The notes under the pieces: generated by a model | Told to the model about the DNA's origin: nothing | The model's input: the letters and a program-made list of their open reading frames with translations, nothing else | The model's database searches: none | Virus record (IMG/VR): IMGVR_UViG_3300009545_000018 | Span: 1 to 64,000 of that record | Reading direction: 5' to 3' (one strand) | DNA length: 64,000 bases | Shown here: positions 1-64,000 of the stretch, in pieces | Numbering within the stretch: the first letter of the stretch is position 1 | Layout of the letters: every line of letters starts with the position of its first letter | Position numbers and translations under genes: made by a program

Positions 1-2
1 CC

Positions 3-1337
3 AAACCTTCTCATGCCAACATTGTTTTTGTTTTGGCGGATGATTTTTCCTGGGATTTGGTTCAGTACATGCCGCATTTGCAGCAAATGCAAAAAGATGG
101 CATCACTTTCCAAAATTACTTTGTCGCCAATTCTTTGTGTTGTCCTTCTAGGGCAACTATTTTCACTGGTCAATTTCCACACCACACTGGAATTTATACC
201 AATGTAGGACCAGATGGTGGCTTTGTTAAAGCTCTGACTAGTAATCTAGAAGATCGAATGTTTGCATCAACCCTACAAGGTGCAGGATATTCTACTAGCA
301 TGCTAGGTAAGTATCTGAATGGATACAATCCTCTGAAGAATCCTCCTCGTCCTAATTGGGATAACTGGATTGTTGCCGGTTATGGTTATAATGAATTTAA
401 CTATGATTTAAGTGTTAATGGTACAATTGAGCACCATGCTGCATTGCCTGAGGATTATCTGACTGATGTACTATCTACTAAAGCTCAGTCACTGCTTAGC
501 AATGAAGATCCATTCTTTTTGGAATTGGCAACCTTCGCGCCGCATGCTCCATATATTCCGGCTCCGCGGCATGCTGGTCAATTTGGCACACTGATGTATC
601 CACGCACGGCTGCCTTTGCGGCGCGTCCTAAAGATACCGATCCCATCTGGTTACAGGTAGTGCCAGCCTTGACAGATAACAACATTACATATATTGATCG
701 TGAGTATAAGTTGCGAGCGCGTTCGGTTCTGGCAATCGACGAAGCACTAGCTGCCTTGCGCGAAAAATTACCTCCCAACACCTACTTGTTTTTCAGTTCC
801 GATAATGGGTATCACATGGGAGAAAGGTCAATGAAGGCAGGCAAGCGCACGCCTTATGATTTCGATATTCGTGTACCTTTGATTGTTGTAGGTCCGGGAG
901 TGCCAGTTGGAGTTAATGTAAACGAAGTCACTCAGACTATTGACTTGTTTCCGACCTTTGCTGACATTGCTGGGGTGGCTATTCCTGCTACGGTTGATGG
1001 GCGCAGCCTATTGCCGCTCTTGCAAGGGGAGCATCCACCCTGGCGTAGTTATGCTCTGGTGGAGCATCATGGGGGACCACTTGACCCTAGTGATCCTGAC
1101 GCTTTAGACGAAGAGATTGGTGGTCCTCCTACTTATGGCGCATTGCGTTATGATAATAGCTTGTATGTAGAATATTCCAATGGTGACGTAGAGTATCATG
1201 ATTTGGCAACCGATCCACTGGAGCTTGACAATACAGTAGCAGCTTTGCCAGTTGCCAAGAAAAAAGCTCTAAGCTCCAAGCTAGCAGCTTTGCTTAACTG
1301 CAGTCCAGCAGATTGCTGGAATGTTTCTACCAAGTAA
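3..1337 (+). CDS. Sulfatase (N-acetylglucosamine-6-sulfatase-like), 5'-truncated by the window edge
   Basis: Frame is open from base 3: KPSHANIVFVLADD (NIVFxxxDD motif), CCPSR (CxPxR formylglycine motif), GKYLNG, SDNGYHMG, YDLxxDPxELxN. Confidence 0.9.
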   Translation, partial: KPSHANIVFVLADDFSWDLVQYMPHLQQMQKDGITFQNYFVANSLCCPSRATIFTGQFPHHTGIYTNVGPDGGFVKALTSNLEDRMFASTLQGAGYSTSMLGKYLNGYNPLKNPPRPNWDNWIVAGYGYNEFNYDLSVNGTIEHHAALPEDYLTDVLSTKAQSLLSNEDPFFLELATFAPHAPYIPAPRHAGQFGTLMYPRTAAFAARPKDTDPIWLQVVPALTDNNITYIDREYKLRARSVLAIDEALAALREKLPPNTYLFFSSDNGYHMGERSMKAGKRTPYDFDIRVPLIVVGPGVPVGVNVNEVTQTIDLFPTFADIAGVAIPATVDGRSLLPLLQGEHPPWRSYALVEHHGGPLDPSDPDALDEEIGGPPTYGALRYDNSLYVEYSNGDVEYHDLATDPLELDNTVAALPVAKKKALSSKLAALLNCSPADCWNVSTK

Positions 1338-1367
1338 CCCATCGAATAACGGAAGGAAGCGTATAGC

Positions 1368-1577
1368 ATGAGCCGAGACAATTTCATTGTTCAATTAGAT
1401 AATGCTTTAACTCTGCTGCGGATGACGCAACTGCGGCACAAAATGACAGGTCCTGAACTAAGCCTGTTAAACCTAGCAGTTCATCATGCCATTACCAAGA
1501 TTGATCAAGCGATTGGTCCTCCTGGTTTCGATACAGCGGCAGCATTTGAAGAATTCTTCGGACGCCCTTTGGAGTGA
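1368..1577 (+). CDS. hypothetical protein (leaderless-type)
   Basis: ATG 30 nt after motif start. Confidence 0.75.
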   Translation: MSRDNFIVQLDNALTLLRMTQLRHKMTGPELSLLNLAVHHAITKIDQAIGPPGFDTAAAFEEFFGRPLE

Positions 1578-1584
1578 GAAGTTT

Positions 1585-1617
1585 AAGGAGACTGGAAACA
1601 GTCTCCTTTTTCTTTTT
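1585..1617 (+). terminator. Rho-independent terminator
   Basis: AAGGAGACTG-GAAA-CAGTCTCCTT followed by a T-tract. Confidence 0.85.
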
Positions 1618-1625
1618 GTGGCTGG

Positions 1626-1660
1626 TGGTATTGTCTTTGCATATTGCATGACTCATGCCA
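1626..1660. promoter_or_regulatory. Face-to-face pair of sigma54-like -24/-12 sites, copy 1
   Basis: TGGTATTGTCTTTGCA (+, 1626-1641) and TGGCATGAGTCATGCA (-, 1645-1660), both GG-N10-GC. Confidence 0.55.
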
Positions 1661-1812
1661 CATACCGACAAATACCTCCCATCTAATAACGGTAAGGAAC
1701 CACTAATTGATTCTAGCTACTAAGAGTTAGCCTTAATAGTAGTTAGAAGTTGTACCATATGCTAACTATATGGTGCCCCATCTAATAACGGTAAGAGACA
1801 CCAAGTAAAAAC

Positions 1813-2055
1813 ATGCAAAAAGAATACTTCAAAGACATCGTAAGTAAATTGCCAGCCGAATCTTTTGCGGCTGAAGAGTTGCTTGTCATGGCAAGGCATC
1901 AATATCTGGAATGTGCTAAGGATTGTCTTAAACCAGGACGCGGCAAGAGTGACAATGAAGTTGGGTTTTATGCGCTCGAAGCTGCCATTCAACTACAAGA
2001 AACTATCGATGTTTTATTCTGGGATAAGAAAACTTCCCATCCAGTAACTGGTTAA
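1813..2055 (+). CDS. hypothetical protein, paralog of 38099..38314
   Basis: Shared ARHxYLxxAKDxLK...G...A...LQxxID. Confidence 0.8.
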   Translation: MQKEYFKDIVSKLPAESFAAEELLVMARHQYLECAKDCLKPGRGKSDNEVGFYALEAAIQLQETIDVLFWDKKTSHPVTG

Positions 2056-2065
2056 AGTATTAGTC

Positions 2066-2275
2066 ATGGCTGCTAAATGCAAAGGTTACAAGTTTGCGGT
2101 TGAATGTTGTGCTTTCAACGATGAATCTGCTGAGACAGATCTTGAAACCATATCGCAAACCATTAGTGTTAGTTTAGTAGCCGATTTGTTTGGAATACCT
2201 GCCGAAAAAGTAGCCGCTGCTGTTTTGAAGGTTCGCAATAAATCGGACAACTGGATCGATATTGGATATGAATAA
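2066..2275 (+). CDS. hypothetical protein
   Basis: ATG 30 nt after motif. Confidence 0.75.
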   Translation: MAAKCKGYKFAVECCAFNDESAETDLETISQTISVSLVADLFGIPAEKVAAAVLKVRNKSDNWIDIGYE

Positions 2276-2332
2276 TTTTGGGTATCTACCTTAAGAAAAT
2301 AACCCATCCTTTAACGGATAGAGATATTGAAT

Positions 2333-2515
2333 ATGAGAGATAATCAAATCGCAACAACTGAAGATGGTAGGATTTCCATTCCAGACGTTCAAATTTTCCG
2401 AGTAGAAAATGGTTGGAAGCCGGTACCACTACCAGGCTACAGTTATATTGTGGCGGTAGTTAATATGCAAGGTACTTGTATTGGTTGGATGAAGAATCCC
2501 AATCCCATCTTTTGA
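2333..2515 (+). CDS. hypothetical protein
   Basis: Start revised to the ATG 30 nt after motif 2303. Confidence 0.7.
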   Translation: MRDNQIATTEDGRISIPDVQIFRVENGWKPVPLPGYSYIVAVVNMQGTCIGWMKNPNPIF

Positions 2516-2533
2516 CGGATAGATATATCCTAT

Positions 2534-2761
2534 ATGACAATCTCTAGTGATATGAGTCGAGAGTGGGAATTGGAAGGTAAGCTGCATAGAACAGCAGGCG
2601 ATGCTTTTCGGCAATTAGTGCCATCTAAAGGCGGATGTTTGGTAGCAGCCACTGATGTTTATCTCCTGGCTCTTAAAACAGAGTTGCATAAGTGGATTGC
2701 TGAGATTGATCAAGAGTTACAAGAACGTTGTCAAGAAGAGAGCGACAATGAGTTTGGATGA
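2534..2761 (+). CDS. hypothetical protein
   Basis: ATG 30 nt after motif. Confidence 0.75.
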   Translation: MTISSDMSREWELEGKLHRTAGDAFRQLVPSKGGCLVAATDVYLLALKTELHKWIAEIDQELQERCQEESDNEFG

Positions 2762-2915
2762 ATTAAAAGAAAAGATTATTGCAACAGCTTTGGAATGGCG
2801 ATACTTGGATGAAATCGAGCCCATTCCCAGTAACAAGCCGGGCGAGAAACTGAGGGAGCTAGCTTTTCTACTAGATGAATTGAATGAATCCCATCTTATA
2901 ACGGATAAGTCATAA
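2748..2915 (+). CDS. hypothetical protein
   Basis: Internal ATG (MSLDELK) overlapping the end of the upstream gene. Confidence 0.6.
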   Translation: MSLDELKEKIIATALEWRYLDEIEPIPSNKPGEKLRELAFLLDELNESHLITDKS

Positions 2916-2920
2916 CAGTT

Positions 2921-3265
2921 ATGAAGTCTTTCAAAGTTGCTGCCAAAGAAGTGAAATGGTTGACTGAGCCAGCCTTTGCTAGCAAGAAACGAACCGTGAC
3001 AATTGAAGTCTCGGAAACCGTTAGCTTTTATAATACCTTCTGGGATGGTGGTAGTAAGAATACTTACAGGGCTGTTCGTCTGCTAGACGGCAAGGTAGCT
3101 GAACTGGAAACTGGTTCAAGTCCTTGGGCGGCTATTGCTGAGGGCAAAAGCATGACACTAGAGCCCGGCATTGCCATCGTAGAGGAAAGTGTTTTCTGTG
3201 GTAAAATAATGCCACTCAGGATTCATTTGCATCCTTCTAATATCACTCCCTTTCTCAAGGAGTAA
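2921..3265 (+). CDS. hypothetical phage protein (WDGGSK motif)
   Basis: ATG 31 nt after motif; 114 aa. Confidence 0.8.
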   Translation: MKSFKVAAKEVKWLTEPAFASKKRTVTIEVSETVSFYNTFWDGGSKNTYRAVRLLDGKVAELETGSSPWAAIAEGKSMTLEPGIAIVEESVFCGKIMPLRIHLHPSNITPFLKE

Positions 3266-3297
3266 TTCCCATCTTCTAACGGCAGAAGAGAATCAAT

Positions 3298-3513
3298 ATG
3301 ACAGAGCAAGAAATTTTAGATATGTGTGCTAAATATACTACGGTTGACAATGCTATTAGGTTGTTTAATAGTGGTCTTTTAGACACTATGTCTACTGCTT
3401 TGCTGAAGACTTGCCGTTATATTCGGTTTCAAGATGGTCATTATCGGGCGACACATGAAGGCGTTCTAGCTGGATTGAAATTTAATATTCAGATTCAAAA
3501 GATTGGGATTTGA
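3298..3513 (+). CDS. hypothetical protein
   Basis: ATG 30 nt after motif. Confidence 0.75.
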   Translation: MTEQEILDMCAKYTTVDNAIRLFNSGLLDTMSTALLKTCRYIRFQDGHYRATHEGVLAGLKFNIQIQKIGI

Positions 3514-3547
3514 TTATCCCATCTAATGACGGAAAGGTATAACTATC

Positions 3548-3892
3548 ATGGGTTGGTCTTGTAGAGCAGAAGCCGGAAATACTTTGAATGCGTGGCAAGA
3601 TGCTTGTTTTGCCCAAACTGGAATGGCTAATGTCTTTCTGAGTAAGGGAGGTAGCGAGCGCAATCAATTTGCTGGTGGTTCTAAGTACATGTTTGAAGTC
3701 TCCAATAAAGAGCATCATGATGGCGCCATTACTGGCAGCATTCAGCGCTTCGTTGATGACACTCACGTAGTTAAAGCTGGTAGCTTTCGAATTGAACCAG
3801 ACGGCACTGTGAGTAGGGCTCCTGCCTTTCTCAAAGCTATCAAGGGAAAGCTACTAACTAGAAACGGTATTGGTTCTGGTGGTCCCATCTAA
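3548..3892 (+). CDS. hypothetical protein
   Basis: ATG 30 nt after motif; stop codon lies inside the next motif. Confidence 0.8.
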   Translation: MGWSCRAEAGNTLNAWQDACFAQTGMANVFLSKGGSERNQFAGGSKYMFEVSNKEHHDGAITGSIQRFVDDTHVVKAGSFRIEPDGTVSRAPAFLKAIKGKLLTRNGIGSGGPI

Positions 3893-3913
3893 TAACGGAA
3901 TAAACCAATTAGT

Positions 3914-4138
3914 ATGAGTTTAATAACAGAACTTTCTTCTCTGAAAAAAGAGATCAATGAAATTTTCAATTCTAATATGTCATGGGAATTGAAGTATGAT
4001 TTGATCTTTAGCGAGAAGCTTTCACAACAAGTCTTCGAACTAGTCGATCTGGATTACTACGATCCTGATACTACCTATGAGGAAGACGTTACAGCTTTTG
4101 TCAAAGCCCTTAATGACAAATGTCAAGATCTATCATGA
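3914..4138 (+). CDS. hypothetical acidic protein (YYDPDTTYEED)
   Basis: ATG 30 nt after motif. Confidence 0.8.
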   Translation: MSLITELSSLKKEINEIFNSNMSWELKYDLIFSEKLSQQVFELVDLDYYDPDTTYEEDVTAFVKALNDKCQDLS

Positions 4139-4416
4139 AAAAAGAAACCTATCAAGCCGCCCGAAATCGTTTGATCCAAGAATTCAAAGACTTGGGATTT
4201 GTTGTCAAGGATACTTTAAAGGTTCCTCAAGTGGAATTGCCTACTGGCGAGACCCTTTTGTTCAAGGCACAAGCTGTCTACACCAAAAGCAACAAGCTTT
4301 CATTGTGGGTTGACATTCGTGGTATGAGTGCTAGGCAGCTAGCTATTAAAGCTGGCGTTCTGGTATCTACCTTGAATTGGATTGATGGCACGTCTCCTTC
4401 ACTTAAAGTAAAATAA
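4135..4416 (+). CDS. hypothetical protein
   Basis: ATGA coupling to upstream stop. Confidence 0.7.
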   Translation: MKKETYQAARNRLIQEFKDLGFVVKDTLKVPQVELPTGETLLFKAQAVYTKSNKLSLWVDIRGMSARQLAIKAGVLVSTLNWIDGTSPSLKVK

Positions 4417-4570
4417 TGTGTTCTAAATTATTCTACCAATTGGTCTGGAATTCCTTTGATGCTGCATTCAAAGAATATGTGTGGCATCAACACCATGCCA
4501 AACGTGATCATTGGCAATATTACTATCTAGGTTGTTAATCCCATCTACTAACGGATATACACATATGAAT

Positions 4571-4954
4571 ATGGAACTAACAATTCAATGTCCTCTGTAC
4601 CGAATTTCCTACCTACTATGTAGTGCCTTTGAAGGCGGAAGTAATTACTGGTACTCAATTAATTCCGACACTCCTCCACCCAATGGCGTTGATCTTTCCG
4701 CCTTTGACGGTCATTGGGACACAGTATATGCACATGTGCATTATCCCTTGTGTGCGGGGGGCAGCCTCACCATTAAAGATATGGAAGATAACAACAAAAC
4801 CTATACTCTATCTTTGAAAGAAATTGAACACGGGCTGAAAGTCTTCGCTGAGAAGTATCCTCGCCATTTTGGCAATTGGCTGAGTGAAGATGATGATGCT
4901 ATTACTGGCGATGTATTCTTACAATGCTGTCTTTTTGGTGAAGCTAAATACTAA
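4571..4954 (+). CDS. conserved-type phage hypothetical protein (EGGSNYW...DAITGDVFLQxxLFGE)
   Basis: Start revised to the ATG 31 nt after motif 4540. Confidence 0.8.
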   Translation: MELTIQCPLYRISYLLCSAFEGGSNYWYSINSDTPPPNGVDLSAFDGHWDTVYAHVHYPLCAGGSLTIKDMEDNNKTYTLSLKEIEHGLKVFAEKYPRHFGNWLSEDDDAITGDVFLQCCLFGEAKY

Positions 4955-4989
4955 TAATCCCATCTTTTAACGGTCTATACAGGTATAGT

Positions 4990-5274
4990 ATGAAACGTCT
5001 TAATCCCGACAAGATGCAAGCTGTAATTGAAAGCCTACAAAAGTGTGACGATTGCAGCAATTTCGCTACAACCAAAACTGGTGTTTGGGATTGCGAAGAG
5101 CACAATCTCTGTGACTTTCATTTGAAAGAACGTCGTACGGCACTTGTTGCGCGCTATGGTGATTCTTCCAAAGGAGATTGGGAAGTAGAATACCCTTATG
5201 CTAATGCCTTGCGCGCCCTATTTAATGTAACAGAGATTCCAACTGTTATTCATGACGATACTCCCATCATTTAA
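4990..5274 (+). CDS. hypothetical protein with CxxC...CxxH
   Basis: ATG 31 nt after motif. Confidence 0.75.
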   Translation: MKRLNPDKMQAVIESLQKCDDCSNFATTKTGVWDCEEHNLCDFHLKERRTALVARYGDSSKGDWEVEYPYANALRALFNVTEIPTVIHDDTPII

Positions 5275-5292
5275 CGGATAGAGATTGATACT

Positions 5293-5517
5293 ATGAAGAT
5301 TGAACAATTCCTATGGAAAACAGTTGTTAAAACTGGTCGAGAAGCTGACTTACTATTGCAACAACAACTTGTTCGTATTGTTAGTCCTAGCAAGACAACT
5401 GACGGACCAGGTTGGGATCGATTAGCAGAGTTTAATGAGGTTGTAAAGCCAACTGATACTGTCATGGTTTTCGACAAGAAAATTGGTTGGCAGACTATCA
5501 ATCATCCCTCGGAATAA
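5293..5517 (+). CDS. hypothetical protein
   Basis: ATG 30 nt after motif. Confidence 0.75.
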   Translation: MKIEQFLWKTVVKTGREADLLLQQQLVRIVSPSKTTDGPGWDRLAEFNEVVKPTDTVMVFDKKIGWQTINHPSE

Positions 5518-5519
5518 AT

Positions 5520-5756
5520 ATGTTGAAATGTATTAAAGTAGCTGATTACAGGAGGATGCCATTAGAAGTACGTACTTCTACTCTCTGCTACTTACGTGAT
5601 TTTTTTGGTGCGCCAGTAGGAACCTACTACATGAAAACGGTTCCAGGTCCAGCTGACAATAGTAGCTATCCTGCTTTAGATAATTGGTTAGTATCAGAAG
5701 GAGCCTTGTTAGGTGAGCCAGTTCTGATTAAGTTTGATAAGGTACCCATCTTTTAA
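5520..5756 (+). CDS. hypothetical protein
   Basis: ATG 2 nt after upstream stop. Confidence 0.65.
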   Translation: MLKCIKVADYRRMPLEVRTSTLCYLRDFFGAPVGTYYMKTVPGPADNSSYPALDNWLVSEGALLGEPVLIKFDKVPIF

Positions 5757-5774
5757 CGGATACAAATAACAAAT

Positions 5775-5894
5775 ATGCTGACAAATTATCACAAACAAAC
5801 TTGGCGTGGTAAAGTGTTCTTTTGGGCGACCTTACCACTAGCAATTGTTATTGTATCAGCAATGGCAGTAAAAGATCATTTCAATCGAGAATAG
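5775..5894 (+). CDS. 39-aa small membrane protein (not in ORF track)
   Basis: MLTNYHKQTWRGKVFFWATLPLAIVIVSAMAVKDHFNRE; ATG 30 nt after motif 5745, stop just before motif 5897. Confidence 0.7.
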   Translation: MLTNYHKQTWRGKVFFWATLPLAIVIVSAMAVKDHFNRE

Positions 5895-5926
5895 ATCCCA
5901 TCTGCTAACGGACGCTACCATTTGAT

Positions 5927-6136
5927 ATGACAAGGTTCGCAATTAAGAAGGGTGACAAGTTGATTTGTCTTACAACAACTCGCACAGACGGAAGCACGTT
6001 TAAGTGTTTCTATCTTTTCGAAACGGCAGCTGATTGGAATCTGTATAATGCATCTGGTAAACAGAAGTCTAATGTAGTTCGCACCTATGAAGAATATGAT
6101 GGTGAGAGCACTGTAGTTACTAACAATGGTGATTGA
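5927..6136 (+). CDS. hypothetical protein
   Basis: ATG 30 nt after motif. Confidence 0.75.
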   Translation: MTRFAIKKGDKLICLTTTRTDGSTFKCFYLFETAADWNLYNASGKQKSNVVRTYEEYDGESTVVTNNGD

Positions 6137-6174
6137 ATTTCCCATCTAATGACGGAAGTTATAATAGTTTTAAG

Positions 6175-6444
6175 ATGCCCGAAGAAAAAACAGTTGCGCA
6201 AAGGTTTGCAGAAAAAGCCAATCAAATAAATCTTGCCAAGATTGCAAGGGAAAAAGAATCTGCTGAAGAATCTTACAATAAGATCTTGAATCTTATAGAA
6301 GAAGAATCTCAAAAGGGCGAATATAAACTTGCCCTTCCTCCTAATTGTAATCCATCTTCTTTTCTTCGAGAAAGAATTTGTAGTGATGGATTTGATCTTA
6401 CATGCTTTGATAAAGTGTGGATTATTTCTTGGCAAAATAAATAA
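6175..6444 (+). CDS. hypothetical protein, distantly similar to 60857 and 61156
   Basis: Start revised; shared I...A/S.KG...GF...ISW pattern. Confidence 0.7.
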   Translation: MPEEKTVAQRFAEKANQINLAKIAREKESAEESYNKILNLIEEESQKGEYKLALPPNCNPSSFLRERICSDGFDLTCFDKVWIISWQNK

Positions 6445-6614
6445 TGAAAAATATTTTACGTACTTTTCATCATTGGGTAGAGCGCCCTTGTGTTGCTGTA
6501 ATTTATCGACAGAATCGTGCTCGACGTGAAAGGCAAGACTTTAAAGCGCCTTGGTGGTTTTCTTTAGCATCCAAGGTAGAATTCAAGCTACGCTATCTTT
6601 ACAAAAAATCTTAA
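6444..6614 (+). CDS. 56-aa hypothetical protein (not in ORF track)
   Basis: TAATG coupling; stop abuts motif 6616. Confidence 0.55.
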   Translation: MKNILRTFHHWVERPCVAVIYRQNRARRERQDFKAPWWFSLASKVEFKLRYLYKKS

Positions 6615-6645
6615 TCCCATCTGATAACGGAGTCAACCAGTTATT

Positions 6646-6897
6646 ATGACTAAAATAGTTAGTATTTATAAATGCCAAGATGATACATTTAAAGTAGATC
6701 TTTCAATATCTTTTCAAGTTATTACTAATGGTTATTTTACTCCAGAGCAAGATGCTACTTTCAAAATTAGACACTTGAGGGGCTTTACTCAAGAGCAAGC
6801 GGAATCTATTGTAGGCTTGGTAAATAGTTGTTATGACATGGGTTATGTGCAAGCTCAACGAGACCTTGCCAATCGTTTAGGTTTTAGGTTTAAATAA
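6646..6897 (+). CDS. hypothetical protein
   Basis: ATG 30 nt after motif. Confidence 0.75.
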   Translation: MTKIVSIYKCQDDTFKVDLSISFQVITNGYFTPEQDATFKIRHLRGFTQEQAESIVGLVNSCYDMGYVQAQRDLANRLGFRFK

Positions 6898-6963
6898 CCC
6901 ATCGGATAACGGCGTGAGATAACAAACGAGTCTTGCAAAAACCAAAGGAAAACAAAACTGTCA

Positions 6964-7110
6964 ATGAGTTTTAATCAGCAAACGGTTTCTAGACTAGGTG
7001 TCGCTAATCGTCCGGGCGACTATGATGCCAAAACCTTTATGGCAAAGGGGCGGCGTGCCAAAGATCGAAACGAGCAAATGTTTGCTATCAATGGATATAC
7101 TGTCGTCTGA
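6964..7110 (+). CDS. 48-aa hypothetical protein (not in ORF track)
   Basis: Motif 6898, AAAGGA SD-like sequence, MSFNQQTVSRLG... Confidence 0.55.
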   Translation: MSFNQQTVSRLGVANRPGDYDAKTFMAKGRRAKDRNEQMFAINGYTVV

Positions 7111-7292
7111 CTGCTATTCGAAATGATTTGAGTTTACTAGTTAAGTAAATATTACAATTAAATACTAAGCATGACATGTAGGCAGAGTCTTTAAACGCCT
7201 ATTGTCTCAATAAGACATAGAGGGTTTGGTGATCTCCCAAGAGTGAAAACACCATTTTATTTCCCATCTTTTAACGGATGTATGCAACAAGT

Positions 7293-7541
7293 ATGACTAA
7301 GAAAGAAAAAATTAAGTTTCTTCAATCTCTTGTTAAAGATCCAGATATGCTTGGACATGCACGCCAATCAATTGAAGATCATTTGATTGAGTTTCGTGAT
7401 AGGAGAATTTCTCAACCGTTTCGTGGCAATGGTCTGGTTGTTAGGGAACCTAACGGTAAACCTTCTGATATTATCAGACTTGGTACGGAAGATGCTGTTC
7501 GAATTGGTTTGCTTGCTATTATTGAGAAGTTAAATGGTTAA
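7293..7541 (+). CDS. hypothetical protein
   Basis: Start revised to the ATG 30 nt after motif 7263. Confidence 0.8.
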   Translation: MTKKEKIKFLQSLVKDPDMLGHARQSIEDHLIEFRDRRISQPFRGNGLVVREPNGKPSDIIRLGTEDAVRIGLLAIIEKLNG

Positions 7542-7857
7542 GACAGTTCAACAAATTTTGTACATGACTACTTACACTCCCAGCATTCGTTCTGAGGTAG
7601 ATGGCTGGACTTTTGAATGTGGTGATGTTGATATGGATAAGGTGCTTCAAGATCCCAACATTCATGTTGGATTTTTGAAAGGTTGGGAGGCGGGACTTTA
7701 TTATCATCCCAAAACTCCCGCCCATGCTTTACGATTAGGTTGGAAGCTTTTGGCTCCACCAGAAAAATTTGACATGGGTTTAGAAAAATATCCTTGGGGT
7801 TGGCACTGGATTATGGTTAGGGAAGTAGAAACCAACATGCTAGGTGCTTATAAATGA
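7534..7857 (+). CDS. hypothetical protein
   Basis: Overlap-coupled ORF. Confidence 0.75.
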   Translation: MVKTVQQILYMTTYTPSIRSEVDGWTFECGDVDMDKVLQDPNIHVGFLKGWEAGLYYHPKTPAHALRLGWKLLAPPEKFDMGLEKYPWGWHWIMVREVETNMLGAYK

Positions 7858-8093
7858 AATATACTTTAATTGGTGGAATTACACTTAAATCAAACACTGG
7901 CACTACTACGTATACTGGTCTAAAAGTAATTGGTAGTTCTTACACCGAAAATGGAATCAAAGATTTATGGAATAAAAACTATGAAGCTTGCGGTGGACTA
8001 CTGCTAGTGCTAGATGCTGAAGGTCGAGAGACTTATCCAGAAATCATCTATGATGCGATTAAACACAAAGCAGCTTATCAAATCGAATCTTGA
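7854..8093 (+). CDS. hypothetical protein
   Basis: ATGA coupling; followed by terminator. Confidence 0.7.
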   Translation: MKYTLIGGITLKSNTGTTTYTGLKVIGSSYTENGIKDLWNKNYEACGGLLLVLDAEGRETYPEIIYDAIKHKAAYQIES

Positions 8094-8096
8094 ACT

Positions 8097-8132
8097 AAAG
8101 ACCCTGAGCTTAAACAGTTCGGGGTCTTTTTT
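8097..8132 (+). terminator. Rho-independent terminator
   Basis: AAAGACCCTGAGCT-TAAAC-AGTTCGGGGTCTTT plus T-tract. Confidence 0.85.
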
Positions 8133-8143
8133 ATTTTGAGGTA

Positions 8144-8178
8144 TGGTATTGCTTTTGCATAATGCAGCAATCGTACCA
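8144..8178. promoter_or_regulatory. Face-to-face pair of sigma54-like -24/-12 sites, copy 2
   Basis: TGGTATTGCTTTTGCA (+, 8144-8159) and TGGTACGATTGCTGCA (-, 8163-8178). Confidence 0.55.
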
Positions 8179-8320
8179 CCACCTACCACTACTTACAAAA
8201 TGCCACACTGAAACTATTGCTAGTGAAAAAGTGTCTCCCATCATCAAACGGCTGACGGCGCTATTTGCAACACAATGTCAGAATACCACACTGACAACAC
8301 CCTTACCTCAGGAATATGTA

Positions 8321-8548
8321 ATGAAAGTTTTTACTGACGAATTTGTAAACGCTGTTAAAGGCAAACTGGAAACTCTTCCGGATGGTGATTATTTGACGCG
8401 AGAGAAGCTTTGCATTGCCATTAACGTTCCAGCAGTGTATGCCAATGCCATTAGCATGTTGATGGCTCAACCGGAGTTTAGTGGTTTTGAAGCCGTCAAG
8501 AGCCGAGGCATTCGACGTAAAAAGATTCAGCCGATTGCTGCTGAGTAA
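8321..8548 (+). CDS. putative winged-helix DNA-binding protein
   Basis: AGGA SD; helical body with a basic wing FEAVKSRGIRRKK, resembling the 12403 family. Confidence 0.6.
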   Translation: MKVFTDEFVNAVKGKLETLPDGDYLTREKLCIAINVPAVYANAISMLMAQPEFSGFEAVKSRGIRRKKIQPIAAE

Positions 8549-8610
8549 TTTTGCTACAATAGCTCCCATCACATAACGGAACCTATTTCCTATCTAAAGG
8601 AGATAGGAAT

Positions 8611-8916
8611 GTGAAGATTAAAATTCCGTTTTACAATCGTCTGGGTCAACAAGTAGCTGAACTGGACCACGACATTGGTCGTGGTTTTTTCTTAGTTGAA
8701 TTTCAGCAACCATTACAAAATAGGGAAGTAAGAATTTTCCCTTATAAATGGGAGATTACCGAAGATAACGGGCAAAGCGCTGCTGGAGCTTTAAAAGAAG
8801 CTCTCCGCTTTGCCTGTGATCTGCAAAAGAATTCCCATCCTCAACGGATGCTGATGCTTAATGTTCTTGGAGATAATCTCCGAAAGATAATTCATACACT
8901 TCATAGTAGGAACTAA
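8611..8916 (+). CDS. hypothetical protein
   Basis: GTG start with AGGA SD after motif 8565. Confidence 0.7.
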   Translation: MKIKIPFYNRLGQQVAELDHDIGRGFFLVEFQQPLQNREVRIFPYKWEITEDNGQSAAGALKEALRFACDLQKNSHPQRMLMLNVLGDNLRKIIHTLHSRN

Positions 8917-9066
8917 TATGCAACTTCCTCCTCTAATTGATTTTAATTTAGTGTTTGTTCCTTTTGCCAAAATTCATTTTGATGTAACGGCTAATTGCAT
9001 TGATAGTGTAGTTTACATCTTTGGAATTAGAGTGGCATATTGGGTAGCACTTAGGGAAATTTAATA

Positions 9067-9414
9067 ATGAATATCGATCCTGTTCGAGAAAATCTATTAA
9101 AAAGTTATTCTTCCAGAGAATATGGAACTTGGGAGATTTTGGGCGAAGATCCTAATTGTGATTTTAGTGGACCTCATAGTCAACCACGACTAATGATTGT
9201 AACTGGAACTTATCACAATGTGATAGAATATGCCTTGTCACTCAAAGGATTTATCCAGTGGGGTACCGGCGGATCTATCAATAAGATTATAGCGAGGCTA
9301 GATGTTGATCATCTTTATTCTGCTGAAGCTGCAGAGCTAAAGAATAAAAAAGCAAAGCTAGAAAAAGAATTGGCTGAAATTTCTTCCAAACTGGAAAAGA
9401 TTTACAAAAAATAA
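9067..9414 (+). CDS. phage hypothetical protein (GEDPNCD motif, C-terminal coiled coil)
   Basis: 115-aa ORF ending at motif 9417. Confidence 0.8.
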   Translation: MNIDPVRENLLKSYSSREYGTWEILGEDPNCDFSGPHSQPRLMIVTGTYHNVIEYALSLKGFIQWGTGGSINKIIARLDVDHLYSAEAAELKNKKAKLEKELAEISSKLEKIYKK

Positions 9415-9447
9415 TTCCCATCTATTAACGGACGTGTGTCTCTTAAC

Positions 9448-9708
9448 ATGAAGAGTCAAGTTTACAGCATCTTAAGCGGAGAGCAGATTGAAGTTACTTT
9501 CCCAAGTACTTTAGCTCCACCCAGTAAGCATCCATTACGTCGCCATTCTGGTGTTATCGTAAAGAATAGTCTGACCAATAAGATCGAAACTGGAACTATT
9601 GTCTCTCACTTGACACTAAGTGAATGGTCAGTAGTCAATGGCTACCAAGTTATCGACTATGGGCGTACCTATAAGGCTCGTCCAAGTGAAATAACACGGT
9701 TGTTTTAA
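9448..9708 (+). CDS. hypothetical protein
   Basis: Start revised to the ATG 31 nt after motif. Confidence 0.75.
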   Translation: MKSQVYSILSGEQIEVTFPSTLAPPSKHPLRRHSGVIVKNSLTNKIETGTIVSHLTLSEWSVVNGYQVIDYGRTYKARPSEITRLF

Positions 9709-9759
9709 CCGCAGAATTTAACTGCGCCGCACTTACCCATCCTATAACGGACCACAATA

Positions 9760-9996
9760 ATGAATGTATTATTCGATAATGCCTGCGGTAAGTTTCATAT
9801 TTGTGCTATTGAAAGATTCAATGGTGGAAAGATTAGTGAATGCGCTGTAATCTATCGATATGGTGCTGTAGTACTAAAAGAACTTACCTTTCCTCCGGAG
9901 AAGAGCCAGGTTGCAATCGATATTGCTTCACATATTTTTGATGCGATTGAAACATATCATGATTATGTCGTCTGTGATTTTGCTGACAGTATGTGA
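9760..9996 (+). CDS. hypothetical protein
   Basis: Bounded by motifs 9736 and 9997. Confidence 0.7.
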   Translation: MNVLFDNACGKFHICAIERFNGGKISECAVIYRYGAVVLKELTFPPEKSQVAIDIASHIFDAIETYHDYVVCDFADSM

Positions 9997-10026
9997 CCCA
10001 TCAAATAACGGAATGATTCATAAGTT

Positions 10027-10275
10027 ATGACACAATTTCATCGTAGGAGTGTTGGTAACTACCAAATTGTAGTAAAAGAGGATACTCATGGCTATCCAGT
10101 TTTGGAATATGGTTATGGTGAAAATCCAAAACAACTTCGCCACTTTCATAAAAATGAAATTGGAACTGCAGTAGACGAAGCTAATTTCATTGCAGACATA
10201 ATTAAAGAATATCGTAGTAATTTAGTAAATCAAATCGGAAAACTGTTACAAGAAGAATATATTACTAAATTGTAA
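10027..10275 (+). CDS. hypothetical protein
   Basis: ATG 30 nt after motif. Confidence 0.75.
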   Translation: MTQFHRRSVGNYQIVVKEDTHGYPVLEYGYGENPKQLRHFHKNEIGTAVDEANFIADIIKEYRSNLVNQIGKLLQEEYITKL

Positions 10276-10648
10276 TCCCATCAATTAACGGATGAATATT
10301 TAAAATGAAATTAAAGAATATCTGGAAAAGAATCAAAGATTATATTTTAGATGTTAAAGCCACTTGGGACTACACTACCAATGAAGGTGGGCAATTTGGG
10401 GCAGCAGATATTCCTGATAAAAATTTAAAGCAAGAAAAAGAATCATAACAAACGAGTAAATTTGATATGTCACGTCGTATTACAGAGCTAGCAGTCATTC
10501 AAAAACAAGATCCTACTCGTCTTAGAATCCGAACCGTTGAGACGGAACGACGGAAGCAGGTTAAGTCTCGAGCCCGCCGTAAAGAAGCTTGGCGCAAAGA
10601 TCCCATCAATTAACGGCAGAAAGACATAAAACAGAAGGAGAAAAGAAA

Positions 10649-10831
10649 ATGCTGAAATATCTAGTAATCGGTCTGGCAATGATTGGCAGTGCATATCTTC
10701 TGATGGTATATGCCAATCCGCTCTGGCAAAAGGTAGCATTCACCACAAATCTAACCGGGGCAGTTTCATATGCCACTTGTGTTTTGATTGCTGTTGCGTG
10801 TTTCCTGTTTACCAAACTTGCCACTAAGTAA
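10649..10831 (+). CDS. small two-TM membrane protein
   Basis: AAGGAG SD; two hydrophobic segments. Confidence 0.75.
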   Translation: MLKYLVIGLAMIGSAYLLMVYANPLWQKVAFTTNLTGAVSYATCVLIAVACFLFTKLATK

Positions 10832-10850
10832 AAATAAACAAGACTCTTTT

Positions 10851-10960
10851 GGGTTGAACCTAACTAGCCACTACATAGCAGTAAATCCTTATTAGGTTGC
10901 TACAAGTAGCAAGACAGGCAAGTCAGCTGGCATTAGGCTGTAAGAGTGTGCTCTAAACCC
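10851..10960 (+). ncRNA. candidate multibranch structured RNA
   Basis: GGGTT/AACCC closing stem around several hairpins (AACCTAA/TTAGGTT, TGCTAC/GTAGCA, AGAG/CTCT). Confidence 0.35.
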
Positions 10961-10975
10961 ACTATTGTAAATTAC

Positions 10976-11149
10976 ATGAAATTCAATAATAAAACTCACC
11001 TTTACGATCCTCAGTGTACTTGTCACGCTTGTTCTCAATTTGAGATTAGCTTGAAAGACATGATTCAAAGGGAACGGGAATATCGTCCTCATTGGTCGGA
11101 GCTGGGACGACCCGTATCTGAAAAGACTTTCAAGAAACCCATCGCTTAA
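10976..11149 (+). CDS. hypothetical protein (CxCxxC)
   Basis: Internal ATG; stop inside motif 11138. Confidence 0.55.
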   Translation: MKFNNKTHLYDPQCTCHACSQFEISLKDMIQREREYRPHWSELGRPVSEKTFKKPIA

Positions 11150-11162
11150 CGGATAAGACACT

Positions 11163-11579
11163 ATGATTGAACTTGGAAAGAAAGTTAGGTTTGAATACGA
11201 TAACAATTACTACGCAGGTATTGTTATTATTATCAATCATGCATTAACAAATTGTATTGTATCTAGTCTTGATCCTATTTTAAATAATCCTGTATTTGAA
11301 GCTTGCCAACTAGGCGATCACGTAGATAAAAGTTGGTGTGGTAATCATTTTGAGTGTGTGGATAATATCTCTGATTACCATCATAAGTGGCATGGTTGGT
11401 TTCAAATGGGTGATCTTGAAGTTGTTGAGCCTCAGGTGTTTTCTCCACGCACAGACACTATTGATGGTTGCAATTGCAAGACTTGCGGTCAGTTCACTTT
11501 TATGGCAGCCGCTAATCAAAGTGATGGAACCTTCAAGTGTTATTCGTGTAGAAATAATCCAATTCGAACGTACTACTAA
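11163..11579 (+). CDS. protein with C-terminal zinc ribbon (CxxC...NQxDGTFxCxxC)
   Basis: Module shared with 22991 and 60348. Confidence 0.8.
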   Translation: MIELGKKVRFEYDNNYYAGIVIIINHALTNCIVSSLDPILNNPVFEACQLGDHVDKSWCGNHFECVDNISDYHHKWHGWFQMGDLEVVEPQVFSPRTDTIDGCNCKTCGQFTFMAAANQSDGTFKCYSCRNNPIRTYY

Positions 11580-11611
11580 TTCCCATCCATTAACGGATTG
11601 AACTAAATAGT

Positions 11612-11920
11612 ATGACTGAATGGAATAAAGAAAAACTCATCAATCTACTTACAGTCAATGATAAAGCTGTAGAGCTTGCCATTGTAATTATCTACAATCG
11701 CCAGACTTTAGAGGAACAATCTTTGGAAAAAACTAAACATCACAATGGAATTGGTTTCACAGGATGGCACGCTAGTCTAGGAACCTATTACGCAAAATGG
11801 ATTTTGCGAGGTAAGTCTCTTAGTGGTCAGCAGCTAGCCAAAGCTCGTAAGATTGCTTTGAGTTATACGTCTCAGCTCTTGGACGAAATTAAGAGCAAAC
11901 AACATCATGCCGCTCTATAG
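11612..11920 (+). CDS. phage hypothetical protein, paralog of 28747..29049
   Basis: NDKAV...QTxEEQ...NxxGF...ARxIALxY. Confidence 0.85.
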   Translation: MTEWNKEKLINLLTVNDKAVELAIVIIYNRQTLEEQSLEKTKHHNGIGFTGWHASLGTYYAKWILRGKSLSGQQLAKARKIALSYTSQLLDEIKSKQHHAAL

Positions 11921-11927
11921 GGCGGAA

Positions 11928-12003
11928 GTCACCTAGTCAGTTGAGGTTACCCGAATAAAAAGGGGGCTATTGCAATAGTTGCCGATGAAACTGGCTAGGT
12001 GGC
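11928..12003 (+). ncRNA. candidate structured RNA with kink-turn
   Basis: 15-bp stem GTCACCTAGTCAGTT/AACTGGCTAGGTGGC, GA / GAT-GA internal loop, two inner hairpins. Confidence 0.45.
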
Positions 12004-12052
12004 GGTACTAATTTCCCATCAGATAACGGATAAGATAGTGAGATAGAGATAA

Positions 12053-12136
12053 GCTACTGTGGTGGAACTGGCATACACAGTTGATTTAAAATCAACCGCC
12101 GTAATTGGCTTGGGGGTTCAAGTCCCTCCAGTAGCA
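12053..12136 (+). tRNA. tRNA-Leu(UAA), CCA not encoded
   Basis: GCTACTG/CAGTAGC acceptor stem, GTTGA-TTTAAAA-TCAAC anticodon arm, long variable arm, GGGGG-TTCAAGT-CCCTC T arm. Confidence 0.9.
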
Positions 12137-12154
12137 CTAAAAAAAGTAAGTAAC

Positions 12155-12277
12155 ATGAAGGATAGCAGTAGGCACAAAAATGACAGCGCAGATTTTCTGT
12201 ATGGTGCCGCTTGGTGCATCATTGGATGCCTGAGCATTCTGGCAGTGTTGGCTGGCATTGCAGTCTGGTTTAAATAA
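12155..12277 (+). CDS. small membrane protein
   Basis: Start moved downstream of the tRNA; one TM segment. Confidence 0.55.
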   Translation: MKDSSRHKNDSADFLYGAAWCIIGCLSILAVLAGIAVWFK

Positions 12278-12402
12278 AACAAGTTCAATCTTCCCATCAG
12301 ATAACGGTGGTAAGCAGTAAGATGTAAGAGCGGCGAAGACGACAGGATGTCGACGAAGTCTCTCGAAAATAAACAAAAACAAAAAACAAAGGAAGTAACA
12401 AA

Positions 12403-12759
12403 ATGGATCTAAATAAGTTGGTTGTGCGTAGTGGTGGTTTGGTTGATGTGACTGCGACTCTCAAGGCTTGTGGTGAGGCTCTCACTGCTGCCAATACGGA
12501 AGCGCAAGAGGCGTTTGCTGCGGTTGGTCCCGCGGTTGATGCGGTGTTTGCGAAGCATGCTGGTAGCAGCATCAATATGCCTGCTATCGAGTCATTCGTG
12601 GTTGCCGAGCTTGGCACTTCGCCTGCCAAGTATAAGGAGACTGCGGAGTTGGTTTCTAACTACGTTCGCGCCAATGCTGGTGAGAATGGTAAGTTTGAAA
12701 TCCGCAAGGGTAAGGGCGGCGGCGTTCGCCTCCGTGCCACGGCTGCTGCCGCGGAGTAA
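12403..12759 (+). CDS. putative winged-helix / nucleoid-type DNA-binding protein, KGKGGG family copy 1
   Basis: Strong SD after an A-rich leader; FEIRKGKGGGVRLR wing; paralogs at 15401 and 21779. Confidence 0.75.
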   Translation: MDLNKLVVRSGGLVDVTATLKACGEALTAANTEAQEAFAAVGPAVDAVFAKHAGSSINMPAIESFVVAELGTSPAKYKETAELVSNYVRANAGENGKFEIRKGKGGGVRLRATAAAAE

Positions 12760-13140
12760 TCCGAGCAGAGGTTAGATCTGACTGTATACTGGAAGATCAA
12801 AAACAATCCGCTGGACATAAGTTCTGCAGGCTGAATTAACAGTGCATGAGACGGCAACGCCTCATGGGATGCTAGTGCAGAGATTACCTATCAACGTATT
12901 AGCGCTAAGGAGATATTAATGCAACATAAAGTTATGCACGTTCGTGTAGAAGATATAGCAAAATTTATTGCTGAAATCAATAAATTACAGTGTGTTGTAT
13001 TAATGGTAACTCCATGTACAGTTGAAAGTCTTTATAATAAACAAGACTATATGACAGTAGAATATAAGCAACCATAAATTCAGCAATCTAATTCTAAACA
13101 TTAGAGATTCATATCTAGACGATAGTGGTAGCACTATAAA

Positions 13141-13830
13141 ATGAAATTTAAAATTGAGTGTGTGAACGCGGATACTATCACCAAAGGTTCTCGTATGTTC
13201 AAACAAATTATGCTTGAACTATGTATTAGAGAATCCAACAACTGTGTTGGTAGTGGTCTGGGTGGAAATAACTTTCAGGCGTATGCTCTTATGGATATGT
13301 CTCATACCTTGTTGGAAGACACGACAACCAAGCTGTCTGTTCAAGGTAAAGAAATGCAGTGGAACCTTAACTGGCTTGCTACGGCAAAGGCGGCTGAGGT
13401 TCGGCAAGAATTGAATCAAGTCTTTGATTCAATGCCGGAGCACCATAAGCTTAAGGCATGTGCCATGCTTGCACTTATGCGTGCAGGTAATCTTCGGCAG
13501 ACCTTTCAAGAGCATAAGGATCAGTTTCCTAAACTTAAAACCTTTATTGATAAGGGTTATTATTCTGATTTGCTATCAGATAAACTATCTATTGCAGATA
13601 AACTAATTGTTGCTTGCATTCTGTGTCAGGAGTTGGCGGCAGAGTTAGATGCCAATAATGAAGCTAATGTCGATAAAGTGGGTGGAGCATTATCTGATAT
13701 GCCTGATATTGTGATTCTTTTATCTGTACGGTTGTTTATTCAGATTGGCAGATTAATTAAATTTAATCTAGATGAACGATCTACTTGGGCACCATGGCTC
13801 ATGAACATCAATAGAAGTGTAGATAAATAA
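13141..13830 (+). CDS. hypothetical protein
   Basis: 229-aa ORF; start uncertain. Confidence 0.8.
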   Translation: MKFKIECVNADTITKGSRMFKQIMLELCIRESNNCVGSGLGGNNFQAYALMDMSHTLLEDTTTKLSVQGKEMQWNLNWLATAKAAEVRQELNQVFDSMPEHHKLKACAMLALMRAGNLRQTFQEHKDQFPKLKTFIDKGYYSDLLSDKLSIADKLIVACILCQELAAELDANNEANVDKVGGALSDMPDIVILLSVRLFIQIGRLIKFNLDERSTWAPWLMNINRSVDK

Positions 13831-13833
13831 TAC

Positions 13834-14172
13834 ATGAATAATACATTTCAGATTAATGAATCCTCTCACATAGAAATTAGTGATGGATTCATTCGCATTA
13901 ATAATTCTGTGGGTAATACAGATATTAGATATGAAGGCAACTTCGCACTCAAGCAATTGTCTGAGTGCCTTCAAATAATTCTGGAAGCTCCCACAGCTAA
14001 TAATGGAAAATGTTTTAGCAACTGGGAACATGGCATGTCAATTGCTATTGAGTTTATCGACTCTGACTATTGCAACATTTACCTGTCATGCGAATACGTG
14101 TATATCTGTATTAATATTAAAAGAGATCTGCTACCATCTTTGACACAGTTTTTTGCTAGTCCCATCCTCTAA
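13834..14172 (+). CDS. hypothetical protein
   Basis: Stop lies within motif 14161. Confidence 0.75.
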   Translation: MNNTFQINESSHIEISDGFIRINNSVGNTDIRYEGNFALKQLSECLQIILEAPTANNGKCFSNWEHGMSIAIEFIDSDYCNIYLSCEYVYICINIKRDLLPSLTQFFASPIL

Positions 14173-14175
14173 CGG
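14161..14175 (+). promoter_or_regulatory. CCCATC-N3-TAACGG motif
   Basis: CCCATCCTCTAACGG; ATG 33 nt on. Confidence 0.8.
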
Positions 14176-14193
14176 GTCACTGTATCTTTCTAT

Positions 14194-14466
14194 ATGCGCA
14201 CAATCACCCACGTAGCCATCCGCTTTCAAGGACAGATTTGGTCACTGCCTAAACCTAATCGACATAACGATGTTATTAGGCTTATTGGGACAACGCTCGG
14301 AATTAAGTACGTAGACGCCCGCAAGCGCGACCAGGGCTTTCTAGATAACGAGGGAAATTACCTCACTAGGAAGGAAAGTCTTGCTGTAGCTATGGCTGCT
14401 AATCAGCTTACAGCTCGTGCTACTGGTCATAAGTTAGGAGAGCTTTACTCGGAGGATGTTTGGTGA
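14194..14466 (+). CDS. conserved-type phage protein (RH...QGFLD..G.YLTR.E...LYSED)
   Basis: Motif pattern recognised from phage proteins; function unknown. Confidence 0.8.
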   Translation: MRTITHVAIRFQGQIWSLPKPNRHNDVIRLIGTTLGIKYVDARKRDQGFLDNEGNYLTRKESLAVAMAANQLTARATGHKLGELYSEDVW

Positions 14467-14468
14467 AT

Positions 14469-14711
14469 ATGGATCCTGAAACGTTTGCTAATAAGGTTTT
14501 ATCAAGAATGCCTGAGGCTTTTTATCGGGCAGAGAATTGCGACCTATAAGAGCTTCTGGCGTTCAAGAAAGACCTAATGAGAAAGCAAGCTCAAGGCTGG
14601 TCATTGGAAGATGCTGTAAGGTACATGCGATGTACCGAAAATGCTTCTCCTGATTTAGATGAAGAAATTGCTTTAACTAGAATGTCTCAAATTGAAGCTA
14701 AGTATAAATGA
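14469..14711 (+). pseudogene. ORF with a single in-frame TAA at 14547
   Basis: MDPETF...ENCDL*ELLAFKK...EAKYK continues in frame to an ATGA junction. Confidence 0.55.
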
Positions 14712-14883
14712 ATAGATTAGAAGAATTATTATTTGAGTATGAAAACTACTTGAAGTATTCACGTAGTTATTTAACCGATCAAGCTCGACAAAATCAATTG
14801 AATTTGGTGAGTCGACAGATTGCGGATCATTTAATTAAGATTAAATCCATCAATTTGAATTTAATCAAATCAATAAAAGACAA

Positions 14884-15099
14884 ATGAAACTTACTAAGAA
14901 ACAAATTAAATTAGTAGATGAATTATTAACAGCTGAAGCTAATCTATTATTAGCGTTTGGCTATGTTAAGGATAAACGACCAGGTAATTTCTGGCTGACG
15001 CCAGATAAGCAAGGCAGTCTGTTTATGTCTAGTGCAATGGAAGAGGTAAAGTCTTTACTGTCGGATGACATCGACATGCGACGCAAAGGTATCGTTTAA
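14884..15099 (+). CDS. hypothetical protein
   Basis: ORF followed by terminator. Confidence 0.65.
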   Translation: MKLTKKQIKLVDELLTAEANLLLAFGYVKDKRPGNFWLTPDKQGSLFMSSAMEEVKSLLSDDIDMRRKGIV

Positions 15100-15137
15100 T
15101 ACATACTCACGTACGCGAACGCAGGCGTGTGTTTGAA

Positions 15138-15161
15138 AGGCTCCTTAAGGGAGCTTTTTTT
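15138..15161 (+). terminator. Rho-independent terminator
   Basis: GGCTCCT-TAA-GGGAGCT plus T-tract. Confidence 0.7.
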
Positions 15162-15176
15162 GGCCAAAATTAATCT

Positions 15177-15314
15177 CCCATCATCTAACGGCAAACGTGT
15201 ACCTAATGTCCACGGCGTGACATCATGACACAGACAATCTTTCCCCTGTAGCAACAATGAATAGTCAGAACTACTGACGTAGCAATAATGACAAGAACTC
15301 CCATCCTTTAACGG
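15177..15314 (+). promoter_or_regulatory. Two CCCATC-N3-TAACGG motifs (15177, 15300)
   Basis: Exact matches. Confidence 0.8.
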
Positions 15315-15400
15315 AGTAGTGTATTTATTGAGAGTCAACGGCAGCGGCTTCCGCCTCCGGAATGATTCTCAAAATGAAACTATAAAAGGAGTGATTGCAC

Positions 15401-15766
15401 ATGATTGATCTCAATAAGGTAGTTGTTCGTAAAGGTGGTTTGGTTGATACTCGGGCTTCTTTGGCAGCTTTCAAAACTGAGCTGGATTATCTAACTCAGC
15501 AAGAAAAATCTGAAGCTGTTATCTTCGAAGATGCCGCCCACGCTGTCTTTGATTCTCAACCAGGCACCTCTATCCCGATGCCAGCTCTCATCGCTCATAT
15601 CGTCAATGCTATGGCTGCTACGCCAGACAATTGGTCTGAACTAGCGGGTAGGGCTCGAAACTATCTACATACTAATGCAGAGGGTGATAGGTCAGTTTTT
15701 ATCATCACTAAAGGTAAAGGCGGTGGAGTTCGGCGCCGCTCGGATATTCCAATCGAACAAAACTAA
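15401..15766 (+). CDS. KGKGGG family DNA-binding protein, copy 2
   Basis: AAGGAG SD; FIITKGKGGGVRRRSDIP. Confidence 0.8.
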   Translation: MIDLNKVVVRKGGLVDTRASLAAFKTELDYLTQQEKSEAVIFEDAAHAVFDSQPGTSIPMPALIAHIVNAMAATPDNWSELAGRARNYLHTNAEGDRSVFIITKGKGGGVRRRSDIPIEQN

Positions 15767-15873
15767 AGTACAAACAAAAGGTTAGGTGGTCTCCATAAAC
15801 ACCCGCTTTCTTATTGTGGTTTAGGTGTTATGATCCTTGGCTTATATATGTGAGTCTAAAAACACCTTTTAAA

Positions 15874-16092
15874 ATGAAAACCAAAATACCTAAAACGCCC
15901 CAAGAAATTATTGATATTCTTCATTCTATCAAAGATGTTAAATTTGAAAATGGAGAAGTGTGGGTTAAATTTCAAGAAGAATCAACCACATTTTCTGATG
16001 GTTGGGAACCTAATGCTGGATTTATCTATAATTCATTTACTAGAAATCTTTTAGATCTTATTGAAGATGAGTTAAGTAATTCGTCACAATGA
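15874..16092 (+). CDS. hypothetical protein
   Basis: Start revised (MKTKIPK). Confidence 0.65.
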   Translation: MKTKIPKTPQEIIDILHSIKDVKFENGEVWVKFQEESTTFSDGWEPNAGFIYNSFTRNLLDLIEDELSNSSQ

Positions 16093-16358
16093 TTATTGCC
16101 GACTGTTCAGACCTAGATCCTATTAACAGGAAAATGTATTCTGTACAATATCAGGATAACAGTTATTGGTTTCGACCAGTTGGTAATCGTACAGATTTGT
16201 GGGTGGCAGTCAAAGACTCCCCTGAGAACGCTGAGTATACCAGATATTCTCTTCAAATAAAGAATAAGATTTATTGTGACTGTGAGGGGTATCGGCGAGC
16301 ACATAAGTGCCGACACGTAGAAATGTTACAGGAAATCAAAAAGCAATTTAAATTATGA
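16089..16358 (+). CDS. SWIM-type zinc finger protein
   Basis: CDCEGYRRAHKCRH (CxC...CxH). Confidence 0.7.
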   Translation: MIIADCSDLDPINRKMYSVQYQDNSYWFRPVGNRTDLWVAVKDSPENAEYTRYSLQIKNKIYCDCEGYRRAHKCRHVEMLQEIKKQFKL

Positions 16359-16642
16359 AACTAGTAAAATTTCTTTATAATATACTATCAACTATAGTAA
16401 TAGGTCTTGTGATTTATTTTGGTTTTATGATTGGGGTGACTTGGTTTAAAGCAACCAATCATGTTTTTACTTCACAAAATGTAAATGCTGCTGAAGTTTG
16501 GTGCCGTGAAATGAAGCTGGAGTGTCAGGCAGTTTACTGTCAAGGTCCGGGAAAATTTACTAACTGTGACGTTAAATACAACAACGAAGTTCACTCATTG
16601 AATTGTAACACTGAATACTGTGAGTTAAGAAATGGAAAATAA
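16355..16642 (+). CDS. membrane-anchored Cys-rich protein
   Basis: N-terminal TM, six Cys. Confidence 0.7.
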   Translation: MKLVKFLYNILSTIVIGLVIYFGFMIGVTWFKATNHVFTSQNVNAAEVWCREMKLECQAVYCQGPGKFTNCDVKYNNEVHSLNCNTEYCELRNGK

Positions 16643-16874
16643 AGGAATTCCCGTTTTAGGTTTGATGCCTGGTTGTCATGCTGAGCGGGCTGGTGTCAAG
16701 GTGGGCGATCAAATTGTTTCTGTCAATGGGCAGGAAATTAATACTTGGGATGATTATGTAGCGGCTAGTGCCCTGCGCAATCATTCACGGACAGTTGTAG
16801 TGGTTCGTGAGGGCGTCTCACTTGAAATTGAAATGGTTGTGGGACCTCCGGTCTCAGAAAGGTCGTCAAACTAA
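16632..16874 (+). CDS. stand-alone PDZ domain protein
   Basis: PGCHAERAGVKVGDQIVSVNG...VVVVREG, the bacterial PDZ pattern. Confidence 0.85.
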   Translation: MENKGIPVLGLMPGCHAERAGVKVGDQIVSVNGQEINTWDDYVAASALRNHSRTVVVVREGVSLEIEMVVGPPVSERSSN

Positions 16875-17117
16875 ATGAAACGTTATATTTTATTGGCTGC
16901 AGCTTTGAGCTTGTTGGCTTGTACAGCTCCTGACATGTCAACCGAAACCTTACACAAGGCAGGTTTTACCCAAATAACAACTGGAGGCTATGCCTTCTTT
17001 ACCTGTGGTGATGACTATACTTTCAGCACTAAATTCTCTGCCAAGAATCCTAATAAGGAGTGGGTAGATGGCGCAGTTTGTTGTGGTATTCTTAAGGGAT
17101 GTACTATCAAGTTTTGA
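16875..17117 (+). CDS. putative lipoprotein
   Basis: Signal peptide plus LLAC lipobox; VCCG..KGCTI.F ending. Confidence 0.75.
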   Translation: MKRYILLAAALSLLACTAPDMSTETLHKAGFTQITTGGYAFFTCGDDYTFSTKFSAKNPNKEWVDGAVCCGILKGCTIKF

Positions 17118-17128
17118 GGTAAAATTAA

Positions 17129-17368
17129 ATGCTTACCATAATCTTATTATATATGACGGGGTTATTCCCACTAGGGATTTTTCTTAGGATCCTAAATAAA
17201 AAGGGAGCTGGCTTTACAGCTAATAATTGTTTCTTTTATGTTTTATTTAGTTGGTTGGGATTTTTTGCTTTAGTATTTATGTCGATTTGTATCGTAATAG
17301 CGTCATTATTTTACAACAATAATTATCTTAAAAAGATTGGTAAATTTCTTTTTCTTTCCGATGGATAA
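17129..17368 (+). CDS. membrane protein
   Basis: Hydrophobic segments. Confidence 0.6.
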   Translation: MLTIILLYMTGLFPLGIFLRILNKKGAGFTANNCFFYVLFSWLGFFALVFMSICIVIASLFYNNNYLKKIGKFLFLSDG

Positions 17369-17517
17369 AAAGATCATGCACAAGCGTGCGTGAGTGCGTA
17401 TATTTACACGCCCCTCAGTGAAACTAAAATAGCAGTAAACAAGCTAGTTTGTTATTCATGCGATTTAACATGACGAACATTATGCCCTGCTTGTCTGTCT
17501 GCATGACTTAGTCTAGT

Positions 17518-17907
17518 TTAAATATTACCAGATTGTCTTTGACAGTTTAAACATCTAACATTAGAGTTATCTAATATTGTTTGTAATTCAGTTCGGGGTA
17601 TAGCTAAACAATTTAGTATAGACTTTTGTTGGCAGATGTAATCATATTCTAATAATTTGATGTCATCAATTCCACAATCTTGACAGCTTTTTCCGATTAA
17701 ACTGCCAATAACAAAGTTTTTGAAATTGATAAATTTTTCCTTTAATAAATCTTTAGGCTCTATATAGGTAGTAACTACAACTGGTTTTTTTATTTTTGAA
17801 GGCTTAAACTTAACTGGATTGTCTGGTAAGACATTATTATCTAATAAGTCTTTTTTTGTAATAAATGACTCTTCTACCTCGGGCAGCTTGACTGGCTTTT
17901 TATTCAT
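17518..17907 (-). CDS. degenerate HNH-like zinc-binding protein
   Basis: CQDCG..D..LLEYDY...CLNCQR; catalytic His residues not retained. Confidence 0.55.
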   Translation of the reverse strand: MNKKPVKLPEVEESFITKKDLLDNNVLPDNPVKFKPSKIKKPVVVTTYIEPKDLLKEKFINFKNFVIGSLIGKSCQDCGIDDIKLLEYDYICQQKSILNCLAIPRTELQTILDNSNVRCLNCQRQSGNI

Positions 17908-17959
17908 ACATAATATGTATTATTATGGTAAAAATTATTTATTAAAAATATACTAGGTT

Positions 17960-17974
17960 CCCATCTTATAACGG
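17960..17974 (+). promoter_or_regulatory. CCCATC-N3-TAACGG motif
   Basis: ATG at 17990 is 30 nt on. Confidence 0.8.
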
Positions 17975-17989
17975 CGGGAGAAAATGATT

Positions 17990-18205
17990 ATGGCAACCAA
18001 GAAACAAATATTTGATTCCATCATTAAAGAATTGGATGAACTTATTCCTCCTTTAGAAGAAAAACATCAGAAAGTTTATCGAGCTAGATTGGACTCAATT
18101 GATTTTGATGATGAGAATTATCTATGTTCAGTGCAAGATAGTTTAAAAAATCAAATACTTATTGTTAATAAGTTAAAAAATATTGTAATTAAAAATTTTA
18201 AATGA
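17990..18205 (+). CDS. hypothetical protein
   Basis: Start revised by motif spacing. Confidence 0.7.
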   Translation: MATKKQIFDSIIKELDELIPPLEEKHQKVYRARLDSIDFDDENYLCSVQDSLKNQILIVNKLKNIVIKNFK

Positions 18206-18501
18206 ATTGTCCAATCTGTAATACAAAGTTAACAGTAAATACTAATGCCACAAATGTTTTTGGTTACAGATCCATTTGTATGGCATCAATAGGTCATACA
18301 TTTTATTTTTATTCCAACACTATGTTTGAATTATATGCGTGGCATACTAATGCTAAAATTACCATTAGTATTAAAAGGGATGGAAACAAATGTTCTTATA
18401 CTATACTTAACTGGGGTGGGTGGACTCCCCTTCATATTATAGAGTTGGATGAAATAAATTCTACTATAGAAAAGCTTGCTAAACTTAAAGCATTTTACTA
18501 A
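18202..18501 (+). CDS. KAFx-tail protein, CPxC class
   Basis: MNCPIC...KLAKLKAFY. Confidence 0.8.
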   Translation: MNCPICNTKLTVNTNATNVFGYRSICMASIGHTFYFYSNTMFELYAWHTNAKITISIKRDGNKCSYTILNWGGWTPLHIIELDEINSTIEKLAKLKAFY

Positions 18502-18517
18502 AATAAATAGGAATTAA

Positions 18518-18706
18518 ATGGACCAAAATATATTTATAAATCATTGTCAGGGAGCCTTAGATAATATTAGGTATAATATTTCTAGATTAACTGATAGATA
18601 TATTGAAACTGAAGATCCTAGTTGTTCATATACTGAAGCAGTGGCTCCATTACTTAAACAGCAATTAGATATTTTAAATCTACTTAAAGATAGTATTAAA
18701 GAATAA
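18518..18706 (+). CDS. hypothetical protein
   Basis: AGGA SD. Confidence 0.6.
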   Translation: MDQNIFINHCQGALDNIRYNISRLTDRYIETEDPSCSYTEAVAPLLKQQLDILNLLKDSIKE

Positions 18707-18887
18707 TTTGCTGATAAATTAAATGTACAAGACAGAAGTTAAAGACATTAAAAAAGATAGGCATACTCAAATCTTTATTGAAGTAACTATCAACACCGAG
18801 ATCACTAAAGAATACAGTCAGAAGATTATCATCTATAGTGGTCCCGATAATGCTATTGCAGATTCAATCCGTAGGGATTTAAATCTC

Positions 18888-18902
18888 CCCATCACATAAC
18901 GG
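18888..18902 (+). promoter_or_regulatory. CCCATC-N3-TAACGG motif
   Basis: CCCATCACATAACGG. Confidence 0.8.
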
Positions 18903-18942
18903 CAGTAACACTCAACTTACAAGGTATATAAATAAAATACAA

Positions 18943-19533
18943 ATGACTGAACGTAAGACTTCTTTTAAGGTTTTTATCAAAAAGGCTACTACTACATCTG
19001 CCGCAGAAGGTTTTCTGGCGCAGTATCGAGAGTATTTAACTACCGGGGAAGTTGCATCAATTACTTCTCCAATCTTAGCCAAAATTGACAGTGGTGCCTT
19101 GAGCCCCCAAATTGGATTAGAAGAAATTACTAATGCAGTCTTTGCCCATATGATGGTTCGTAGTCTTCAAAAGGCTGAAGAAAGCATTAATAAGGCAAGT
19201 GAGCCTTCGAGCAGCAAGCCGGTTATTGCCAAGATTCTTTCTGCTGATGGTACAGAATTAGAGTCTGGTTCTTTCAACTTACATCAAGATGCTGAGCGCT
19301 GGGTTGACAATCGCTTGTACTCTGGTTATCCTGGCAGTCATGGTGAAGTAATTCATACTAGGATTTTAATCAAAGGGGTTGCTCAAACTACCTTTATTAC
19401 TCGTGAAGATTCTATTGCCCGTATCTTGCGAAAGCCAAAGAGCGCTGCTACTAAGAAGCTTGGAGCAGCATCAGGTAAGATTGGTTTTGGAATTAAAGCT
19501 AAGCAATCTCATTCTCATTTTTCTCGCGGCTAA
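18943..19533 (+). CDS. hypothetical protein with basic C-terminus
   Basis: 196-aa ORF after motif. Confidence 0.85.
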   Translation: MTERKTSFKVFIKKATTTSAAEGFLAQYREYLTTGEVASITSPILAKIDSGALSPQIGLEEITNAVFAHMMVRSLQKAEESINKASEPSSSKPVIAKILSADGTELESGSFNLHQDAERWVDNRLYSGYPGSHGEVIHTRILIKGVAQTTFITREDSIARILRKPKSAATKKLGAASGKIGFGIKAKQSHSHFSRG

Positions 19534-19539
19534 GACAGA

Positions 19540-19857
19540 ATGTTTTCTAAACAAGAATTAAAAGAATTTACCAATTTTAATGCTGTGGCTTTTGATTTAT
19601 TAAGAGTGAAATCAAGAGAAACCAAAACTCCAGTAAGTTATTGGTTATGTATGAGTGATACGTTAAAGCAAAAATGTCGTCAAGACTTTTTACAATGGTA
19701 TCAAGACCAAGGATTTAGTGGACCTTCAGACTCTATTGAAGTTGTTGTTAATTCATTACCGGTAAGTAAAGCGGTAGGCAATTGGGTTATTATGGAAGGT
19801 CTTGCTAAAGATGCCAGAGAGAATGGTGATGCGGGCGGATTCTTCATTGATATGTAA
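19540..19857 (+). CDS. hypothetical protein
   Basis: 105-aa ORF. Confidence 0.75.
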   Translation: MFSKQELKEFTNFNAVAFDLLRVKSRETKTPVSYWLCMSDTLKQKCRQDFLQWYQDQGFSGPSDSIEVVVNSLPVSKAVGNWVIMEGLAKDARENGDAGGFFIDM

Positions 19858-20181
19858 GATATCATGTTTAAAAATAAAACAGATTGGATTTTAGTATCAG
19901 TTGTATTGGTTGGTATAGGTGTAATTTATTTTAAAGCATATACTAATCCTAGTAATTTAGTTAGATTAAAAAATTGGTTTAAGTAAAAGGAATTATAATA
20001 ATATATCATGGGCAGTAAAATCAAAGGTTGGCATAACAAAACGCCGAAGGGCGAGAAGCGACGTATGTTTGAAGAATCATCAAGTCGACGTCCCAAGAAT
20101 AGAGATCGCGATCGTAAGTCATTTGATAATAAACGGGTAGATTATTTTCGTAATGAAAATAATGATCCTCAATGGTAACAA

Positions 20182-20364
20182 ATGATTTACGCAGAAGCTA
20201 TCAAAATTCGTGATGAATATCTACAGGCAGATTCTCCATATATCATTGCCGCCTATGCTACCAATAAACAGGGAACTGATAATTGGTTTGTAGATGTTGT
20301 TTGGTTTTATGCTCATCGCAATGATGATCAATATGATTTTGAAAAGATAGGTTATCACCAATGA
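20182..20364 (+). CDS. hypothetical protein
   Basis: 60-aa ORF. Confidence 0.55.
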   Translation: MIYAEAIKIRDEYLQADSPYIIAAYATNKQGTDNWFVDVVWFYAHRNDDQYDFEKIGYHQ

Positions 20365-20437
20365 TACTTCTACTATTTGTTATGTTTGTATTTATAGTAA
20401 CTTTTATTATTCGGCAAGGACGTTTACGTTAAAAGTA

Positions 20438-20872
20438 ATGTCCTGGTGGCAACGTCTTAAACTAACAATAAGGATATTTTTAATTATGTCTAATCCTACT
20501 TGGGATGATGAGAATTGTATACCTGGTGCTATTTGCTCTGATTGTGGGGCAGATACCATTATTCGCTTCTCTATAAAACCTAGCTATCCAAAATGTGATG
20601 GATTCTGTGATTGTTGTGGTTGTCCTTGGGTTAAAGGAAACCGTGGTGAGTCTAAAACTCCTGATATCTGGGACGAAAAAGATGTGATTGTTTTAGATTA
20701 TTTTAAACCAACTTTGACTCTTGTTTCTTCTCAAAAAGAAGTTAAATCAGAAGTGCCGGATTTGAAAAATTCTATTGCCAATATTTTTCCGGCAGATTAT
20801 AATGAGTGTAATATTTGTGGCTATGATCATAAATATGATGCGGCTCCTGCTGCCAGAAAACATCAATTATAG
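20438..20872 (+). CDS. Cys-rich hypothetical protein
   Basis: Several CxxC pairs. Confidence 0.7.
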   Translation: MSWWQRLKLTIRIFLIMSNPTWDDENCIPGAICSDCGADTIIRFSIKPSYPKCDGFCDCCGCPWVKGNRGESKTPDIWDEKDVIVLDYFKPTLTLVSSQKEVKSEVPDLKNSIANIFPADYNECNICGYDHKYDAAPAARKHQL

Positions 20873-20881
20873 TTTGAATTT

Positions 20882-21145
20882 ATGACATTAAGCATTTGTC
20901 CTTATTGTGGAGATTTATTAAGTAAAATTGCAGATTCACGTTGTAATAAATCAGATCACAGTTTCTATTGGCATTCCAATAGTTATTGGTGGTTAATGGA
21001 TACGACCAATCACATTATTGTAAATGGATATTCTATATATTATTTCTCTAATGAAGAAAATATAATATTATTTGAGTCCAAGAAATCTATAGAAGAGGCA
21101 ATTGCTATTTTTAAATCTGTTTTAAAAATAAAAGCATTTATATAA
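20882..21145 (+). CDS. KAFx-tail protein, CPxC class
   Basis: CPYC...CNKSDH...VLKIKAFI. Confidence 0.8.
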   Translation: MTLSICPYCGDLLSKIADSRCNKSDHSFYWHSNSYWWLMDTTNHIIVNGYSIYYFSNEENIILFESKKSIEEAIAIFKSVLKIKAFI

Positions 21146-21146
21146 G

Positions 21147-21413
21147 ATGGAAGCTCCTAATAATTGTCCTTATTGTTTTGAGTTGATTAGCCCCTTTTTA
21201 GAGTGCGATAAATCGGATCATAGATTTCATTTTAACTCAAAAGACAACTGGTGGATTTTACATAGAACTAGTAGAATAATGGCAAATGGACATGTTATAT
21301 ATTATTCTGGAACTGATTCTGTAGTTAATTTAATAATATTTGATTCTGTAAAATCTATAGAAGAGGTTACATCTGCCCTTAAAAAGATTTTAAAATTAAA
21401 AGCATTTATATAA
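21147..21413 (+). CDS. KAFx-tail protein, CPxC class (tandem paralog)
   Basis: CPYC...CDKSDH...ILKLKAFI. Confidence 0.8.
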   Translation: MEAPNNCPYCFELISPFLECDKSDHRFHFNSKDNWWILHRTSRIMANGHVIYYSGTDSVVNLIIFDSVKSIEEVTSALKKILKLKAFI

Positions 21414-21677
21414 TTATGTTAAAAGTATTTTTCATTCATGTTTTTTATGGGCTTGCTATAACTTTAATAGCGTTAAGCTATTATCTTTACGATCAAAATT
21501 ATCAAAAAATGCATGAATGTCATGAACAGAAAAAGTAGTAAACTATGGGTTATTCTAGCTTTAGCTGCTGGATTTTTACTAGGGCATTACCTACGCGAAT
21601 CCTGGCAGTATTTAGAATCCAAGGACAATAAAATAATTTATAAGTAAATCGGAAGTTTTAACAAACCTGTAGAGCTT

Positions 21678-21692
21678 CCCATCCGCTAACGG
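21678..21692 (+). promoter_or_regulatory. CCCATC-N3-TAACGG motif
   Basis: CCCATCCGCTAACGG. Confidence 0.8.
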
Positions 21693-21778
21693 ATGAAGAG
21701 ATAAGATGTAAGATATGAATCAGCGTTACCGGTTTCCGGGACGGTATGGTAAATATCAAAATAAAAGGAGAAATTAAA

Positions 21779-22141
21779 ATGAATCTTTCTAATGTTGTGG
21801 TGCGTAACAAGAATGGTGCTGTGGATACGAAGGCTTCGGTTACTGCTTTTAAGGCAGAGTTGGATAGCCTTATTGCTGCGGAAAAGACTGAGAGTGCGGT
21901 ATTTGAAGATGCGGCTCATGCTGCGTTTGATAAGTACCCTGGTACGGCAATTTCGATGCCTGCCTTGTGTGCAGCAATTACGGTTGCTATGAATGCGGAG
22001 CCTGTTAACCATGCAGCTCTTACTGAACGGGCTCGTAAGTACATTCAGAACAACTCGGTTGGTGAGAAGTCGATCTTTACCATCACTAAAGGTAAGGGTG
22101 GCGGGGTGCGCCGTCGTTCGGATATTCCGGTCGAGAGCTAA
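21779..22141 (+). CDS. KGKGGG family DNA-binding protein, copy 3
   Basis: AAAGGAG SD; FTITKGKGGGVRRRSDIP. Confidence 0.8.
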   Translation: MNLSNVVVRNKNGAVDTKASVTAFKAELDSLIAAEKTESAVFEDAAHAAFDKYPGTAISMPALCAAITVAMNAEPVNHAALTERARKYIQNNSVGEKSIFTITKGKGGGVRRRSDIPVES

Positions 22142-22418
22142 TCCAAAGTAGGTTAGGTGGTCTCCCAAAAACACCAATTTCTATTAGTGAGATTACATCA
22201 ACAAGTTTGCAAACTTGTTTCAATCTAATAGGACTAATCAAGCAAGTAATCATACATATGGTACAGGCTATATGTAGAGATCGACAAGTGCTAGCATCTA
22301 ATAATGCTGTAGCATAACTATAAATATCCGCTTGATAATAAAAACCTGCTTAATATTTAGGTTTGGTGTTATTTGCCCATGATTTAAGTTTAAATCAAAA
22401 AACACCTTTTAATTAAAA

Positions 22419-22642
22419 TCGCCTAAGGATTATGGGTGAAAAGTTATTAACGTAAGTAAAATAACGAAGATCAGTAATATATTCAGAACTGGAGCCTTAA
22501 ATATTTAAGGCAGGAGAGAAGTTAACTGATAAGGGTAGCTAAAGTAATTTGGAGTAAAACAATAGTAAAATAATTGTTAGCCAAAGATGATTAAATCATT
22601 TAATTATTAGAACGATAATTATCACAGTGTTCCTCAACCTTG
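22419..22642 (+). ncRNA. structured ncRNA, copy 1 of a duplicated element
   Basis: Colinear with 31887-32160; shared stems with compensatory changes. Confidence 0.7.
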
Positions 22643-22649
22643 TTTTTAA

Positions 22650-22994
22650 ATGAAAAGATTATATATTCTTTTGTTTGCAATTTTGTTAATCATTATCGCA
22701 ATTGGCTTAATGGTTTACTTTAAACCAGTCAGCACAGATGATCTAACAGACTTAGCATTAAAAGAATACTTTTCATGTGTTGAAGAAAAACATAATGAAA
22801 ACCTTTGTTTAAATGAGTCTTCAAAAGTTTATCAGTTTCTTAATAAATTAGATGTTGAAGATAAATTAAAACATCCTATCCGAAATGGATTTGGAGAAAA
22901 AGAAGAGTTTAATAGGATTGCTAGTAAATGTCTTGCCACTAAAGAATGTACAACTTACTCTTGCTTAAACTATCAAATGGATTTATGTAAATGA
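22650..22994 (+). CDS. membrane-anchored hypothetical protein
   Basis: N-terminal TM. Confidence 0.7.
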   Translation: MKRLYILLFAILLIIIAIGLMVYFKPVSTDDLTDLALKEYFSCVEEKHNENLCLNESSKVYQFLNKLDVEDKLKHPIRNGFGEKEEFNRIASKCLATKECTTYSCLNYQMDLCK

Positions 22995-23446
22995 ATCAAG
23001 AAGAGTTATTTTTAGAAGATGAAATTATATTCTCCTATCATGATTATACTGGAACTATTTTTATAGTAGAAGGTATTGGGATAATCATTATTAAAGAATA
23101 TGATCTCCAAAAAAATCTGCTACATATCGCAGTAAGTTTTACCTCAGAAGTTTCTGAGAATTGTGATCAGTGGACCTTACACTCTTCCTTTGCCCAAGAT
23201 AAATGGATGCAAAATACTCCTTATCGAGAAGTAGTAAAAGATATTTCAAGATTTTTTGAGTCCAAATGTATCTGGATAGACGCTTATGATGTTAAAGGTT
23301 TAAAAAATAAATTATTAAAAAAGCAACCTGAAGGTTCTAGCTGTAAGTGTTGCAGCCAATATTTTCATTATTCTATTCCTAATCAATTAGATAACACATT
23401 TATTTGTTATTCTTGCACTAATAACCCACTAAGACAATATTATTAA
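22991..23446 (+). CDS. protein with C-terminal NQxDxTF zinc ribbon
   Basis: CKCC...NQLDNTFICYSCTNNPLRQYY, similar to 11163. Confidence 0.8.
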   Translation: MNQEELFLEDEIIFSYHDYTGTIFIVEGIGIIIIKEYDLQKNLLHIAVSFTSEVSENCDQWTLHSSFAQDKWMQNTPYREVVKDISRFFESKCIWIDAYDVKGLKNKLLKKQPEGSSCKCCSQYFHYSIPNQLDNTFICYSCTNNPLRQYY

Positions 23447-23447
23447 A

Positions 23448-23705
23448 ATGGAAGAAAAGATTTTAAAAGCCAAAGAATTAAAAGATCTGCTATCTAAATT
23501 AGCAAGATTAAAGGGTCAAATGAGCGTGATTCCTTTTGATAATCATACTATTGTGGGCGTCTTTTTAGGGCATGGTGATTTAAGGACCCTCTTTCATCAA
23601 GAGTCTTTTCATTCTTATGAAGAAGATCCTTCCAAATGTAACCTTTCCGTTTTGAGGGGATTCTTTTCTTTACCAGAAATTGAAGACAGACTGGCTAAAT
23701 TATGA
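23448..23705 (+). CDS. hypothetical protein
   Basis: Coupled ORF. Confidence 0.65.
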   Translation: MEEKILKAKELKDLLSKLARLKGQMSVIPFDNHTIVGVFLGHGDLRTLFHQESFHSYEEDPSKCNLSVLRGFFSLPEIEDRLAKL

Positions 23706-24046
23706 ATATACGACCTATAGCTTTATCTCTTTTCTTATATAGTTGCACTCAGAATACCTCTGTAGTAAGCGCTAATGAAGTAGAAAAAGAACCAATTGCT
23801 AAGGTATTTCAAACTTTAGAATCTGCTCAAGAAATTAACGAAAATACTTTTACTATAGTGCTTGACAGTTGTATGTTCTTTTGTTTAGACGAACAATCTG
23901 AATGCACTTGTCGCTGTAATGTTGGCGTTAATAAATTAAGAAATGTGACATATAGTCATAGTTTAAAAAACGTAGAGCAATGGTATAGTTATCTTGACGA
24001 GTGGACCTTGTCTCAGAGGGAACTAAACGACTGTAAACCATTGTAG
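23702..24046 (+). CDS. putative lipoprotein
   Basis: LFLYSC lipobox-like sequence. Confidence 0.6.
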   Translation: MNIRPIALSLFLYSCTQNTSVVSANEVEKEPIAKVFQTLESAQEINENTFTIVLDSCMFFCLDEQSECTCRCNVGVNKLRNVTYSHSLKNVEQWYSYLDEWTLSQRELNDCKPL

Positions 24047-24343
24047 ATGAAAAAGTTTATCTTAAAAGAATTTAAATATGAAATAAACAAATTCTCTTTA
24101 ATGGTTGAACAATACGTATCATCTGATTTTAAAAATATTGTTGAGTTTTATATTTGCGGCAAAAGTATTTGGATTGGAGAATATTCCAATTATATTAAGG
24201 CTGAACAAAGATTCTTAACAATCAAAAACATTATAAGAAACTTAAAGATTAAATTTGCAGATTTAAATCCAGAAGAAATTAATTCTGATAAGATAAAAGA
24301 AATCAGCAAAGAGTTTCTAATTGAATTTAGAAAGATTAAATAA
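24047..24343 (+). CDS. hypothetical protein
   Basis: Adjacent ORF. Confidence 0.65.
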   Translation: MKKFILKEFKYEINKFSLMVEQYVSSDFKNIVEFYICGKSIWIGEYSNYIKAEQRFLTIKNIIRNLKIKFADLNPEEINSDKIKEISKEFLIEFRKIK

Positions 24344-24580
24344 ATGAGTGAGTCGCTGTATAATTTTAAAGTTGGTGATGAAGTTTGGGAACTAAAAAAA
24401 CCGGGATTTTATGGTACAGTTTTATCAGTTTTTGGAGATGATGTTTCTGTTCTTTGGAAAAAAGATGGCAATGTGTTTTCTAAACGGTATTATGGTGGAG
24501 ATGGTATTAGACCAAGATTTTTAAGAGATAAACCATATTCTGTAGGTGTAATGAGACATACTCACCCTATTAATAAGTAA
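24344..24580 (+). CDS. SH3/KOW-like small protein
   Basis: FKVGDEV...GTV...VSVLW. Confidence 0.6.
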   Translation: MSESLYNFKVGDEVWELKKPGFYGTVLSVFGDDVSVLWKKDGNVFSKRYYGGDGIRPRFLRDKPYSVGVMRHTHPINK

Positions 24581-24592
24581 TAGATTTATTCT

Positions 24593-24669
24593 CCGCCGGT
24601 AGCTCAGTTGGTTAGAGCGGGGTCCTTATACGGCTTAGGTCGGGGGTTCAAGTCCCTCCTGGCGGACCA
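24593..24669 (+). tRNA. tRNA-Ile(UAU)
   Basis: CCGCCGG/CTGGCGG acceptor stem, GCTC/GAGC D stem, loop CT-TAT-AC, T arm GGGGG-TTCAAGT-CCCTC, ACCA end; anticodon stem rich in G-U. Confidence 0.85.
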
Positions 24670-24683
24670 ATTAAAACAAAAAT

Positions 24684-24932
24684 ATGAATCTTTATCGTTG
24701 CAAATTCCTTCTTGTAGATTATAATAATCTTGAGTCTAATATTTTCATTAGATCTCTAGATGAAGAAACTGCCAAGAATAATGCAAAAAAGATATATGAA
24801 AATACACTGCAATCTCGTGGTATTGCAAAATCTAAATATGTTCAAATCGTTACATTAAGCTCCGATCAAGAGTTATTAGAATATCAATCTAATATGAAGA
24901 AGAGAAATAACTCTGATAAGAGTCTTAATTAA
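24684..24932 (+). CDS. hypothetical protein
   Basis: 82-aa ORF. Confidence 0.65.
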   Translation: MNLYRCKFLLVDYNNLESNIFIRSLDEETAKNNAKKIYENTLQSRGIAKSKYVQIVTLSSDQELLEYQSNMKKRNNSDKSLN

Positions 24933-24972
24933 ATAGACTCTAGTGTTATTATGTGCCTGAGTAGGGAGAGAT

Positions 24973-24987
24973 CCCATCCGCTAACGG
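24973..24987 (+). promoter_or_regulatory. CCCATC-N3-TAACGG motif
   Basis: ATG 32 nt on. Confidence 0.8.
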
Positions 24988-25004
24988 TAGTGTCACGCTA
25001 TAAA

Positions 25005-25577
25005 ATGAAAAACATTCTTCTAATTTCAGTTGTGACGTTAATCGGTTGTAGTGGTGCTGCCTTTACTGCCGAAGAAAAATCTGCTACAACCAATATGCAT
25101 CAAGCAGGCGAAACTTCTTCTGGAGAAGCTGGAGATAAAAATACTGCCGGGATGACAGTTGGCGGTTCCAATTCTGGAGGAACTAATGATAATGGTGGTA
25201 ATAATCCAACTGGTGGAACCAACCCAAATAGCGGAGGAATGAATCAAGATGGTCTTTCCGGCACCACTAATGGTGGTAGCAATATTGGTGGAGCAATTAT
25301 TGCAGACAATGCTGGTTCTGGTGGCGAAGGTGGTTCAGTGCCACAGGAAACCTGCAATCCTTCTAGCAAAGGTTTTGCTTGTACGATGGCAGTATTTACT
25401 TGGGAAGGTAATTCTACACCAGCTCCTAATGCTTGGGAGTGTTCTGAAGTCACTAATGCCCCTCCTATTTATCTTGAGCAAAATTCATTAGGTAATAACA
25501 TTCGTCATTGTACAATCCCTTCATTCCCCTCATTTGGAAGCTTACCAAATAATCTTTGGTGCTGTACCGATCATTAA
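25005..25577 (+). CDS. Gly-rich lipoprotein with Cys-rich C-terminus
   Basis: MKNILLISVVTLIGC lipobox, GGS/GGT low-complexity linker, WCC near the end. Confidence 0.8.
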   Translation: MKNILLISVVTLIGCSGAAFTAEEKSATTNMHQAGETSSGEAGDKNTAGMTVGGSNSGGTNDNGGNNPTGGTNPNSGGMNQDGLSGTTNGGSNIGGAIIADNAGSGGEGGSVPQETCNPSSKGFACTMAVFTWEGNSTPAPNAWECSEVTNAPPIYLEQNSLGNNIRHCTIPSFPSFGSLPNNLWCCTDH

Positions 25578-25578
25578 A

Positions 25579-25767
25579 ATGAAATGTACTATTCAGTGGA
25601 TTGATGCAGATGGTGAACCGACTCCAGATAATAATGAAGCTGTAGCTTTAGTTAGATGTACTGATACAATCAATTGTTCTGGTAAGAAACACCCCATTTG
25701 TCAGCATCATTTAAAAAGATTAAAATATTTAGATAATTGGGAGATGTTCCCTCTAGAAGATAAATAA
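25579..25767 (+). CDS. hypothetical protein
   Basis: Start revised (MKCTIQW). Confidence 0.6.
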   Translation: MKCTIQWIDADGEPTPDNNEAVALVRCTDTINCSGKKHPICQHHLKRLKYLDNWEMFPLEDK

Positions 25768-25941
25768 TGTCTGTATGGTTTCTAGTACTAATACTAATTA
25801 GTTTATGTATGCTATACATGTGGATTAGAAGATTTCCTATAGATGAACTTGAGTGGGTATTAGCTATTGTATTTACTCTAATGTGTCTTTCTTTGTGGCA
25901 AAATGTAATAATGGAATGGTTTAAATAGAAAAGAATTAATT

Positions 25942-26265
25942 ATGGAAACTAGCAGTTTATTGGTTTATAATGAGGTTCCTGATAACGTTTATTTCTTTAT
26001 TATTCCAGATGAAGATTTAGCCATTCATCCAGAATGGGAGAAGCATTTAAAAGCTGCCTGCCATAAAATTATTAATGTTGATGATAACAATGCTTCTATG
26101 CTTTGGCTTTCTGAAGCGGTATGTTCCAAGCCAGAGTATTGTGTCGATCCTTCAGGACAAGATTGTTGTTGCCTTTATAAATATAAGGTAGAGCCTGAAG
26201 GGCAAGCAATCACTGCTGTTACTGGTACTATTTCTAAGGTATTTTATTCTGGATTTTTCCTATGA
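25942..26265 (+). CDS. hypothetical protein
   Basis: 107-aa ORF. Confidence 0.75.
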   Translation: METSSLLVYNEVPDNVYFFIIPDEDLAIHPEWEKHLKAACHKIINVDDNNASMLWLSEAVCSKPEYCVDPSGQDCCCLYKYKVEPEGQAITAVTGTISKVFYSGFFL

Positions 26266-26456
26266 ATAAAACATATCTTATGAATTGTCCTGGTTGTCAA
26301 AGTCAATTTGAAGTAGATTCTATCTTTACTGTAAGATTAGGCGATTATTTTTCTTGTTCTTGTGGTAAAAAACTGTTTGTAAAATCTTTAGGTAATCCTC
26401 TTCAAATGGAAGAGGTAATACCACCTAAGTTTTCTTCTTTAAAAGAAAAGAAATAA
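26262..26456 (+). CDS. zinc-ribbon protein
   Basis: CPGC...CSCG. Confidence 0.6.
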   Translation: MNKTYLMNCPGCQSQFEVDSIFTVRLGDYFSCSCGKKLFVKSLGNPLQMEEVIPPKFSSLKEKK

Positions 26457-27337
26457 TTTAAAAATCTATGTTAGATTTATCTAATCCAAGTAAAATCAGA
26501 AAGAAAGATTTACTTCAGGTTGCTAAATCTAATCCACAAGCTATTAAACGTTTAACTATTTTTTTTAAAATTAAAAACCGAAGGTTATTCGGCAAGACAA
26601 ATTGCTAAACTTATTAATTGGTTATTAAATAAACGTATGGACTTTAAAAGATGGTAAATAATTATGGCAAATATTGAAGATAAATTTATGATAAAGAAAC
26701 AAAGGGGGCGCAATTTATTCAAAGCGATTGGTACCTTTTTTGTAGTAGCAGTATTACTTAGCGGAAGTTTGGTATGTGGACTTTTATATGTTCTATACCA
26801 TTTTTTGATCAAACTTTGGTAATTTATCTATATGAATAGAACATTGGTTGGAATCTTATTTACTGTTGGTATTGTTACTACTACTTTATCAATTATAATT
26901 AATAATCTGTTAATGCCAACATGCGGTGCTTTTTTATCATGGTGGGTAGGAATAATGATTTCTATGTTACTATGGTCTTGGGCATATTCTATACTAGAAA
27001 ATAAATTCCCATCTAAAGATTAAAATGAATAATATTTTTGTTTTACAAAAAGAGATAGACGATCTAAATAGGGAAAATACTCTCTTAACAAATCGTCTGG
27101 CTAAAGCTACTGATGATAGCTCCAAATTGTTTCTTCAAAATTTAATTAATTATAATGAAGAATCAATTGCTAAATTAGTTGACCTGCAAAATGCACAAGC
27201 TAAGTAATCGTTTTAATTCAAAAATATTATTTAATAGTTTAGCAACTATTACTCTTATTTCATTTGTAGAATTAACTTTAATACTTGGAACGATCAAGTA
27301 TTTATCCTATATACTTAATTAAATTTAGGAGTTTCCT

Positions 27338-27352
27338 CCCATCATATAACGG
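27338..27352 (+). promoter_or_regulatory. CCCATC-N3-TAACGG motif
   Basis: CCCATCATATAACGG. Confidence 0.8.
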
Positions 27353-27747
27353 CGGGGATCCTATATTTAAGGAAATGAATTTCTTGATTAAGAATCAATA
27401 TTAATTCATATAAGTAATGAAGCAATTTCTATTAATTCTATTGGTTGTATTTGGTGCCGGCTATATGAATAGCTGTCAGGAGTATCACTCTCCACCAGAA
27501 TTTCAACCTGAATATGAAGAGCCTAAGCCACATATTCAATTAGAACAGCCTATTAAGGTGCACCTCTACTATAATCGGGGACGGGCATAAAGATGGCTTT
27601 CCGCTGGTTGTTGTTGCTAATGTTACTAACAGCAGCCTGCGGGAAAACTGCCCCTAAATATCCTATTAAAGAACCAATTAAACAAGAAGATAATCAAATA
27701 AAACCAGTACTTGCTCCGCCAGCCAGATATGGTAATAAGATAGTTTA

Positions 27748-28233
27748 ATGTTTACTTTTACAAAATTAGATTTTGCATCCACTTTACCATTAATTGGTGA
27801 AGGTAAGAGAAAAATTGTAGTCCAAACAGAGCACGGAATTATTAAAGTTAGTGCTAGTTCCAAGAGATTAAATTGTTTTTCAAAAAATCATGCCTGTGTA
27901 ACTTGTTATAGAAAAGGATCTGTTTTTCTAGTACAGTCTCATAAAATCAAAAATGTTAATGCTTGTAAGTGGTGCATCCACCATAAACATTTTACTAAAT
28001 GTCATTTAGATACTCCACATATTAATATGTACCATGTAGAAAACAATGGTCAATTAATCTTAATGACAAGAGATCATATTATACCTTCTTGTAAAGGCGG
28101 AAAAGATACTCTTGATAATTTACATACCATGTGTAGTATTTGCAACACAAATAAATCATACTTTTCTTTTGAAGATTTTGTAAAACATGGTTGCCAAAAC
28201 ATGGAAAAATTGTCTGCTGCTGGACATATTTAG
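27748..28233 (+). CDS. HNH endonuclease
   Basis: CVTC...DHIIPSCKGGKDTLDNLHTMCSICNTNK. Confidence 0.9.
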   Translation: MFTFTKLDFASTLPLIGEGKRKIVVQTEHGIIKVSASSKRLNCFSKNHACVTCYRKGSVFLVQSHKIKNVNACKWCIHHKHFTKCHLDTPHINMYHVENNGQLILMTRDHIIPSCKGGKDTLDNLHTMCSICNTNKSYFSFEDFVKHGCQNMEKLSAAGHI

Positions 28234-28370
28234 CAGTCGTATTGAATAACCGCGTTAAGGTATTCCGTTGAGGCGAAACTTGAACGTCTTTTAAACGAGA
28301 ACAAAAAGACTAAATGTAAAGTATTAGCCTTTCTGCTACCTACGTAAATAGGGTAGCACTAATTTTTAAC

Positions 28371-28652
28371 ATGAAACTACTAATTGCTCCCATAGGTTTA
28401 CTTACCAATAATATATTTACTGATAATGCTTTAATACTAGAGGCTCGTTGGCTATTAGCTAATCGCTATCAATGGGAAGGTCGATGTATTGAAGCTAATA
28501 AAGCTTTTAATAATAGTGGTAGATTCTCTATTGATGAGCTATTAGAAATTTGGGATCTGTATAATAAGGATATGGAAAATCGTTCACGTCGTGATTACTA
28601 CATTATGTCAAGACTGGATCTGGATAATTGGGGGCTGGAGACTACAGACTGA
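28371..28652 (+). CDS. hypothetical protein
   Basis: 93-aa ORF. Confidence 0.65.
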   Translation: MKLLIAPIGLLTNNIFTDNALILEARWLLANRYQWEGRCIEANKAFNNSGRFSIDELLEIWDLYNKDMENRSRRDYYIMSRLDLDNWGLETTD

Positions 28653-28693
28653 TAAAGTCCAGCCAAAGTAAAACAGAAACCAGAAAGAAACAT

Positions 28694-28708
28694 CCCATCA
28701 TTTAACGG
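28694..28708 (+). promoter_or_regulatory. CCCATC-N3-TAACGG motif
   Basis: CCCATCATTTAACGG. Confidence 0.8.
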
Positions 28709-28746
28709 TCGGTACCTAGTTATCAAACAACGATAAACAAGGAAAC

Positions 28747-29049
28747 ATGACCGTGACTAAGCAACATTCATACGACATTCAGTGGTGGACCCTGGTCAGC
28801 AATGACAAGGCAGTTCAGAAAGCCATGATTGATCTGTATCATCTGCAAACTAAAGAAGAGCAAAGTCATCGTAGAACCACTCAAGCTAATAGCAGGGGAT
28901 TCTCTTCGGCTCATGCCAAGGTTGGTTCTATGTTTGCAGAAAAATTGATTAATGGTCAAGAGTTAAGTCAAGAGCAAATTGAAAATGCCCGCCGTATTGC
29001 ATTACATTACGTAAAGCAAATTGCGGAACTTCACCAGGAATCTAACTAA
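28747..29049 (+). CDS. paralog of 11612..11920
   Basis: NDKAVQKA...QTKEEQ...ARRIALHY; AAGGA SD. Confidence 0.85.
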   Translation: MTVTKQHSYDIQWWTLVSNDKAVQKAMIDLYHLQTKEEQSHRRTTQANSRGFSSAHAKVGSMFAEKLINGQELSQEQIENARRIALHYVKQIAELHQESN

Positions 29050-29050
29050 A

Positions 29051-29311
29051 ATGAAATCATTTTTACTTATTGTAATTGGGTTTACTATTGGTTATTTTAT
29101 TAAATCAAATGGAACAGTTTCTCAAGTTACTTATAGTGATAAGGGAAACAAAACTGTAATAACATCTTGTGATAAAGATCAACAATGTATGATCAATATT
29201 GGTCAGCAATGTGAAGATCGTGGATATAAGATTATCAAAATTGATCATGATGATATGAAAACGATCATCAGCGCTGAATGTGGATTAGAAAATAAATTTA
29301 AATTATTTTAA
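29051..29311 (+). CDS. membrane-anchored hypothetical protein
   Basis: Start revised; N-terminal TM. Confidence 0.65.
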   Translation: MKSFLLIVIGFTIGYFIKSNGTVSQVTYSDKGNKTVITSCDKDQQCMINIGQQCEDRGYKIIKIDHDDMKTIISAECGLENKFKLF

Positions 29312-29312
29312 A

Positions 29313-29624
29313 ATGAAATATTCAGAGCTTGATTTTAAGGGAGGAATTGTTACGTATGATCTTTATAGTATGTACCCAGATGAATCAGAACACTTTAGTA
29401 AAGGTTTTCTTAGCCAAGATCTTTTAGTTATAAATTATGGTAAATTTACAATAGATCTAGGTCACTATTATACCTGTTATGGTATCAGCATAATTGATAA
29501 TTCAGAAAAAGAATGGAAACCTTTTTATACTCTTAAAGTAATAGAGCACGAAAAGATTTTTGATTCTCTTCAAGAAGTTATTAATAACGCTGAAAAACTC
29601 TTTAACTTGAAAGCTTATATATAA
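29313..29624 (+). CDS. KAFx-tail protein (LxxxGG class)
   Basis: LDFKGGIV...LFNLKAYI. Confidence 0.75.
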   Translation: MKYSELDFKGGIVTYDLYSMYPDESEHFSKGFLSQDLLVINYGKFTIDLGHYYTCYGISIIDNSEKEWKPFYTLKVIEHEKIFDSLQEVINNAEKLFNLKAYI

Positions 29625-29628
29625 CTTA

Positions 29629-30369
29629 ATGTTATTAAATAAAGTCTACATCAGACACAAAGAAAATTATCCAGATGACATTAATACTTTTAATGCTTAT
29701 CAAGGGTTTTATAATCTAGGTGTAGAAACTGTTCCTTTTTATGGGTTTGGTGATATTGTAGATCTGAAGGATTTGGGTCCAGAAGTAGGCATAGTAGGAT
29801 TTATTGGTGATGTCTGGGAGGCTCTAAGACTATTAAATAAACCCATTCCTAAACCTTTAGATTATCCAGAAGAGTTAATGCCATGGCTAGGTCGATCTAT
29901 CCGTAAAAGTACTATTGGAGAAATTAGACAATCCAAGAGCAAATGTTTCATTAAACCAGTTGCTCATAAACTATTTACTGGATTTGTTTGGGAAGCATCA
30001 GTTGGTGATAGGCTATCCATTGCTACTCAAGAATCAGATACTGAGGTATGGGTATCAGATGTTGTTTCATTTGTGAGTGAATATAGGTGCTTTATTCAAG
30101 ATGGTGAAATTGTTGGAGTAAGATTATACAAAGGTGATTGGTCCAAAGCTCTTAATAAAGATACTGTTATTACTGCAGTAAAAGCTTATTCAAAACAACC
30201 TCGAGGATTCTCTTTAGATTTTGGTGTAACAACTGAAGGGCAAACTTTATTAGTAGAAGTAAATGACGGATTTGCTTTGGGTTGTTATGGTCTTTACTGT
30301 ATTACTTATGCTAGATTGATAGAAGCTAGGTGGCAAGAGCTAATAGGATGTAGTGATAATTTGCCATAA
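29629..30369 (+). CDS. ATP-grasp domain protein (R2K/DUF4343-like)
   Basis: FIKP..KLFTG, EYRCFI.DG.I, DFGV...LVEVND. Confidence 0.8.
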   Translation: MLLNKVYIRHKENYPDDINTFNAYQGFYNLGVETVPFYGFGDIVDLKDLGPEVGIVGFIGDVWEALRLLNKPIPKPLDYPEELMPWLGRSIRKSTIGEIRQSKSKCFIKPVAHKLFTGFVWEASVGDRLSIATQESDTEVWVSDVVSFVSEYRCFIQDGEIVGVRLYKGDWSKALNKDTVITAVKAYSKQPRGFSLDFGVTTEGQTLLVEVNDGFALGCYGLYCITYARLIEARWQELIGCSDNLP

Positions 30370-30373
30370 AGTT

Positions 30374-30679
30374 ATGGCAAAAGATGACGAACGCCCAACG
30401 GATAGACCAGCAGAATATAGCGAAGTATTTAAAATTATACCGCCAATAACTGTTAAAGGAAATACTTACAAAGATGTAAGTCACGATCCTATTAAACAAT
30501 CTTCTCAAACAATGGAGTTGTATAATAGGTGGCTAGAGTTATACCATGGTTTAGAAGACTCAGATAGATTTTCAGCATTAGAAATGCTGGATGTATTTTG
30601 TGATTTAACCTTAATTCAAAAGAATTTAATAATAAAATTAATAGAAGAATTCTATAAATCCAATTCTTTAAGAAAGTAA
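30374..30679 (+). CDS. hypothetical protein
   Basis: Start revised. Confidence 0.65.
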   Translation: MAKDDERPTDRPAEYSEVFKIIPPITVKGNTYKDVSHDPIKQSSQTMELYNRWLELYHGLEDSDRFSALEMLDVFCDLTLIQKNLIIKLIEEFYKSNSLRK

Positions 30680-30683
30680 TTCC

Positions 30684-30893
30684 GTGCATTTAAAACTTTA
30701 TAAGCAATTAGAAAAGCAAACCTTACAGTTAGACAATCATGGCGATGATTGTATTGCTGAAAAAATTAGAACTGTGATGGATTACATTTGGCGGGAACGT
30801 CTTTCTAGTGCTGAAAAAAATGAGCTTAACAATCGTCACTTACCGGTATTAAATCGAGATCGTTCTTTTGAAGATACTGGTTTTGGTGACTAA
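30684..30893 (+). CDS. hypothetical protein
   Basis: GTG start. Confidence 0.6.
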   Translation: MHLKLYKQLEKQTLQLDNHGDDCIAEKIRTVMDYIWRERLSSAEKNELNNRHLPVLNRDRSFEDTGFGD

Positions 30894-31054
30894 GATGAGA
30901 CTTAAGGTTCCTTTTAAAGTTTCTAAAAGAGAAGAAGCTATAGCGGCAGTTTCAAAAAGCTATTGGAAATCTTTAAAGAAAATAATTAAACAAAAAGAAT
31001 ATGTAGAAGCAGTTAATAAACTTTTTGAACTCAATAAGTTATTTAGAAATAAAA

Positions 31055-31261
31055 ATGAAAAATAAATTAGCTGTTAAGATATTGGTTGAAGTAGAATATG
31101 ATCTTAATGATGATAAATCATATGATTTAATTACTTCTTTAGAACAAAGCATAGATAATAATATGCGTAAAATTTTACAATGTTCTAGCGATGATGGTCC
31201 TGAGCATGCTACTGCTGATCTTAAGACTTGGTCATATTCTATATCATCAGAAGATATTTAA
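31055..31261 (+). CDS. hypothetical protein
   Basis: Start revised. Confidence 0.6.
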   Translation: MKNKLAVKILVEVEYDLNDDKSYDLITSLEQSIDNNMRKILQCSSDDGPEHATADLKTWSYSISSEDI

Positions 31262-31471
31262 ATGTATATTATAGTGATTATATTAAATATAATCTTATTA
31301 AGAACTGTTTATATACTTGGTTGGAAAAAATGTTATAATACAACATTTCTACCTTTATCAAAAAATATCCGTAATCTTCATAATAAACACATTGAAGATA
31401 TTTCTGCAGTTTTAACTGAAATCAAAAATATTGAATCTATTATAAATAAACAAAATAATATTAATAAATAA
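31262..31471 (+). CDS. membrane-anchored protein, tandem paralog of the next gene
   Basis: LRxVYxxG...YxTT...IxxLHN shared. Confidence 0.65.
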   Translation: MYIIVIILNIILLRTVYILGWKKCYNTTFLPLSKNIRNLHNKHIEDISAVLTEIKNIESIINKQNNINK

Positions 31472-31836
31472 TGCATATCATACTAATAATTTTGTTTTTA
31501 ATGTTCTTTATTGGTTCATTAAGAATTGTCTATGTTCGTGGTATTAATAAAGGATGGCAAAGCTTTTATAGTACGACATATTCATCTATGTCTCGTCATA
31601 TTAATCATCTTCATAATGAACGCATTAAAATATTAAATGATGATCCTATAGCTGCTAATAAAAGAAATTTACAATTAGCTATTGATCTGGCTCGTTTTAA
31701 ATTAAAAGCAAAAACTTTAGCCATTAAATATGGGCGTTTAAATAAACAATGTAATCAACCATTACATAATAGTGCGTTCATGATGGAAGCTGCCCGCTCT
31801 TTTATTATGAGTACTATTACAAATAATACAGAATAA
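31471..31836 (+). CDS. membrane-anchored protein
   Basis: N-terminal TM; paralog of previous gene. Confidence 0.7.
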   Translation: MHIILIILFLMFFIGSLRIVYVRGINKGWQSFYSTTYSSMSRHINHLHNERIKILNDDPIAANKRNLQLAIDLARFKLKAKTLAIKYGRLNKQCNQPLHNSAFMMEAARSFIMSTITNNTE

Positions 31837-31853
31837 TATGCTGTAAGCCCCTT

Positions 31854-31868
31854 CCCATCGAGTAACGG
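31854..31868 (+). promoter_or_regulatory. CCCATC-N3-TAACGG motif in front of the ncRNA
   Basis: The +30 position (~31884) coincides with the start of the duplicated element. Confidence 0.8.
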
Positions 31869-31886
31869 GGGAGTCTACGATGAAAC

Positions 31887-32160
31887 TCGCCTGAGGATTG
31901 TGGGTGAGAAAGTTATTAGAGTAATCGAAATAACGAAGGTCAACGTCGTTCAGAACCGGAGCCTTAATATTTAATAAAATTAAGGCAGGAGAGAAGCAGA
32001 TTGACAAGGGCAGCTAAGATGACTATGTTTCTCTTAGAGTAAAATAATATATTAATATTATTAGCCAAGAATGATTTAAATCATTCAGTTATTATTTAAT
32101 AATAACTATCACCTAAGGGACCAGCTTCAGTATCGCGCAGTATAATCATCCTCGGTTAGG
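31887..32160 (+). ncRNA. structured ncRNA, copy 2 of a duplicated element
   Basis: Colinear with 22419-22642; closing stem CTGAGGAT/ATCCTCGG; own promoter motif. Confidence 0.7.
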
Positions 32161-32868
32161 AATTAATGTCTCTTATTAAGAATATTTTACTAGCTATTTT
32201 ACTTTGGATATTTGCATTAGTATTTTATCTAATGTTAGGTTTCTGGATGTTAACTGGTTGGTTAAGAGATCATGGTCCTAAGTTTACTAAACCACTTTTT
32301 ATTTGGTTTGCCGGTCCTGCAATGCATAAGGAAAAATCATGAACGAAAAACAGCGAGTACCAAGCCCTAATGAACGACAAATCGAAATTTGGAAGCAATG
32401 CTGGGATTTCTTAGGTGGCACTAAATTGTGGTCAAGTGTTTTAAAGAAATGAATAAGCTAAAACATTTACTTAAGACGTTTGTGTATACTTTACTATTAT
32501 TCTTTATAGTTGCAGTATATTTTTATATGATAAACTTTTTTCCATGGGTCGCAATAGTTATTGGTATAACAGTAATATTTTGTCTTGCCTGGTCATTTAT
32601 TTATGTTGTATCTAAAAACAAATGAAAAAAGAAATTAAAAAATTATTAATTGCTATGTTTGGGGCGGCATTTTTACTTGCAATAACTATATTATGTACAA
32701 TATTCCCTGCATTTAGAATTATTGCAATGTTTTTGTTGTTAACACTTCTTATTTATGTATTACTAAAATACAATGAGCATGAAGATTTAAAATAAATTTA
32801 AAGAAACTATTTATTCGAAAATTAATTATAACTGAATCGGTATAACCGAGTGCAAAGGAACAGTTGAA

Positions 32869-33135
32869 ATGTCAAATGAAAATCGTAATTCTAATGGTCA
32901 AGTTGGTGAAGGTACTCCTAGCAAGCGTCTAAAGGGACGTTGGCACAAAGAAGGTAAGGGTAAATCTTTACGACAGTTTGCTCGCAATCTAATGAAGGCG
33001 GGCGATAAGGATGCGACAGATTGGTTTGCTGCTAAAGCAGGAGCTATGAATCTGTCACGTTCAGATAAGAACAAACAACTGGCAGCTGCCACTAAAGCAG
33101 CTACCAAAATGAGCCGAACCAAGGGAAAGAAGTAA
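32869..33135 (+). CDS. small basic protein
   Basis: K/R/A-rich; AAGGA SD. Confidence 0.75.
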   Translation: MSNENRNSNGQVGEGTPSKRLKGRWHKEGKGKSLRQFARNLMKAGDKDATDWFAAKAGAMNLSRSDKNKQLAAATKAATKMSRTKGKK

Positions 33136-33138
33136 AAC

Positions 33139-33462
33139 ATGTCAAATAACTTAAGAGATGAAATTAATGAGACTTTGGAGCAATTAAAGGTTTTCAGTAG
33201 GAAATTAGCTAACACTGTAGATATTTTAGAGAAAACAGCTAATGCTCCAGCTGCTACCAATAACTCAGCAATGGATTTAATTTCTGATTTAAAGAAGCAT
33301 CAGTGGGTAGAAAAGACTAAGTTCAGCACGGCACTAACGGGCGTTCATAAGTCTTTATTTCGTGATGCTAATATTAAGCTTGCTAATAGGATTGCAACTG
33401 AACGAGAAGCTTTAGCTCATCGTAATCCCATTAAGATTTCTAAAAAGAAAATCGAAGATTAA
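33139..33462 (+). CDS. hypothetical protein
   Basis: 107-aa ORF. Confidence 0.75.
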   Translation: MSNNLRDEINETLEQLKVFSRKLANTVDILEKTANAPAATNNSAMDLISDLKKHQWVEKTKFSTALTGVHKSLFRDANIKLANRIATEREALAHRNPIKISKKKIED

Positions 33463-33797
33463 TGAAATCTGAAATTACTTATGATGATTTTGCTAAACTA
33501 GATATTCGAGTTGGTACCATTACAAAAGCAGAAAGAATTCCGAAGAGCAAAAAACTTCTCAAATTAGAAGTTTTCTTTGGTTCTGAAATTGGTAGTCGAA
33601 CGATTTTGGCAGGCATTGCTAGTAGTTATGATCCTGAAGGAGCCGAAGGATTAAAAGTAATGGCGATTATTAATTTAGCCCCGCGCCAAATGATGGGGGA
33701 AACTTCTCATGGAATGTTGTTAGCAGGCATGACTTCTACTAATGGATTACAATTGGCAGAATGTTATGGAGCAGATGACGGTGCCGAAATCGGATAA
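33462..33797 (+). CDS. tRNA-binding OB-fold protein (Trbp111/CsaA/MetRS C-domain)
   Basis: YDDFAKLDIRVGTI...KLLKL...RTILAGI...NLAPR.MMG.TSHGMLL. Confidence 0.9.
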   Translation: MKSEITYDDFAKLDIRVGTITKAERIPKSKKLLKLEVFFGSEIGSRTILAGIASSYDPEGAEGLKVMAIINLAPRQMMGETSHGMLLAGMTSTNGLQLAECYGADDGAEIG

Positions 33798-34137
33798 TAT
33801 AACCTTGTTACAAATTATTAATCAACATTATCGTTTATCATTTATATTATTATTAGTATTTATGATATTGATTTGGCGAATAGTTGCCAATATCAGGGTT
33901 ATTTTTGTAGCATTTATTAATCGAAGAAAGCCATATTATCACGAAGAAGAAATTGAAGATGACTGAACAATCAATTTTAATTAGATCTAATGATAAAAAG
34001 ATTTTCAAAGTAAAATTCTTATCACATTGGTCATCTATCGTTTCAGATGATGGTGAGATTGATACTGTAAAACATTTAGGCGGGTATGAGTACGTGTCTA
34101 CAAGTAAAGGTTTTACTTATATTATCAAGGAAGAAGA

Positions 34138-34365
34138 ATGAATAATATAAAGATATTGTTTTTACTTTTACTCACTTCATGTGAAGTACATAGTGCGCCA
34201 CAGCAACAATCAGCAGGCATTTATTATATGGGACAAGTAAAACCCAATCTTGATTTATATAGATTTCAAGATGAGTTTGATAGTACTATTACCTGCTATA
34301 TAGTTGAAGGTAATAGGTATGATACATCAATTAGTTGCGTAAAGAATTCAGAAAAGGTTAAGTAA
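34138..34365 (+). CDS. putative lipoprotein
   Basis: LLTSC lipobox. Confidence 0.65.
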   Translation: MNNIKILFLLLLTSCEVHSAPQQQSAGIYYMGQVKPNLDLYRFQDEFDSTITCYIVEGNRYDTSISCVKNSEKVK

Positions 34366-34409
34366 AATTTATTCCTACTGCTGTAGGAGAAAGTAAGTGT
34401 GAAAGAGAT

Positions 34410-34661
34410 ATGTTAAAATTTAATGCATTTTATCAAGATGATAAGGTTATGTATGTTGGCTCGCAGCTCTCTAAAGAATTGGGAAATAAACAAGGCTGGA
34501 TTATTAGTCAGATCAAAAATGAGCCCGGAGTTTATGTAGTAGAGTTTGAAGGCGAATCATACATTATGCCTGAATCATCCTTAACCAGGTTTAAGGTTAC
34601 TTCGAAAGACTCTGGTCCAGAGATTCGACAAATTCGCAAACGTCATGTAGAGGATGAATAA
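34410..34661 (+). CDS. SH3-like hypothetical protein
   Basis: DKV.YVG...GWII...YVVEF. Confidence 0.65.
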   Translation: MLKFNAFYQDDKVMYVGSQLSKELGNKQGWIISQIKNEPGVYVVEFEGESYIMPESSLTRFKVTSKDSGPEIRQIRKRHVEDE

Positions 34662-35077
34662 TGACTATGTTTAAAATTGGAGATGAAGTTTATTGGGATC
34701 CAGATTGTGAAGATCCGATTAGTGTAGAAAATTTAACTAAAAGATCAATTGATCAGCTGCGATCCGGAACTATTAAATTTGTTAATGAAGGCGAAGTTGG
34801 TATTGCTACCCAAAGTAATCGCATCTATTTGGTAAAAGTATGTTACGTTTGTTCTGCTGAAGACGTTAAATACAAAAAATCTTCTCTTGAAGAAGAATAC
34901 AATAAAGTGCAAAAAGAAATTGCAGCACAGATTAAAGCTGGTGTTGATTTAATTTATCAAGCCGAAGCTAAATTAAATACAATTGGCTGTAATATTATTG
35001 ATGATTATGATCTTTCTAGACCTGTTAGAGGAATGATTGATCAGTTGGGGTGGAGCTCTTCTTCACTTAGTTGTTAA
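34661..35077 (+). CDS. SH3-like domain fused to a WxSSxxxC-tail module
   Basis: FKIGDEV N-terminus; SLEEEY...GWSSSSLSC. Confidence 0.75.
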   Translation: MTMFKIGDEVYWDPDCEDPISVENLTKRSIDQLRSGTIKFVNEGEVGIATQSNRIYLVKVCYVCSAEDVKYKKSSLEEEYNKVQKEIAAQIKAGVDLIYQAEAKLNTIGCNIIDDYDLSRPVRGMIDQLGWSSSSLSC

Positions 35078-35292
35078 TGAAAGTTGTTAAATCATTTGTT
35101 ACCAGTCATGATAATGGCAATCACTTTGCCGTTATACATGATCTATGTGCTGGTCGATCTAATGTCTATACAGTTTTTGTATGGCGCGTAGGAAAGACTG
35201 CCAAAATTATTGGTAAGGAATTAGATTTAAAACTAGCTACAAAAATAATCAAATGTTATCCAAAGAAATATGTGTCAAGAACACACAAATAA
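35077..35292 (+). CDS. hypothetical protein
   Basis: TAATG coupling. Confidence 0.6.
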   Translation: MKVVKSFVTSHDNGNHFAVIHDLCAGRSNVYTVFVWRVGKTAKIIGKELDLKLATKIIKCYPKKYVSRTHK

Positions 35293-35304
35293 AAAAGGTA
35301 CAAT

Positions 35305-35562
35305 ATGTTTAAATGTCAGGTTTCCAAAAGAATGTCATTGCCCGGCGAAAAATGTAATAAGATTGTAGTGGCTCGCCGCGACAAAGTATATACTGGTTGG
35401 TTTCGTAATGAGGAAACTAACAAGTGGGAAGAGCGCGAAGTAGGGCGGGGCTGGGAAATTGTTAAAGAAATTAATGCTGTAGATTCTGGAGTTGAACTTT
35501 GGAATTCTTGGCCAGAATCAGAGCGAGCATTATTTGTTAAACGATTGTCTTCTGGGGGCTAA
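35305..35562 (+). CDS. hypothetical phage protein (GWEIVKE motif)
   Basis: AAGG SD. Confidence 0.7.
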   Translation: MFKCQVSKRMSLPGEKCNKIVVARRDKVYTGWFRNEETNKWEEREVGRGWEIVKEINAVDSGVELWNSWPESERALFVKRLSSGG

Positions 35563-35781
35563 ATGAAATTTACATTCCATTTACCTGATGAAACTGTCCT
35601 TAAATATTTGATTGAAGATGTAGAGGCTATCAGAAAAGAATCTGAGGTTAAGCTTAAGAAATCAATCAGCTATTTAGGAAAAGATAAGGCAGCCGAAGTT
35701 GCAACTTATTTTTTCGGATCTAATCCAGAGATAGAAAACCTAACAAAAACTCTTTTAAAAGATCTAAAAATTATTCCATAA
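35563..35781 (+). CDS. hypothetical protein
   Basis: Adjacent ORF. Confidence 0.6.
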   Translation: MKFTFHLPDETVLKYLIEDVEAIRKESEVKLKKSISYLGKDKAAEVATYFFGSNPEIENLTKTLLKDLKIIP

Positions 35782-35820
35782 AATATTTTTATATCTATAA
35801 ATTGTAATTAAAGTATCCAA

Positions 35821-36030
35821 ATGACTACATATTCTCAACAAGATTTTTTTCTTCATGAAATTAATGAAGAAATTTCTAGATATCAGCAGGAAATTTCTTC
35901 ATTAAAAAAGAAAATTCTTGAACTAGAAACTGAGTGTATTGGTCTTTTATTACAAAAAGAAAACTATGAAGAGCGACTTCGCCTTTATAGATTAAAGAAG
36001 GGTTTGCTTTCTGATGGATCACCAGAATAA
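35821..36030 (+). CDS. coiled-coil hypothetical protein
   Basis: Heptad pattern. Confidence 0.6.
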   Translation: MTTYSQQDFFLHEINEEISRYQQEISSLKKKILELETECIGLLLQKENYEERLRLYRLKKGLLSDGSPE

Positions 36031-36295
36031 CGGAATAAAAAATATTATAATTTCCTTACTATTTGCATTAGTAGGGTTATCTATAGGTTTAATTTTTGGA
36101 GTTCGATTGGGTTTAACTACTATTGAGTTGAATTTTAAAAGTAATTTAAATAATCTTAATTCTAAAATTGATAAAATTGATGAAGCTCAAATTAAATGTT
36201 ATCCTCCAATAATTCCGTTTCCATTAAACGATTCTGATTTAGAAAAAGAAAATCCTGTTAAGCCCGAGAAAAAGGGACAGCCAATTTCATTGTGA
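36014..36295 (+). CDS. membrane-anchored protein
   Basis: N-terminal TM. Confidence 0.6.
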   Translation: MDHQNNGIKNIIISLLFALVGLSIGLIFGVRLGLTTIELNFKSNLNNLNSKIDKIDEAQIKCYPPIIPFPLNDSDLEKENPVKPEKKGQPISL

Positions 36296-36304
36296 ACAAT
36301 TAAG

Positions 36305-36490
36305 ATGTATTTTTCATTAGAAATTGAATCTAATAGTGCTAATAAGTTATCTCAAGCTGAGATAGCTCAAGCAGTATGGGTTATTGCTCAAAAACTAGCT
36401 GAAGAACCAGAGTTGCCTATTGGTCCAACGATGGCTCCAGTTATAGATAGTAATGGTAATACTGTTGGACATTGGCTTTTAAAAAAGTAA
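36305..36490 (+). CDS. hypothetical phage protein (IDSNGNTVG)
   Basis: D.NGN.VG motif. Confidence 0.65.
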   Translation: MYFSLEIESNSANKLSQAEIAQAVWVIAQKLAEEPELPIGPTMAPVIDSNGNTVGHWLLKK

Positions 36491-36667
36491 ATACCATGTA
36501 TTACATTATTATCCAAAATGGAATAGTTTTTGAAGGGTCCCTTAAAGACTTTAGAAAAAAATTTTATGACTATCCTGATATTTGGTCTGATGAAAAAGTA
36601 TTATCCCATGCTAAAGAGTGGTCAGAAACTAATGGTTGGACTTTTGAGTCTAACTTATTAAATTAAT

Positions 36668-36862
36668 ATGAATTACTTAAAACCTATTGAGGTGCGAGCT
36701 TTAAATGCATTAGCTGCAAGAAAGCAAAATGGTTGCAGTTGGTGGTGTACTTTTTTAGATGATGCGCATATAATGTGCAATATTTGTCAGTGTATTATAT
36801 TATATACTACATTACGTTCTCATGCTATGGATCATTTAAAAACGATAAAATCTTTTCTATAA
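36668..36862 (+). CDS. KAFx-tail protein, C2H2-like class
   Basis: ALNAL...WW...CNIC...HAMDH...TIKSFL. Confidence 0.75.
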   Translation: MNYLKPIEVRALNALAARKQNGCSWWCTFLDDAHIMCNICQCIILYTTLRSHAMDHLKTIKSFL

Positions 36863-36866
36863 ATTA

Positions 36867-37100
36867 ATGACCAAAACTAATCGAACTTTTTTATCTAATG
36901 AAGAATTATCAATTCTAAATGCTTTAGCCTATAGAAAATCCATCCAAAATAATTGGTGGTGTCATTTCGTTAACTTCGATAAAATGTGTCCAAATGATGA
37001 ATTAGTTTGCCACATTTGTGATAATAAATTTGTATTTTGTAAAATACAAGAGCATGGCAAACAACATATTCATGAGTGTAATTTAAAAATTTTTATTTAA
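36867..37100 (+). CDS. KAFx-tail protein, C2H2-like class
   Basis: LNAL...WW...CHIC...HGKQH...NLKIFI. Confidence 0.75.
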   Translation: MTKTNRTFLSNEELSILNALAYRKSIQNNWWCHFVNFDKMCPNDELVCHICDNKFVFCKIQEHGKQHIHECNLKIFI

Positions 37101-37108
37101 AGTTTTAT

Positions 37109-37209
37109 GGAGTTTTCACCGGCGGCCAAAAAGAAAGATAGAAATATCCTAGCTACAAGTGAGTGTCACTGATCATGACTGAGTGGTGTAAACCCACTAG
37201 GCTCCACCA
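37109..37209 (+). ncRNA. non-canonical tRNA-like RNA (GAU loop, expanded D region)
   Basis: GGAGTTT/AGGCTCC acceptor stem plus ACCA, AGTGG-7nt-CCACT T-like arm, GTCA-CTGATCA-TGAC hairpin. Confidence 0.6.
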
Positions 37210-37217
37210 ATTTTACC

Positions 37218-37694
37218 ATGCTAAATTCATTAGAATATGATACTAATTTACCTCCATTTATTGAGGTAATAAATGAAAACATTGTCAGGAAACATGCTAG
37301 TGCTAGCAATGAAGATTTTCTTAAGATTAAATCTATAATTGAAAAATATATTGCTGAGCCATCAGAGCAAGTAGTAAATGTCTTATTCTTTCAAATAAAA
37401 GATACATTTAAGTTTTTTAATAAAACTTATGTTAATTACTGCTATGATATGAAACGTTTATATAAATTATCTGAAGAGGAAAGAGATATTATTCATTCTG
37501 CTTCAACAAATTTATGTTGCATGTGGGAAGATGATGTTCCATTAATTAAACTTGGAAAAGAAAAATATCCCAATTTAATTAAATTATTAAAAGAAATTAT
37601 TCATGATAATGAATATCATGATTTGCATTCTTATAATATCTTAAAAGACTCTGATGGCTCTTATAAAATTGTGGATCTGGAAGGCTTTGTTTAA
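37218..37694 (+). CDS. protein with kinase-like catalytic-loop motifs
   Basis: YHDLHSYNIL...KIVDLE (HxDxxxxN and DFG-like); N-lobe not recognisable. Confidence 0.55.
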   Translation: MLNSLEYDTNLPPFIEVINENIVRKHASASNEDFLKIKSIIEKYIAEPSEQVVNVLFFQIKDTFKFFNKTYVNYCYDMKRLYKLSEEERDIIHSASTNLCCMWEDDVPLIKLGKEKYPNLIKLLKEIIHDNEYHDLHSYNILKDSDGSYKIVDLEGFV

Positions 37695-38047
37695 TGGAAA
37701 AATGGCAGCATTTTCAATTAGATGAATCTAAATGTATCTGTCAAGGCGAGGGGTGGGCGATGTTTGAGGATTCTCTTGAAGAATGCCCTATTCATTTTGA
37801 TGGACAATTGCATCCCGATTCTAAAGCTCTATTATTAGATGATATAATCAATCTCCGAGAAGAAGAAAGAAAATCCAAAATTATTTGGAAGATCAAACAA
37901 AATTTAAAAAACATTTCTTGTCTCGAAAAAGAGATAACTGCCCTAAAATCTGAAAATATAAAATTATATAATGATATGTTGCATAAAGCAACCACTGTAA
38001 AAATGAAAGCTATAAAGATTGTAGATAAATTACTAGTAAATAAATAA
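37694..38047 (+). CDS. hypothetical protein (CxCxGxGW...CPxH plus coiled coil)
   Basis: TAATG coupling. Confidence 0.7.
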   Translation: MEKWQHFQLDESKCICQGEGWAMFEDSLEECPIHFDGQLHPDSKALLLDDIINLREEERKSKIIWKIKQNLKNISCLEKEITALKSENIKLYNDMLHKATTVKMKAIKIVDKLLVNK

Positions 38048-38054
38048 TAAGGCT

Positions 38055-38069
38055 CCCATCATGTAACGG
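38055..38069 (+). promoter_or_regulatory. CCCATC-N3-TAACGG motif
   Basis: CCCATCATGTAACGG. Confidence 0.8.
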
Positions 38070-38098
38070 CAGCAACATCCTTTATTTAAGGTAAACAA

Positions 38099-38314
38099 AT
38101 GTCATTTGAAGAAATTACTAATAATGAATTGGTTATTAATCTGACCCCAATAGATTTATTAATTCATGCTCGTCATTTATATTTATCTGCAGCTAAAGAT
38201 TTATTAAAGAGCCCTGCTCAAGGTGATATGAATCTTGGTTTACAATGCGCTCAAACTGTTGAATCCTTACAGCAAGCAATTGATATTGAACTTTTGCCAT
38301 ATGAAAACTCATAA
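38099..38314 (+). CDS. paralog of 1813..2055
   Basis: HARHLYLSAAKDLLK. Confidence 0.75.
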   Translation: MSFEEITNNELVINLTPIDLLIHARHLYLSAAKDLLKSPAQGDMNLGLQCAQTVESLQQAIDIELLPYENS

Positions 38315-38480
38315 TATTGATAATTTTTCTCAGCAAGAAATAGAAGAAACTTTACAAAGCCTTGTTAAAAAAGGATGCATAAAAGCTATAGATAATAATG
38401 GAGAAATTACCTATGAGCTAACAGATATCGGAGAGGCTTTTATTAATCATTCTGATTCAGATCCATCTACTCAAAATTAA
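38301..38480 (+). CDS. wHTH-like fragment
   Basis: LQSLVKKGCI...YELTDIG. Confidence 0.55.
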   Translation: MKTHNIDNFSQQEIEETLQSLVKKGCIKAIDNNGEITYELTDIGEAFINHSDSDPSTQN

Positions 38481-38489
38481 AACTTAAAT

Positions 38490-38900
38490 CTTAGGTTCTT
38501 TACTATAAGTAAGATATCAATTATAGTAAGTGGTGATTTAGCTAATTGCCATAGTTTATTAATTAGTTTCTAATTAATAATTAGCTTAAGCGGGTTCCAA
38601 TAACTGTATCAATTGGAGGCGCTGGAATTCCGTCTTATAATATCCATAGTTTTTTCGTCGTCTTGTTGTCTAGATAAAAACAAGCTTCTTTAGCTCCGTC
38701 TCTAAGAGCGAATCTAATCTAAGAGGGTATTTGTACTATAGTTATACCAAACCTAAATCAATAGAGGCTCTGTCTTGCCAAACCGACAGCAACATAATTA
38801 CTACTTATCTGTTGTAAAATAGTTAATTCTCGTTCTATGATTAAGTTGCAACTAAATCATTTAATCTGAGTTATAAGTAGAAATTTTATCCCACTTTAAT
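38490..38900. ncRNA. candidate large structured RNA (intergenic, ~410 nt)
   Basis: No ORF in the track; nested inverted repeats TTAGGTT/AACCTAA, TTACTATAA/TTATAGTAA, AGCTAATT/AATTAGCT, TCCAAT/ATTGGA, CTTGTT/AACAAG. Confidence 0.45.
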
Positions 38901-38910
38901 GTGAGGTTTT

Positions 38911-39165
38911 ATGAAAGATGATGACAAAAATCTATCTATAGAAGAAGTTGATGCATTAATTTTTCTTTCGAAGAAAAACATTTCTTCTTTATCAAAAGAA
39001 CATGCAAATGTAGTAAATAATAGATTTTGGGCAACCACTGTTTCTGCTAGTGATTTTTATTGTTTTATTTGTAATAAAGATATTAAATATACAAATAAAG
39101 ATCTGCGCTTTCCAGCTGCACAGCATGGCAGAGAGCATCTTAAAGATATAAAAGCGTTCTTATGA
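38911..39165 (+). CDS. KAFx-tail protein, C2H2-like class
   Basis: CFIC...HGREH...DIKAFL. Confidence 0.75.
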   Translation: MKDDDKNLSIEEVDALIFLSKKNISSLSKEHANVVNNRFWATTVSASDFYCFICNKDIKYTNKDLRFPAAQHGREHLKDIKAFL

Positions 39166-39410
39166 TTTCTAATGAAGAATTAAAGGCTTTAAATTTATTA
39201 GTAGTACATAATAAATCTACACCTCCTGAATATAAAGTTTTTGCATCTAATACTGGTGCCTGCGCTACAATATTAAACTACGATGATTTAAATAAATGTG
39301 AAATTATTTGTCTTGTTTGTTTAACCTCATTTATAATTGATCCATCAGATCAATCTGAATGGCAGAAACATCTTTTAAGTCATTTAAATAAAATTAAAGC
39401 TTTTATATGA
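39162..39410 (+). CDS. KAFx-tail protein, C2H2-like class
   Basis: ALNLL...CLVC...HLLSH...KIKAFI. Confidence 0.75.
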   Translation: MISNEELKALNLLVVHNKSTPPEYKVFASNTGACATILNYDDLNKCEIICLVCLTSFIIDPSDQSEWQKHLLSHLNKIKAFI

Positions 39411-39745
39411 AATATTTAGAATTAGCTGCTCGGATTGCGCAAGGTGCCGCCTGGCATGAAAAACATTTTTTATTGGGAGCTGTTGCTATTCGTAACGACG
39501 GAGCTATAGTAACAGCAACAAATATCAGAACTCAGAACCGTGAACATTCGGCTCATGCTGAATTTAGATGCCTCCGCAAATCAGGTTCAGGTTCTGTACT
39601 TTATGTGGCACGTATTGATCGTTTTGGCGAATGGGCTATGGCTAAACCATGTGAACTTTGTCAATCTCTTATTAAAAATAAGAGAGTAAAAAAAGTTTTT
39701 TATACCATCTCTCCAAAAGAATTTGGCGTAATGGAATTATATTAA
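39407..39745 (+). CDS. zinc-dependent nucleoside/nucleotide deaminase (CDA superfamily)
   Basis: HAE and PCxxC motifs. Confidence 0.85.
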   Translation: MKYLELAARIAQGAAWHEKHFLLGAVAIRNDGAIVTATNIRTQNREHSAHAEFRCLRKSGSGSVLYVARIDRFGEWAMAKPCELCQSLIKNKRVKKVFYTISPKEFGVMELY

Positions 39746-39757
39746 TTAGGAGTTTGT

Positions 39758-40039
39758 ATGTCATTAGAAAGTGAATTTCAAAAAGTATATGAAGATAACA
39801 TAATTTTAATTAGAGCTAAAGTTGCCCAAGCTTCAAAGATTCTAAACGAAGCTATTTCAATCGCTGAGGAGCATGGTATTCCATTTGACTCTAACATATC
39901 AGAGATTGGTCAACAATATACCCCAGAATCTTTTCATAAAAAGTGGAACTCTTTAGATGATGAGAAGCTGGCTGAGCTTGGACTTTATATCTATGTTAGC
40001 GAATATAATACTGGCTGGGAAAACAGCGCAATATGTTGA
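39758..40039 (+). CDS. WxSSxxxC-tail family protein
   Basis: MSLESEF...GWENSAIC; AGGAG SD. Confidence 0.75.
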   Translation: MSLESEFQKVYEDNIILIRAKVAQASKILNEAISIAEEHGIPFDSNISEIGQQYTPESFHKKWNSLDDEKLAELGLYIYVSEYNTGWENSAIC

Positions 40040-40046
40040 GTCTATT

Positions 40047-40277
40047 ATGTCTAATTTAAATTCAGAATTCGAAGCAATACAAGAAACAATTACAGAAAAA
40101 ATAAGAAGTGCACAAAAACTCTTAGCAGAAGCCTCCAAATTAGCAACTGAAAACAGAATATCAGTTGATAAGGGTGATGCAAATAATCTTATGGATTTAG
40201 TTAATGATCTTCCTGTTTATGATTGGGAAGAATCAGAATATGAAGATTCTTGGTCTAGTTCAACATTGAGTTGTTAA
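40047..40277 (+). CDS. WxSSxxxC-tail family protein
   Basis: MSNLNSEF...SWSSSTLSC. Confidence 0.7.
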   Translation: MSNLNSEFEAIQETITEKIRSAQKLLAEASKLATENRISVDKGDANNLMDLVNDLPVYDWEESEYEDSWSSSTLSC

Positions 40278-40278
40278 T

Positions 40279-41190
40279 ATGATATTAATTGGAAGTAGAG
40301 CTTTAAAACTTCGGGCAGGTTCTTTATTTGTAAGACAAATAAGAGACTTTGACTTTGTCTGTACTGAAGATGAAGTTATGAACTGGCTAAGCAAAAACTT
40401 ATCCAAGTTTAAAGAATTTAAAGCTTATTCATTAGAAGGCAAGCACGATAAGTATATCGTTGAGGGAGATTCTATTTGCGAATTTGAATTGGTTAAACCA
40501 AATACTAGCACTGAACTATTAGTTAAATTGGTGGAGTCTGATCCGGATACCATTGAAACTTCCTTTGGTTTACTGCCCAGTTTAGATATGCTATTCACAA
40601 TTAAATCTTCCCATAAGCACTTGAAGAATAGCCCGCATTTTTGGAAGAACCTGAGTGACTATCACTTTATGAAACGATTGGGAGCGAAGGTTCGACCGGA
40701 ATGGCAAAGCTTTTTAAAGATGCGCGAACGCGAAACCTATAATTATTTGCATCCTAAACTTAATCAAAGCAAGAAAGACTTCTTTTCTGATGACGGTTTG
40801 ACCTATACTTTTGATCACGATACGATTCATATGGCTGTAAAGCTTTATGATAAGCCGGCTTATTCTTATTTTAAGAAAGATGATGCCGAAGTAGAGACTA
40901 GTAAAGAAAAATTTCTTGCATGTTCTCATGATATTCAAATTGCTTCTGTATTAGAAGAATCAGCAGTTTTAGCTATTGAGCGTTCATTGGTGCCACACCC
41001 AGATATTCTAACTCCAGAACAAGCTTGGCGCTTTGCCTTTTCGAAAATATGCAGCAGCATCGCTTCCGGATGGTGGAGGGATTTTGCTTATGAAAATGCT
41101 CCAGAAATTGTATCCAAATATCCAAAAGATTACTTTGAAAAGTTTCAACAAGGACTTTCTAGTGGCTTAGTGAAGCCTCATCTAAGCTAA
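40279..41190 (+). CDS. putative nucleotidyltransferase-fold phage protein
   Basis: LIGSRAL...RDFDF (GS...DxD); C-terminal FDHD.IH and EE..V.A.ER. Confidence 0.6.
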   Translation: MILIGSRALKLRAGSLFVRQIRDFDFVCTEDEVMNWLSKNLSKFKEFKAYSLEGKHDKYIVEGDSICEFELVKPNTSTELLVKLVESDPDTIETSFGLLPSLDMLFTIKSSHKHLKNSPHFWKNLSDYHFMKRLGAKVRPEWQSFLKMRERETYNYLHPKLNQSKKDFFSDDGLTYTFDHDTIHMAVKLYDKPAYSYFKKDDAEVETSKEKFLACSHDIQIASVLEESAVLAIERSLVPHPDILTPEQAWRFAFSKICSSIASGWWRDFAYENAPEIVSKYPKDYFEKFQQGLSSGLVKPHLS

Positions 41191-41450
41191 TGATTTGTCC
41201 AAGTTGTTTTGAACAATTAAAAAAATATACATCAACATCATTAAGTCTTTATTATCAATATTGTGATAGCGCTATTTGTAAACAAAATAGTTTCAGTATA
41301 CAATTTTGGGATAAAAATAATCTTAATATTTTAAAAAATGGAAATGTTATATATTCAAAGCAATTTGGAAAAACAGATCTAAATTATAATTTAGACAGTA
41401 AAATTCTAATTAATTTATATAAAATACTAAATAACAAAGCTTTTCTTTAA
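41190..41450 (+). CDS. KAFx-tail protein, CPxC class
   Basis: MICPSCF...LNNKAFL. Confidence 0.75.
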   Translation: MICPSCFEQLKKYTSTSLSLYYQYCDSAICKQNSFSIQFWDKNNLNILKNGNVIYSKQFGKTDLNYNLDSKILINLYKILNNKAFL

Positions 41451-41451
41451 A

Positions 41452-41736
41452 ATGCTCTGTCCAATTTGTTTTCAAAAATGCAGCAAAGTACCAAATGAAT
41501 ATGGTATAAATATAATGTATGATTATTATTGCTATGGTGATAGTCATATAGATGGATCACTCATTGAGTTTGATAATGAAAATAATTTTGTAGTTAAAAA
41601 ATACAACTTAAATAAAATGTATTTTGAAAATACATACCGTATGGAAAATGGTATAGGTAACGGCACTATAACTAAAGAAGTTGAATTAATCATTTCTAAT
41701 TTGACAAAGATTTTTAAATGCAAAGGTTTTATATAA
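41452..41736 (+). CDS. KAFx-tail protein, CPxC class
   Basis: MLCPICF...FKCKGFI. Confidence 0.75.
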   Translation: MLCPICFQKCSKVPNEYGINIMYDYYCYGDSHIDGSLIEFDNENNFVVKKYNLNKMYFENTYRMENGIGNGTITKEVELIISNLTKIFKCKGFI

Positions 41737-41737
41737 G

Positions 41738-42430
41738 ATGTTAAATTTAATTGCTATGATACTTGTGATCTGTTTACTTCTAGTAGATATATTTCTAGTC
41801 GAATTAGAAAACTTTGGATGGATTACTCTTTCGATAATTTTTACTGGTGTAATTATTTGTGATTTCAAGTTATGGGGGATTCCATATTGGATAGCAGCAA
41901 ATCTAAAGTTATGTATTGGATTTTTTGTCCTTTACTTTGTAGTCGGCGTGCTTTGGTCCTTTATCAAATGGTATTCTTATTTAATTAATTATCGAGATCA
42001 ATTCGCAACAATTAAAGATAATTTTATTTTTAATAAAAGGAATCTTATTGAAAGTCAATATGAGTGGGCGTCTGCCAATCACATTGAAATTAATAATAAA
42101 ATAGTTTCAAAAGAAGTCTTGCCTTTTGATTTCTATGCGCATCATAATATATTGGATAACTATTATGCTCAAGTAAAAGATGGTAAAAAAATCTATAATG
42201 CTTTCGTTGAATCCGAAGTAGAGTATAAAGAGTTTTATAAGCCTGTAGCAGCTAGTAATAAAGGAAGAATTGTGGCTTGGATCTGCTATTGGCCATGGAG
42301 TTTGGTTGCCACCATTGTTAATGATCCCATTCGTCGTTTAGTAGAATGGATCTTCCGATTCTTAAAAGAAACCTATCAAAAAATGTCAGATAAAATATTT
42401 GCTGATTTTCCAGATAAAAAACGTTATTAA
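41738..42430 (+). CDS. multi-pass membrane protein
   Basis: Several TM segments; WSFIKW and WICYWPWS motifs. Confidence 0.8.
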   Translation: MLNLIAMILVICLLLVDIFLVELENFGWITLSIIFTGVIICDFKLWGIPYWIAANLKLCIGFFVLYFVVGVLWSFIKWYSYLINYRDQFATIKDNFIFNKRNLIESQYEWASANHIEINNKIVSKEVLPFDFYAHHNILDNYYAQVKDGKKIYNAFVESEVEYKEFYKPVAASNKGRIVAWICYWPWSLVATIVNDPIRRLVEWIFRFLKETYQKMSDKIFADFPDKKRY

Positions 42431-42675
42431 TGATTTGTCCCATTTGTTTTCAAGAATTAAGACTATATAAAGGTGTACCTGATTCAAAGGTATGTATCAA
42501 TCACGATATATGGTTTTCTTTTAAGAGTAAAAACAAATATCGCCTTATAAAAGGAGATACATTAACAATTGAATATGAAGTAGATAAGGGATCTATTATT
42601 ATAAATAATGGAACTATACCTGCCGAAGTATTAAATAATTTAGATAAAATTTTAAAACAAAAAGCATTTATATAA
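42430..42675 (+). CDS. KAFx-tail protein, CPxC class
   Basis: MICPICF...LKQKAFI. Confidence 0.75.
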   Translation: MICPICFQELRLYKGVPDSKVCINHDIWFSFKSKNKYRLIKGDTLTIEYEVDKGSIIINNGTIPAEVLNNLDKILKQKAFI

Positions 42676-42918
42676 ATGATTTGTTTTCAAGAGTTAGGAT
42701 CGTATCAATACGTACCTAATTCAAAGATATGTGGTAATCATAATTTTACCTTCTGTTTTGTTAATATTAATAACTATTATTTTATGGCAAATCATGGATC
42801 AACCGCAGGATGTGTATATGAAGTAAAAAATGGTAAAGTCACACATCATGATGGTAGTATATCTTCTTCAATATTAGAGAACTTAAACAGGATTTTAAGT
42901 CAGAAAATATTTATTTAA
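42676..42918 (+). CDS. KAFx-tail protein (tandem paralog lacking the first CPI)
   Basis: MICFQEL...LSQKIFI. Confidence 0.7.
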   Translation: MICFQELGSYQYVPNSKICGNHNFTFCFVNINNYYFMANHGSTAGCVYEVKNGKVTHHDGSISSSILENLNRILSQKIFI

Positions 42919-43200
42919 ATGACTTTTGAAAAAATTATAATTGAAATAAAAAGAATTCATAGCATATCAACTAATAAAGATAGCAGTATTTTTATTACAT
43001 ATAAAGGCACCAGTGGTGGAGTTACTAAACCATGGAATATTAAAATTGATACCAAAGAAGCGGATGGCACCTCTGAAATAGAGGCTGCCTTAAATCTTTT
43101 TAATATAGTAAAAGATGATTTATCTGAACGAATTAAGTTTATGGAAAATCAAGCCCGTCAATTAAAAGAAGCATTGAATAATAGTTCTAAGGCAAATTAA
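42919..43200 (+). CDS. hypothetical protein
   Basis: 93-aa ORF. Confidence 0.7.
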   Translation: MTFEKIIIEIKRIHSISTNKDSSIFITYKGTSGGVTKPWNIKIDTKEADGTSEIEAALNLFNIVKDDLSERIKFMENQARQLKEALNNSSKAN

Positions 43201-43454
43201 TGTGTGATGAATGTGAAGAATTTACGACCGGAGTTAACACAACCAGTCATTATAATTTTACAGTTGTTCACAGATTAAACAAAAATAAATCACACTTTCA
43301 TTGCCTATCTGGTCCAGCTATCATATATTATGACAACAATCAAATTACCACTAGAAAGTGGTATATTAATGGTAGTTATGTTCTTGTTTCTTCTCAAGAA
43401 GAATTTGAAAATAGTAAAGAATACAGAGAGTGGAAGCTAAAGGCTTTTAAATAA
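43200..43454 (+). CDS. KAFx-tail protein, HxxxGPA-repeat class
   Basis: HCLSGPA...WYING...SQEEFE...WKLKAFK. Confidence 0.8.
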   Translation: MCDECEEFTTGVNTTSHYNFTVVHRLNKNKSHFHCLSGPAIIYYDNNQITTRKWYINGSYVLVSSQEEFENSKEYREWKLKAFK

Positions 43455-43730
43455 ATGTGTAATGAGTGTGTTGAAACTAAAATAAACGTTACAATATTAT
43501 TTCCTAATAATATTCAGGATTATGATACTGTAATAAATTATCATCATATTAATAAAAATAAAATACATTGGCATTGTTTATCGGGTCCTGCCCGAATCTT
43601 TTTAAAGAACAATTCAATAGTTGGTAGAGATTGGTATATTGATGGTAAACTTGTTTTAACAGACTCTTGTCAAGAAGAATTTGAAAAGACTACACAATAT
43701 AGAGAGTGGAAGTTAAAAGTTTTTAAATGA
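43455..43730 (+). CDS. KAFx-tail protein, HxxxGPA-repeat class
   Basis: HCLSGPA...WYIDG...WKLKVFK. Confidence 0.8.
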   Translation: MCNECVETKINVTILFPNNIQDYDTVINYHHINKNKIHWHCLSGPARIFLKNNSIVGRDWYIDGKLVLTDSCQEEFEKTTQYREWKLKVFK

Positions 43731-44062
43731 GTTCCAACAGAAATTTATACTCCGTTACAGATCAATATAGAACTACTTGGTATGATGGAGACATGCTTCA
43801 TCGAGAAGATGGTCCTGCTATTATTAATACTGATGGTTCCAAACTTTGGTATTATAATGATCATTTACATAGGAATGATGGTCCTGCCTCAACACATCCT
43901 GATGGTGATGAAATGTGGTTTACTCATGGCAAACTACATAGGCTAGATGGTCCTGCTGTCATTTTTGGTGGAATTAAAGAATGGTGGATTAATGATGAAC
44001 AAATTAACTGTTCCTCTCAAGAAGAGTTTGAGAAAATTTTAAAACTAAAAATATTTTGGTAA
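43727..44062 (+). CDS. KAFx-tail protein with three HRxDGPA repeats
   Basis: LHREDGPA, LHRNDGPA, LHRLDGPA; SQEEFEKILKLKIFW. Confidence 0.85.
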   Translation: MSSNRNLYSVTDQYRTTWYDGDMLHREDGPAIINTDGSKLWYYNDHLHRNDGPASTHPDGDEMWFTHGKLHRLDGPAVIFGGIKEWWINDEQINCSSQEEFEKILKLKIFW

Positions 44063-44082
44063 GTAAAAGAAAGAGCATCATC

Positions 44083-45183
44083 ATGGGAGATTGGGCACCA
44101 CAAGTAGTTAAAATAGAAAAAGTTGTTAATCATCCTAATGCCGATGCATTAGATATAGCAACAGTACTAGGAGATTATCCTGTTATTGTTAAACGCAATG
44201 AATATAAAATAGATGATCTGGCATGTTATTTACCAATAGATTCAATCGTTCAAGATACAGATCAATTTTATTTTCTATGCCCCAAAGCATATGAAAAATA
44301 TGAAGATGATAAAGGGAACATTCAACAGCGACAAATGGGTCCCAAATACTCAATTGGGTCGGTTCCAGAGAAGTATCGTATTCTTAAAGCTAAGAAGATT
44401 CGTAACGTGTATAGTCAGGGCATGTTAGTACCATTAACTAATCAAAGTAATCTACAAATTGGTGACTCTGTAATAGCCTTATTAGGGCTGAAAAAATGGG
44501 AAGAGGAAGAGGAAGATAATATTCCTAACGCTAAAAAGTCTAAAGGAGCGAATGCAGCTCCAGCACCTAAGGGATGGTCTATTCCATTCTATGATATTGA
44601 AGGGCTCCGTAAGTATATTGCTTGCTTAAATGCTGATGAAGAAATTGTTTTAACAGAAAAAATTCATGGTAGCAATGCTGCTTTCTGTCATGATGGTGAG
44701 AAGTTATGGGTTAAATCTAGAAATTTCTATAAGAAGATGGATGAAGATGATCCATGGTGGGACATAGCCATTCGTTATGATTTAGTTAATAAACTATCTC
44801 AATTCCCTATGAAAATCTTTTTTGGAGAATTATATGGAAATAATAAAGGGTTTCGTTATGATTGTGAGTTAATTAATGGTGCCATGCACTCTAAGATTAA
44901 ATTCTTTGATGTATGTGATGCTAAGACCGGTCTGTACTTAGATTATGACGATTTTGTTTCTATTGTTAAATCTGCGGGATTAGAAGCGGTTCCCGAATTA
45001 TATCGTGGAGTTTGGAAAGGTAAAGAGGAAATGTATCCTTATGCTGAAGGATTAACTACTCTGGGCGGCAAACATGTTAGGGAAGGTTTCGTATTACGTA
45101 CCACCAAAGAGCATTTTGAGCCTAAACTTAATTCCCGTATGGTTATAAAATTAGTTGGAGAAGGATACAATTTAGTTAAATAA
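44083..45183 (+). CDS. RNA ligase, DRB0094/Rnl2-like
   Basis: N-terminal HPNADAL OB module; TEKIHGSN, FGE, FFD, REGFV and terminal K motifs. Confidence 0.85.
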   Translation: MGDWAPQVVKIEKVVNHPNADALDIATVLGDYPVIVKRNEYKIDDLACYLPIDSIVQDTDQFYFLCPKAYEKYEDDKGNIQQRQMGPKYSIGSVPEKYRILKAKKIRNVYSQGMLVPLTNQSNLQIGDSVIALLGLKKWEEEEEDNIPNAKKSKGANAAPAPKGWSIPFYDIEGLRKYIACLNADEEIVLTEKIHGSNAAFCHDGEKLWVKSRNFYKKMDEDDPWWDIAIRYDLVNKLSQFPMKIFFGELYGNNKGFRYDCELINGAMHSKIKFFDVCDAKTGLYLDYDDFVSIVKSAGLEAVPELYRGVWKGKEEMYPYAEGLTTLGGKHVREGFVLRTTKEHFEPKLNSRMVIKLVGEGYNLVK

Positions 45184-45209
45184 TAAATTTAGATGAAAAG
45201 GTTTTATAA

Positions 45210-45557
45210 ATGAATTTAATTATTACTAAATGTTTAGATAGACTAAAATTAGTTACGTTTATTAGACATAAGTTAACTAGATATACAATTCTTCCAAAAG
45301 AGGCTTTTTATATAGCAGATCATTTGCCATACATAAAAGAATGTTTATGGAGAGATGAAGCCGATCATTTGGCTAATGAATTAAATGGCATTGCCGAATT
45401 TACTATTGAACTTACTCAAGAAGAAATTAATCATAAATTGCAAGAAGATTTTTTAAATAAAAAATATACTGAAGCTCAGGAATTTTATGATTCCTTATCA
45501 AAAGAAGACCAAGAAAAAATAGATTTATTAATACAAAGAAATCAGCCAATAGGGTAA
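45210..45557 (+). CDS. hypothetical protein
   Basis: 115-aa ORF. Confidence 0.7.
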   Translation: MNLIITKCLDRLKLVTFIRHKLTRYTILPKEAFYIADHLPYIKECLWRDEADHLANELNGIAEFTIELTQEEINHKLQEDFLNKKYTEAQEFYDSLSKEDQEKIDLLIQRNQPIG

Positions 45558-45564
45558 TCTTAAT

Positions 45565-45579
45565 CCCATCGACTAACGG
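45565..45579 (+). promoter_or_regulatory. CCCATC-N3-TAACGG motif
   Basis: ATG 32 nt on. Confidence 0.8.
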
Positions 45580-45596
45580 CAGGGATCCTTTTAACA

Positions 45597-46106
45597 ATGG
45601 AAATCGAAGAACTAATTAAGCAGTTACCAGACCACTGGGAAATGTGGACTGCTGAAGAGTGTAAAAACATCTGGTCAGATAGTTGTAGAGAATATGATAA
45701 GCCTATCTTTCTTCGTAAAGATGGATTGGCTCGTATTTATTTTTGTAGCCAACCCAGTACTGATTGTGTCTTTTCAATTGCTTTTGACTATCATTACGAT
45801 GGGGAGTGTCGCGGCACTTTAGAAGAAGCTATTAGATATTCTGATTGGTATGTAGAAGCTTTCCCATTACAATTTAATACATGTGTAAACTGCACCAAGA
45901 AAGCAGTTTGGTATTATGAACCGGTTTCGGAGGGCTCACTTAACAATAAATATTATTGTGATGATTGTGTTCCCACCAGAGGTTGTAACTGTAATATTGA
46001 TTCTGATGGTCATGAAGAACTACAAGAAGTTAATGGTATTTTAAAATCATTTCCATGTTGTGAGTACCGATATGACATTTATGGTTTTCCTGTAAATGAA
46101 AATTAA
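45597..46106 (+). CDS. Cys-rich hypothetical protein
   Basis: CxxC...AVWYY...CDDCV..RGC.C...PCCEY. Confidence 0.75.
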   Translation: MEIEELIKQLPDHWEMWTAEECKNIWSDSCREYDKPIFLRKDGLARIYFCSQPSTDCVFSIAFDYHYDGECRGTLEEAIRYSDWYVEAFPLQFNTCVNCTKKAVWYYEPVSEGSLNNKYYCDDCVPTRGCNCNIDSDGHEELQEVNGILKSFPCCEYRYDIYGFPVNEN

Positions 46107-46205
46107 TTATAAATAATTATTTTGACCTTGTCTTCAATTTTAAAAAATGCATGTTATATTTATAAGCGAGGGGAAATATACCAATTTAAAACAAGGAGAA
46201 AAATT

Positions 46206-46616
46206 ATGTCAAATAAATTAAAATTATATAATCCTTTTGCCTTATCATCTTTGGTAGATAACACTTTAGATGATTCATTTTTTGGATCATTCTTTAAAAT
46301 AAATGATTCTTATAATAATGTTAAATTTTATACTCATGATAAATCATTAGTTATAACAATTGAAGCGCCCGGATTTTCTGAAGAAGAAATTAAAATTTCT
46401 TTAAAAGGAAGAGTTTTATCAGTCAAAGGAGATAGTCTTTACAATGGAGTTCAACGTTCCATAACTCATTCCTTTAACGTACCCAACGGTTATAATTTAG
46501 AGGGTTCTTTAGAAGCAAAGTTAGAAAAAGGAATATTAACAATTAGTCTTCCTCATGAAAATATAGAGCCTGTAGTTGAGCCTGATACTAAAAATATACC
46601 AGTAAAATCTGTGTAA
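46206..46616 (+). CDS. small heat-shock protein (Hsp20)
   Basis: APGFSEEEIKI...LSVKG...AKLEKGILTISLP; AGGAG SD. Confidence 0.9.
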   Translation: MSNKLKLYNPFALSSLVDNTLDDSFFGSFFKINDSYNNVKFYTHDKSLVITIEAPGFSEEEIKISLKGRVLSVKGDSLYNGVQRSITHSFNVPNGYNLEGSLEAKLEKGILTISLPHENIEPVVEPDTKNIPVKSV

Positions 46617-46686
46617 AATAATTTAATTAAGATAATAGGGCAGCATAATTAATTACGCTTCCTTATTTTATTATAAGAAGAAATCA

Positions 46687-47058
46687 ATGAACATTTCAGA
46701 ATTTGAAGATAAAATTGAGCATCCTAATCATAAAAAAGAGTTTAGAAAACTAAACACTTTAAGTAAAGATAAGTTGTTCCAAAAACTTTATAATGATAAA
46801 TTATTATTAAGAAATAATATTTATTATAATTATAATACTCTGACTCAGGTAGTAGATAATATTGTTAAAGATATTTATTCTTCTATTGATGAGATTATGA
46901 AAAATAAGGAACCTAACGAGGAAGTATTTTTCTTTTTAGATAATAACGGACCTTATAATTTACATTTGATTTGTTGGAAACATTCCAATACTGTAGAATT
47001 AGAGACGATATATAAGAAAGCTGTGAGATATACTAAATTAGGATCATTGGTGGATTAA
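46687..47058 (+). CDS. hypothetical protein
   Basis: 123-aa ORF. Confidence 0.7.
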   Translation: MNISEFEDKIEHPNHKKEFRKLNTLSKDKLFQKLYNDKLLLRNNIYYNYNTLTQVVDNIVKDIYSSIDEIMKNKEPNEEVFFFLDNNGPYNLHLICWKHSNTVELETIYKKAVRYTKLGSLVD

Positions 47059-47066
47059 GTTGAAAG

Positions 47067-47329
47067 AAGGATGAACCGGCGATCTATTATAGGCGCAAAG
47101 GCGAAGTAGCTTATTTTTATAATGGAAAAATGCATAGAGACAAGGTCCTGCTTATATCGATACTATTAATGGTGTGCGTTATTACCAACATGGAAAACGT
47201 CATCGTTTAGATGGTCCTGCTATTGATATGATTAATGGTATAAAACTTTGGTTTTATAATGATATCCAAGTTAATTGTCATTCTCAAGAAGAATTTGAAA
47301 GTTTAATAAAGCTAAAAGCGTTTTGGTAA
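47067..47329 (+). pseudogene. frameshifted HRxDGPA-repeat KAFx-tail gene
   Basis: ...YFYNGKMHRD, 1-nt loss near 47142, then GPAYID...HRLDGPA...SQEEFESLIKLKAFW*. Confidence 0.7.
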
Positions 47330-47332
47330 ATA

Positions 47333-47992
47333 ATGAAAATTGTTGCAGTAAGCGATACTCATGGCACCCACCGCCAAGTAGATTTAAGTAATATTGAAGC
47401 TGATACTCTAATAGTAGCTGGAGATATTACTAATACGGGAGAACTATCTCTTATTGAAGATGTTTGTGATTGGGCAAGCAATCTTCAATTTAAAAATAAA
47501 GTTTTAATCTGTGGTAACCATGAAGTCGGAATCTCGGCTGGACCTAAAAGAAAGAAAGCTATTAAATTATTAAAAAATCATTTTACTTATCTGGAAAATA
47601 GCTTTGAAATGATAGATGGTTATAAGTTTTATGGATCTCCTGCAACTCCATATTTTTGTGGTTGGGAATGGAATTATAACCGAGGCATTACTATTGCAGA
47701 ACAATGGGCAAAGATTCCGCTGGATGTAGATGTTTTGATTACTCATGGTCCTCCTTATGGGGTTTTAGATTTAGTAGAAGATAATATATATAATGTGGGC
47801 AGAGACTTACATCAAGGGTGTGCCGACTTAACTAATAAGTTAATGGAACTAACTAATCTTAAGGCGCATGTTTTTGGGCACCTTCATCATAGTCATGGAC
47901 TTTTAAAAATAAATAACACTATATTTGCAAATAGTGCCATATGCAATGAAAATTATCAGCCAATTAACCCACCTCATATTTTTGAGATTTAA
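47333..47992 (+). CDS. calcineurin-like metallophosphoesterase (MPPED-type)
   Basis: SDTH, AGD, GNHE, THGPP, GHLH. Confidence 0.9.
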   Translation: MKIVAVSDTHGTHRQVDLSNIEADTLIVAGDITNTGELSLIEDVCDWASNLQFKNKVLICGNHEVGISAGPKRKKAIKLLKNHFTYLENSFEMIDGYKFYGSPATPYFCGWEWNYNRGITIAEQWAKIPLDVDVLITHGPPYGVLDLVEDNIYNVGRDLHQGCADLTNKLMELTNLKAHVFGHLHHSHGLLKINNTIFANSAICNENYQPINPPHIFEI

Positions 47993-48764
47993 TATAATTA
48001 TAAATATTTTTCCATTTTCTTTCTAATAATATAGAATAATATTTATTAATATTTAATATTTTAGCTAAATCAATAACATCTTGTTTTCGGCGCACCCTAA
48101 TTCTTTTCCATTTGTTTTTAGGAAAGAAATATTTAATAGATCCTTTAAATCCCAAATTTTTAATTTGTTGTTCATACCAATTCATAATCAAGTTATTACC
48201 AACAATATCTATGTCATAATGTTTATTTAAAGTAAAATTAATATGACCATCAGCATCAAGTAATCCTAATAAAAATGGTTTTATATATTTTTTTGGTATA
48301 ATAGGCTTTACGGGGTTGTAAGTCTTATTAGGAACAATTCCATATTTAAATAAATTTTTATCTATTCTTTTAGAATAAATATTAAGTCTACAAACTGTAT
48401 TATTTTGATAATATTTTATATTTGAATAATCTATATTCAGCCAATCACAAAAATTTTGCAATATACATACGTCCTTTATATTTAAAGAAATAGTAATTAT
48501 TTTATTATTTCTATTCGATATTAACGACCCATCACCTAATACAAATCCCCAAAAATAATATAAATTATCGCTCTTTTTTGTGAAGAAATTTTCATTATAC
48601 TTTATTCTAAAAGAGGAAGGATCTCTAACTTTAATTTTATTTTTGATCAAAAATTGTTTAATAGACCATCTGCTGACATTGTATTCAACAGATAATTTTG
48701 TTAAAGTGACTCCCGAGTTGTAATCATTTAATATTTTATTTTTGTTGTTTTCCAACAGTTGCAT
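47964..48764 (-). CDS. free-standing LAGLIDADG homing endonuclease
   Basis: YFWGFVLGDGS and FLLGLLDADGH; N-terminal HTH. Confidence 0.9.
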   Translation of the reverse strand: MQLLENNKNKILNDYNSGVTLTKLSVEYNVSRWSIKQFLIKNKIKVRDPSSFRIKYNENFFTKKSDNLYYFWGFVLGDGSLISNRNNKIITISLNIKDVCILQNFCDWLNIDYSNIKYYQNNTVCRLNIYSKRIDKNLFKYGIVPNKTYNPVKPIIPKKYIKPFLLGLLDADGHINFTLNKHYDIDIVGNNLIMNWYEQQIKNLGFKGSIKYFFPKNKWKRIRVRRKQDVIDLAKILNINKYYSILLERKWKNIYNYIKSQKYEVG

Positions 48765-48861
48765 GAATACATACCAAACTATTGATATACATTAATAAGA
48801 TATAATATTTGTATAAACAATATTACTCGTAATTTTTGAGATATAAAGAATAGGATAATAA

Positions 48862-49428
48862 ATGCTTTGGCTAACTTCAGATAATCATTTTTTTCATGAC
48901 AAAATTCGGATCTATTCTTCCCGCCCATTCTCTTCAGTAGAAGATATGAACGAAGCATTAATTAAGAACTGGAATCAAGTAGTCCAACCTAATGATGAAG
49001 TTTGGGACTTAGGAGATTTTTCATTCGGTAATTATGAACAAACCTGTTCTATTCTTAAACGTTTAAATGGTAAGCATAATTTTATTATGGGTAATCATGA
49101 TAAAATCATTGCCAAAAATAAAGAAGATCTACTTAAGTCTGGTTATTTTCAAAGCATACAGGATTACAAACATTTAAAGTTTAATAATCAAAGTATAATT
49201 TTATTTCACTTCGCTTGCCGCGTTTGGGATAAATCACACCACGGGTCCTGGCATTTGTGGGGACACAGCCATAATAGTTTACCACCATATGGTAAATCAT
49301 TTGATGTAGGCGTTGATTCTACAGTTATCACTACAGAATATCGTCCCACTTCTTTTGATGAAGTAAAACAATACATGGATAAAATTGAAATTAAAGTAGT
49401 GGATCATCATGATGGAAGTAGGATGTAA
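48862..49428 (+). CDS. calcineurin-like phosphoesterase
   Basis: TSDNHFFH, LGDFS, GNHD, GHSH, DVGVD. Confidence 0.9.
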   Translation: MLWLTSDNHFFHDKIRIYSSRPFSSVEDMNEALIKNWNQVVQPNDEVWDLGDFSFGNYEQTCSILKRLNGKHNFIMGNHDKIIAKNKEDLLKSGYFQSIQDYKHLKFNNQSIILFHFACRVWDKSHHGSWHLWGHSHNSLPPYGKSFDVGVDSTVITTEYRPTSFDEVKQYMDKIEIKVVDHHDGSRM

Positions 49429-49500
49429 TTTATTATTCTAAATTAATGAAATACTAATAATAAAGAATATTGTTAATTGCTTTGAAACAAGGGATTAACA

Positions 49501-50676
49501 ATGAAATTCAAATCTTATATTAAACACAATAGATTTAAACACTCTACTGCTGGAACCAATTATACTCCAAAACAACTTGCTGCCTTTTATGGCTTCCCAA
49601 CCAACGCTAAAGGTACTGGAAAAAAGGTAGCTGTTATTGAACTTGGCGGAGCTTATAATCAAAAAGATTTAGATAACTACTTTCATAGTTTAGGTTTAAC
49701 TGTTAAACCAGTTGTATTTCATTCTATAGATGGTGCTCAAAACATTTCTGATGGACCTAATGGAGCAGATGGTGAAGTTATGCTTGACCTTTGTGTAATT
49801 GGTGGTATGGCTCCTGAAGCAGAGTTACATTGTTATACTGCTCCTAATACTGATTCTGGATTTTTAAATGCTATCAAACAAGCCATTGCAGACAAAATGG
49901 ATGCCATTAGTATAAGTTGGGGTGGTCCTGAAGACTCATGGACCTCAGCTTCCTTAAAAGAATTTAATGATGTATTTTTAGCTGCTAGTCAATCCGGAAT
50001 TACAGTAACTGCTGCTTCTGGAGATAATGGATCTAGTGATGGTGAATCTGGAAAACATGTAGATTTTCCAGCAAGTTCTCCTTATGTTTTAGGTTGTGGC
50101 GGAACATCCTTACCTAGTACAAGTCCAATACAAGAAGTTGTTTGGAATGATGGTTCTGCTGGTGGTGCTGCTGGTGGAGGAATAAGTTCTGTATTTACAA
50201 TTCCTACTTGGCAAACTAAAGCAAATGCTCCAAGTACAAAGTATCGTTGTGTTCCAGATGTAGCTGGGGTTGCAGACCCAAACACAGGTTGGATAATTAT
50301 GGTAGATGGTCAACAAATGGTTATTGGTGGTACTAGCGCTGTTGCTCCTATGTGGGCAGCATTATCAGTTTGTTTGAGTCAAGCACTTGGAAAAAATGTT
50401 GGTTTTATAAATCCAACCTTATATTCTTTGGCTGGTTGGTCAAGAGATATTACGTCTGGTAATAATGGAACTTATGTAGCTAAGTCTGGTTATGATTGCT
50501 GTACTGGCATTGGAGTTCCAATAGGTACTAAGTTGTTGCAATTATTACAAGCTCCTGTTCCTACTCCTACTCCTACTCCTACTCCTACTCCTACTCCAGT
50601 TCCCACACATAGTTCACATACCATTACAGTTACTGGAGATAACGTTACTGTTACAGTAGATGGAAAAAATATTTAA
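49501..50676 (+). CDS. sedolisin/kumamolisin (S53) serine peptidase without pro-domain, with PT linker
   Basis: EVMLD (ExxxD), SGDNG, PDVAG, GGTSAVAP, GYDxxTGxG. Confidence 0.9.
   Translation: MKFKSYIKHNRFKHSTAGTNYTPKQLAAFYGFPTNAKGTGKKVAVIELGGAYNQKDLDNYFHSLGLTVKPVVFHSIDGAQNISDGPNGADGEVMLDLCVIGGMAPEAELHCYTAPNTDSGFLNAIKQAIADKMDAISISWGGPEDSWTSASLKEFNDVFLAASQSGITVTAASGDNGSSDGESGKHVDFPASSPYVLGCGGTSLPSTSPIQEVVWNDGSAGGAAGGGISSVFTIPTWQTKANAPSTKYRCVPDVAGVADPNTGWIIMVDGQQMVIGGTSAVAPMWAALSVCLSQALGKNVGFINPTLYSLAGWSRDITSGNNGTYVAKSGYDCCTGIGVPIGTKLLQLLQAPVPTPTPTPTPTPTPVPTHSSHTITVTGDNVTVTVDGKNI
50560..50598 (+). repeat. CCTACT tandem repeat encoding a Pro-Thr linker
   Basis: About six CCTACT units. Confidence 0.85.
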
Positions 50677-50705
50677 ATTCTAAGTTAATAGAAAGATATT
50701 TTTAC

Positions 50706-51017
50706 TTGAAAGAGCTTGAGCTAAAAATATATCTAGATGATGAAAGAAAATCACCAGAAGGTTGGATTCAGGTATTCTCTTATCAAGAGTGTATTAATAT
50801 GCTTTGCCAATTTAATCCAACTAATCTTTCTTTAGATCATGATTTAGGTGAAGAGAAAACTGGTTATGATGTAATAAAATGGATTGAACAAAAAGTATTT
50901 AAGGATTCAAATTACCAACCACCTATTATAGTTATTCACTCTGCTAATCCGGCGGGTCGGCAGAATATGGAACGAGGCATCAAATCAATTCAGAAAATCG
51001 TAAATTCAAGGATGTGA
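50706..51017 (+). CDS. cyclic-phosphate-processing receiver-domain protein
   Basis: YLDDER.P, LSLDHDLG, TGYDV, HSANPAG. Confidence 0.8.
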   Translation: MKELELKIYLDDERKSPEGWIQVFSYQECINMLCQFNPTNLSLDHDLGEEKTGYDVIKWIEQKVFKDSNYQPPIIVIHSANPAGRQNMERGIKSIQKIVNSRM

Positions 51018-51295
51018 ACTGTCCCATTTGCCATAAAGATGCTCTATATTGTTATGATGATAAAAATTATAATAAAGATCATTGTTTTGTATATGGAAGT
51101 CATGATAATTGGTATTTAACTATAGATTATATTAAGTTTAAAACTACATTAAATATGATTGGGTATATTAATGGCACTCCTTATATTTGTGGAGAAAATG
51201 ATCCTGAGGGCACAGATATCTTAATTAAAGATTTTGATGTAAGTGAAGCATTTAATATTTTAATGAAATATAAAAATTTAACAGTGTTCTTATGA
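51014..51295 (+). CDS. KAFx-tail protein, CPxC class
   Basis: CPIC...WYL...YKNLTVFL. Confidence 0.75.
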   Translation: MNCPICHKDALYCYDDKNYNKDHCFVYGSHDNWYLTIDYIKFKTTLNMIGYINGTPYICGENDPEGTDILIKDFDVSEAFNILMKYKNLTVFL

Positions 51296-51552
51296 AATGC
51301 CCCTATTGTCATCATAATATCTATTATAGTATTCAGTGTGCTGATTCTGAACACGAGTTTTATTATGACTCAATAAATGCTTGGTATCTTATTATTGCCG
51401 GATATAAATTTAATATGATTGGGGCTATTAATGGTAGATTTTATCTTGGTTCAAATCTTTACTTAAACAAAGATGTTACTATTAATAAATTTAACATTAA
51501 TGATGCTGTTAAAACAATGATCAAACTTAATAAATTAAATTGTTTTATATAA
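51292..51552 (+). CDS. KAFx-tail protein, CPxC class
   Basis: CPYC...WYL...NKLNCFI. Confidence 0.75.
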   Translation: MKCPYCHHNIYYSIQCADSEHEFYYDSINAWYLIIAGYKFNMIGAINGRFYLGSNLYLNKDVTINKFNINDAVKTMIKLNKLNCFI

Positions 51553-51553
51553 T

Positions 51554-51883
51554 ATGAGTACACTTATTTATGAAGGACAGATTTTATCTGAGTGGAAACC
51601 TGATGAGGGGCATGGTTATAATTGGGTAAGATATGAAAATAAGACTCAAAGTTTTATTGGATTAAATTGTGCAGATGGTATATTATATGACCTCTATAAT
51701 AAAATAGTAACTGAATCAGATCTTCGATGGAGAATATTTGGTAGAGGATTTTTACAAAAATGTGTAGACCAATATATTAAGATTTATGGATATCAACTAT
51801 ATCGTTATGGTGAATTAGATGAAGTCAAAAATAATATTGATAAAGTTTTGATTTCATTCCCCAAATTAAAAGTTTTTATATGA
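51554..51883 (+). CDS. KAFx-tail protein, unrelated N-terminus
   Basis: ...FPKLKVFI. Confidence 0.75.
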   Translation: MSTLIYEGQILSEWKPDEGHGYNWVRYENKTQSFIGLNCADGILYDLYNKIVTESDLRWRIFGRGFLQKCVDQYIKIYGYQLYRYGELDEVKNNIDKVLISFPKLKVFI

Positions 51884-52155
51884 AGTGCCCTTATTGTAAT
51901 CTTGATACTGTAGATAAAACTTTACATTTATCTTGTAAAGATAATTCACACTGGTTTGTCTTTACTAAAGGAAAACCCAATTATTGGTTCTTACATATTG
52001 ACAATTTGCCAATATTTAACCAAATTGGACGTGGCGCAAGTGGATTTTATATAAAACATTTAATGGCAGAATTTATTACTAAATTAGAAAAAATAGATAT
52101 CAAAAAGTCTAAAGAAATATTAATTAAGTATAATAAATTAAAAGCATTTATATGA
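51880..52155 (+). CDS. KAFx-tail protein, CPxC class
   Basis: CPYC...PNYW...NKLKAFI. Confidence 0.8.
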   Translation: MKCPYCNLDTVDKTLHLSCKDNSHWFVFTKGKPNYWFLHIDNLPIFNQIGRGASGFYIKHLMAEFITKLEKIDIKKSKEILIKYNKLKAFI

Positions 52156-52427
52156 AATGTCCATATTGTAACAATAAAACTAAAAATGTAATTGATCAAT
52201 TACATTGCCAATCAGATACTCATTGGTTTGTTTGTGTTAAAAAACAGCCTAATTATTGGTATTTGCAAGTGACAGGTTTGCCAATATTTAACCAAATTGG
52301 ATTGTGTAAACGCGGATATTATATAAGAGGAATAACTGATAATAGTTTTATTCTAATAGAAAAAATAGATATCGAAGAATCTAAAGAATTTTTAATTAAA
52401 AAAAATAAGCTAATAGCATTTGCATGA
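52152..52427 (+). CDS. KAFx-tail protein, CPxC class (tandem paralog)
   Basis: CPYC...PNYW...NKLIAFA. Confidence 0.8.
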   Translation: MKCPYCNNKTKNVIDQLHCQSDTHWFVCVKKQPNYWYLQVTGLPIFNQIGLCKRGYYIRGITDNSFILIEKIDIEESKEFLIKKNKLIAFA

Positions 52428-52728
52428 TTTTAAAATGAAAAACATTAATTGTATTGTTTGTAATAAAGAAATGTTATTTATCCGAAATAGAGGTTTATTT
52501 GGATTATATACTTGTGAACTAGATAACCATTATTTTGAAGTAACCGCTGAAGATTGGACATTTATTTTACAAATTGATAATTTGAAAATAAAATCTTTAG
52601 GCTATATATCAGGAAGACCTTTTTCATTTGAAATGAATAAAGGTCAACCAGGTATTCCTTTTGAATTTAAAATGTCTGAAACATATACGACTTTATTAAA
52701 GATAAATAAATTATTAAGCTTTATGTAA
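52420..52728 (+). CDS. KAFx-tail protein, CxxC class
   Basis: CIVC...NKLLSFM. Confidence 0.75.
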   Translation: MHDFKMKNINCIVCNKEMLFIRNRGLFGLYTCELDNHYFEVTAEDWTFILQIDNLKIKSLGYISGRPFSFEMNKGQPGIPFEFKMSETYTTLLKINKLLSFM

Positions 52729-52757
52729 ATAATTTAATCAATATAAGGAAAATTAAA

Positions 52758-52946
52758 ATGCAAGAACAAGATTTTATTGGGTTAACTAAAAAGGGTGCAC
52801 AACAAAAAGCTGAACAATTAAACCTAATTTTTCGGCTTATAAGAGTGGATGATAAAACAATGTTCAGTTATCCATCTGATACACGAAACGATAGAGTTTG
52901 TGTGGAAATAGATAATGGTGCCGTAACTATTGCTAAACTACAATAA
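52758..52946 (+). CDS. putative peptidase inhibitor (I78/potato-I-like)
   Basis: FIGL...A...R...D.R.DRV...NG.V pattern. Confidence 0.55.
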   Translation: MQEQDFIGLTKKGAQQKAEQLNLIFRLIRVDDKTMFSYPSDTRNDRVCVEIDNGAVTIAKLQ

Positions 52947-52953
52947 GTATAAT

Positions 52954-53217
52954 ATGTTCTTAACTGAAGAAATAAAAAGCAAACTTACACCTGAACAATT
53001 AAAAATTGCCCAAATTTGGGAGGCGGAAAACATTAAACGAGACAAATTAATGGATCAGGTAGAAAAAGGATCCTTATCTTTATCTGATGCATTAGATCTA
53101 ATGAAAGATATGACTCCTGAGTTTTGCGAACATAATAGGTCAATAATGGGAATGTGCTCTGCCTGCGATGAAATTGAAAGAATTATTAATCCAGATGCTT
53201 TTAAAGAAGAAGATTAA
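52954..53217 (+). CDS. hypothetical protein
   Basis: CEH...CSAC. Confidence 0.65.
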   Translation: MFLTEEIKSKLTPEQLKIAQIWEAENIKRDKLMDQVEKGSLSLSDALDLMKDMTPEFCEHNRSIMGMCSACDEIERIINPDAFKEED

Positions 53218-53240
53218 TATTACATTCTCATTGTAACCAT

Positions 53241-53255
53241 CCCATCAGTAGACGG
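53241..53255 (+). promoter_or_regulatory. variant motif CCCATC-AGT-AGACGG
   Basis: Two mismatches; precedes a non-coding hairpin tract. Confidence 0.55.
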
Positions 53256-53417
53256 CACTCAGCAGTTAACTGACAAGATCTTAATTTCTCTTTATCGAGA
53301 TTAAGTGGTGGAGGCGATTGATAAGATCGCCCTAAGGTTAAGTGGTCTCCTTAAAACTCTATTTTTAAATATAGACACTATTGTTTATATGCGTTATATC
53401 CTTATCTGAGGTATCAG

Positions 53418-53771
53418 ATGAAATATTTATTAGCATTATCAATTTTATTAATTACAAGCATTACATTAGCGGCTGCCCCTTTAGATAGAACTATCTTTTC
53501 TTCTTTAGAGCCGGGCAAATCTAAATCATATGATCTTTCCATTCCAAAAGGAAAAACTTCTATAGCTGTCTTGCAAACAGAAGAAAGCAATGAACAAGTT
53601 TTTACTTGCGTCTTTTCTTCAGACGGTGAAGTGGGTTTAGAGCAAAAGCATGTTGCTAAATGTTTGGGCAAAATGGATCTAAAAGAAGACACTAAAGTAT
53701 CTTTAAAGATAACAAACGCTTCTAAGAAGACTGTTGATTTTCAAATTAAACAATTTACTACTAAGCATTAA
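53418..53771 (+). CDS. secreted hypothetical protein
   Basis: Signal peptide; GAGG SD. Confidence 0.75.
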   Translation: MKYLLALSILLITSITLAAAPLDRTIFSSLEPGKSKSYDLSIPKGKTSIAVLQTEESNEQVFTCVFSSDGEVGLEQKHVAKCLGKMDLKEDTKVSLKITNASKKTVDFQIKQFTTKH

Positions 53772-54371
53772 ATGATTACTTTCGCTATTACTGGTAGCAT
53801 CGCAACTGGGAAAAGTACAGTTACTTCAACTATTAGAGATAAATATAATATCCCTATTGTTGACGCTGATGTGATAGCTCGAGAGGTTGTTGAAGTTGGT
53901 AGACCTTGTCTAACACATTTAGTACATGCTTTTAGTGATAAAATTTTAAACCAAGATGGCACTTTAAATAGAAAGTATCTTGGTAATTTATGCTTTAATA
54001 ATAAAGATATTCTTAATTCTGTTAATAGGATAGTAGGTCCCTTTATTAAAGAAGAATCTTTTAAACAAATTCAATCTCTTCATGAATCAGGACATTATTT
54101 AGTAGGATATGATAGTGCTCTTTTAATTGAGATGAAACTACATACATTATACAAACCTATAATAGTAGTAACTTGTTCTCCTGAAACTCAACTGAATAGG
54201 TTAATGAACCGCAATAATTTTTCTAAGGAAGAAGCTATGGCAAGAATTTCTTCCCAGATGAGTCTTAGTGATAAGGTCAAATATGCTGATCTTATCATTA
54301 ATAATGACAGTGGATTAATGGAACTCAATTCAGAGATCTATTCTGTTGTTAATAAATTAAAACAATTATAA
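53772..54371 (+). CDS. coaE: dephospho-CoA kinase
   Basis: ITGSIATGKSTV, DADVIAREVV, LNRKYLG, RLMNRN...RISSQM. Confidence 0.92.
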   Translation: MITFAITGSIATGKSTVTSTIRDKYNIPIVDADVIAREVVEVGRPCLTHLVHAFSDKILNQDGTLNRKYLGNLCFNNKDILNSVNRIVGPFIKEESFKQIQSLHESGHYLVGYDSALLIEMKLHTLYKPIIVVTCSPETQLNRLMNRNNFSKEEAMARISSQMSLSDKVKYADLIINNDSGLMELNSEIYSVVNKLKQL

Positions 54372-54396
54372 CGCCTTACAAGGCAAGGAGGTTTTA

Positions 54397-54909
54397 ATGG
54401 ATCTTTTTACCATTAAAATGGCACTTTCACTAGCATGCTCTGGTCTACCTACTCCTTCGGTAGATGCTTATGCTACTGTAATCTACAATCAATCTGTTAA
54501 ATTAGAGCAAGACCCTCTAATTACTGTTGCTATTATTAAACATGAAAGTAAATGTGTTAGTAGTATTATATCTGATGACGGATTTGATTTTGGGTTAATG
54601 CAGATTAGAGCTATGTATTATGGCGGTCCTTCCGTTAATTTGCTTAATCCTTGGGTAAATATTACAGTAGGTTCTTATTGGATTCAATCAAGCCAAGACT
54701 TTTGTCATAAACAATTGGGAAGAGAGCCTGCTGCAACGGAATATTTAAGTTGTTATACTGGCGCTTGTAAAACCAAAGGTAAATGGTGTCAACCAACTAA
54801 AATGTCTAGAGATATTGCAGAGTATGCTGCTTGTTTACAAGATAACTTATCAGTAAAGATGTCAGTACATAATTGTGACGCCATCTATCTTAGGGGAATG
54901 AAAATCTAA
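54397..54909 (+). CDS. lytic transglycosylase (SLT domain)
   Basis: AIIKHES, GLMQI, LLNPWVNI.VG. Confidence 0.8.
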   Translation: MDLFTIKMALSLACSGLPTPSVDAYATVIYNQSVKLEQDPLITVAIIKHESKCVSSIISDDGFDFGLMQIRAMYYGGPSVNLLNPWVNITVGSYWIQSSQDFCHKQLGREPAATEYLSCYTGACKTKGKWCQPTKMSRDIAEYAACLQDNLSVKMSVHNCDAIYLRGMKI

Positions 54910-54913
54910 AAAT

Positions 54914-55243
54914 ATGATAATAGATTTATGTGATTTTCTAAAAGATAAACCACATATTTATGTGTCTGATTATAGCATAAACTATGGAAATAGTATTAGG
55001 TTTGTAGATGATAATGTAACAGGATTTCTATTTAATATAGAGGTCGGTGATAAATTTATTATTGAATTGTTTAAAAATCCTAATAGAGTAAAATATTACG
55101 GGTACCACATAATAATCTGGGATCATGAAAATGATTCTTCTATTTATGAAAAAGATAATATTACAGGCTCTTTAATCAAAGAGGAATTAATCAACTGTAT
55201 CACATATTGTGAAAAATATTTAAATTTAATTGTCTTCTCATGA
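54914..55243 (+). CDS. KAFx-tail protein
   Basis: ...KYLNLIVFS. Confidence 0.7.
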   Translation: MIIDLCDFLKDKPHIYVSDYSINYGNSIRFVDDNVTGFLFNIEVGDKFIIELFKNPNRVKYYGYHIIIWDHENDSSIYEKDNITGSLIKEELINCITYCEKYLNLIVFS

Positions 55244-55542
55244 ATTCATTTTTACAATTAGATTGTGGAAAATATCCATATTATTTAGCAAACTATTATA
55301 ATTATAGTATTAGTTATTTATTAGAAAATAATATAGAAGGCATTGTTTTTAATATAAATTTTCATCAACATAAAGTAAGTGTAATTTTTTCTTATGAAGA
55401 AAAATTATATGCTATATATTGTAGTACTAATAAAATGGTTGTTAATATATATGATTGTTATTCATTAAAACAAACATTAAATAAATGTCAAGAGTTAATT
55501 AATTATTATACTAGAATTGATAAATTGAAATCATTTTCATAA
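55240..55542 (+). CDS. KAFx-tail protein
   Basis: ...IDKLKSFS. Confidence 0.7.
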   Translation: MNSFLQLDCGKYPYYLANYYNYSISYLLENNIEGIVFNINFHQHKVSVIFSYEEKLYAIYCSTNKMVVNIYDCYSLKQTLNKCQELINYYTRIDKLKSFS

Positions 55543-55546
55543 AATT

Positions 55547-55903
55547 ATGTTTGATAGAGAACTGCTTAAAAAAGAATATTATTCTAAGTTAAATCTTAAT
55601 GGTGGAGAATTATATTTAAACTCTTCTTTTCAAAAAGATTTTAATAAATATTATGGATATATGTCTATCGTATATAAAAGTTTTAGTATAGAGGTATTAA
55701 GAGTTCCACATTTATTTAAAATAAATAACTTCAAAATTAAAGTTTGGGATCATACAAAAATATATTATAATCATTTTGCGGGAGATTATTATAAGTGTCA
55801 TTTAGAAATTATCCATATACCAAAATCTCATTTATTAAATGAGCTTCAAAAGCAAATTGATTTCTTTCATAGAAGATATATTAAACTAGCAGCTTTTACA
55901 TGA
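55547..55903 (+). CDS. KAFx-tail protein (LxxxGG class)
   Basis: LNLNGG...YIKLAAFT. Confidence 0.75.
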   Translation: MFDRELLKKEYYSKLNLNGGELYLNSSFQKDFNKYYGYMSIVYKSFSIEVLRVPHLFKINNFKIKVWDHTKIYYNHFAGDYYKCHLEIIHIPKSHLLNELQKQIDFFHRRYIKLAAFT

Positions 55904-56217
55904 GTGATGTTTTCAAAAAATCATATTATAATCTTTTAGATTTAAAAGGTGGCAAAATAGATATTTGTGACTTTAACATTAAATATTTTAATAACTATAA
56001 TAATTATGTTACCATACTAAATATTAATTATGAAAAATACTATATATCATTAACTCATCAAACGAATATGATCTTCGCAGTTCATACTTTATTTTTTAAT
56101 TCTTTTGATACTCCTAGTAGTACTTATAATGTAAACAAATATAGTGTACTTACAACATTGCAAAACACTATTAATTTTAATTATAAAAAATATATAAAAC
56201 TGTCAGTATTTACATAA
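55900..56217 (+). CDS. KAFx-tail protein (LxxxGG class)
   Basis: LDLKGG...YIKLSVFT. Confidence 0.75.
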   Translation: MSDVFKKSYYNLLDLKGGKIDICDFNIKYFNNYNNYVTILNINYEKYYISLTHQTNMIFAVHTLFFNSFDTPSSTYNVNKYSVLTTLQNTINFNYKKYIKLSVFT

Positions 56218-56220
56218 CCT

Positions 56221-56473
56221 ATGAATGAATTAAAAGTATTACAAGATCAAATAATTAATTTTAGTTTCGATAAATTCAATTGATCAACGTACTTATACTA
56301 AAAGTATGTTCATTGAATATGAATTATTTGCTTTATATTTTGTATTTGATGAATTAAATAATTTACTTAAAGCAAATACGGCTTATATTTCAGACTTATA
56401 TCATTATGAAGAATGGACAGAAATTAAAAAATTTTCCTCCATAGAAGATATACAAAATATTATAGATGAATGA
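56221..56473 (+). pseudogene. broken paralog of 56466..56744
   Basis: Stop at 56281; a second frame from 56306 gives YISDLYHYEEWTEIK...DIQNIID, matching FISDLYTNIKWTKIK...DVQPTID; tail missing. Confidence 0.55.
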
Positions 56474-56744
56474 TTATTTAATTAAATTTTCTAAATCATT
56501 AAATTATCATAGTGGACATTTTAGTATTATTAGCAATAGTATTTATGTTGATTCTCCTAAAAAAATTTTAGATTATAAAATATGTTTTAATTTTACGAAT
56601 AAAACAATTTTCATTTCTGATTTATATACAAACATAAAATGGACTAAAATTAAAGATAATTTTACAGAAAAAGATGTGCAACCAACAATAGATTTTTATT
56701 ATAATTATTATAATAAGTTACAAAAACTAAAGTCATTTATTTAA
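56466..56744 (+). CDS. KAFx-tail protein
   Basis: ...LQKLKSFI. Confidence 0.75.
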   Translation: MNDYLIKFSKSLNYHSGHFSIISNSIYVDSPKKILDYKICFNFTNKTIFISDLYTNIKWTKIKDNFTEKDVQPTIDFYYNYYNKLQKLKSFI

Positions 56745-56758
56745 AAGGAATAACAACA

Positions 56759-57118
56759 ATGAAAACTCGCATTATGTATCTACGTGACAATAACAATCCA
56801 CAAGGCAAAGGTAATCCAATTGGATGCCTAGCTATTGATGTTCTTAAGGGACAAGACAATCGAATTGCTATTAACTACCAAGTATCTGTACTGCACCCTA
56901 CCGATGTATTTGATCGTAAGTTAGGTCAATTAAAAGCTACTAGTAAGTTAGATGGTTCACCTATTTGTGCCGATGTAGTCTTCGAAAATGACATTTCAAT
57001 ACATCAAGTATCTTCTATTGTTATGAACCATTTGGTTAGTAATAAGAAAGTTCCAACGCGGGCGCGCAAAGCAGCCGCTCGTTGGCTAGTTAATGCTAAT
57101 AATTTAGTTACAAAGTAA
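56759..57118 (+). CDS. hypothetical phage protein
   Basis: AAGGA SD; P.D.FDRK.G...A motif. Confidence 0.8.
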   Translation: MKTRIMYLRDNNNPQGKGNPIGCLAIDVLKGQDNRIAINYQVSVLHPTDVFDRKLGQLKATSKLDGSPICADVVFENDISIHQVSSIVMNHLVSNKKVPTRARKAAARWLVNANNLVTK

Positions 57119-57123
57119 TAAGA

Positions 57124-57160
57124 GAACTTCCCATCGTATAACGGTGGGAAGCTTCTTTTT
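57124..57160 (+). terminator. terminator-like hairpin containing a CCCATC-N3-TAACGG motif (57130)
   Basis: CTTCCCATCGT-ATA-ACGGTGGGAAG, T-tract follows. Confidence 0.6.
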
Positions 57161-57170
57161 GTAGGATAAA

Positions 57171-57605
57171 ATGAACTCAATCGATTTAATTACAAAAATG
57201 GGTGGATTGTTTGCAATATTTACATTTGTTCACTTCTTGGTGGACTGGATTCTGCAAACTCATGCAGAGGCTATGGCTAAACATAATAACTGGAAAGTTA
57301 GGGCAAGGCACTGTGTAATCTACACAATTGGCTTTGTTCCTCTAATGTTGATATTAAAACTGTCAACATTAGAATTTATGTTTGGTCTTAATATTCTTTT
57401 TTGGTCTCACTTCATAGAAGATAGTTATATTCCTGTGTTTCTATGGGCGAAATATATTCGCAAGCCTCCAGAGATGAATGCTAACCCTAAAGAAGGTTTT
57501 ATACAATTTGTATCTACTCCACTAGGAAAGATACTAATGATTGCTGTCGATCAAATTATTCATTTGGCTTTTTTGTTTCCATTAGTTTGGATGTCTATTA
57601 ATTAA
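57171..57605 (+). CDS. DUF3307-like membrane protein
   Basis: HFLVDWILQT..MA..K, H..IY, HFIED, DQIIH. Confidence 0.75.
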   Translation: MNSIDLITKMGGLFAIFTFVHFLVDWILQTHAEAMAKHNNWKVRARHCVIYTIGFVPLMLILKLSTLEFMFGLNILFWSHFIEDSYIPVFLWAKYIRKPPEMNANPKEGFIQFVSTPLGKILMIAVDQIIHLAFLFPLVWMSIN

Positions 57606-57621
57606 ATTTCGGAGAAATATA

Positions 57622-57867
57622 ATGAGCAATACTCAACACATTGATGATTCGTTAACCAAGATTCGCGCTATTTTTGAAAAGGCTTCCGATCGTATCGAAG
57701 CTTTGCAACCTGGGGAAAAGATTCCTGCTACTAAGTTAGCTGAAGATTTAGCTAGTGAAATTGGTATGACAGGCGCAAGCTTATATCCTACTTTACGTTT
57801 CTTATTTGAAAGTTATCCTGGAGTTACGGTTACTCGTGGAGCACATGGAGGCATTAAGAAACTTTAA
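57622..57867 (+). CDS. winged-helix protein with Rrf2-like wing
   Basis: KLAEDL...VTVTRGAHGGI. Confidence 0.65.
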   Translation: MSNTQHIDDSLTKIRAIFEKASDRIEALQPGEKIPATKLAEDLASEIGMTGASLYPTLRFLFESYPGVTVTRGAHGGIKKL

Positions 57868-58483
57868 TTTCGGGCCATATTTTTTCATGTTTTATTAAAC
57901 TGATAGTGGCTTCAGAAACTGAAAATTGTTTAGCAATAATTCTATTTTTGACGCCACTATTGATTAGTAATTTAATTTGTTTAACATCATCCGATTTAAG
58001 TTTACCTTTATTTTCTTTCCATTCTATGGTTTGATGTTTTCCAAATTGTGAATGTCTTTCTCCACTTTGAGCTTCAGATAATGCTTTTTTGTGTTCATCA
58101 CTAAAAGTTTTACCTTTACGTGATTCAGACATTTTCTTTTTTGATTCTTCTGTATGTTTCCATCCAGAAATTCCAGAATTGGATCTACCGCCATTTCCTA
58201 TATTATAAATTTCAATATTATTATCCCTAGCATTTTTAATCTCAATCACTTCTAAATCAAGCGATTCTTGTTTAGTTGACACTGTATGAATAATTTCAAA
58301 CTTAAAATTATCAATACTATATTTTGTAATAGCTGCATGAATAATATGAAATTTGCCAGGATATTTAGCTTTGCCGCCACGCGCAATTTTACGATGATCT
58401 AAAAATCTTTGCTTAGGATCTTTAGTCTCACCAACATAAAATTTACCGTTGATTAAATTTGTAATTTTATAAACATAAAACAT
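57854..58483 (-). CDS. free-standing GIY-YIG homing endonuclease (NUMOD3 plus HTH)
   Basis: YVYKITNLINGKFYVGET...RF..H; KHTEESKKKMS. Confidence 0.9.
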   Translation of the reverse strand: MFYVYKITNLINGKFYVGETKDPKQRFLDHRKIARGGKAKYPGKFHIIHAAITKYSIDNFKFEIIHTVSTKQESLDLEVIEIKNARDNNIEIYNIGNGGRSNSGISGWKHTEESKKKMSESRKGKTFSDEHKKALSEAQSGERHSQFGKHQTIEWKENKGKLKSDDVKQIKLLINSGVKNRIIAKQFSVSEATISLIKHEKIWPEIKVS

Positions 58484-58522
58484 ATCAACAATTTGAGACT
58501 TTTTGTAAGGACAAATATCTAA

Positions 58523-58852
58523 TTGCAAATTATTTCTCTAGAAAATGCACAAGTTTCTATTAACAGAATAGATTTAATCTTTAAAGATTTTAAAGTAAAC
58601 TCTAAGTTTCTTCAAAAAGAATCATTAGATGATAGTGCTTTTATCTTTGTACTAAAGTACAACAATTTATTTGGCATAGATGCCTATGTAGCAAAAGATT
58701 ATTCAATTTCTATTAGATTATTTCATTATAATAAATTTACTCATGAGCTTGTAGATTTACAATATGTGCCTCCATTTCATATTATTCCTGCCTTAAATGA
58801 AGTAATTAATTTTAATTATAAATATTTTGAAAAGATGAAAGTTTTTGCTTAA
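58523..58852 (+). CDS. KAFx-tail protein
   Basis: IPALNEVINFNYKYFEKMKVFA; TTG start uncertain. Confidence 0.7.
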   Translation: MQIISLENAQVSINRIDLIFKDFKVNSKFLQKESLDDSAFIFVLKYNNLFGIDAYVAKDYSISIRLFHYNKFTHELVDLQYVPPFHIIPALNEVINFNYKYFEKMKVFA

Positions 58853-59220
58853 TGCTGGATCTTAAAGAGGGCGGCAATGTTACTGTTAATAAAATTGATG
58901 TTTTAGTTAAACATAACTTTATCATTAATGATTTAGTTCTAAGAGAACTAGAATCAAATAGTGGTCAGACTTATATTTTCTGCATAAAATATCCTACATA
59001 TTTTGCCATTGATTGTTATTTAGATGTAAATAATATGATTAATATTAGGACATTTGTTTATATAAGCCCCTCTAATAGAACTGAACTTGACAGATCATAT
59101 AATATAGAGTATAGTTTTATTGGTAAAAAATTAGTAAATATATCTGAATTTATTCCTACATTAAATTATATTATAAACTATAATCATAAAAAATATTTTA
59201 CATTAAAAGCATTTGGATAA
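58852..59220 (+). CDS. KAFx-tail protein (tandem paralog)
   Basis: LKEGG...IPTLNYIINYNHKKYFTLKAFG. Confidence 0.75.
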   Translation: MLDLKEGGNVTVNKIDVLVKHNFIINDLVLRELESNSGQTYIFCIKYPTYFAIDCYLDVNNMINIRTFVYISPSNRTELDRSYNIEYSFIGKKLVNISEFIPTLNYIINYNHKKYFTLKAFG

Positions 59221-59226
59221 CATTCA

Positions 59227-59457
59227 ATGATCACTATACTAATATTTTTATCAATAGCATTTGTTATGTCGCCCATTTTATATAGTGCATTATGGGTAAC
59301 TAATAATAAAAAACCTCATGTTTCAGGTAATTCCAAACATGAAAAAGTTAAGGATGATTTGGAATCAAATTGTGCCGCTGTTGTGATTGATATTGATAAT
59401 AGTCATTCACATAACAGTAGCCATAACTGTAGTCACAGTTGTAGTAGTAGTCACTAA
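59227..59457 (+). CDS. membrane-anchored protein with His/Ser-rich tail
   Basis: TM plus SHSHNSSH. Confidence 0.6.
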   Translation: MITILIFLSIAFVMSPILYSALWVTNNKKPHVSGNSKHEKVKDDLESNCAAVVIDIDNSHSHNSSHNCSHSCSSSH

Positions 59458-59474
59458 TTAAGGAGATATTGTAT

Positions 59475-59690
59475 ATGTTATATGATGAATTAGAGGAAGC
59501 CTTAGATGATCTGTTACCAGCAGGATATTCAATTTCTATTAATCGTCGGGGCGAAGTTGTAATCTTTACTAATTGTCGTAAGGATGATGATGGAGAATTA
59601 GTTTCTATGGATGAAGAAATAGATGAAGATTCATCTTTTAACGATGAAGATACTATTCCTCTAGAAGACGAAGTTGATGAAGATGAATGA
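59475..59690 (+). CDS. highly acidic small protein
   Basis: AAGGAG SD; D/E-rich. Confidence 0.7.
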   Translation: MLYDELEEALDDLLPAGYSISINRRGEVVIFTNCRKDDDGELVSMDEEIDEDSSFNDEDTIPLEDEVDEDE

Positions 59691-59928
59691 ATGGACATTA
59701 ATTAAAATATTAATGATCTTATCATTGACATTAACTGGATGCAGTACCATGTATTTTAGTCCAGTATCTTGGTTTAAATATTATGGACATAAGGATCCTG
59801 AGACATCAGCTACTGTGTATGGAGACTGTACTACTGATGCTCAGTGTGAAGAGTTAGTTCCGGGTCAAAATTATTTTTGTTACAAAACTACATCTTATGT
59901 AGGTCAATGTATTAATATAGTGGAATAA
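59683..59928 (+). CDS. putative Cys-rich lipoprotein
   Basis: LTGC lipobox; CTTDAQC. Confidence 0.65.
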   Translation: MNEWTLIKILMILSLTLTGCSTMYFSPVSWFKYYGHKDPETSATVYGDCTTDAQCEELVPGQNYFCYKTTSYVGQCINIVE

Positions 59929-60212
59929 TGTCAGATATTAATTCGATTAAAGACTCTTTAGAGTTTGCTTATAATAAATTTTGTGTATCTAAAAATTTTG
60001 ATAAAAAAATCAAATCCGCTACAATCTCAATTAGAATGCGAACTGAAGACTTTAAAATTCTTCAAAAATCTTTTAAAGATACTAAGGAAGCGCATTGGCA
60101 CTTTATTGATTTGCCTAAATCATTTTTTTCAGAATTTGAACAAGAAGTTAAAATAGAAGAATTTATAGTTCATAAATCAAACTATGATGAAGGTATAAAA
60201 AATTGTCTCTGA
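59928..60212 (+). CDS. hypothetical protein
   Basis: TAATG coupling. Confidence 0.65.
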   Translation: MSDINSIKDSLEFAYNKFCVSKNFDKKIKSATISIRMRTEDFKILQKSFKDTKEAHWHFIDLPKSFFSEFEQEVKIEEFIVHKSNYDEGIKNCL

Positions 60213-60347
60213 AACAATGACAGTATTTATTGATTTCTTTTTTGAAGACGGAGAATTTAGTCATAGAAATTTTGATTCTTCTAAACATAATACTCCTATA
60301 GTTACTATTTTAAACAAAGAAGATAGACATGCGTTATAATTTAATGT

Positions 60348-60626
60348 ATGCCTGTTAATAGAAAAAATAGAGTTACAGTAAAGAAAAAGATGTTTAATCG
60401 TAAAGTTTTCACCTTAAATAAAGGCGGAGTAATTTCAAGTAAAATTTTACTTGATGATGAAAATTTTCCAGCCGAAATAATTATATTAACTGATGGCGAG
60501 CAAATAATTAAAAATAATTCTGCAAATGGTTGCACTTGCCGGAAGTGTGGTAATTTTAATGAGTACGCAGAACCGAACCAACAGGATGGAACTTTTGTGT
60601 GTTTTGGTTGTAAAAGTGGATTATAA
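60348..60626 (+). CDS. protein with C-terminal NQxDGTF zinc ribbon
   Basis: GCTCRKCGNF..YAEPNQQDGTFVCFGC. Confidence 0.75.
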   Translation: MPVNRKNRVTVKKKMFNRKVFTLNKGGVISSKILLDDENFPAEIIILTDGEQIIKNNSANGCTCRKCGNFNEYAEPNQQDGTFVCFGCKSGL

Positions 60627-60655
60627 TATGGAATAATGTGATATATAATTTACAT

Positions 60656-60744
60656 TAGGGAATAGAGTAACAGGCAGCTCCCCATGCTTTGAACATGGTT
60701 TTGCGAAAGCAATAGTGTAGGTTCGAATCCTTCTTCCCTAGCCA
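60656..60744 (+). tRNA. tRNA-Gln(UUG) with an atypical long variable arm
   Basis: TAGGGAA/TTCCCTA acceptor stem, G73 plus CCA, CCATG-CTTTGAA-CATGG, extra arm TTGC-GAAA-GCAA, TTCGAAT T loop. Confidence 0.85.
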
Positions 60745-60748
60745 CTAT

Positions 60749-60831
60749 GGTGATATGGCGTAACTGGCAGCCGCACAATACTTAAAATATTGCGTTAATT
60801 CGTGGGGGTTCAAATCCCTCTATCACCACCA
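60749..60831 (+). tRNA. tRNA-Leu(UAA)
   Basis: GGTGATA/TATCACC, CAATA-CTTAAAA-TATTG, GGGGG-TTCAAAT-CCCTC, ACCA. Confidence 0.9.
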
Positions 60832-60856
60832 ACATTACCTATTTAGGATTTTTATT

Positions 60857-61153
60857 ATGTTAAATGAACTTCAATTTCTTGATGCTTTAAAAGCAGCCAT
60901 TATTAATGGTAAGTATAATTTTGTTAAGCAAGAAACTGAAAAATTAATAAATACTTGGCAATTAAAGATTTTGGATGCCGCAAACAAAGGAAATAAATCA
61001 GTAGATATTTTCTTGGGAGATAGTGAGCCACCACAAGTTTATTTAGATGGAGCCTTTAAATTCTTTAAAGAATGCCGTTTACAATTATCTTATTATACAA
61101 ATAATACTCCTAAAAATCATACACATTATTATGTTAGTATAACATGGAATTAA
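60857..61153 (+). CDS. hypothetical protein
   Basis: I..AA.KG...ITW, similar to the next gene. Confidence 0.7.
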   Translation: MLNELQFLDALKAAIINGKYNFVKQETEKLINTWQLKILDAANKGNKSVDIFLGDSEPPQVYLDGAFKFFKECRLQLSYYTNNTPKNHTHYYVSITWN

Positions 61154-61155
61154 AT

Positions 61156-61467
61156 ATGTCAGATTTTTATAAAGAAATCATTAATCTTACTAAAGAATCT
61201 AAGGCGTCACAATTAAACGCTTTACTATCATCTTCTATTATTGCAATTAAAGATCATATTAAAACTGCTGCTCTTCGCGGAGAAGATGATATTGTTCTAG
61301 AATTACCGCATCTTTCTAAAGAAATTAAAGAAGAGTTAGCTCATCGATTTTATAAATTGGGATTTAATGCCTGTGTTAAAAAAGTAAATTTAGAAGCTAA
61401 TGCCTACACCTATAATGATCCTATAGGTAGATTTGAAGCTGATTGCTTATGTATTAACTGGAAATGA
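61156..61467 (+). CDS. hypothetical protein (paralog of previous)
   Basis: IKTAALRG...GF...INW. Confidence 0.7.
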   Translation: MSDFYKEIINLTKESKASQLNALLSSSIIAIKDHIKTAALRGEDDIVLELPHLSKEIKEELAHRFYKLGFNACVKKVNLEANAYTYNDPIGRFEADCLCINWK

Positions 61468-61618
61468 AAAAGACTAAACCACCACGTAACAAATTTGTCA
61501 TAGCTATGAAGAAGGGGCGGAAAGGTGGTCCCATGAAAAATAAAAAAGACAAACGTAAATCTGGTAAGAATAAACAAAAAGATTATCTTAAAGATAATTA
61601 TTAGATTTAGAAAATAAA

Positions 61619-62119
61619 ATGCCATATTCCCTAATCGTTGTAGATCTACAAAAAGAATTTACTGCCGCCAATAATATTTCCACCATTAATGCTTGTCAAA
61701 ACTTATTGATCCAAGCTATGGAAGACAATGCAACGATCATCTTCTTAGAGTTTATTGGATGTGGTAGAACTATGGAAACCATCTATGATTTGGTAGATAA
61801 CTATTATAATATATATGTTCTAAAGAAACCGAGCTGTGATGGAAGTTCTTATATTAAGAAACTGACAGCAAGTTTTGAAATACCTACCATGCACTTTAAA
61901 GTATGTGGTGTTAATACTGATGCTTGTGTATTAGATACTGTCTTAGGGTTAAGCCACAGTTATCCAGATGCAGTAGTTGAAGTTATTGAATCTGCCTGTA
62001 ATTCAGATTTAGATCATAACAAAGCAATAAGTATAATGGAAAAGAAAAGCAATGTTGTGGTAACTAACAGACGAATTATTATAGAGCACGACACACTTAG
62101 AGTAGCTAATGTCAACTAA
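61619..62119 (+). CDS. isochorismatase-like cysteine hydrolase
   Basis: LIVVDLQ.EF, K, CGVNTDACV. Confidence 0.85.
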   Translation: MPYSLIVVDLQKEFTAANNISTINACQNLLIQAMEDNATIIFLEFIGCGRTMETIYDLVDNYYNIYVLKKPSCDGSSYIKKLTASFEIPTMHFKVCGVNTDACVLDTVLGLSHSYPDAVVEVIESACNSDLDHNKAISIMEKKSNVVVTNRRIIIEHDTLRVANVN

Positions 62120-62516
62120 TATTTATATTATCATAGCGACTATTCTTTGGGGAGTGGGAGCCATTTTTACTAAGGTAGGCGCTAACAATTTACATCCTTT
62201 AATGTTAGCATTAGTGGCAGAATTGTTCTATATAATATTTGTACCTTTAGGTATTTGGTTTACTAAAACTCCAATTCAAATGAACACTACGGGATTTATT
62301 TTTGGATTTATTTCGGCGGCATGTGTTGGGGCAGGGTCCTTAGCTTATTACTTTGCTTTGCAGAAGGGTGCTGCGGGCACCATTGCAGCAGCAACAAGTG
62401 TATACCCTGTGTTAACTTTAATTATTTCCGTTGCAATTTTAAACGAAGAAATAAGTTTAAGAAAAATAATTGGCTGCCTTCTTGCTATTATTTCTGTTAT
62501 TATTATTTCAAAATGA
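62109..62516 (+). CDS. EamA/DMT family small transporter
   Basis: LWG..AIF.K, YYFAL..G, YP.LT...LNE..S.RKIIG. Confidence 0.85.
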   Translation: MSTNIYIIIATILWGVGAIFTKVGANNLHPLMLALVAELFYIIFVPLGIWFTKTPIQMNTTGFIFGFISAACVGAGSLAYYFALQKGAAGTIAAATSVYPVLTLIISVAILNEEISLRKIIGCLLAIISVIIISK

Positions 62517-62830
62517 AATGTCCTATTTGTCAGAAATTATTATTAACTAATATTAATGAAAAATGGTGTGAACAAACCGTTTTTACTAATGATAGTGCAA
62601 ATTTACATTATGTAGTTTTTAATATTAAAAATAATAATATGGCTTTATTTTTTAAATATAAAGATCATTCATATGAATTTGACTATTTTTCTTCATCTCA
62701 AAAAACAAATATAACATATTATATGGGCAAAACTACTCATGATAGTGATTTTTATTTAGGGGAAATGAAAAATCTAGAAGAACTCTATAAGGCAACACTT
62801 AAGTATTTAAAAAACAAAGCATTCTTATGA
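62513..62830 (+). CDS. KAFx-tail protein, CPxC class
   Basis: Start revised (ATGA overlap): MKCPIC...LKNKAFL. Confidence 0.75.
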   Translation: MKCPICQKLLLTNINEKWCEQTVFTNDSANLHYVVFNIKNNNMALFFKYKDHSYEFDYFSSSQKTNITYYMGKTTHDSDFYLGEMKNLEELYKATLKYLKNKAFL

Positions 62831-63144
62831 TAATGAAATGTCCCTTTTGTAAAGAAGAACTACAATTAGGTATAGAAATATATTTTTGTAATAATGATAA
62901 ATTTATTTATCATGATGTAAGTTTTAATACAATAACAAAAGATATACATTTAGCATTTTTATCAGAAAATAAAGAAATAGAATATGAATTTGAATATCTT
63001 TCAGATAAAAAACTTGTAAGTCTATTTGTGTACTCTAACAATCCAGTTACAAGTTTTCTATCTTTAAATTTCGGGGAAATAAATTCTTTGGATGAATTTT
63101 ATACTAAAACAAAATCTTACGTCAAAAATATAGCATTTCAATGA
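62827..63144 (+). CDS. KAFx-tail protein, CPxC class (tandem paralog)
   Basis: CPFC...VKNIAFQ. Confidence 0.75.
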   Translation: MIMKCPFCKEELQLGIEIYFCNNDKFIYHDVSFNTITKDIHLAFLSENKEIEYEFEYLSDKKLVSLFVYSNNPVTSFLSLNFGEINSLDEFYTKTKSYVKNIAFQ

Positions 63145-63863
63145 TTGAACAATTAAAAACATTATACAACACTTCTCCTCTTGCTTCTAACTGGATTAAA
63201 GAAAATGAACCTGATCCAAATCTTATTTATAACAGTGGAGTTGGGCATCAAGTTAAGCAAGGAATAGCATTATCTAACTTAGTTAGGTTTGATTTAGATG
63301 AGCCTAGGGTGGCAGCCACTCATAGAAGTAAATCTTGCATACTTCCAGTCTTAATGTTTAAGGTTTGGCATTATGATAATGGAGGTGCCTTTTGCTTTAT
63401 AAGAGATAATTTTCATGATGTCAAGCTATCAGTAGTATCTGAGTTTCCTATTGATATTAATTATAATTATATACATCATGAAATGTCTCAAGAAGAATAT
63501 GATGCTGAAAAGAAACGCTGTATTGATTATGATAATAAAGGAACTCCCAGATTAACTGAAGATGAGAAATCTGGAGATGGTTGGATAAATGGTTGGTCCG
63601 GCAATAAAATTATCAGGAAAGATAATAAGATTTGGAAAGCCTATAACGTTAATGAAGTGTATTGTGAAGGCATTAATAGATTAAATTTGCCCAATGAAGT
63701 CTTTCGACCTTATGAAGAAGGTTATGATATGTTTACAATTGCGGCAGGATCTTTTGCACATGTTGCTTATTTATTTGAACATCTTCAAAACGAAATACAA
63801 CATAAGGTTTATTTAAAATTAAAACAAATTAGGGATCAAAATGATAATCTCAAAAGTATGTGA
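63141..63863 (+). CDS. hypothetical phage protein (H.SKS..LPV...RDNFHD.K.SV)
   Basis: 240-aa ORF. Confidence 0.8.
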   Translation: MIEQLKTLYNTSPLASNWIKENEPDPNLIYNSGVGHQVKQGIALSNLVRFDLDEPRVAATHRSKSCILPVLMFKVWHYDNGGAFCFIRDNFHDVKLSVVSEFPIDINYNYIHHEMSQEEYDAEKKRCIDYDNKGTPRLTEDEKSGDGWINGWSGNKIIRKDNKIWKAYNVNEVYCEGINRLNLPNEVFRPYEEGYDMFTIAAGSFAHVAYLFEHLQNEIQHKVYLKLKQIRDQNDNLKSM

Positions 63864-64000
63864 GAAAATTTCCAAAAGTTTGCCAGGTATAACTATTCGT
63901 TTGCCAAACCCTAAAACAAAAATTAAACAAGATTATTTAAGTCGTTTCTATTTTTTCTTAGCTGATCGAGATTTTGGAAACATATTCTTACATCACTTTC

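What the first reader, a model, noticed from the sequence alone, without database searches (positions are those of the whole stretch)
1338..12307. One-gene-per-motif cassette array: stop codons abut or lie inside the next motif
Seen: upstream genes often end immediately before the motif (TAA-CCCATC at 1338 and 6898, TGA-CCCATC at 9997, within 1-2 nt at 3268, 5897, 6616, 9417, 10277, 11582). Others run into it and use its TAA/TGA as their stop, giving proteins ending PI, PIF, PII or PIA (3548, 2333, 5520, 4990, 10976). The units are unrelated genes of about 120-400 bp. Inference: each motif+gene behaves as a self-contained cassette. The 15-bp repeat could also serve as a microhomology or recombinase site for gene capture and shuffling, like an integron array without attC hairpins. 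Dispersed motif-led paralogs (1813/38099, 11612/28747, 12403/15401/21779) fit movement of whole units.
Basis: partly seen in the sequence, partly recalled or inferred. Interest (0 to 1): 0.6.

Follow-up and report, generated by a model that had tools for sequence, protein, structure and literature searches.

The report
Promoter-like box cassettes in a megaphage
A 448-kb soil phage carries about 90 tiny genes in a row, each led by the same 15-base box that most likely switches the gene on, and related phages differ by whole box-plus-gene units, so the box also marks where genes are gained, lost and reshuffled.

Summary
CCCATCNNNTAACGG occurs 79 times in the 447,763-bp virus record. Every copy is on the + strand, and none is expected by chance. 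A start codon lies 29-31 nt after the box start at 95 of 174 sites across the phage family. The upstream ORF stops inside the box or within 10 nt of it at 51 of 90 sites. The box also precedes three tRNA genes. It has no hairpin. It is kept in a 445-kb relative whose core proteins are about 50% identical and which shares almost none of the cassette genes. I read it as a family-specific promoter with a very short leader; this is inferred, not shown. The cassette idea is supported. Three indels between related metagenome contigs run exactly box to box, homology blocks begin 0-4 nt before a box, and cassette order is scrambled among relatives. An integron-like mechanism is not supported: no tyrosine or serine recombinase and no attC-like structure were found, but a RecA-like gene is present. 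The closest analogue is PeSL-mediated shuffling in T4-type phages. This is a new variant of a known kind.

The parts
1..1337 (+). 3' part of a box-led secreted sulfatase ORF. It starts at genome 447574, after the box at 447528, and is cut by the record ends.
   Evidence: The joined ends read as one open frame. Pfam Sulfatase E=5e-45.
1338..15314 (+). Dense part of the cassette array inside the window: 28 exact and 5 one-mismatch boxes, spaced about 100-670 bp apart, all on the + strand.
3268..3513 (+). Typical cassette. Box at 3268-3282, 15-nt leader, ATG at 3298 (+30), stop at 3513, next box at 3518.
3518..3892 (+). Cassette whose ORF (3548-3892) ends on a TAA inside the next box (3884), giving a ...PI end.
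2890..3265 (+). Cassette shared with the metagenome contigs L181 and L171. Nucleotide homology begins 1 nt before the box.
12015..12137 (+). Box at 12015-12029 followed 23 nt later by tRNA-Leu(UAA) at 12053-12137: a box-led non-coding gene.
   Evidence: ARAGORN, Rfam 53.7 bits, sequence
1678..1692 (+). Box with no ORF behind it. The next box follows 99 nt later.
1585..1608 (+). Intrinsic-terminator-like hairpin with a T run inside the array. Others lie at 8097-8129 and 8664-8687. Only three strong ones occur in 20 kb.
8237..8548 (+). Degenerate box (1 mismatch) at 8237. Homologues in L178 and L185 align only from residue about 50 of the naive ORF 8162-8548, so the gene probably starts at 8321.
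11582..11920 (+). Box-led gene with box-led paralogues at 28694/28747-29049 and at genome 439588/439618-439905.
12293..12759 (+). Box-led gene with a 110-nt leader and a strong AAAGGAG. Paralogues at 15300/15401-15766 and 21678/21746-22141. A homologue in relative B is also box-led.
17960..57144 (+). Sparse boxes downstream of the dense array, at 17960, 18888, 21678, 24973, 27338, 28694, 31854, 38055, 45565 and 57130. The gene after 18888 has a box-led orthologue in relative B.

Best explanation
The 15-bp box is the recognition sequence of a promoter class specific to this family of about 445-kb soil myophages. It drives a fast-changing block of about 35 kb made of small accessory genes of unknown function (probably early genes) and a few tRNAs.

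Each unit is box + about 15 nt of purine- and A/T-rich leader + ORF. Transcription is inferred to start in or just after the box, which gives very short 5' leaders. The reading frame that enters the box in phase is closed by the box's own TAA.

The box is repeated about 90 times in direct orientation. Recombination between copies could come from the phage's RecA-like system, from replication slippage, or from exchange between co-infecting relatives. It deletes, inserts and reorders whole units without damaging their neighbours, so the regulatory repeat doubles as the breakpoint of cassette shuffling.

Shown: the anatomy, its conservation across relatives, the box-to-box indels and the scrambled cassette order.
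Inferred: promoter function, the position of the transcription start, early timing and the recombination mechanism.
For: Strand and number. 79 exact copies on one strand, none on the other, and none for the control pattern.

Position. Copies are intergenic. The ATG is at +30 in 36 of 90 own sites, and all 36 open an ORF in frame. It is at +29..+31 in 95 of 174 family sites.

Transcription-level signal. The box precedes three tRNA genes. The only two boxes between 58 kb and 433 kb both sit directly upstream of tRNAs. That argues for a transcription signal, not a translation signal.

Deep conservation.
- A circular relative of about 445 kb has core proteins about 50% identical. It carries 27 exact copies of the invariant form CCCATCGCCTAACGG (29 with one mismatch allowed), all on one strand and at the syntenic locus.
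- It shares almost no array genes, and there the box is followed by leaders of 16-97 nt carrying canonical AAGGAG.
- Two gene families keep the box in both phages.
- At least 11 further metagenome contigs carry dense arrays, up to 45 boxes in 11.5 kb.

Other promoter classes. Sigma-70-like sites are not enriched in the array. A different upstream word, TGATATA(T), is about 9-fold enriched before core genes in both phages and nearly absent from the array. This fits two promoter classes.

Terminators. Three strong terminator-like hairpins lie in the first 20 kb of the window. Boxes follow the first, at 1585-1608.

Shuffling.
- Three exact box-to-box indels.
- Homology blocks start 0-4 nt before a box and end at the ORF stop or at the 3' edge of the next box.
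- Cassette order is scrambled in L270, L171, L176 and L181 compared with the window's phage.
- A RecA-like ORF and a Rad50/SbcC-like ORF are present.
Against: - No transcript data exist. The only public run holding this DNA is a DNA run kept as contigs.
- No polymerase or factor that could read a GC-rich 15-mer was identified. No multisubunit RNAP domain, no DxDGD motif shared by both phages, and no T7-like motif set was found. The Pfam search for T7-like RNAP had a silent control, so it is inconclusive. There is only one sigma-70-like ORF.
- The box looks like no promoter consensus I know.
- The start site cannot be placed. T at +29 is kept even when the ATG lies further off, which hints at a start near +30 and leaderless mRNAs. 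Yet eight genes have good Shine-Dalgarno (SD) sequences at +22..+29.
- Breakpoints at the box could partly reflect selection for intact genes in a region whose intergenic space is almost only the box.
- The indels are between contigs 70-89% identical, not between near-clonal strains.
Confidence: 0.6

Rival explanations
1. The box acts in RNA. Long polycistronic transcripts from a few upstream promoters are cut or bound at each box by a phage or host factor, such as an endoribonuclease or a translational operator. This would set the 5' end or the translation rate of each small gene.
For: - Fixed distance to the ATG.
- Unidirectional array with few terminators.
- The region around the box is unusually unstructured, as a single-stranded RNA site would be.
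- A cleavage site upstream of tRNAs is conceivable.
Against: - Isolated boxes far from the array (45565, 57130, genome 71737, 76021, and five in relative B) would each need their own upstream promoter, but nothing else is conserved upstream of any box.
- Boxes follow the terminator-like hairpin at 1585-1608.
- In relative B the distance to the ATG varies from 16 to 97 nt after the box, which does not fit a translational operator.
Confidence: 0.15
2. The box is an asymmetric operator for a phage DNA-binding regulator. That could be a repressor or shut-off protein of the 'stoperator' type, which silences or times the whole block. It would not be the promoter itself.
For: - Asymmetric 15-mer, one orientation relative to transcription, dozens of intergenic copies.
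- This resembles the 13-bp stoperators of Cluster A mycobacteriophages (PMC9283540; mentioned in PMC3203893).
Against: - No other conserved promoter element lies near the box, and sigma-70-like sites are not enriched.
- The spacing to the ATG is tight.
- The phage has no integrase, so there is no sign of a temperate lifestyle.
- No candidate repressor was identified.
Confidence: 0.1
3. The box is the core site of a dedicated, so far unrecognised site-specific recombinase that captures and excises cassettes: a phage 'integron' without attC hairpins.
For: - Exact box-to-box indels, two of them with identical flanking 15-mers.
- Scrambled cassette order.
- The array is about 10 points richer in G+C than the backbone in both complete genomes, as if it drew on a shared gene pool.
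Against: - No tyrosine or serine recombinase, with positive controls.
- No inverted repeat or hairpin.
- The box is 5' of genes and tRNAs at expression-signal distances.
- Repeat-mediated general recombination already explains the indels, as it does for PeSLs (PMC2839356).
- No joints were seen in the contigs, though that is a weak test.
Confidence: 0.07
4. The box is mainly a translation signal in the manner of the start-associated sequences of Cluster K mycobacteriophages.
For: - The ATG is at +29..+31 in over half of the sites.
- ATG is strongly preferred as start codon.
- SD-like words are enriched at +16..+18.
Against: - Three boxes lead tRNA genes.
- The box has no SD core and ends 15 nt before the ATG.
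- Relative B uses separate canonical SDs at variable distance.
Confidence: 0.05

Closest known systems
PeSL (promoter-early stem-loop) regulatory cassettes of T4-type phages (Arbiol et al. 2010, PMC2839356; Comeau et al. 2014, PMC4122927)
   Same: - About 50-100 repeated regulatory motifs concentrated in fast-changing (hyperplastic) regions, each directly upstream of a small gene of unknown function.
- The stop codon of the upstream gene, the motif, the SD and the start codon are packed together.
- Insertions, deletions and replacements between related phages are bounded by the motifs.
- General recombination between the repeats, not a dedicated recombinase, is the proposed driver.
   Different: - PeSLs are sigma-70 consensus promoters plus a stem-loop terminator. 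Here the repeat is a GC-rich 15-mer unlike sigma-70 promoters, with no stem-loop.
- The phage is not T4-like in its replication genes (DnaE-type Pol III alpha).
- PeSL promoter activity and mini-circles were shown experimentally; neither has been shown here.
Consensus early promoters of jumbo phages read by virion RNA polymerases (AR9: AAATATATATTAT-N6-G at 41 start sites, PMC5312081; phiKZ, PMC8244752)
   Same: A phage-specific, highly conserved motif unlike host promoters, repeated tens of times upstream of early genes in a giant genome.
   Different: - Those motifs are AT-rich, lie about 6 nt from the start site, give 5' UTRs of 26 nt or more, and are read by phage multisubunit RNAPs.
- Here no phage RNAP was found, the box is GC-rich and the leaders are at most about 17 nt.
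Start-associated sequences (SAS) of Cluster K mycobacteriophages (PMC3203893)
   Same: - Asymmetric short repeat in one orientation, close to ATG start codons of non-structural genes.
- The upstream stop codon sometimes lies inside the repeat.
- Conserved across subclusters in front of different genes.
- Function unproven.
   Different: - SAS is 13 bp, lies 3-7 bp from the start and contains the AGGAG core.
- The box here ends 15 nt before the ATG, has no SD core, also leads tRNA genes, and occurs about 90 times against 11-19.
Integron cassette arrays (intI, attI, attC; established knowledge)
   Same: A one-directional array of single-gene units separated by a repeated element, with cassette-level gain, loss and reordering.
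   Different: - No integrase.
- The repeat is 5' of the gene and not an imperfect palindrome 3' of it.
- It has no secondary structure.
- Cassettes appear to carry their own expression signal instead of sharing one Pc promoter.
Halovirus HF2 intergenic repeats that carry promoters (PMC8707807)
   Same: Families of intergenic repeats in a virus genome that proved to be promoters.
   Different: HF2 is an archaeal virus. Its repeats are AT-rich, 29 and 58 bp long and far fewer, and no cassette shuffling was described in what I read.

Membership tests
Integron | Tyrosine recombinase IntI next to the array | tested here: not met
   PF00589 search of the complete 447,763-bp genome found no match, while all 14 control genomes rang. 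PF00239 also found none.
Integron | attC: an imperfect inverted repeat that folds as a hairpin, at the 3' end of each cassette | tested here: not met
   The box is asymmetric. The 55-nt windows spanning it fold more weakly than random array windows (-6.2 against -9.8 kcal/mol). Windows upstream of it equal random. The box lies 5' of the ORF, 15 nt before the ATG.
Integron | Excised circular cassettes | not testable with these tools
   Only assembled contigs of the source sample were available; no joints were seen.
PeSL regulatory cassettes (T4-type phages) | Sigma-70 consensus -35/-10 promoter in the repeat | tested here: not met
   The box is not sigma-70-like. Sigma-70-like sites number 60 against 57.6 expected in 20 kb.
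PeSL regulatory cassettes (T4-type phages) | Stable stem-loop (terminator or attenuator) within the repeat | tested here: not met
   Only three strong terminator-like hairpins occur in 20 kb, and none is tied to the box.
PeSL regulatory cassettes (T4-type phages) | Repeats concentrated in hyperplastic regions upstream of genes of unknown function | tested here: met
   The array shares almost no genes with a relative whose core is collinear. Twenty ORFs were scanned: no informative Pfam family (one DUF3307 hit and weak sub-threshold zinc-domain hits), and the ten also run against PHROGs gave only three families of unknown function.
PeSL regulatory cassettes (T4-type phages) | Indels and replacements between related phages bounded by the repeats | tested here: met
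   Three exact box-to-box indels. Twelve of 22 homology-block starts lie at a box.
Jumbo-phage virion-RNAP early promoters | Phage-encoded multisubunit RNA polymerase | tested here: not met
   PF00562 found no match, with 14 of 14 controls positive. No DxDGD motif is shared by both phages. The 15 large ORFs scanned against Pfam or PHROGs gave structural or replication functions, or nothing. Very divergent enzymes could still be missed.
Jumbo-phage virion-RNAP early promoters | Transcription starts mapped at a fixed distance from the motif early in infection | not testable with these tools
   No RNA run holds this DNA.
T7-type single-subunit RNAP promoter | T7-like RNA polymerase gene | tested here: inconclusive
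   The PF00940 search found nothing, but its control rang nowhere. A regular-expression search for motifs A, B and C found no ORF with two of the three.
Start-associated sequences (Cluster K) | Repeat 3-7 bp from the start codon and containing the SD core | tested here: not met
   The box ends 15 nt before the ATG, has no AGGAG, and also leads tRNAs.
Stoperator-type repressor sites | Cognate repressor and temperate life cycle | tested here: inconclusive
   No integrase. A repressor was not searched for systematically.

The most novel reading that the evidence does not exclude
The box defines an unrecognised transcription system. A factor delivered with the virion or made very early, possibly the phage's single small sigma or a protein with no known family, would retarget the host polymerase to a GC-rich 15-bp box and start about 15 nt downstream of it, at the A of the ATG. 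About half of the roughly 90 accessory genes would then be made as leaderless mRNAs. The same box would serve as the exchange point of a gene pool shared across soil megaphages of very different base composition.
Probability: 0.15. Interest if true: 0.75.

Novelty: new variant of a known kind. Interest (0 to 1): 0.5.

Why it matters
Huge phages carry hundreds of small genes of unknown function, and how these are expressed and exchanged is mostly unknown.

This family offers a very clean case. One 15-bp signal marks about 90 accessory units. It is stable over deep divergence: core proteins are about 50% identical and backbone G+C ranges from 31% to 39%. It also coincides with the breakpoints of gene gain, loss and reordering.

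- It extends the PeSL principle, that regulatory repeats act as recombination joints, beyond T4-type phages and beyond sigma-70 promoters.
- It gives a simple sequence tag for finding the accessory-gene pool of these phages in soil metagenomes.
- It points to an unidentified factor that reads a promoter unlike any described.
- The box plus leader could also serve as a compact expression module once its reader is known.

Tried and rejected
**Searches for relatives**
- Megablast of 12.5 kb against 50,697 phage records found nothing.
- A 17-mer scan of IMG/VR gave mostly chance single hits. Counting the looser box in the fetched loci then picked out the true relatives.
- Two-box patterns in IMG/VR found nothing new.
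- L169 was a chance hit.
- The near-identical contig G004 (99.99%) has no indels, so it is uninformative. L270-L273 are 100% identical to each other.

**What reads the box**
- T7-like RNAP: the Pfam control was silent, so that search is inconclusive. A motif search by regular expression was negative.
- Multisubunit RNAP: negative.
- A Myb-like protein, tried because TAACGG resembles a Myb site as I recall it: negative.
- phmmer of three large unknown ORFs against PDB found nothing.
- PHROGs and Pfam on 15 large ORFs gave terminase, portal, sheath, baseplate, Pol III alpha, RNR and ligase, but no polymerase for RNA.

**Other ideas**
- The leaderless model (start at +30) is not adopted, because eight genes have good SDs at +22..+29. 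It is not excluded.
- A 'three-frame stop' design of the leader: stops in frames 1 and 2 are only mildly enriched (38% and 43% against 30%), and all three frames are closed at only 15% of sites.
- A Chi-like or packaging signal is rejected because the box is intergenic and at a fixed distance from start codons.

**Host and expression**
- Host inference from the sulfatase: the best hits are 52-54% identical and spread over many soil phyla, so this is uninformative.
- No RNA run holds the DNA, and contigs of the source run show no joints.

Full report
**What the window is**

The window is the first 64 kb of a 447,763-bp virus record (CheckV completeness 100%) from a rhizosphere metagenome, contig Ga0105237_10000004. 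The genome has 31% G+C and nearly all genes lie on the + strand.

It encodes a tail sheath, baseplate J, terminase, portal, DnaE-type Pol III alpha, ribonucleotide reductase, NAD ligase, a RecA-like protein, one small sigma-70-like protein and 37 tRNAs. It is therefore a very large myovirus-type phage. No cultured relative was found: Pol III alpha is at most 34% identical to any phage record.

The record ends cut through one ORF, a box-led secreted sulfatase, which reads through when the ends are joined. The genome is therefore circular or circularly permuted.

**Check of the observation**

The box CCCATCNNNTAACGG occurs 79 times exactly, always on the + strand. It never occurs on the - strand, and the reversed control pattern never occurs. 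Eleven more copies have one mismatch.

The copies form a single block from genome 433,607 across the record ends to about 15,300. They then thin out up to 76,021.

Over all 90 sites the upstream long ORF stops inside the box at 26, abuts it at 4 and ends within 10 nt of it at 21 more. The share that ends on the box's own frame-0 stops is what random frames would give. The point is extreme packing, not preferential use of that TAA. The named paralogues are real.

**Anatomy**

- A T precedes the box in 80% of copies, and nothing further upstream is conserved.
- Downstream, the ATG lies exactly at +30 in 36 of 90 own sites. All 36 are in frame with an open ORF, so this ATG is the start codon and not a promoter element.
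- In that subset the four bases before the ATG are mostly TAAT.
- Across the phage family the ATG is at +29..+31 in 95 of 174 sites. SD-like words are enriched at +16..+18: 38% of sites against 13-17% in control windows.
- The box region has no hairpin and is less structured than random array sequence.
- Sigma-70-like sites are not enriched, and only three strong terminator-like hairpins lie in the first 20 kb.
- The twenty array ORFs scanned have no informative Pfam family (one DUF3307 hit and weak sub-threshold zinc-domain hits). The ten also run against PHROGs gave three families of unknown function.

**The box is not only in front of proteins**

- The box at 12015 is followed 23 nt later by tRNA-Leu(UAA).
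- The only two boxes between 58 kb and 433 kb, at genome 71737 (one mismatch) and 76021, both sit just upstream of tRNA genes, at 71786 and 76113.

This speaks for a signal that acts at the level of transcription, or possibly RNA processing, and against a pure translation signal.

**Relatives**

A pattern scan followed by counting in the fetched loci picked out four IMG/VR records.

- One is 99.99% identical to the window's phage and has no indels.
- The other three are contigs of one other phage, here called B. Two of them, one covering the other, overlap the third by 127 bp at both ends and close a circle of about 445.2 kb with 38.6% G+C (G+C).
- B is collinear with the window's phage over about 350 kb, at about 50% amino-acid identity. 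Its array shares almost no genes with it.
- B has 27 exact copies (29 with one mismatch allowed) of the invariant form CCCATCGCCTAACGG, all on one strand and at the syntenic place. Here too they are dense over about 20 kb and then sparse.
- In B the leader runs from 16 to 97 nt and often carries a canonical AAGGAG. The RNA must therefore begin at or near the box.
- Two gene families are box-led in both phages.

A scan of metagenome contigs with box + spacer + TAATATG found ten short contigs with dense arrays, for example 27 boxes in 8.8 kb. A protein search added an 11.5-kb contig, L270, with 45 boxes. Array G+C ranges from 40 to 51%.

Yes, in the data available.

Indels:
- L173 and L178 are 81-85% identical. 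They differ by two units, each running exactly from one box to the next. One unit is flanked by identical 15-mers.
- L180 has one extra 251-bp unit relative to L172, whose right flank is 89% identical. That unit is flanked by two identical copies of CCCATCGAGTAACGG.

Homology blocks:
- Of 22 informative nucleotide homology blocks, 12 begin 0-7 nt before a box in both partners. About 3% would be expected for each end by chance.
- Blocks end at the ORF stop or at the 3' edge of the next box.

Cassette order:
- Eight cassettes shared with L270 appear in the order 433.3, 438.2, 434.0, 435.7, 439.6, 436.6, 443.8, 437.8 (positions in kb in the window's genome).
- L171, L176, L181 and L172/L180 also show cassettes in new neighbourhoods.

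Caveat: the intergenic space is almost only the box. Selection for intact genes would push observable junctions there as well. The compared contigs are also 70-89% identical, not near-clonal.

**Mechanism**

The best reading is a family-specific promoter with a very short leader, which also serves as the substrate of repeat-mediated recombination. The reasons are:
- strict co-orientation with genes;
- intergenic position at a fixed geometry;
- use in front of both tRNA and protein genes;
- isolated copies far from the array;
- retention of the 12 fixed positions across deep divergence while the genes turn over;
- a second, different upstream word, TGATATA(T), that marks core genes in both phages and avoids the array.

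No site-specific recombinase exists in the genome. A RecA-like ORF and a Rad50/SbcC-like ORF do. General or slippage-type recombination between direct repeats explains box-to-box deletions. Exchange between co-infecting relatives explains insertions and reordering. This is the logic shown experimentally for PeSLs in T4-type phages (PMC2839356, PMC4122927).

What is not shown:
- that the box promotes transcription;
- where transcription starts. A start near the 3' end of the box fits the SDs at +16..+29. A start at +30, giving leaderless mRNAs, fits the T kept at +29 and the cluster of SDs beginning at +30..+33. The two cannot be separated here;
- that the block is early;
- what reads the box. 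No phage RNA polymerase was recognised (one search is inconclusive), and only one sigma-like ORF was found, 61% identical in B.

**Comparison with known systems**

- It works like PeSL cassettes but fails two of their defining features, the sigma-70 consensus and the stem-loop.
- It resembles the consensus early promoters of phiKZ and AR9 in being phage-specific and highly repeated. It is GC-rich, has minimal leaders and has no phage RNAP behind it.
- It resembles Cluster K start-associated sequences in orientation and closeness to ATG starts. It lies further from the start, lacks the SD core and also leads tRNAs.
- It is not an integron.

A literature search for the two half-sites together with 'phage' found nothing relevant.

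**Verdict**

- The integron-like recombinase part is not supported.
- The feature is a new variant of a known kind, of moderate interest. The open question is which factor reads the box.

**Limits**

- ORFs were called by simple rules.
- Most relatives are short contigs.
- The host is unknown.
- No alternative genetic code was applied.

Noticed in passing
window 1-1337 and genome 447528-447763: The record's two ends cut one ORF: a box-led sulfatase of 508 aa with a signal-peptide-like N-terminus. It matches Pfam Sulfatase and is 52-54% identical to sulfatases of diverse soil MAGs. A near-identical contig runs 5 nt past the record's end with letters that differ from the record's head, so a few bases may be missing at the junction.
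   Followed up: partly
window 1-20000 and genome 433600-447763, against the rest of the genome: Array genes are much richer in G+C than core genes (GC 41.7% against 30.2%; GC3 38.6% against 18.8%). Relative B shows the same offset (45-47% against 38.6%). Possible causes are host-matched codon use for genes translated before the phage tRNAs appear, or a shared mobile gene pool.
   Followed up: partly
genome 212881-213035 and 108213-108302 (outside the window): Two adjacent tRNAs with anticodon CUA, which ARAGORN labels Pyl and which could be amber suppressors, and one tRNA call with a four-letter anticodon. The phage has 37 tRNAs in all. Standard-code ORFs are long, and no other code was applied or tested.
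   Followed up: no
genome about 80-440 kb (outside the array); in the window only 1-2 copies per 20 kb: The word TGATATA(T) is about 9-fold enriched in the 65 nt upstream of core genes, both in this phage and in relative B, and it is nearly absent from the box array. It looks like an extended -10 and may be a second, later promoter class, perhaps read through the phage sigma.
   Followed up: partly
genome 434008-434379 (L168:4008-4376): A 123-aa acidic protein with two CxxCxG zinc-binding motifs is the most widespread cassette gene. It occurs in the window's phage, in B, in L171, L172, L180 and L270, and as 18 database homologues. One homologue lies on a phage contig of 60% G+C that has no box. 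The Atlas places it in phage-only clusters of unknown function.
   Followed up: partly
window 41190-44062, 51292-52427, 62321-63144; genome 64729-71069 and 430485-432071: Several runs of tandem paralogous small genes (27-52% aa identity) have no boxes between them. One family has 12 members spread over both sides of the array.
   Followed up: no
window 12293-12402, 15300-15400, 21678-21745: Three box-led paralogues keep unusually long leaders (68-110 nt) that end in a strong AAAGGAG. Two share ATAAGATGTAAG just after the box, and similar GTGTAAG words follow boxes in L171, L172 and B. This may be a leader RNA element.
   Followed up: partly
window 1678-1776; genome 437770-437939: Boxes followed by about 100-170 nt with no ORF before the next box. 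The second unit is conserved at 84% in contig L270 from box to box. These could be small RNAs or decayed cassettes.
   Followed up: no
genome 382573-383202 (L148:1327-1953): The only sigma-70-like ORF: 209 aa, with a Pfam region 2 hit and a C-terminal stretch that looks like a helix-turn-helix by eye. It lies next to the ribonucleotide reductase genes and is 61% identical in relative B.
   Followed up: partly

Follow-up and report, generated by a model that had tools for sequence, protein, structure and literature searches.

A putative per-gene promoter motif spaced for leaderless transcription in a huge soil phage

The region analyzed here, a 64,000-nt window, is the first 64 kb of a 447,763-bp contig of an uncultivated phage from a rhizosphere metagenome (IMG/VR record IMGVR_UViG_3300009545_000018). 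It opens with the 3′ part of a sulfatase gene (1-1337, + strand), whose 5′ part, together with its own copy of the motif described below (contig position 447,528, ATG at +46 with a Shine-Dalgarno (SD) site), lies at the other end of the contig, the ORF being in frame across the junction. A dense array of small genes follows (1338-12307, + strand), with about one copy per small ORF of the 15-mer CCCATC-N3-TAACGG. The 30 copies in this part start at 1338, 1678, 1777, 2036, 2303, 2504, 2890, 3268, 3518, 3884, 4540, 4959, 5263, 5745, 5897, 6141, 6616, 6898, 7263, 8237 (doubtful, with 1 mismatch), 8565, 9417, 9736, 9997, 10277, 10602, 11138, 11582, 12015, and 12293. A sparse tail of the same signal (14161-57144, + strand) holds 13 exact copies, starting at 14161, 15177, 15300, 17960, 18888, 21678, 24973, 27338, 28694, 31854, 38055, 45565, and 57130, most of which have longer inferred leaders with an SD site.

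Individual units illustrate the arrangement. In a model unit with the ATG at +30, counted from the motif start (1338-1577, + strand), the stop codon of the preceding gene (1335-1337) abuts the motif (1338-1352), a 15-nt spacer follows, the ATG at 1368 opens a 69-codon ORF, and an intrinsic terminator lies at 1585-1608. A strong intrinsic terminator (14-bp stem followed by a T-run; 8097-8129, + strand) closes another unit before the next motif, and a similar one lies at 8664-8687. Conversely, in a model unit of the far class (10602-10831, + strand), an AGGAG core lies at offsets 33-38, after the predicted start, and the ATG is at +47; its paralogue in the contig end (433,607-447,763, hereafter L037; motif at L037 1868) is of the +30 class, and the two N-termini align within 3 residues. 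The motif also precedes RNA genes. The copy at 12015 is followed by tRNA-Leu(taa) at 12053-12137 (+ strand), placing the tRNA 5′ end at offset 38, and a second lineage (L355) has the same tRNA at offset 35. The copy at 31854 is followed by an ORF-free gap of about 330 nt (unit 31854-32170, + strand) that has a fold z-score of -2.8 and no Rfam match, and is therefore a plausible but unproven non-coding RNA.

The observation in the earlier note, which counted 45 co-oriented copies, 31 of them in the first 12.3 kb, was confirmed and proved to be larger than reported. We found 38 exact copies in the window, all on the + strand, against 0 expected from shuffled sequences, and 45 copies at up to 2 mismatches, again all on the + strand, against 1.8 expected, of which 31 start at or before 12293. 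Two of these (642-656, inside the sulfatase ORF, and 53241-53255, 2 mismatches each) are at chance level and are not counted as part of the system, leaving 42-43 credible copies in the window. Across the contig junction the array continues into L037, the last 14 kb of the contig, which holds 40 more copies. The dense block thus spans about 26.5 kb with about 71 copies, and it starts abruptly, after a 550-nt non-coding region, where GC content jumps from 25-28% to 42%. Two more copies lie beyond the window at contig positions of about 71,737 and 76,021, whereas none was found in the 9.6 kb before the array or in 82-112 kb.

The position of the start codon relative to the motif is sharply defined. 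Among the 86 copies of the contig end and the window, all on the + strand, the ATG lies at exactly +30 in 36 and at +31 in 8; the chance of 36 of 86 ATGs at one given offset is about 1e-35. All 15 cases at +30 and all 4 at +31 that the earlier note had listed were verified, as was the pyrimidine before the ATG in all 19, although an earlier in-frame or out-of-frame ATG also exists for 7263, 9997, 17960, and 4540. The base before the ATG is a pyrimidine in 35/35 of the +30 class, against 18/54 for genes without the motif (p = 1e-11), and A at -3 and T at -4 are also enriched. Several findings indicate that the +30 ATG is the real start: it opens ORFs of 39-170 codons, the TAA of the motif closes that frame upstream, and paralogues expressed from +30 and from SD-led starts have aligned N-termini. 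Genes are tightly packed, the stop of the previous gene lying in the TAA of the motif in 18 cases and 3-5 nt before the motif in another 18. However, two window genes (9736 and 11138) have their only ATG at +24/+25. Gene duplication does not explain the array, as only 4 small paralogue families were found among 78 downstream proteins, about 70 of which are unrelated to each other.

Similar arrays were found in other phages. About 22 independent metagenomic lineages (GC 39-60%, no nucleotide similarity to one another) carry dense co-oriented arrays of the same 15-mer, with ATG occupancy at +29/+30/+31 of 14/21/27 of 173 copies, against about 3 at other offsets, and a pyrimidine before the ATG in 52/62. 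Where the ATG lies farther away, SD cores tend to lie just after +30. SD cores at offsets 30-36 occur in 30/163 far copies against 4/106 near copies (those with an ATG at +29 to +31; p = 3e-4), and are followed by an ATG 5-11 nt later, often as Y-TGAGG-N5-8-ATG, while SD cores are depleted at offsets 20-29. In the window, the claim that distant ATGs are accompanied by an AGGA-type SD holds for 10602, 12293, 15300, 28694, and 8237, but is weak for 6898, where AAAGGA lies 14 nt from the ATG, and absent for 21678.

Searches for RNA-level and host-type signals gave mostly negative results. The motif has no consensus fold and no covariation, and its fold z-score is -0.15. Sigma-70-like sites are not enriched (44 vs. 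40, 39 vs. 42), and no -10 hexamer appears in the sequence logo. In contrast, intrinsic terminators are enriched (17 vs. 9.9, 20 vs. 11.8), and complete motif-gene-terminator units exist. The suggestion that the motif is pseudo-palindromic is not supported, the two half-sites agreeing at only 3 of 6 positions on the opposite strand, and neither is the dimeric activator that was inferred from it. Likewise, the absence of an SD is not supported as a special mark of this class, because genes without the motif elsewhere in this phage also have weak SD sites; lack of an SD is therefore not by itself evidence for leaderless mRNA. No RNA polymerase, sigma-factor family, or known activator hit was found in the approximately 136 kb examined, 30% of the genome.

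The interpretation offered in the earlier note, a single element at about -30 to -16 that fixes the start site without a sigma-70 -10 box and is read by a phage-encoded RNA polymerase, sigma factor, or dimeric activator, is partly supported by these data. In the reading we favor, with a probability of roughly 0.55, the 15-mer is the upstream element of a phage-specific promoter read on double-stranded DNA, combined with a weak initiator. Numbered from the A of the ATG as +1, the element would comprise T at -31, CCCATC at -30 to -25, three free bases, TAACGG at -21 to -16, a purine-biased stretch at -13 to -11, and an AT-rich initiator region (Y-8, A-7, T-4, A-3, A-2, Y-1) followed by R at +1. 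A dedicated recognition protein, which could be a phage RNA polymerase or a phage specificity factor acting on an RNA polymerase, would bind the two hexamers, whose centers lie 9 bp apart on one face of the helix, and place initiation 15-16 bp downstream of the motif. While the anatomy, the statistics, the conservation across lineages, and the absence of RNA structure and of sigma-70 geometry were established directly from sequence, that the motif is a promoter, that initiation is at +30, that these are early genes, and that the motif is not read by the host sigma-70 holoenzyme are all inferences. Action on DNA is consistent with the strict co-orientation of the motif with genes and with its occurrence before a tRNA and before units that carry their own SD site. 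A start on the ATG is supported only indirectly, by the fixed spacing, the pyrimidine at -1, the shared ATG peak in unrelated lineages, and the SD cores after +30; no RNA run was listed, the only run found being the DNA source. Some observations fit this reading less well. A purine-rich or SD-like tract directly follows the motif (offsets 15-19) and is slightly commoner in the near class of the relatives (14/62 vs. 13/111, p = 0.08). Furthermore, in a subclade with spacer GCC (lineages L006, L025, and L095), several units read motif-AAAGGA-N8-9-ATG, with AAAGGA at offsets 17-22, and one has AGGAG at offsets 22-26 with the ATG at +35, which would need a start upstream of +20 or read-through transcripts.

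The main rival, less likely but still live, is that the motif is the same promoter with T7-like geometry, where the conserved block ends at the transcription start (the GG or the following A, offsets 13-16), and the mRNAs carry a fixed 15-17 nt leader that begins with purines and is translated by a weak, distant, or non-SD mechanism. Known promoters of single-subunit phage polymerases are conserved up to +1 and start with G followed by purines, and the purine bias at offsets 17-20, the GCC-spacer units, the ATGs at +24/+25 of 9736 and 11138, and the weak enrichment of SD cores at offsets 15-19 in near-class relatives would fit such a start. However, the hybridization energy of the 15-nt spacer to the anti-SD equals that of random 15-mers, and over all copies SD-like cores at offsets 15-19 are equally frequent whether or not an ATG follows at +29 to +31 (20/106 vs. 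31/163, p = 1). This model also does not explain the invariant pyrimidine at -1, the TAAT before the ATG, the 1-nt sharpness of the spacing, or why real SD cores avoid offsets 20-29 and pile up at 31-34. In addition, one copy (L037 3917) is followed at offset 20 by a complete terminator hairpin, such that a transcript starting at +14 would abort at once.

It is unlikely that the motif acts in RNA, either as a recognition site in long polycistronic early transcripts for an endoribonuclease that cuts about 15 nt downstream, producing leaderless mRNAs in the manner of mitochondrial tRNA punctuation, or by recruiting ribosomes directly to the next ATG. One signal per gene at a fixed distance from the ATG is what a translation or processing signal looks like, and the phage encodes translation-related proteins, namely a release factor, an aminoacyl-tRNA synthetase, and an early protein with an L7/L12-like fragment. 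The motif is also identical to positions 4-19 of the tRNA-Glu genes of some bacteria (acceptor-stem bases 4-7, U8, and the D-arm to G19), all 12 specified bases matching those of several marine bacteria and of Obscuribacterales genomes assembled from metagenomes. This is probably coincidence; half of the shared bases are universal tRNA positions, no tRNA follows in the phage copies according to ARAGORN, and only 15 nt separate the motif from the ATG. Against action in RNA, no cloverleaf or D-stem covariation was found, folding energy equals that of shuffled sequences, the motif precedes a tRNA, candidate small RNAs, and genes with their own SD site at variable distances, no other promoter type is enriched in the 550-nt non-coding region before the array, and complete motif-gene-terminator units exist. 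Least likely is a DNA site with another job (a cassette-boundary site for a recombinase or for recombination-driven shuffling of small genes, a binding site for a replication, packaging, or silencing protein, or a remnant of tRNA-Glu genes), since, although the motif sits exactly at gene boundaries, resembles part of tRNA-Glu, and flanks small, unrelated genes that vary highly between lineages in an array with a GC content unlike the rest of the genome, none of these explains the exact spacing to the ATG, the pyrimidine/purine step at the predicted start, or the SD pile-up after +30, no inverted repeat or second half-site as in attC-type sites was found, co-orientation with transcription is strict over about 90 kb, and ARAGORN finds no tRNA at any phage copy.

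Comparison with described systems reveals partial resemblances. Like the promoters of phage-encoded single-subunit RNA polymerases (T7, T3, SP6, and Syn5 type), the motif is a long, nearly invariant, strictly oriented consensus repeated many times in one phage genome, independent of host -35/-10 elements and with an AT-rich stretch just before the inferred start. Those promoters, however, are contiguous from about -17 to +6 and end at the start site, while here the invariant block is at -30 to -16, 15 poorly conserved bases precede the inferred start, copy number is far higher (at least 88, about one per gene), and no such polymerase gene was seen in the 30% of the genome examined. Early promoters of the virion RNA polymerases of phiKZ-like jumbo phages (AR9: AAATATATATTAT-N6-G(+1)) also have a highly conserved extended motif at a fixed distance upstream of the start and drive early genes independently of host sigma factors (PMC5312081). 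Those motifs are AT-rich and lie 6 nt from the start, AR9 5′ UTRs are 26-491 nt (PMC5312081), and no leaderless transcript was found in phiKZ (PMC8244752), whereas the motif here is G+C-rich, lies 15-16 nt from the inferred start, and half of the units appear leaderless. In T4 middle promoters, a phage-specific element centered near -30 to -20 (the MotA box, near -30) similarly replaces the -35 hexamer, and the phage shares a few T4-type genes (T4_Y16D, a SegE-like GIY-YIG nuclease, and an RNA ligase with the PHA02142 domain), but MotA promoters keep a canonical sigma-70 -10 TAnnnT at -12 to -7, which is absent here. Poxvirus early promoters (15-16 bp core at about -28 to -13 plus an initiator) and archaeal BRE/TATA promoters of leaderless genes have a similar geometry, with one compact upstream core about 15-30 bp before the start, a pyrimidine/purine initiator, and very short or absent leaders. 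This is analogy only; the sequences are unrelated, no homologous factors were identified, and the host is bacterial, judged from SD cores, intrinsic terminators, and bacterial-type tRNAs. In the promoter-early stem-loop (PeSL) cassettes of hyperplastic regions of T4-type phages, many small, unrelated early ORFs each carry their own copy of a repeated regulatory module, and the repeats could mediate shuffling of genes, but PeSLs are host sigma-70 early promoters paired with stem-loops, while here there is no sigma-70 geometry, usually no stem-loop, and the spacing to the ATG is fixed.

If the favored reading is correct, initiation would fall on the A of the start codon in about half of the units, making the mRNA leaderless, and in most others the transcript would start with an SD core and a leader of about 10-25 nt, or with a tRNA or a small RNA. 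In this view, internal cistrons have no usable ribosome-binding site and genes abut each other, so that each small gene needs its own promoter, which would explain one motif per gene. The array is a one-directional block, probably of early genes, with its own base composition and a motif density that decays into the following 60 kb. A 448-kb phage and about 22 unrelated-looking lineages from other metagenomes place the same 15-base signal in front of almost every small, probably early gene, spaced so that transcription most likely starts on the start codon itself, and this looks like an undescribed phage promoter type that would make leaderless or minimal-leader mRNAs in bulk.

The window corresponds to positions 1-64,000 of JGI contig Ga0105237_10000004 (IMGVR_UViG_3300009545_000018), a 447,763-bp contig from a rhizosphere metagenome. 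The contig derives from a huge phage that consists of long one-directional runs of small genes, with four tRNAs in the window and scattered phage-type genes (R2K ATP-grasp, RNA ligase, DUF7275, T4_Y16D, and GIY-YIG and HNH nucleases). A SegE-like GIY-YIG homing endonuclease on the opposite strand (57854-58528, -) and an HNH endonuclease (27748-28233, +) both lie inside the otherwise one-directional gene run. Standard stop codons apply; no stop-codon reassignment lengthened the ORFs convincingly, and the region is simply made of small genes. No close cultured relative was found, as megablast returned no nucleotide match in the phage collection and protein searches gave only distant hits at 26-51% identity. 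Sinorhizobium phage Phosso (469 kb) shares a glutathionylspermidine synthase, but its first 50 kb has no motif above chance.

The observation made in the earlier note, a co-oriented CCCATC-N3-TAACGG motif at a fixed distance from start codons, is confirmed and extended. The motif occurs 38 times exactly and 45 times with up to two mismatches in the window, always on the + strand, whereas shuffles give 0 and 1.8, respectively. The note's list of copies with ATG at +30 and +31 and its claim that a pyrimidine precedes these ATGs are correct, although two of the 45 copies (642 and 53241) are at chance level. The window shows only half of the feature. The last 14.7 kb of the contig (segment L037) holds 40 more exact copies, all on the + strand, and the array begins abruptly at contig position 433,607, with no copies in the preceding 9.6 kb. 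GC content steps sharply from 25-28% to about 42% exactly where the array begins, then decays back to about 30% over the window, and a 550-nt non-coding stretch with a G+C-rich patch precedes the first motif (positions 9047-9600 of L130, another segment of the contig; contig 433,054-433,607). The array runs across the contig junction to about 12.3 kb, with roughly 71 copies in 26.5 kb, and then thins out to 13 exact copies up to 57 kb, 2 in 64-82 kb and none in 82-112 kb.

A terminal repeat or genome end at the contig junction was considered and rejected. A phage-borne, secreted-type sulfatase (PF00884) with an N-terminal extension and a Gly-rich linker is split by the contig ends (window 1-1337 plus L037 14537-14726), and its ORF runs in frame across the junction. 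At least four assemblies (JGI, a second JGI sample, ENA and Logan) break at this same G-rich tract, and depth is similar on both sides (17.3 vs 21.4). The junction is best explained as an assembly gap in the Gly-rich linker and not as a proven genome end.

The anatomy of the element was taken from the 35 exact-motif copies of the +30 class, numbered with the A of the ATG as +1. It comprises T at -31 (29/35), an invariant CCCATC at -30 to -25, three free bases, an invariant TAACGG at -21 to -16, A at -15, purines at -13 to -11, Y at -8, A at -7, T at -4 (25/35), A at -3 (30/35), and a pyrimidine at -1 (35/35), followed by the ATG and A at +4 (25/35). Among 54 called genes without the motif, the base at -1 is a pyrimidine in only 18 (p = 1e-11). 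Over all 86 copies in the contig end and the window, the ATG sits at +30 in 36 and at +31 in 8, and the chance of this at one offset is about 1e-35. Starts at +30/+31 in this phage are ATG only (37 ATG, 0 GTG or TTG), which lends indirect support to leaderless mRNAs. These ATGs open ORFs of 39-170 codons, and the motif's own TAA closes the same frame upstream. The stop codon of the previous gene is the motif's TAA in 18 cases and lies 3-5 nt before the motif in another 18; genes and signals are packed without spacers. Only four small paralogue families exist among the 78 downstream proteins, and the repeats are therefore not a by-product of duplication; within those families, one member can be of the +30 class and another led by a Shine-Dalgarno (SD) site, with N-termini aligning within 3-4 residues. 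Three paralogous proteins of about 120 aa (12403-12759, 15401-15766 and 21746-22141) all sit behind motif copies with unusually long leaders (+110, +101 and +68), which hints at a shared regulatory leader.

Similar arrays are present in other lineages. In IMG/VR, the strict pattern (motif, 14 N, TATG) is multi-copy only in this phage and in a 99.98% identical contig from another sample, while three larger contigs (L006, L025 and L095) carry a variant with the fixed spacer GCC. A paired-motif scan of metagenome contigs returned 36 loci, from which 4 loci of this same contig, 8 tandem tRNA-Glu arrays and 1 unrelated hairpin repeat were removed. With the three IMG/VR contigs added, about 22 lineages remain, with no nucleotide similarity to each other and GC of 39-60%, each with dense co-oriented arrays of up to 27 copies in 8.8 kb. 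The relatives come from soil and groundwater sites, and the long ones are IMGVR_UViG_3300023213_000432 (327 kb), 3300023212_000371 (198 kb) and 3300023212_000464 (118 kb). In their 173 unique copies, ATG occupancy is 14, 21 and 27 at +29, +30 and +31, against about 3 elsewhere, and the preceding base is a pyrimidine in 52/62. A paired-motif scan of bacterial genomes returned only tRNA-Glu arrays of Obscuribacterales genomes assembled from metagenomes, and so gave no host information.

A search for RNA sequencing runs listed none, the single DNA run being the probable source of the window, and the position of the transcription start is therefore inferred. A start at about +30 is favored by the 1-nt sharpness of the ATG peak, the pyrimidine/purine step and the AT-rich last 7 bp. 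In copies whose ATG lies farther away, SD cores are depleted at offsets 20-29 and pile up at 31-34, followed by an ATG 5-11 nt later, often as Y-TGAGG-N5-8-ATG (30/163 far copies against 4/106 near copies, p = 3e-4). The purine tract right after the motif is not tied to the +30 ATG when all copies are pooled (p = 1), and the 15-nt spacer pairs with the anti-SD no better than random sequence does. However, other data speak against a start at about +30: in the relatives alone there is a weak trend for SD cores at offsets 15-19 in the near class (p = 0.08), the GCC-spacer subclade has units that look like motif-AAAGGA-N8-9-ATG and one with AGGAG at offsets 22-26, and two window genes have their only ATG at +24/+25. 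Terminator hairpins after the motif were of little use in locating the start, as only 2 of 251 copies have one. At L037 3917 a full terminator hairpin starts 20 nt after a motif; upstream transcripts would stop there, whereas a transcript started at +30 would lack the hairpin's 5′ arm. Intrinsic terminators in the array (L037 3917-3968, L037 7585-7615 and L130 11601-11617) share the loop TGTAAT.

The motif fits a promoter better than a processing or ribosome-recruiting signal. RNAalifold found no structure, folding energies equal those of shuffles (z = -0.15), and no column, including those downstream, covaries with the free N3. The motif precedes tRNA-Leu in two lineages, a candidate small RNA, and SD-led genes at variable distances, and complete motif-gene-terminator units exist. 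The candidate small RNA is an ORF-free gap of about 290 nt after a motif copy (31884-32170), which folds better than every shuffle (z = -2.8) and matches no Rfam family. At 8565-8690, a hairpin after a motif copy sequesters an AAAGGAG core, followed by ATG/GTG and then by a strong terminator about 100 nt downstream; this could be a short regulatory RNA or a small-peptide unit rather than a 101-aa ORF.

The element has neither sigma-70 nor sigma-54 geometry. A sigma-70 promoter has a TTGACA-like -35 hexamer, a 16-18 bp spacer and a TATAAT-like hexamer at -12 to -7, but here the two conserved hexamers are only 3 bp apart, the logo at -12 to -7 reads R-A-K-R-Y-A with T at -7 in only 7/35, and consensus sites are not enriched (44 vs 40.0 ± 7.9 and 39 vs 42.2 ± 7.9). 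Sigma-54 promoters have GG at -24 and GC at -12 within TGGCAC-N5-TTGC; the sequence does not match, and the element ends 15-16 nt before the inferred start, not 11-12. T4 middle promoters combine a MotA box at -30 with a sigma-70 -10 element, which is absent here, and no MotA or AsiA family hit was found in the genes seen. The early motifs of phiKZ and AR9 virion RNA polymerases are AT-rich, about 13 nt long and 6 nt from the start, with leaders of at least 26 nt and no leaderless transcripts (PMC5312081; PMC8244752). The present motif differs in composition and spacing, and no hit to the split beta/beta′ genes was found in the part of the genome examined; scans of IMG/VR with back-translated NADFDGD were dominated by giant viruses and uninformative. 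T7-type promoters have a conserved block contiguous with, and including, the start site; the block here ends at offset 14, and its distance from the start is inferred only. By analogy only, the geometry is closest to that of poxvirus early promoters and archaeal promoters. A literature search found no paper with this motif or this architecture.

No candidate for the protein that would read the motif emerged from the regions examined. In about 136 kb of the genome (424-447.7 kb and 1-112 kb, with 70% of the genome outside this range), precomputed Pfam calls and our own scans showed no RNA polymerase, sigma factor or known activator, and among the called genes there was no RNA_pol family hit of the kind expected for a T7-like enzyme. 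PHROGs and ESM Atlas searches on the larger unannotated proteins gave nothing relevant. A 551-aa protein without a Pfam hit (positions 10356-12011 of contig segment L375; contig about 72.2-73.9 kb) has as its nearest ESM Atlas clusters PEP-utilising/PPDK_N enzymes, the family that includes rifampicin phosphotransferases, but this is a lead only (score 0.90). The 136 kb does hold translation-related and metabolic genes, including a Ro60-like protein and methyltransferases. At L130 1353-2432, L375 14817-16436 and L001 3184-3519 (L001 being a further segment of the phage), there are a release-factor homologue (about 40% identical to bacterial RF2), a class II aminoacyl-tRNA synthetase and a protein with a tRNA-binding domain. 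An early gene under the motif (L037 7876-8244; contig about 440.9 kb) encodes a 122-aa coiled-coil protein with a partial L7/L12 C-terminal domain (E = 3.6e-6, just above the Pfam cut-off), which could bear on translation of leaderless mRNAs. The reader of the motif could be encoded in the remaining 70% of the genome, be too divergent to detect, or be packaged in the virion.

The counts, spacing and base composition of the element are direct observations on sequence, while its action as a promoter, the position of the start, and the leaderless state of the mRNAs are inferred from them. We consider the promoter reading likely (about 0.8), and a promoter with a start on or next to the ATG somewhat more likely than not (about 0.55). 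The interpretation in the earlier note, that a single element at about -30 to -16 fixes the start site without a sigma-70 -10 box through a phage-encoded RNA polymerase, sigma factor or dimeric activator, is supported in part: the promoter reading stands as likely, but the two hexamers are not a palindrome, contrary to the note's pseudo-palindrome, so a symmetric dimer is not indicated. The main rival, which we find less likely but retain, is a T7-like start at the motif's 3′ end, with which the units in L006, L025 and L095 would fit, while the indirect evidence favors +30. A processing or ribosome-recruiting signal is improbable though not excluded. A tRNA gene or tRNA-like punctuation element, which would have a cloverleaf or at least paired acceptor and D stems, is not supported, as ARAGORN and Rfam found tRNAs only at four other places in the window and at no phage copy in the relatives. 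The 12 specified bases of the motif, and in Obscuribacterales genomes also the preceding T, are identical to positions 3/4-19 of tRNA-Glu genes (L349 4031-4533, -, a tandem tRNA-Glu locus; also loci L356, L366, L368, L372 and L373; compare the window copy at 1338-1352), a region covering the 5′ strand of the acceptor stem, U8 and the D-arm, and tandem tRNA-Glu arrays were the only non-phage hits of the paired-motif scans. This is probably coincidence, because half of these positions are universal in tRNAs, but it is unexplained. An integron attC-type site, with imperfect inverted repeats, core and inverse core, of 55-140 bp that fold as a hairpin, can be set aside, as the element is a 15-bp asymmetric sequence with no partner repeat and no folding signal.

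Phage-specific promoters as such are already known, and what differs here is the motif and its architecture, with a real chance of something more unusual. A more far-reaching and doubtful possibility is that a widespread clade of uncultivated phages, this 448-kb genome among them, carries its own transcription machinery with a promoter geometry otherwise known from archaea, eukaryotes and poxviruses, namely a compact core at -30 to -16 plus an initiator. In this view, the clade uses one promoter per gene to express about 70 early genes as leaderless mRNAs, early expression would be independent of both the host sigma factor and SD-dependent initiation, and early phage-encoded translation components could help this along.

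The motif gives a simple sequence rule for finding gene starts that gene callers miss. The automatic gene calls of the source metagenome (JGI) skip many of the +30-class ORFs (L130 10001-20372 and window 1-12,300), leaving gaps between called genes where a motif followed by an ATG opens an ORF of 50-100 codons. It also gives a marker for a phage clade found in metagenomes from many different projects, and a handle for finding the responsible polymerase or specificity factor through protein families that co-occur with the arrays. A compact 30-bp orthogonal promoter that yields leaderless transcripts would also be useful as a tool. If the inferred start site is right, the recognition element would sit 15-16 bp upstream of the start with no -10 box, a geometry that no characterised bacterial or phage RNA polymerase is known to use, and this would be the first phage system known to express a whole early gene block as leaderless mRNAs from a dedicated promoter.

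What the first reader, a model, noticed from the sequence alone, without database searches (positions are those of the whole stretch)
1626..1660. Two 35-bp face-to-face sigma54-like double sites (1626-1660 and 8144-8178), each just after a terminator
Seen: identical architecture of 16 + 3 + 16 bp. TGGTATTGYYTTTGCA lies on +, and TGGCATGAGTCATGCA or TGGTACGATTGCTGCA lies on -. All four half-sites keep GG-N10-GC. Established: this is the RpoN -24/-12 consensus TGGCACG-N4-TTGC. Inference: convergent sites only 3 bp apart could not both fire, so they may be sigma54-holoenzyme decoys or roadblocks, a switch, or the inverted-repeat site of another dimeric protein or recombinase. More TGGCA/TGGTA boxes cluster at 4361-4520 with imperfect -12 elements.
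Basis: partly seen in the sequence, partly recalled or inferred. Interest (0 to 1): 0.6.

Follow-up and report, generated by a model that had tools for sequence, protein, structure and literature searches.

The report
Face-to-face sigma-54 promoter pairs in phage
The two 35-bp sites are real and belong to a set of 11 in a 448-kb soil phage; each pairs two sigma-54-type promoter sequences head to head at the start of an operon, an arrangement found in hundreds of phage contigs but in bacterial genomes only about as often as chance predicts.

Summary
Observation confirmed. The window is the first 64 kb of a 447,763-bp virus record. TGGYAY-N6-TGCA-N3-TGCA-N6-RTRCCA occurs at 1626 and 8144 (0.01 expected by chance) and 11 times in the genome. 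All 11 lie in one ~22-kb stretch of a ~30-kb module of tiny + strand genes that runs across the record ends.

The layout repeats: terminator, ~10 bp, site, 10-60 bp, a CCCATC-N3-TAACGG motif, gene. Huge-phage relatives of quite different GC keep the same layout.

The half-sites match the RpoN -24/-12 consensus even at positions my search pattern left free. Face-to-face pairs with 2-5 bp spacers fill 55-88 IMG/VR loci per spacing, against 1-3 for control geometries and 10 in 596 Gb of bacterial genomes.

In small phages the pairs sit at divergent gene junctions (47 divergent, 5 convergent). Single half-sites point into genes (212:63). Pseudomonas Pakpunaviruses carry one pair, and PAK_P4 has an RNA-seq-annotated minus-strand RNA starting there.

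Best reading, inferred not shown: overlapping bidirectional sigma-54-class promoters read by host RNA polymerase. Here the gene-directed half is the operon promoter. The pairs are not convergent: the predicted start sites diverge, about 18 bp apart. No phage RpoN or enhancer-binding protein was found, so the activator is unknown.

The parts
1585..1619 (+). Intrinsic terminator of the preceding operon (hairpin 1585-1608 plus T-run)
   Evidence: 10-pair stem, tail TTTCTTTTTG; sequence
1626..1660 (.). Double site 1: 16 + 3 + 16 bp, face-to-face sigma-54-type halves
1626..1641 (+). Gene-directed half TGGTATTGTCTTTGCA (GG 1627-1628, GC 1639-1640); predicted start about 1652, rightward
   Evidence: matrix score 20.4; the start site is inferred from the standard -24/-12 geometry
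1645..1660 (-). Opposing half TGGCATGAGTCATGCA; predicted start about 1634, leftward, into the terminator hairpin
   Evidence: score 17.5; start site inferred
1678..1692 (+). First copy of the per-gene motif (C)CCATC-N3-TAACGG downstream of site 1; a second copy lies at 1777-1791
1813..2055 (+). First gene of the operon (80 aa, no Pfam match)
8097..8139 (+). Intrinsic terminator of the preceding operon (hairpin 8097-8129 plus T-run)
   Evidence: 14-pair stem
8144..8178 (.). Double site 2: 16 + 3 + 16 bp
8144..8159 (+). Gene-directed half TGGTATTGCTTTTGCA; predicted start about 8170, rightward
   Evidence: score 18.7; start site inferred
8163..8178 (-). Opposing half TGGTACGATTGCTGCA; predicted start about 8152, leftward
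   Evidence: score 19.1; start site inferred
8237..8251 (+). Variant copy of the per-gene motif (CCCATCATCAAACGG) downstream of site 2
8321..8548 (+). Probable first gene after site 2. The ATG at 8321 is in frame with ORF 8162-8548, whose listed start lies inside the site. 75 aa, no Pfam match

Best explanation
Each 35-bp element is a pair of overlapping, face-to-face sigma-54-class (-24/-12) promoters read by the host RNA polymerase with RpoN.

In this phage the 11 elements are the operon promoters of a ~30-kb module. The module runs from 433.3 kb through the record end to about 15 kb of the window and holds roughly 100 very small + strand genes. The left, gene-directed half (TGGYAY-N5-TTGCA) positions the polymerase to start about 12 nt past the GC and to transcribe the operon.

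The right half is a second docking site in the opposite orientation. It shares the region that must melt, so only one polymerase can sit there at a time, and the two predicted start sites diverge by about 18 bp. In phages with two divergent gene arms the same element works as a true bidirectional promoter. In this one-directional module the opposing half most likely competes with or tunes the productive half. It may also make a short leftward RNA that runs into the upstream terminator hairpin.

Shown: the sequence architecture, its conservation, its restriction to phages, and its position relative to genes. The activator that sigma-54 normally requires is unidentified.
For: (1) Half-sites equal the RpoN consensus beyond what was searched for. 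In 570 halves from IMG/VR pairs the free positions read T (55%) before TGG, G/A at position 7 (94%), purine at 8 (66%) and T at 12 (76%).

(2) In the own genome the sites are the only conserved intergenic element at operon starts. They lie 7-12 bp after terminators and upstream of the first gene. Sigma-70-like promoters are not enriched there (39 found, 42 expected).

(3) The phage has no RNA polymerase of its own, so a host polymerase must read them.

(4) Relatives G001, G002 and G003 (433-481 kb, different GC) keep the order terminator, site, CCCATC motif, gene. The gene-directed half is stricter: T12 in 37/40 sites against the mirrored A24 in 22/40, and mismatches concentrate in the right half.

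(5) Geometry is specific. IMG/VR loci per spacer: N1 13, N2 88, N3 82, N4 64, N5 55, N8 3; back-to-back control 1. Bacterial genomes: 10 loci in 596 Gb.

(6) The same loci hold about 630 genuinely single half-sites (about 9 expected), co-oriented with the downstream long ORF 212:63.

(7) Pairs lie at divergent, one-directional and convergent junctions in the ratio 47:31:5. In five complete 40-45-kb phages all sites sit in the single divergent control region.

(8) Pakpunaviruses of Pseudomonas carry one N2 pair, conserved across phages of three host species. The PAK_P4 record annotates an RNA-seq-based minus-strand RNA at 55650-55850 that starts at the pair at 55823-55856.

(9) Precedent: phage YuA depends on host sigma-54 for some promoters.
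Against: No canonical activator or RpoN is encoded by the phage. There is no Sigma54_activat or Sigma54_DBD match and no GAFTGA or RpoN-box motif in the own genome or in 14 other site-bearing phages.

There is no room for an upstream enhancer, because a terminator lies about 10 bp away.

The host is unknown, so the presence of rpoN cannot be checked.

There are no RNA data for this phage.

In this genome half-sites never occur singly, and spacing is fixed within a lineage (N3 here, N5 in the huge phages G011/G012). A dimeric binding protein would also explain both facts.

In some relatives the right half has lost the GC (TACA, AGCA, TGCG), so it cannot always be a working sigma-54 promoter.

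The PAK_P4 RNA coordinates are coarse: its 5' end is drawn about 20 nt outside the predicted start.
Confidence: 0.55

Rival explanations
1. The 35-mer is the operator of a phage-encoded dimeric or tetrameric DNA-binding protein. This would be a global repressor or activator of the module, in the manner of KorB or phage repressors. Its half-site happens to equal, or derives from, the sigma-54 DNA-binding specificity, for example a diverged RpoN-like DNA-binding domain.
For: The consensus is perfectly two-fold symmetric while the variable positions are not self-complementary, so the site is read as DNA by a protein and is not a hairpin. In this genome halves are always paired. Spacing is lineage-specific. 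Small phages carry tandem arrays of 2-4 pairs within 300-600 bp, which look like operator arrays. Some right halves lack the GC yet keep the outer TGCCA.
Against: No protein family other than DNA polymerase A is shared by the three small-phage families that carry the sites. No Sigma54_DBD-like ORF was found in 15 phages. No DNA-binding domain was found in 10 sampled module proteins. Abundant single half-sites co-oriented with genes and the asymmetry toward the gene side are what promoters predict, not what a symmetric operator predicts. The match to the RpoN consensus at 5 free positions would be a coincidence.
Confidence: 0.2
2. The sites bind RpoN or its holoenzyme but are not used to start transcripts. 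They act as stable closed-complex roadblocks or insulators just after terminators, or as decoys that titrate host sigma-54.
For: Sigma-54 holoenzyme forms long-lived closed complexes without an activator (established knowledge; PMC5095919 abstract). No activator was found. Eight of the 11 sites sit 7-12 bp after a terminator.
Against: The operons would then have no promoter at all. No sigma-70-like element is conserved there. A roadblock or decoy needs neither pairing nor a fixed spacer. In other phages the pairs favour divergent junctions and the singles point into genes. A minus-strand RNA starts at the PAK_P4 pair.
Confidence: 0.12
3. The sites are replication or partition elements (iteron- or parS-like) clustered in one genome region, unrelated to transcription.
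For: Eleven palindromic sites cluster in about 5% of the genome. The first two (433362 and 433538, the second inverted) flank an AT-rich 140-bp stretch. The Pakpunavirus pair lies in a repeat-rich 620-bp intergenic region.
Against: The sites have a strict position and orientation relative to terminators, the per-gene motif and gene starts. The gene-side half is favoured. The half-site consensus matches RpoN.
Confidence: 0.06

Closest known systems
Bacterial sigma-54 (RpoN) -24/-12 promoters (consensus YTGGCACGr-N3-TTGCW)
   Same: Same GG-N10-GC spacing and same flanking preferences at every informative position. The sites lie upstream of genes and are co-oriented with them.
   Different: Here two such promoters are fused head to head with a 2-5 bp spacer, an arrangement found in bacterial genomes only at about the level expected by chance (10 loci in 596 Gb). 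No enhancer site and no enhancer-binding protein is evident.
Symmetric bidirectional sigma-70 promoters (Warman et al., bioRxiv 10.1101/2020.01.31.928960; PMC12825309)
   Same: Promoter elements lie on opposite strands around one shared melting region. The divergent start sites are close together: the modal distance is 18 bp for sigma-70, and the prediction here is 21 minus the spacer, so 18 bp for N3. One binding event excludes the other.
   Different: Those arise from the intrinsic symmetry of overlapping -10 hexamers of sigma-70. Here two complete 16-bp sigma-54 elements abut without overlapping. The class is enhancer-dependent and the arrangement is specific to phages.
Sigma-54-dependent late promoters of Pseudomonas phage YuA (Ceyssens et al. 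2008, as cited in 10.1101/2023.10.13.562163)
   Same: A phage that uses host RpoN for part of its programme. The record NC_010116 annotates three -24/-12 promoters.
   Different: The YuA sites are single and weak matches, and the genome has no face-to-face pair. They are a few structural-gene promoters, not a module-wide system.
Global palindromic operator networks (KorB sites on RK2, ParB-parS). This comparison is from general knowledge and was not tested here.
   Same: About a dozen copies of one palindrome, placed in promoter regions of one replicon region.
   Different: Those have a cognate element-encoded binding protein and no resemblance to a sigma-factor consensus. No such protein was found here.

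Membership tests
Sigma-54 (RpoN) dependent promoter | GG and GC doublets exactly 10 bp apart within TGGCAC-N5-TTGCW | tested here: met
   All 22 halves of the 11 own sites keep GG. Twenty-one of 22 keep GC (the exception is the right half at 433380, with GA).
Sigma-54 (RpoN) dependent promoter | Extended consensus at flanking positions (Y before TGG, G/r after TGGCAC, T before TGC) | tested here: met
   570 halves: T 55% at position 0, G 59%/A 35% at position 7, purine 66% at position 8, T 76% at position 12. In the own clade T12 is present in 37/40 gene-side halves.
Sigma-54 (RpoN) dependent promoter | Lies upstream of a gene or operon and is co-oriented with it | tested here: met
   The own sites lie between a terminator and the first gene. 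Single sites in other phages are co-oriented 212:63.
Sigma-54 (RpoN) dependent promoter | Transcription depends on RpoN; start about 12 nt past the GC | not testable with these tools
   No RNA run holds this phage. The host is unknown. Only indirect support exists: the PAK_P4 minus-strand RNA annotated at the homologous type of site.
Sigma-54 (RpoN) dependent promoter | An AAA+ enhancer-binding protein and, usually, upstream enhancer sites | tested here: not met
   No PF00158 match above cut-off and no GAFTGA motif in the own genome. There was none in the other phages checked apart from one Walker-A-only partial match at the cut-off in G005 (20.8 vs 20.2 bits). A terminator lies about 10 bp upstream, so there is no room for an enhancer. 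A host activator cannot be excluded.
Bidirectional (symmetric) promoter | Promoter elements on both strands around one melting region, with closely spaced divergent starts | tested here: inconclusive
   The sequence geometry is met: the predicted starts are 18 bp apart (inference; compare). Starts are not mapped. The PAK_P4 antisense RNA as16 starts at the pair.
Bidirectional (symmetric) promoter | Preference for divergent gene junctions | tested here: met
   In other phages the ratio is 47 divergent, 31 one-directional, 5 convergent, and 5 of 5 complete small phages show it. It is not met in this phage, where the genes on both sides run on the + strand.
Operator of an element-encoded dimeric regulator | A cognate DNA-binding protein encoded by all elements that carry the site | tested here: not met
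   Only DNA polymerase A is shared by the three small-phage families. No Sigma54_DBD was found. No DNA-binding domain appeared in 10 module proteins. Small, fast-evolving proteins could have escaped these searches.

The most novel reading that the evidence does not exclude
Face-to-face pairing is a phage invention that lets sigma-54 promoters fire without a conventional enhancer and enhancer-binding protein. A second RpoN or holoenzyme docked on the opposing half, or an unrecognised phage factor that reads the pair, would help open the shared -12 region. That would be a new way of activating the one bacterial polymerase form thought to be strictly ATPase-dependent. It would also be a phage-wide regulatory code for early or accessory modules.
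Probability: 0.12. Interest if true: 0.9.

Novelty: new variant of a known kind. Interest (0 to 1): 0.7.

Why it matters
Sigma-54 promoters are normally single, silent until an ATPase bound at a distant enhancer opens them, and rarely reported in phages. Here a head-to-head pair of them appears as a recurrent architecture that is almost confined to phages. It occurs in at least about 300 IMG/VR loci, from 40-kb podovirus-like genomes to 480-kb huge phages, and also in common therapeutic-type Pseudomonas phages.

Many phages place whole gene modules or their central divergent control region under the host's enhancer-dependent polymerase. Bidirectional promoters would exist for the second sigma family. 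And an activator or bypass mechanism remains to be found.

The question is directly testable in P. aeruginosa, where rpoN mutants and phages PAK_P4, K5 and PaoP5 exist. I found no paper describing the arrangement in six full-text searches, but that is not proof that none exists.

Tried and rejected
- **Chance:** rejected.
- **RNA or DNA hairpin or cruciform:** rejected, because the variable positions of the two arms are not complementary.
- **Sigma-70 promoter hidden in the site:** no conserved -35 or -10, and no enrichment.
- **Bacteroidota-type TAnnTTTG promoter:** not present at the sites and not enriched in the genome.
- **Promoter of a phage RNA polymerase:** none is encoded.
- **Promoter of the phage sigma-70-family factor (209 aa, about 382.6 kb):** the small phages with the same sites have no such factor.
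- **Phage-encoded RpoN, enhancer-binding protein, GAFTGA motif or RpoN box:** none found. The weak AAA hit at 192.4 kb is a generic ATPase without the signature loop.
- **Cultured relatives of site-bearing contigs:** SIO1, BcepC6B and YuA were scanned and have no pairs. DNA searches with two control regions found nothing.
- **Host SrpA palindrome of phage K5 (PMC5945682):** a different sequence, unrelated.
- **Transcript evidence:** only DNA runs hold this phage (rhizosphere and soil). The supplements of the ONT-cappable-seq paper are not held.
- **Gene-junction classification with naive ORF calls:** too noisy, so it was redone with long ORFs only.
- **Host assignment:** left open. Gene starts are A-rich with few Shine-Dalgarno sequences, while TTGACA and TGnTATAAT are enriched in the other intergenic regions. 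These signals conflict.
- **Not used:** the big protein searches, structure prediction and complex prediction were not used. No alternative genetic code was needed.

Full report
**What is there.** The pattern TGGYAY-N6-TGCA-N3-TGCA-N6-RTRCCA matches only at 1626 and 8144 in the window, where shuffles give 0.01. All four strict half-sites of the window are inside these two sites. Each site lies 7-12 bp after one of the two strongest intrinsic terminators of window 1-16000.

**Genome context.** The window is the first 64 kb of a 447,763-bp IMG/VR virus record, CheckV 100%, with no end repeats.
- The record holds 11 such sites (up to 1 mismatch): 1626, 8144, 433362, 433538, 433901, 434674, 435851, 437012, 438786, 440661 and 443693. 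The reversed control pattern gives none.
- Sixteen of the 17 strict half-sites in the genome are inside pairs.
- A weight matrix finds no further credible site.
- The sites fall within one module that crosses the record ends, from 433.3 kb through the end to about 15 kb. The record is therefore permuted or circular.
- The module has 42% GC against about 30% elsewhere, and about 100 very small + strand genes.
- A 48.6-kb IMG/VR contig from another sample (loci L055, L081) carries identical sites.
- The only sequencing runs that hold the DNA are a rhizosphere metagenome (the probable source) and, for a small share of its words, a soil metagenome. No RNA run does.

**Anatomy.**
- Eight of the 11 sites follow the same plan: terminator hairpin with T-run, 7-12 bp, the 35-mer, 10-60 bp, a motif (C)CCATC-N3-TAACGG, then a gene.
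- The first two sites (433362 and 433538, the latter inverted) open the module around an AT-rich stretch. The site at 438786 follows a hairpin that has no T-run.
- No other element is conserved around the sites, and information content is near zero outside positions 1-35.
- Sigma-70-like promoters are not enriched in window 1-16000 (39 found, 42 expected).
- The variable positions of the two arms are not complementary. The element is therefore read as duplex DNA by protein and is not a hairpin.

**Who could read it.**
- The phage has no beta-like or T7-like RNA polymerase.
- It has one sigma-70-family ORF of 209 aa next to the ribonucleotide reductase small subunit.
- It has no Sigma54_DBD, no Sigma54_activat, no GAFTGA loop and no RpoN box.
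- The weak AAA hit at 192.4 kb is a generic ATPase.
- Ten module proteins show no DNA-binding domain.
- Transcription therefore depends on the host core polymerase.

**Relatives.**
- An exact-pattern scan of IMG/VR gave 82 loci.
- Several are huge phages with many sites: G001 (433 kb, 11 sites), G002 (452 kb with terminal repeats, 7 sites at 412-445 kb), G003 (481 kb), G004 and G005.
- With flanks fetched, G001-G003 show the same order of terminator, pair, CCCATC-type motif and gene. Their sequence and GC are quite different.
- Across 40 oriented sites of this clade the gene-directed half is stricter. T12 is present in 37/40 sites against the mirrored A24 in 22/40, and nearly all mismatches fall in the right half. 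In some sites the right half has lost the GC (TACA, AGCA, TGCG).
- These relatives also lack RpoN and enhancer-binding proteins. Like this phage, each has a small sigma-70-family factor.

**A general phage architecture.**
- Most IMG/VR hits are not relatives. They are contigs of 5-480 kb with 27-65% GC.
- Their free positions follow the published RpoN consensus: T before TGG, G/A then purine after TGGCAC/T, and T before TGC.
- The geometry is specific. Face-to-face pairs give 13 loci (N1), 88 (N2), 82 (N3), 64 (N4) and 55 (N5). N8 gives only 3 and a back-to-back control gives 1.
- Spacing is lineage-specific. Other huge phages (G011, 395 kb; G012, 236 kb) use N5.
- The N3 pattern occurs only 10 times in 596 Gb of bacterial and archaeal genomes, about the chance level, and several of those hits are on short MAG contigs.

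**Position relative to genes elsewhere.**
- Five complete 40-45-kb phages from three families share only DNA polymerase A and have no sigma factor. In all five, every site lies in the one divergent intergenic region between a leftward arm and a rightward arm of small genes. In G006 and G009 the leftward arm carries the terminase genes. The sites form arrays of 2-4 pairs plus single sites.
- Across all fetched loci, 62% of 1,676 strict halves are in pairs and about 630 are genuinely single, against about 9 expected.
- Singles are co-oriented with the next long ORF 212:63.
- Pairs with long ORFs on both sides lie at divergent, one-directional and convergent junctions in the ratio 47:31:5 in contigs under 150 kb.
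- Divergent and convergent junctions must be about equally common in any genome. The 47:5 ratio is therefore what a two-way promoter predicts.

**A cultured example.**
- One N2 hit is Pseudomonas phage C2-10_Ab02.
- The element TGGCACAGTCTTTGCAATTGCAATTAGCGTGCCA, plus a single site about 150 bp upstream, lies in a 620-bp intergenic region of the early gene region. The region that holds it matches in 134 Pseudomonas phage records, including K5, K8, PAK_P4, PaoP5 and JG004.
- Phages of P. putida and P. protegens conserve only the roughly 100 bp around the pair.
- The PAK_P4 record carries an RNA-seq-based minus-strand RNA, as16, at 55650-55850. The pair is at 55823-55856, so leftward transcription begins at or very near it.
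- The as16 coordinates are rounded and lie about 20 nt outside the predicted start.
- The paper places gp080-gp124 in the early class and reports that antisense RNAs are stronger early (PMC5563952).
- PAK_P3 has two single sites back to back, 134 bp apart.
- Use of host sigma-54 by a phage has a precedent in YuA, but YuA has no pairs.

**Mechanism proposed.**
- With GC at -12, the + half of an N3 pair starts at about position 27 of the 35-mer and the - half at about position 9. The starts diverge by about 18 bp, and by 21 minus N in general.
- This is the geometry of the symmetric sigma-70 bidirectional promoters, whose modal distance is 18 bp.
- The two -12 elements flank a 5-bp, mostly A/T core. 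That core would be the nucleation point of melting for either orientation.
- Two holoenzymes cannot sit there together, so each binding event excludes the other.
- In two-armed phages this gives a compact two-way promoter and a possible switch between arms.
- In the present phage the gene-side half drives the operon. The opposing half, conserved but looser, most likely modulates occupancy, or produces a short leftward RNA that meets the upstream hairpin.
- All of this is inference. What is shown is the sequence, its conservation, its specificity to phages and its position.

**What does not fit.**
- Sigma-54 needs an ATPase activator, and none is encoded by these phages. Here there is also no room for an enhancer.
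- The activator is therefore either a host one acting from solution, an unrecognised phage factor, or a property of the pair itself. The last is the novel case.
- In this genome halves never occur singly, and the spacer is lineage-fixed. A dimeric reader would also explain both facts, so I keep that rival at 0.2.

The TGGCA/TGGTA words at 4361-4520 have no -12 partners and do not score. Only a 19-bp palindrome, TGGCAT-N7-ATGCCA (4482-4500), stands out there.

**Literature.** Six full-text searches found sigma-54 biology, YuA and sigma-70 bidirectional promoters. None described face-to-face sigma-54 pairs in phages.

**Limits.** The host is unknown. There are no RNA data. My ORF calls are simple longest-ORF calls. 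The IMG/VR counts are loci with exact matches to one strict pattern, so they are lower bounds.

Noticed in passing
window 1339-57131 (40 copies, e.g. 1679, 1778, 2304, 2891, 3269); genome 433608-447529 and 76022: A second, much more abundant motif, TCCCATC-NNN-TAACGG. It has 84 copies in the genome, all on the + strand. In most copies it ends exactly 15-16 nt before the start codon, and the start context is TAATATG. It precedes nearly every small gene of the module and is sporadic up to 76 kb. There is no Shine-Dalgarno sequence between motif and ATG and no consistent hairpin. Relatives have lineage variants: cccatcNNNtaat in G001, cccatcctctaa in G002, ctcccattcac in G003. It looks like a per-gene RNA signal for translation control or processing by a phage factor.
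   Followed up: partly
window 1-16000 versus 16001-64000; genome 433.3-447.7 kb: The module with the sites has about 39-42% GC against 27-33% in the rest of the genome. It also uses different signals: sigma-54-like pairs and the CCCATC motif there, against TTGACA/TGnTATAAT-enriched intergenic regions and A-rich gene starts elsewhere.
   Followed up: partly
window 3-1337 (+): A 444-aa open frame that runs off the window start is a sulfatase (Pfam Sulfatase, 5e-45, plus SGSH_C). This is an unusual auxiliary gene for a phage, and it sits inside the small-gene module.
   Followed up: no
window 4482-4500: A short palindrome, TGGCATcaacaccATGCCA, lies in a 120-bp gap before the motif copy at 4541. 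It has the outer arms of a double site without the inner TGCA elements, so it may be a decayed site.
   Followed up: no
window 12053-12137, 24593-24669, 60656-60744, 60749-60831: Four tRNA genes: Leu-taa (two copies), Ile-tat and Gln-ttg, all of which read A/T-ending codons.
   Followed up: no
window 29629-30369, 40279-41190, 44056-45183, 47333-47992, 49501-50676: Recognisable genes in the 30% GC part of the window: an R2K-clade ATP-grasp protein, DUF7277/DUF7275, an RNA ligase with OB fold, a calcineurin-like phosphoesterase and a subtilase.
   Followed up: no
genome 382,573-383,202 (locus L106 1327-1956): The phage encodes one sigma-70-family factor of 209 aa, next to a ribonucleotide reductase small subunit. 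All five huge-phage relatives have a similar ORF of 206-244 aa. The genome also encodes a DnaE-type polymerase, a type IA topoisomerase, a gpA-like terminase and the ribonucleotide reductase large subunit.
   Followed up: partly
genome 433362-433572: The module opens with two double sites 141 bp apart, the second in inverted orientation. They flank a very AT-rich stretch, which could be an origin or the physical start of the module.
   Followed up: no
terminators upstream of the sites at 433901, 435851, 443693 and 8144: About half of the terminator hairpins that precede the sites also have an A-tract on their 5' side. They would therefore also stop a leftward transcript coming from the opposing half-site (read by eye).
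   Followed up: no
L343 2050-2300 (Pseudomonas phage C2-10_Ab02, 80.55-80.8 kb): The Pakpunavirus intergenic region that holds the pair also contains several direct repeats (ggacagatttttagg..., gttagca...ct...). It ends with a strong sigma-70-like promoter (TTGACA...) before an SprT-like gene.
   Followed up: no
L042, L044, L048, L065 (SIO1-like contigs), just left of the pair: A Fur-box-like palindrome (aatgcgaATGATTATCATTATCaat) lies about 20 bp upstream of the double site in four related contigs.
   Followed up: no
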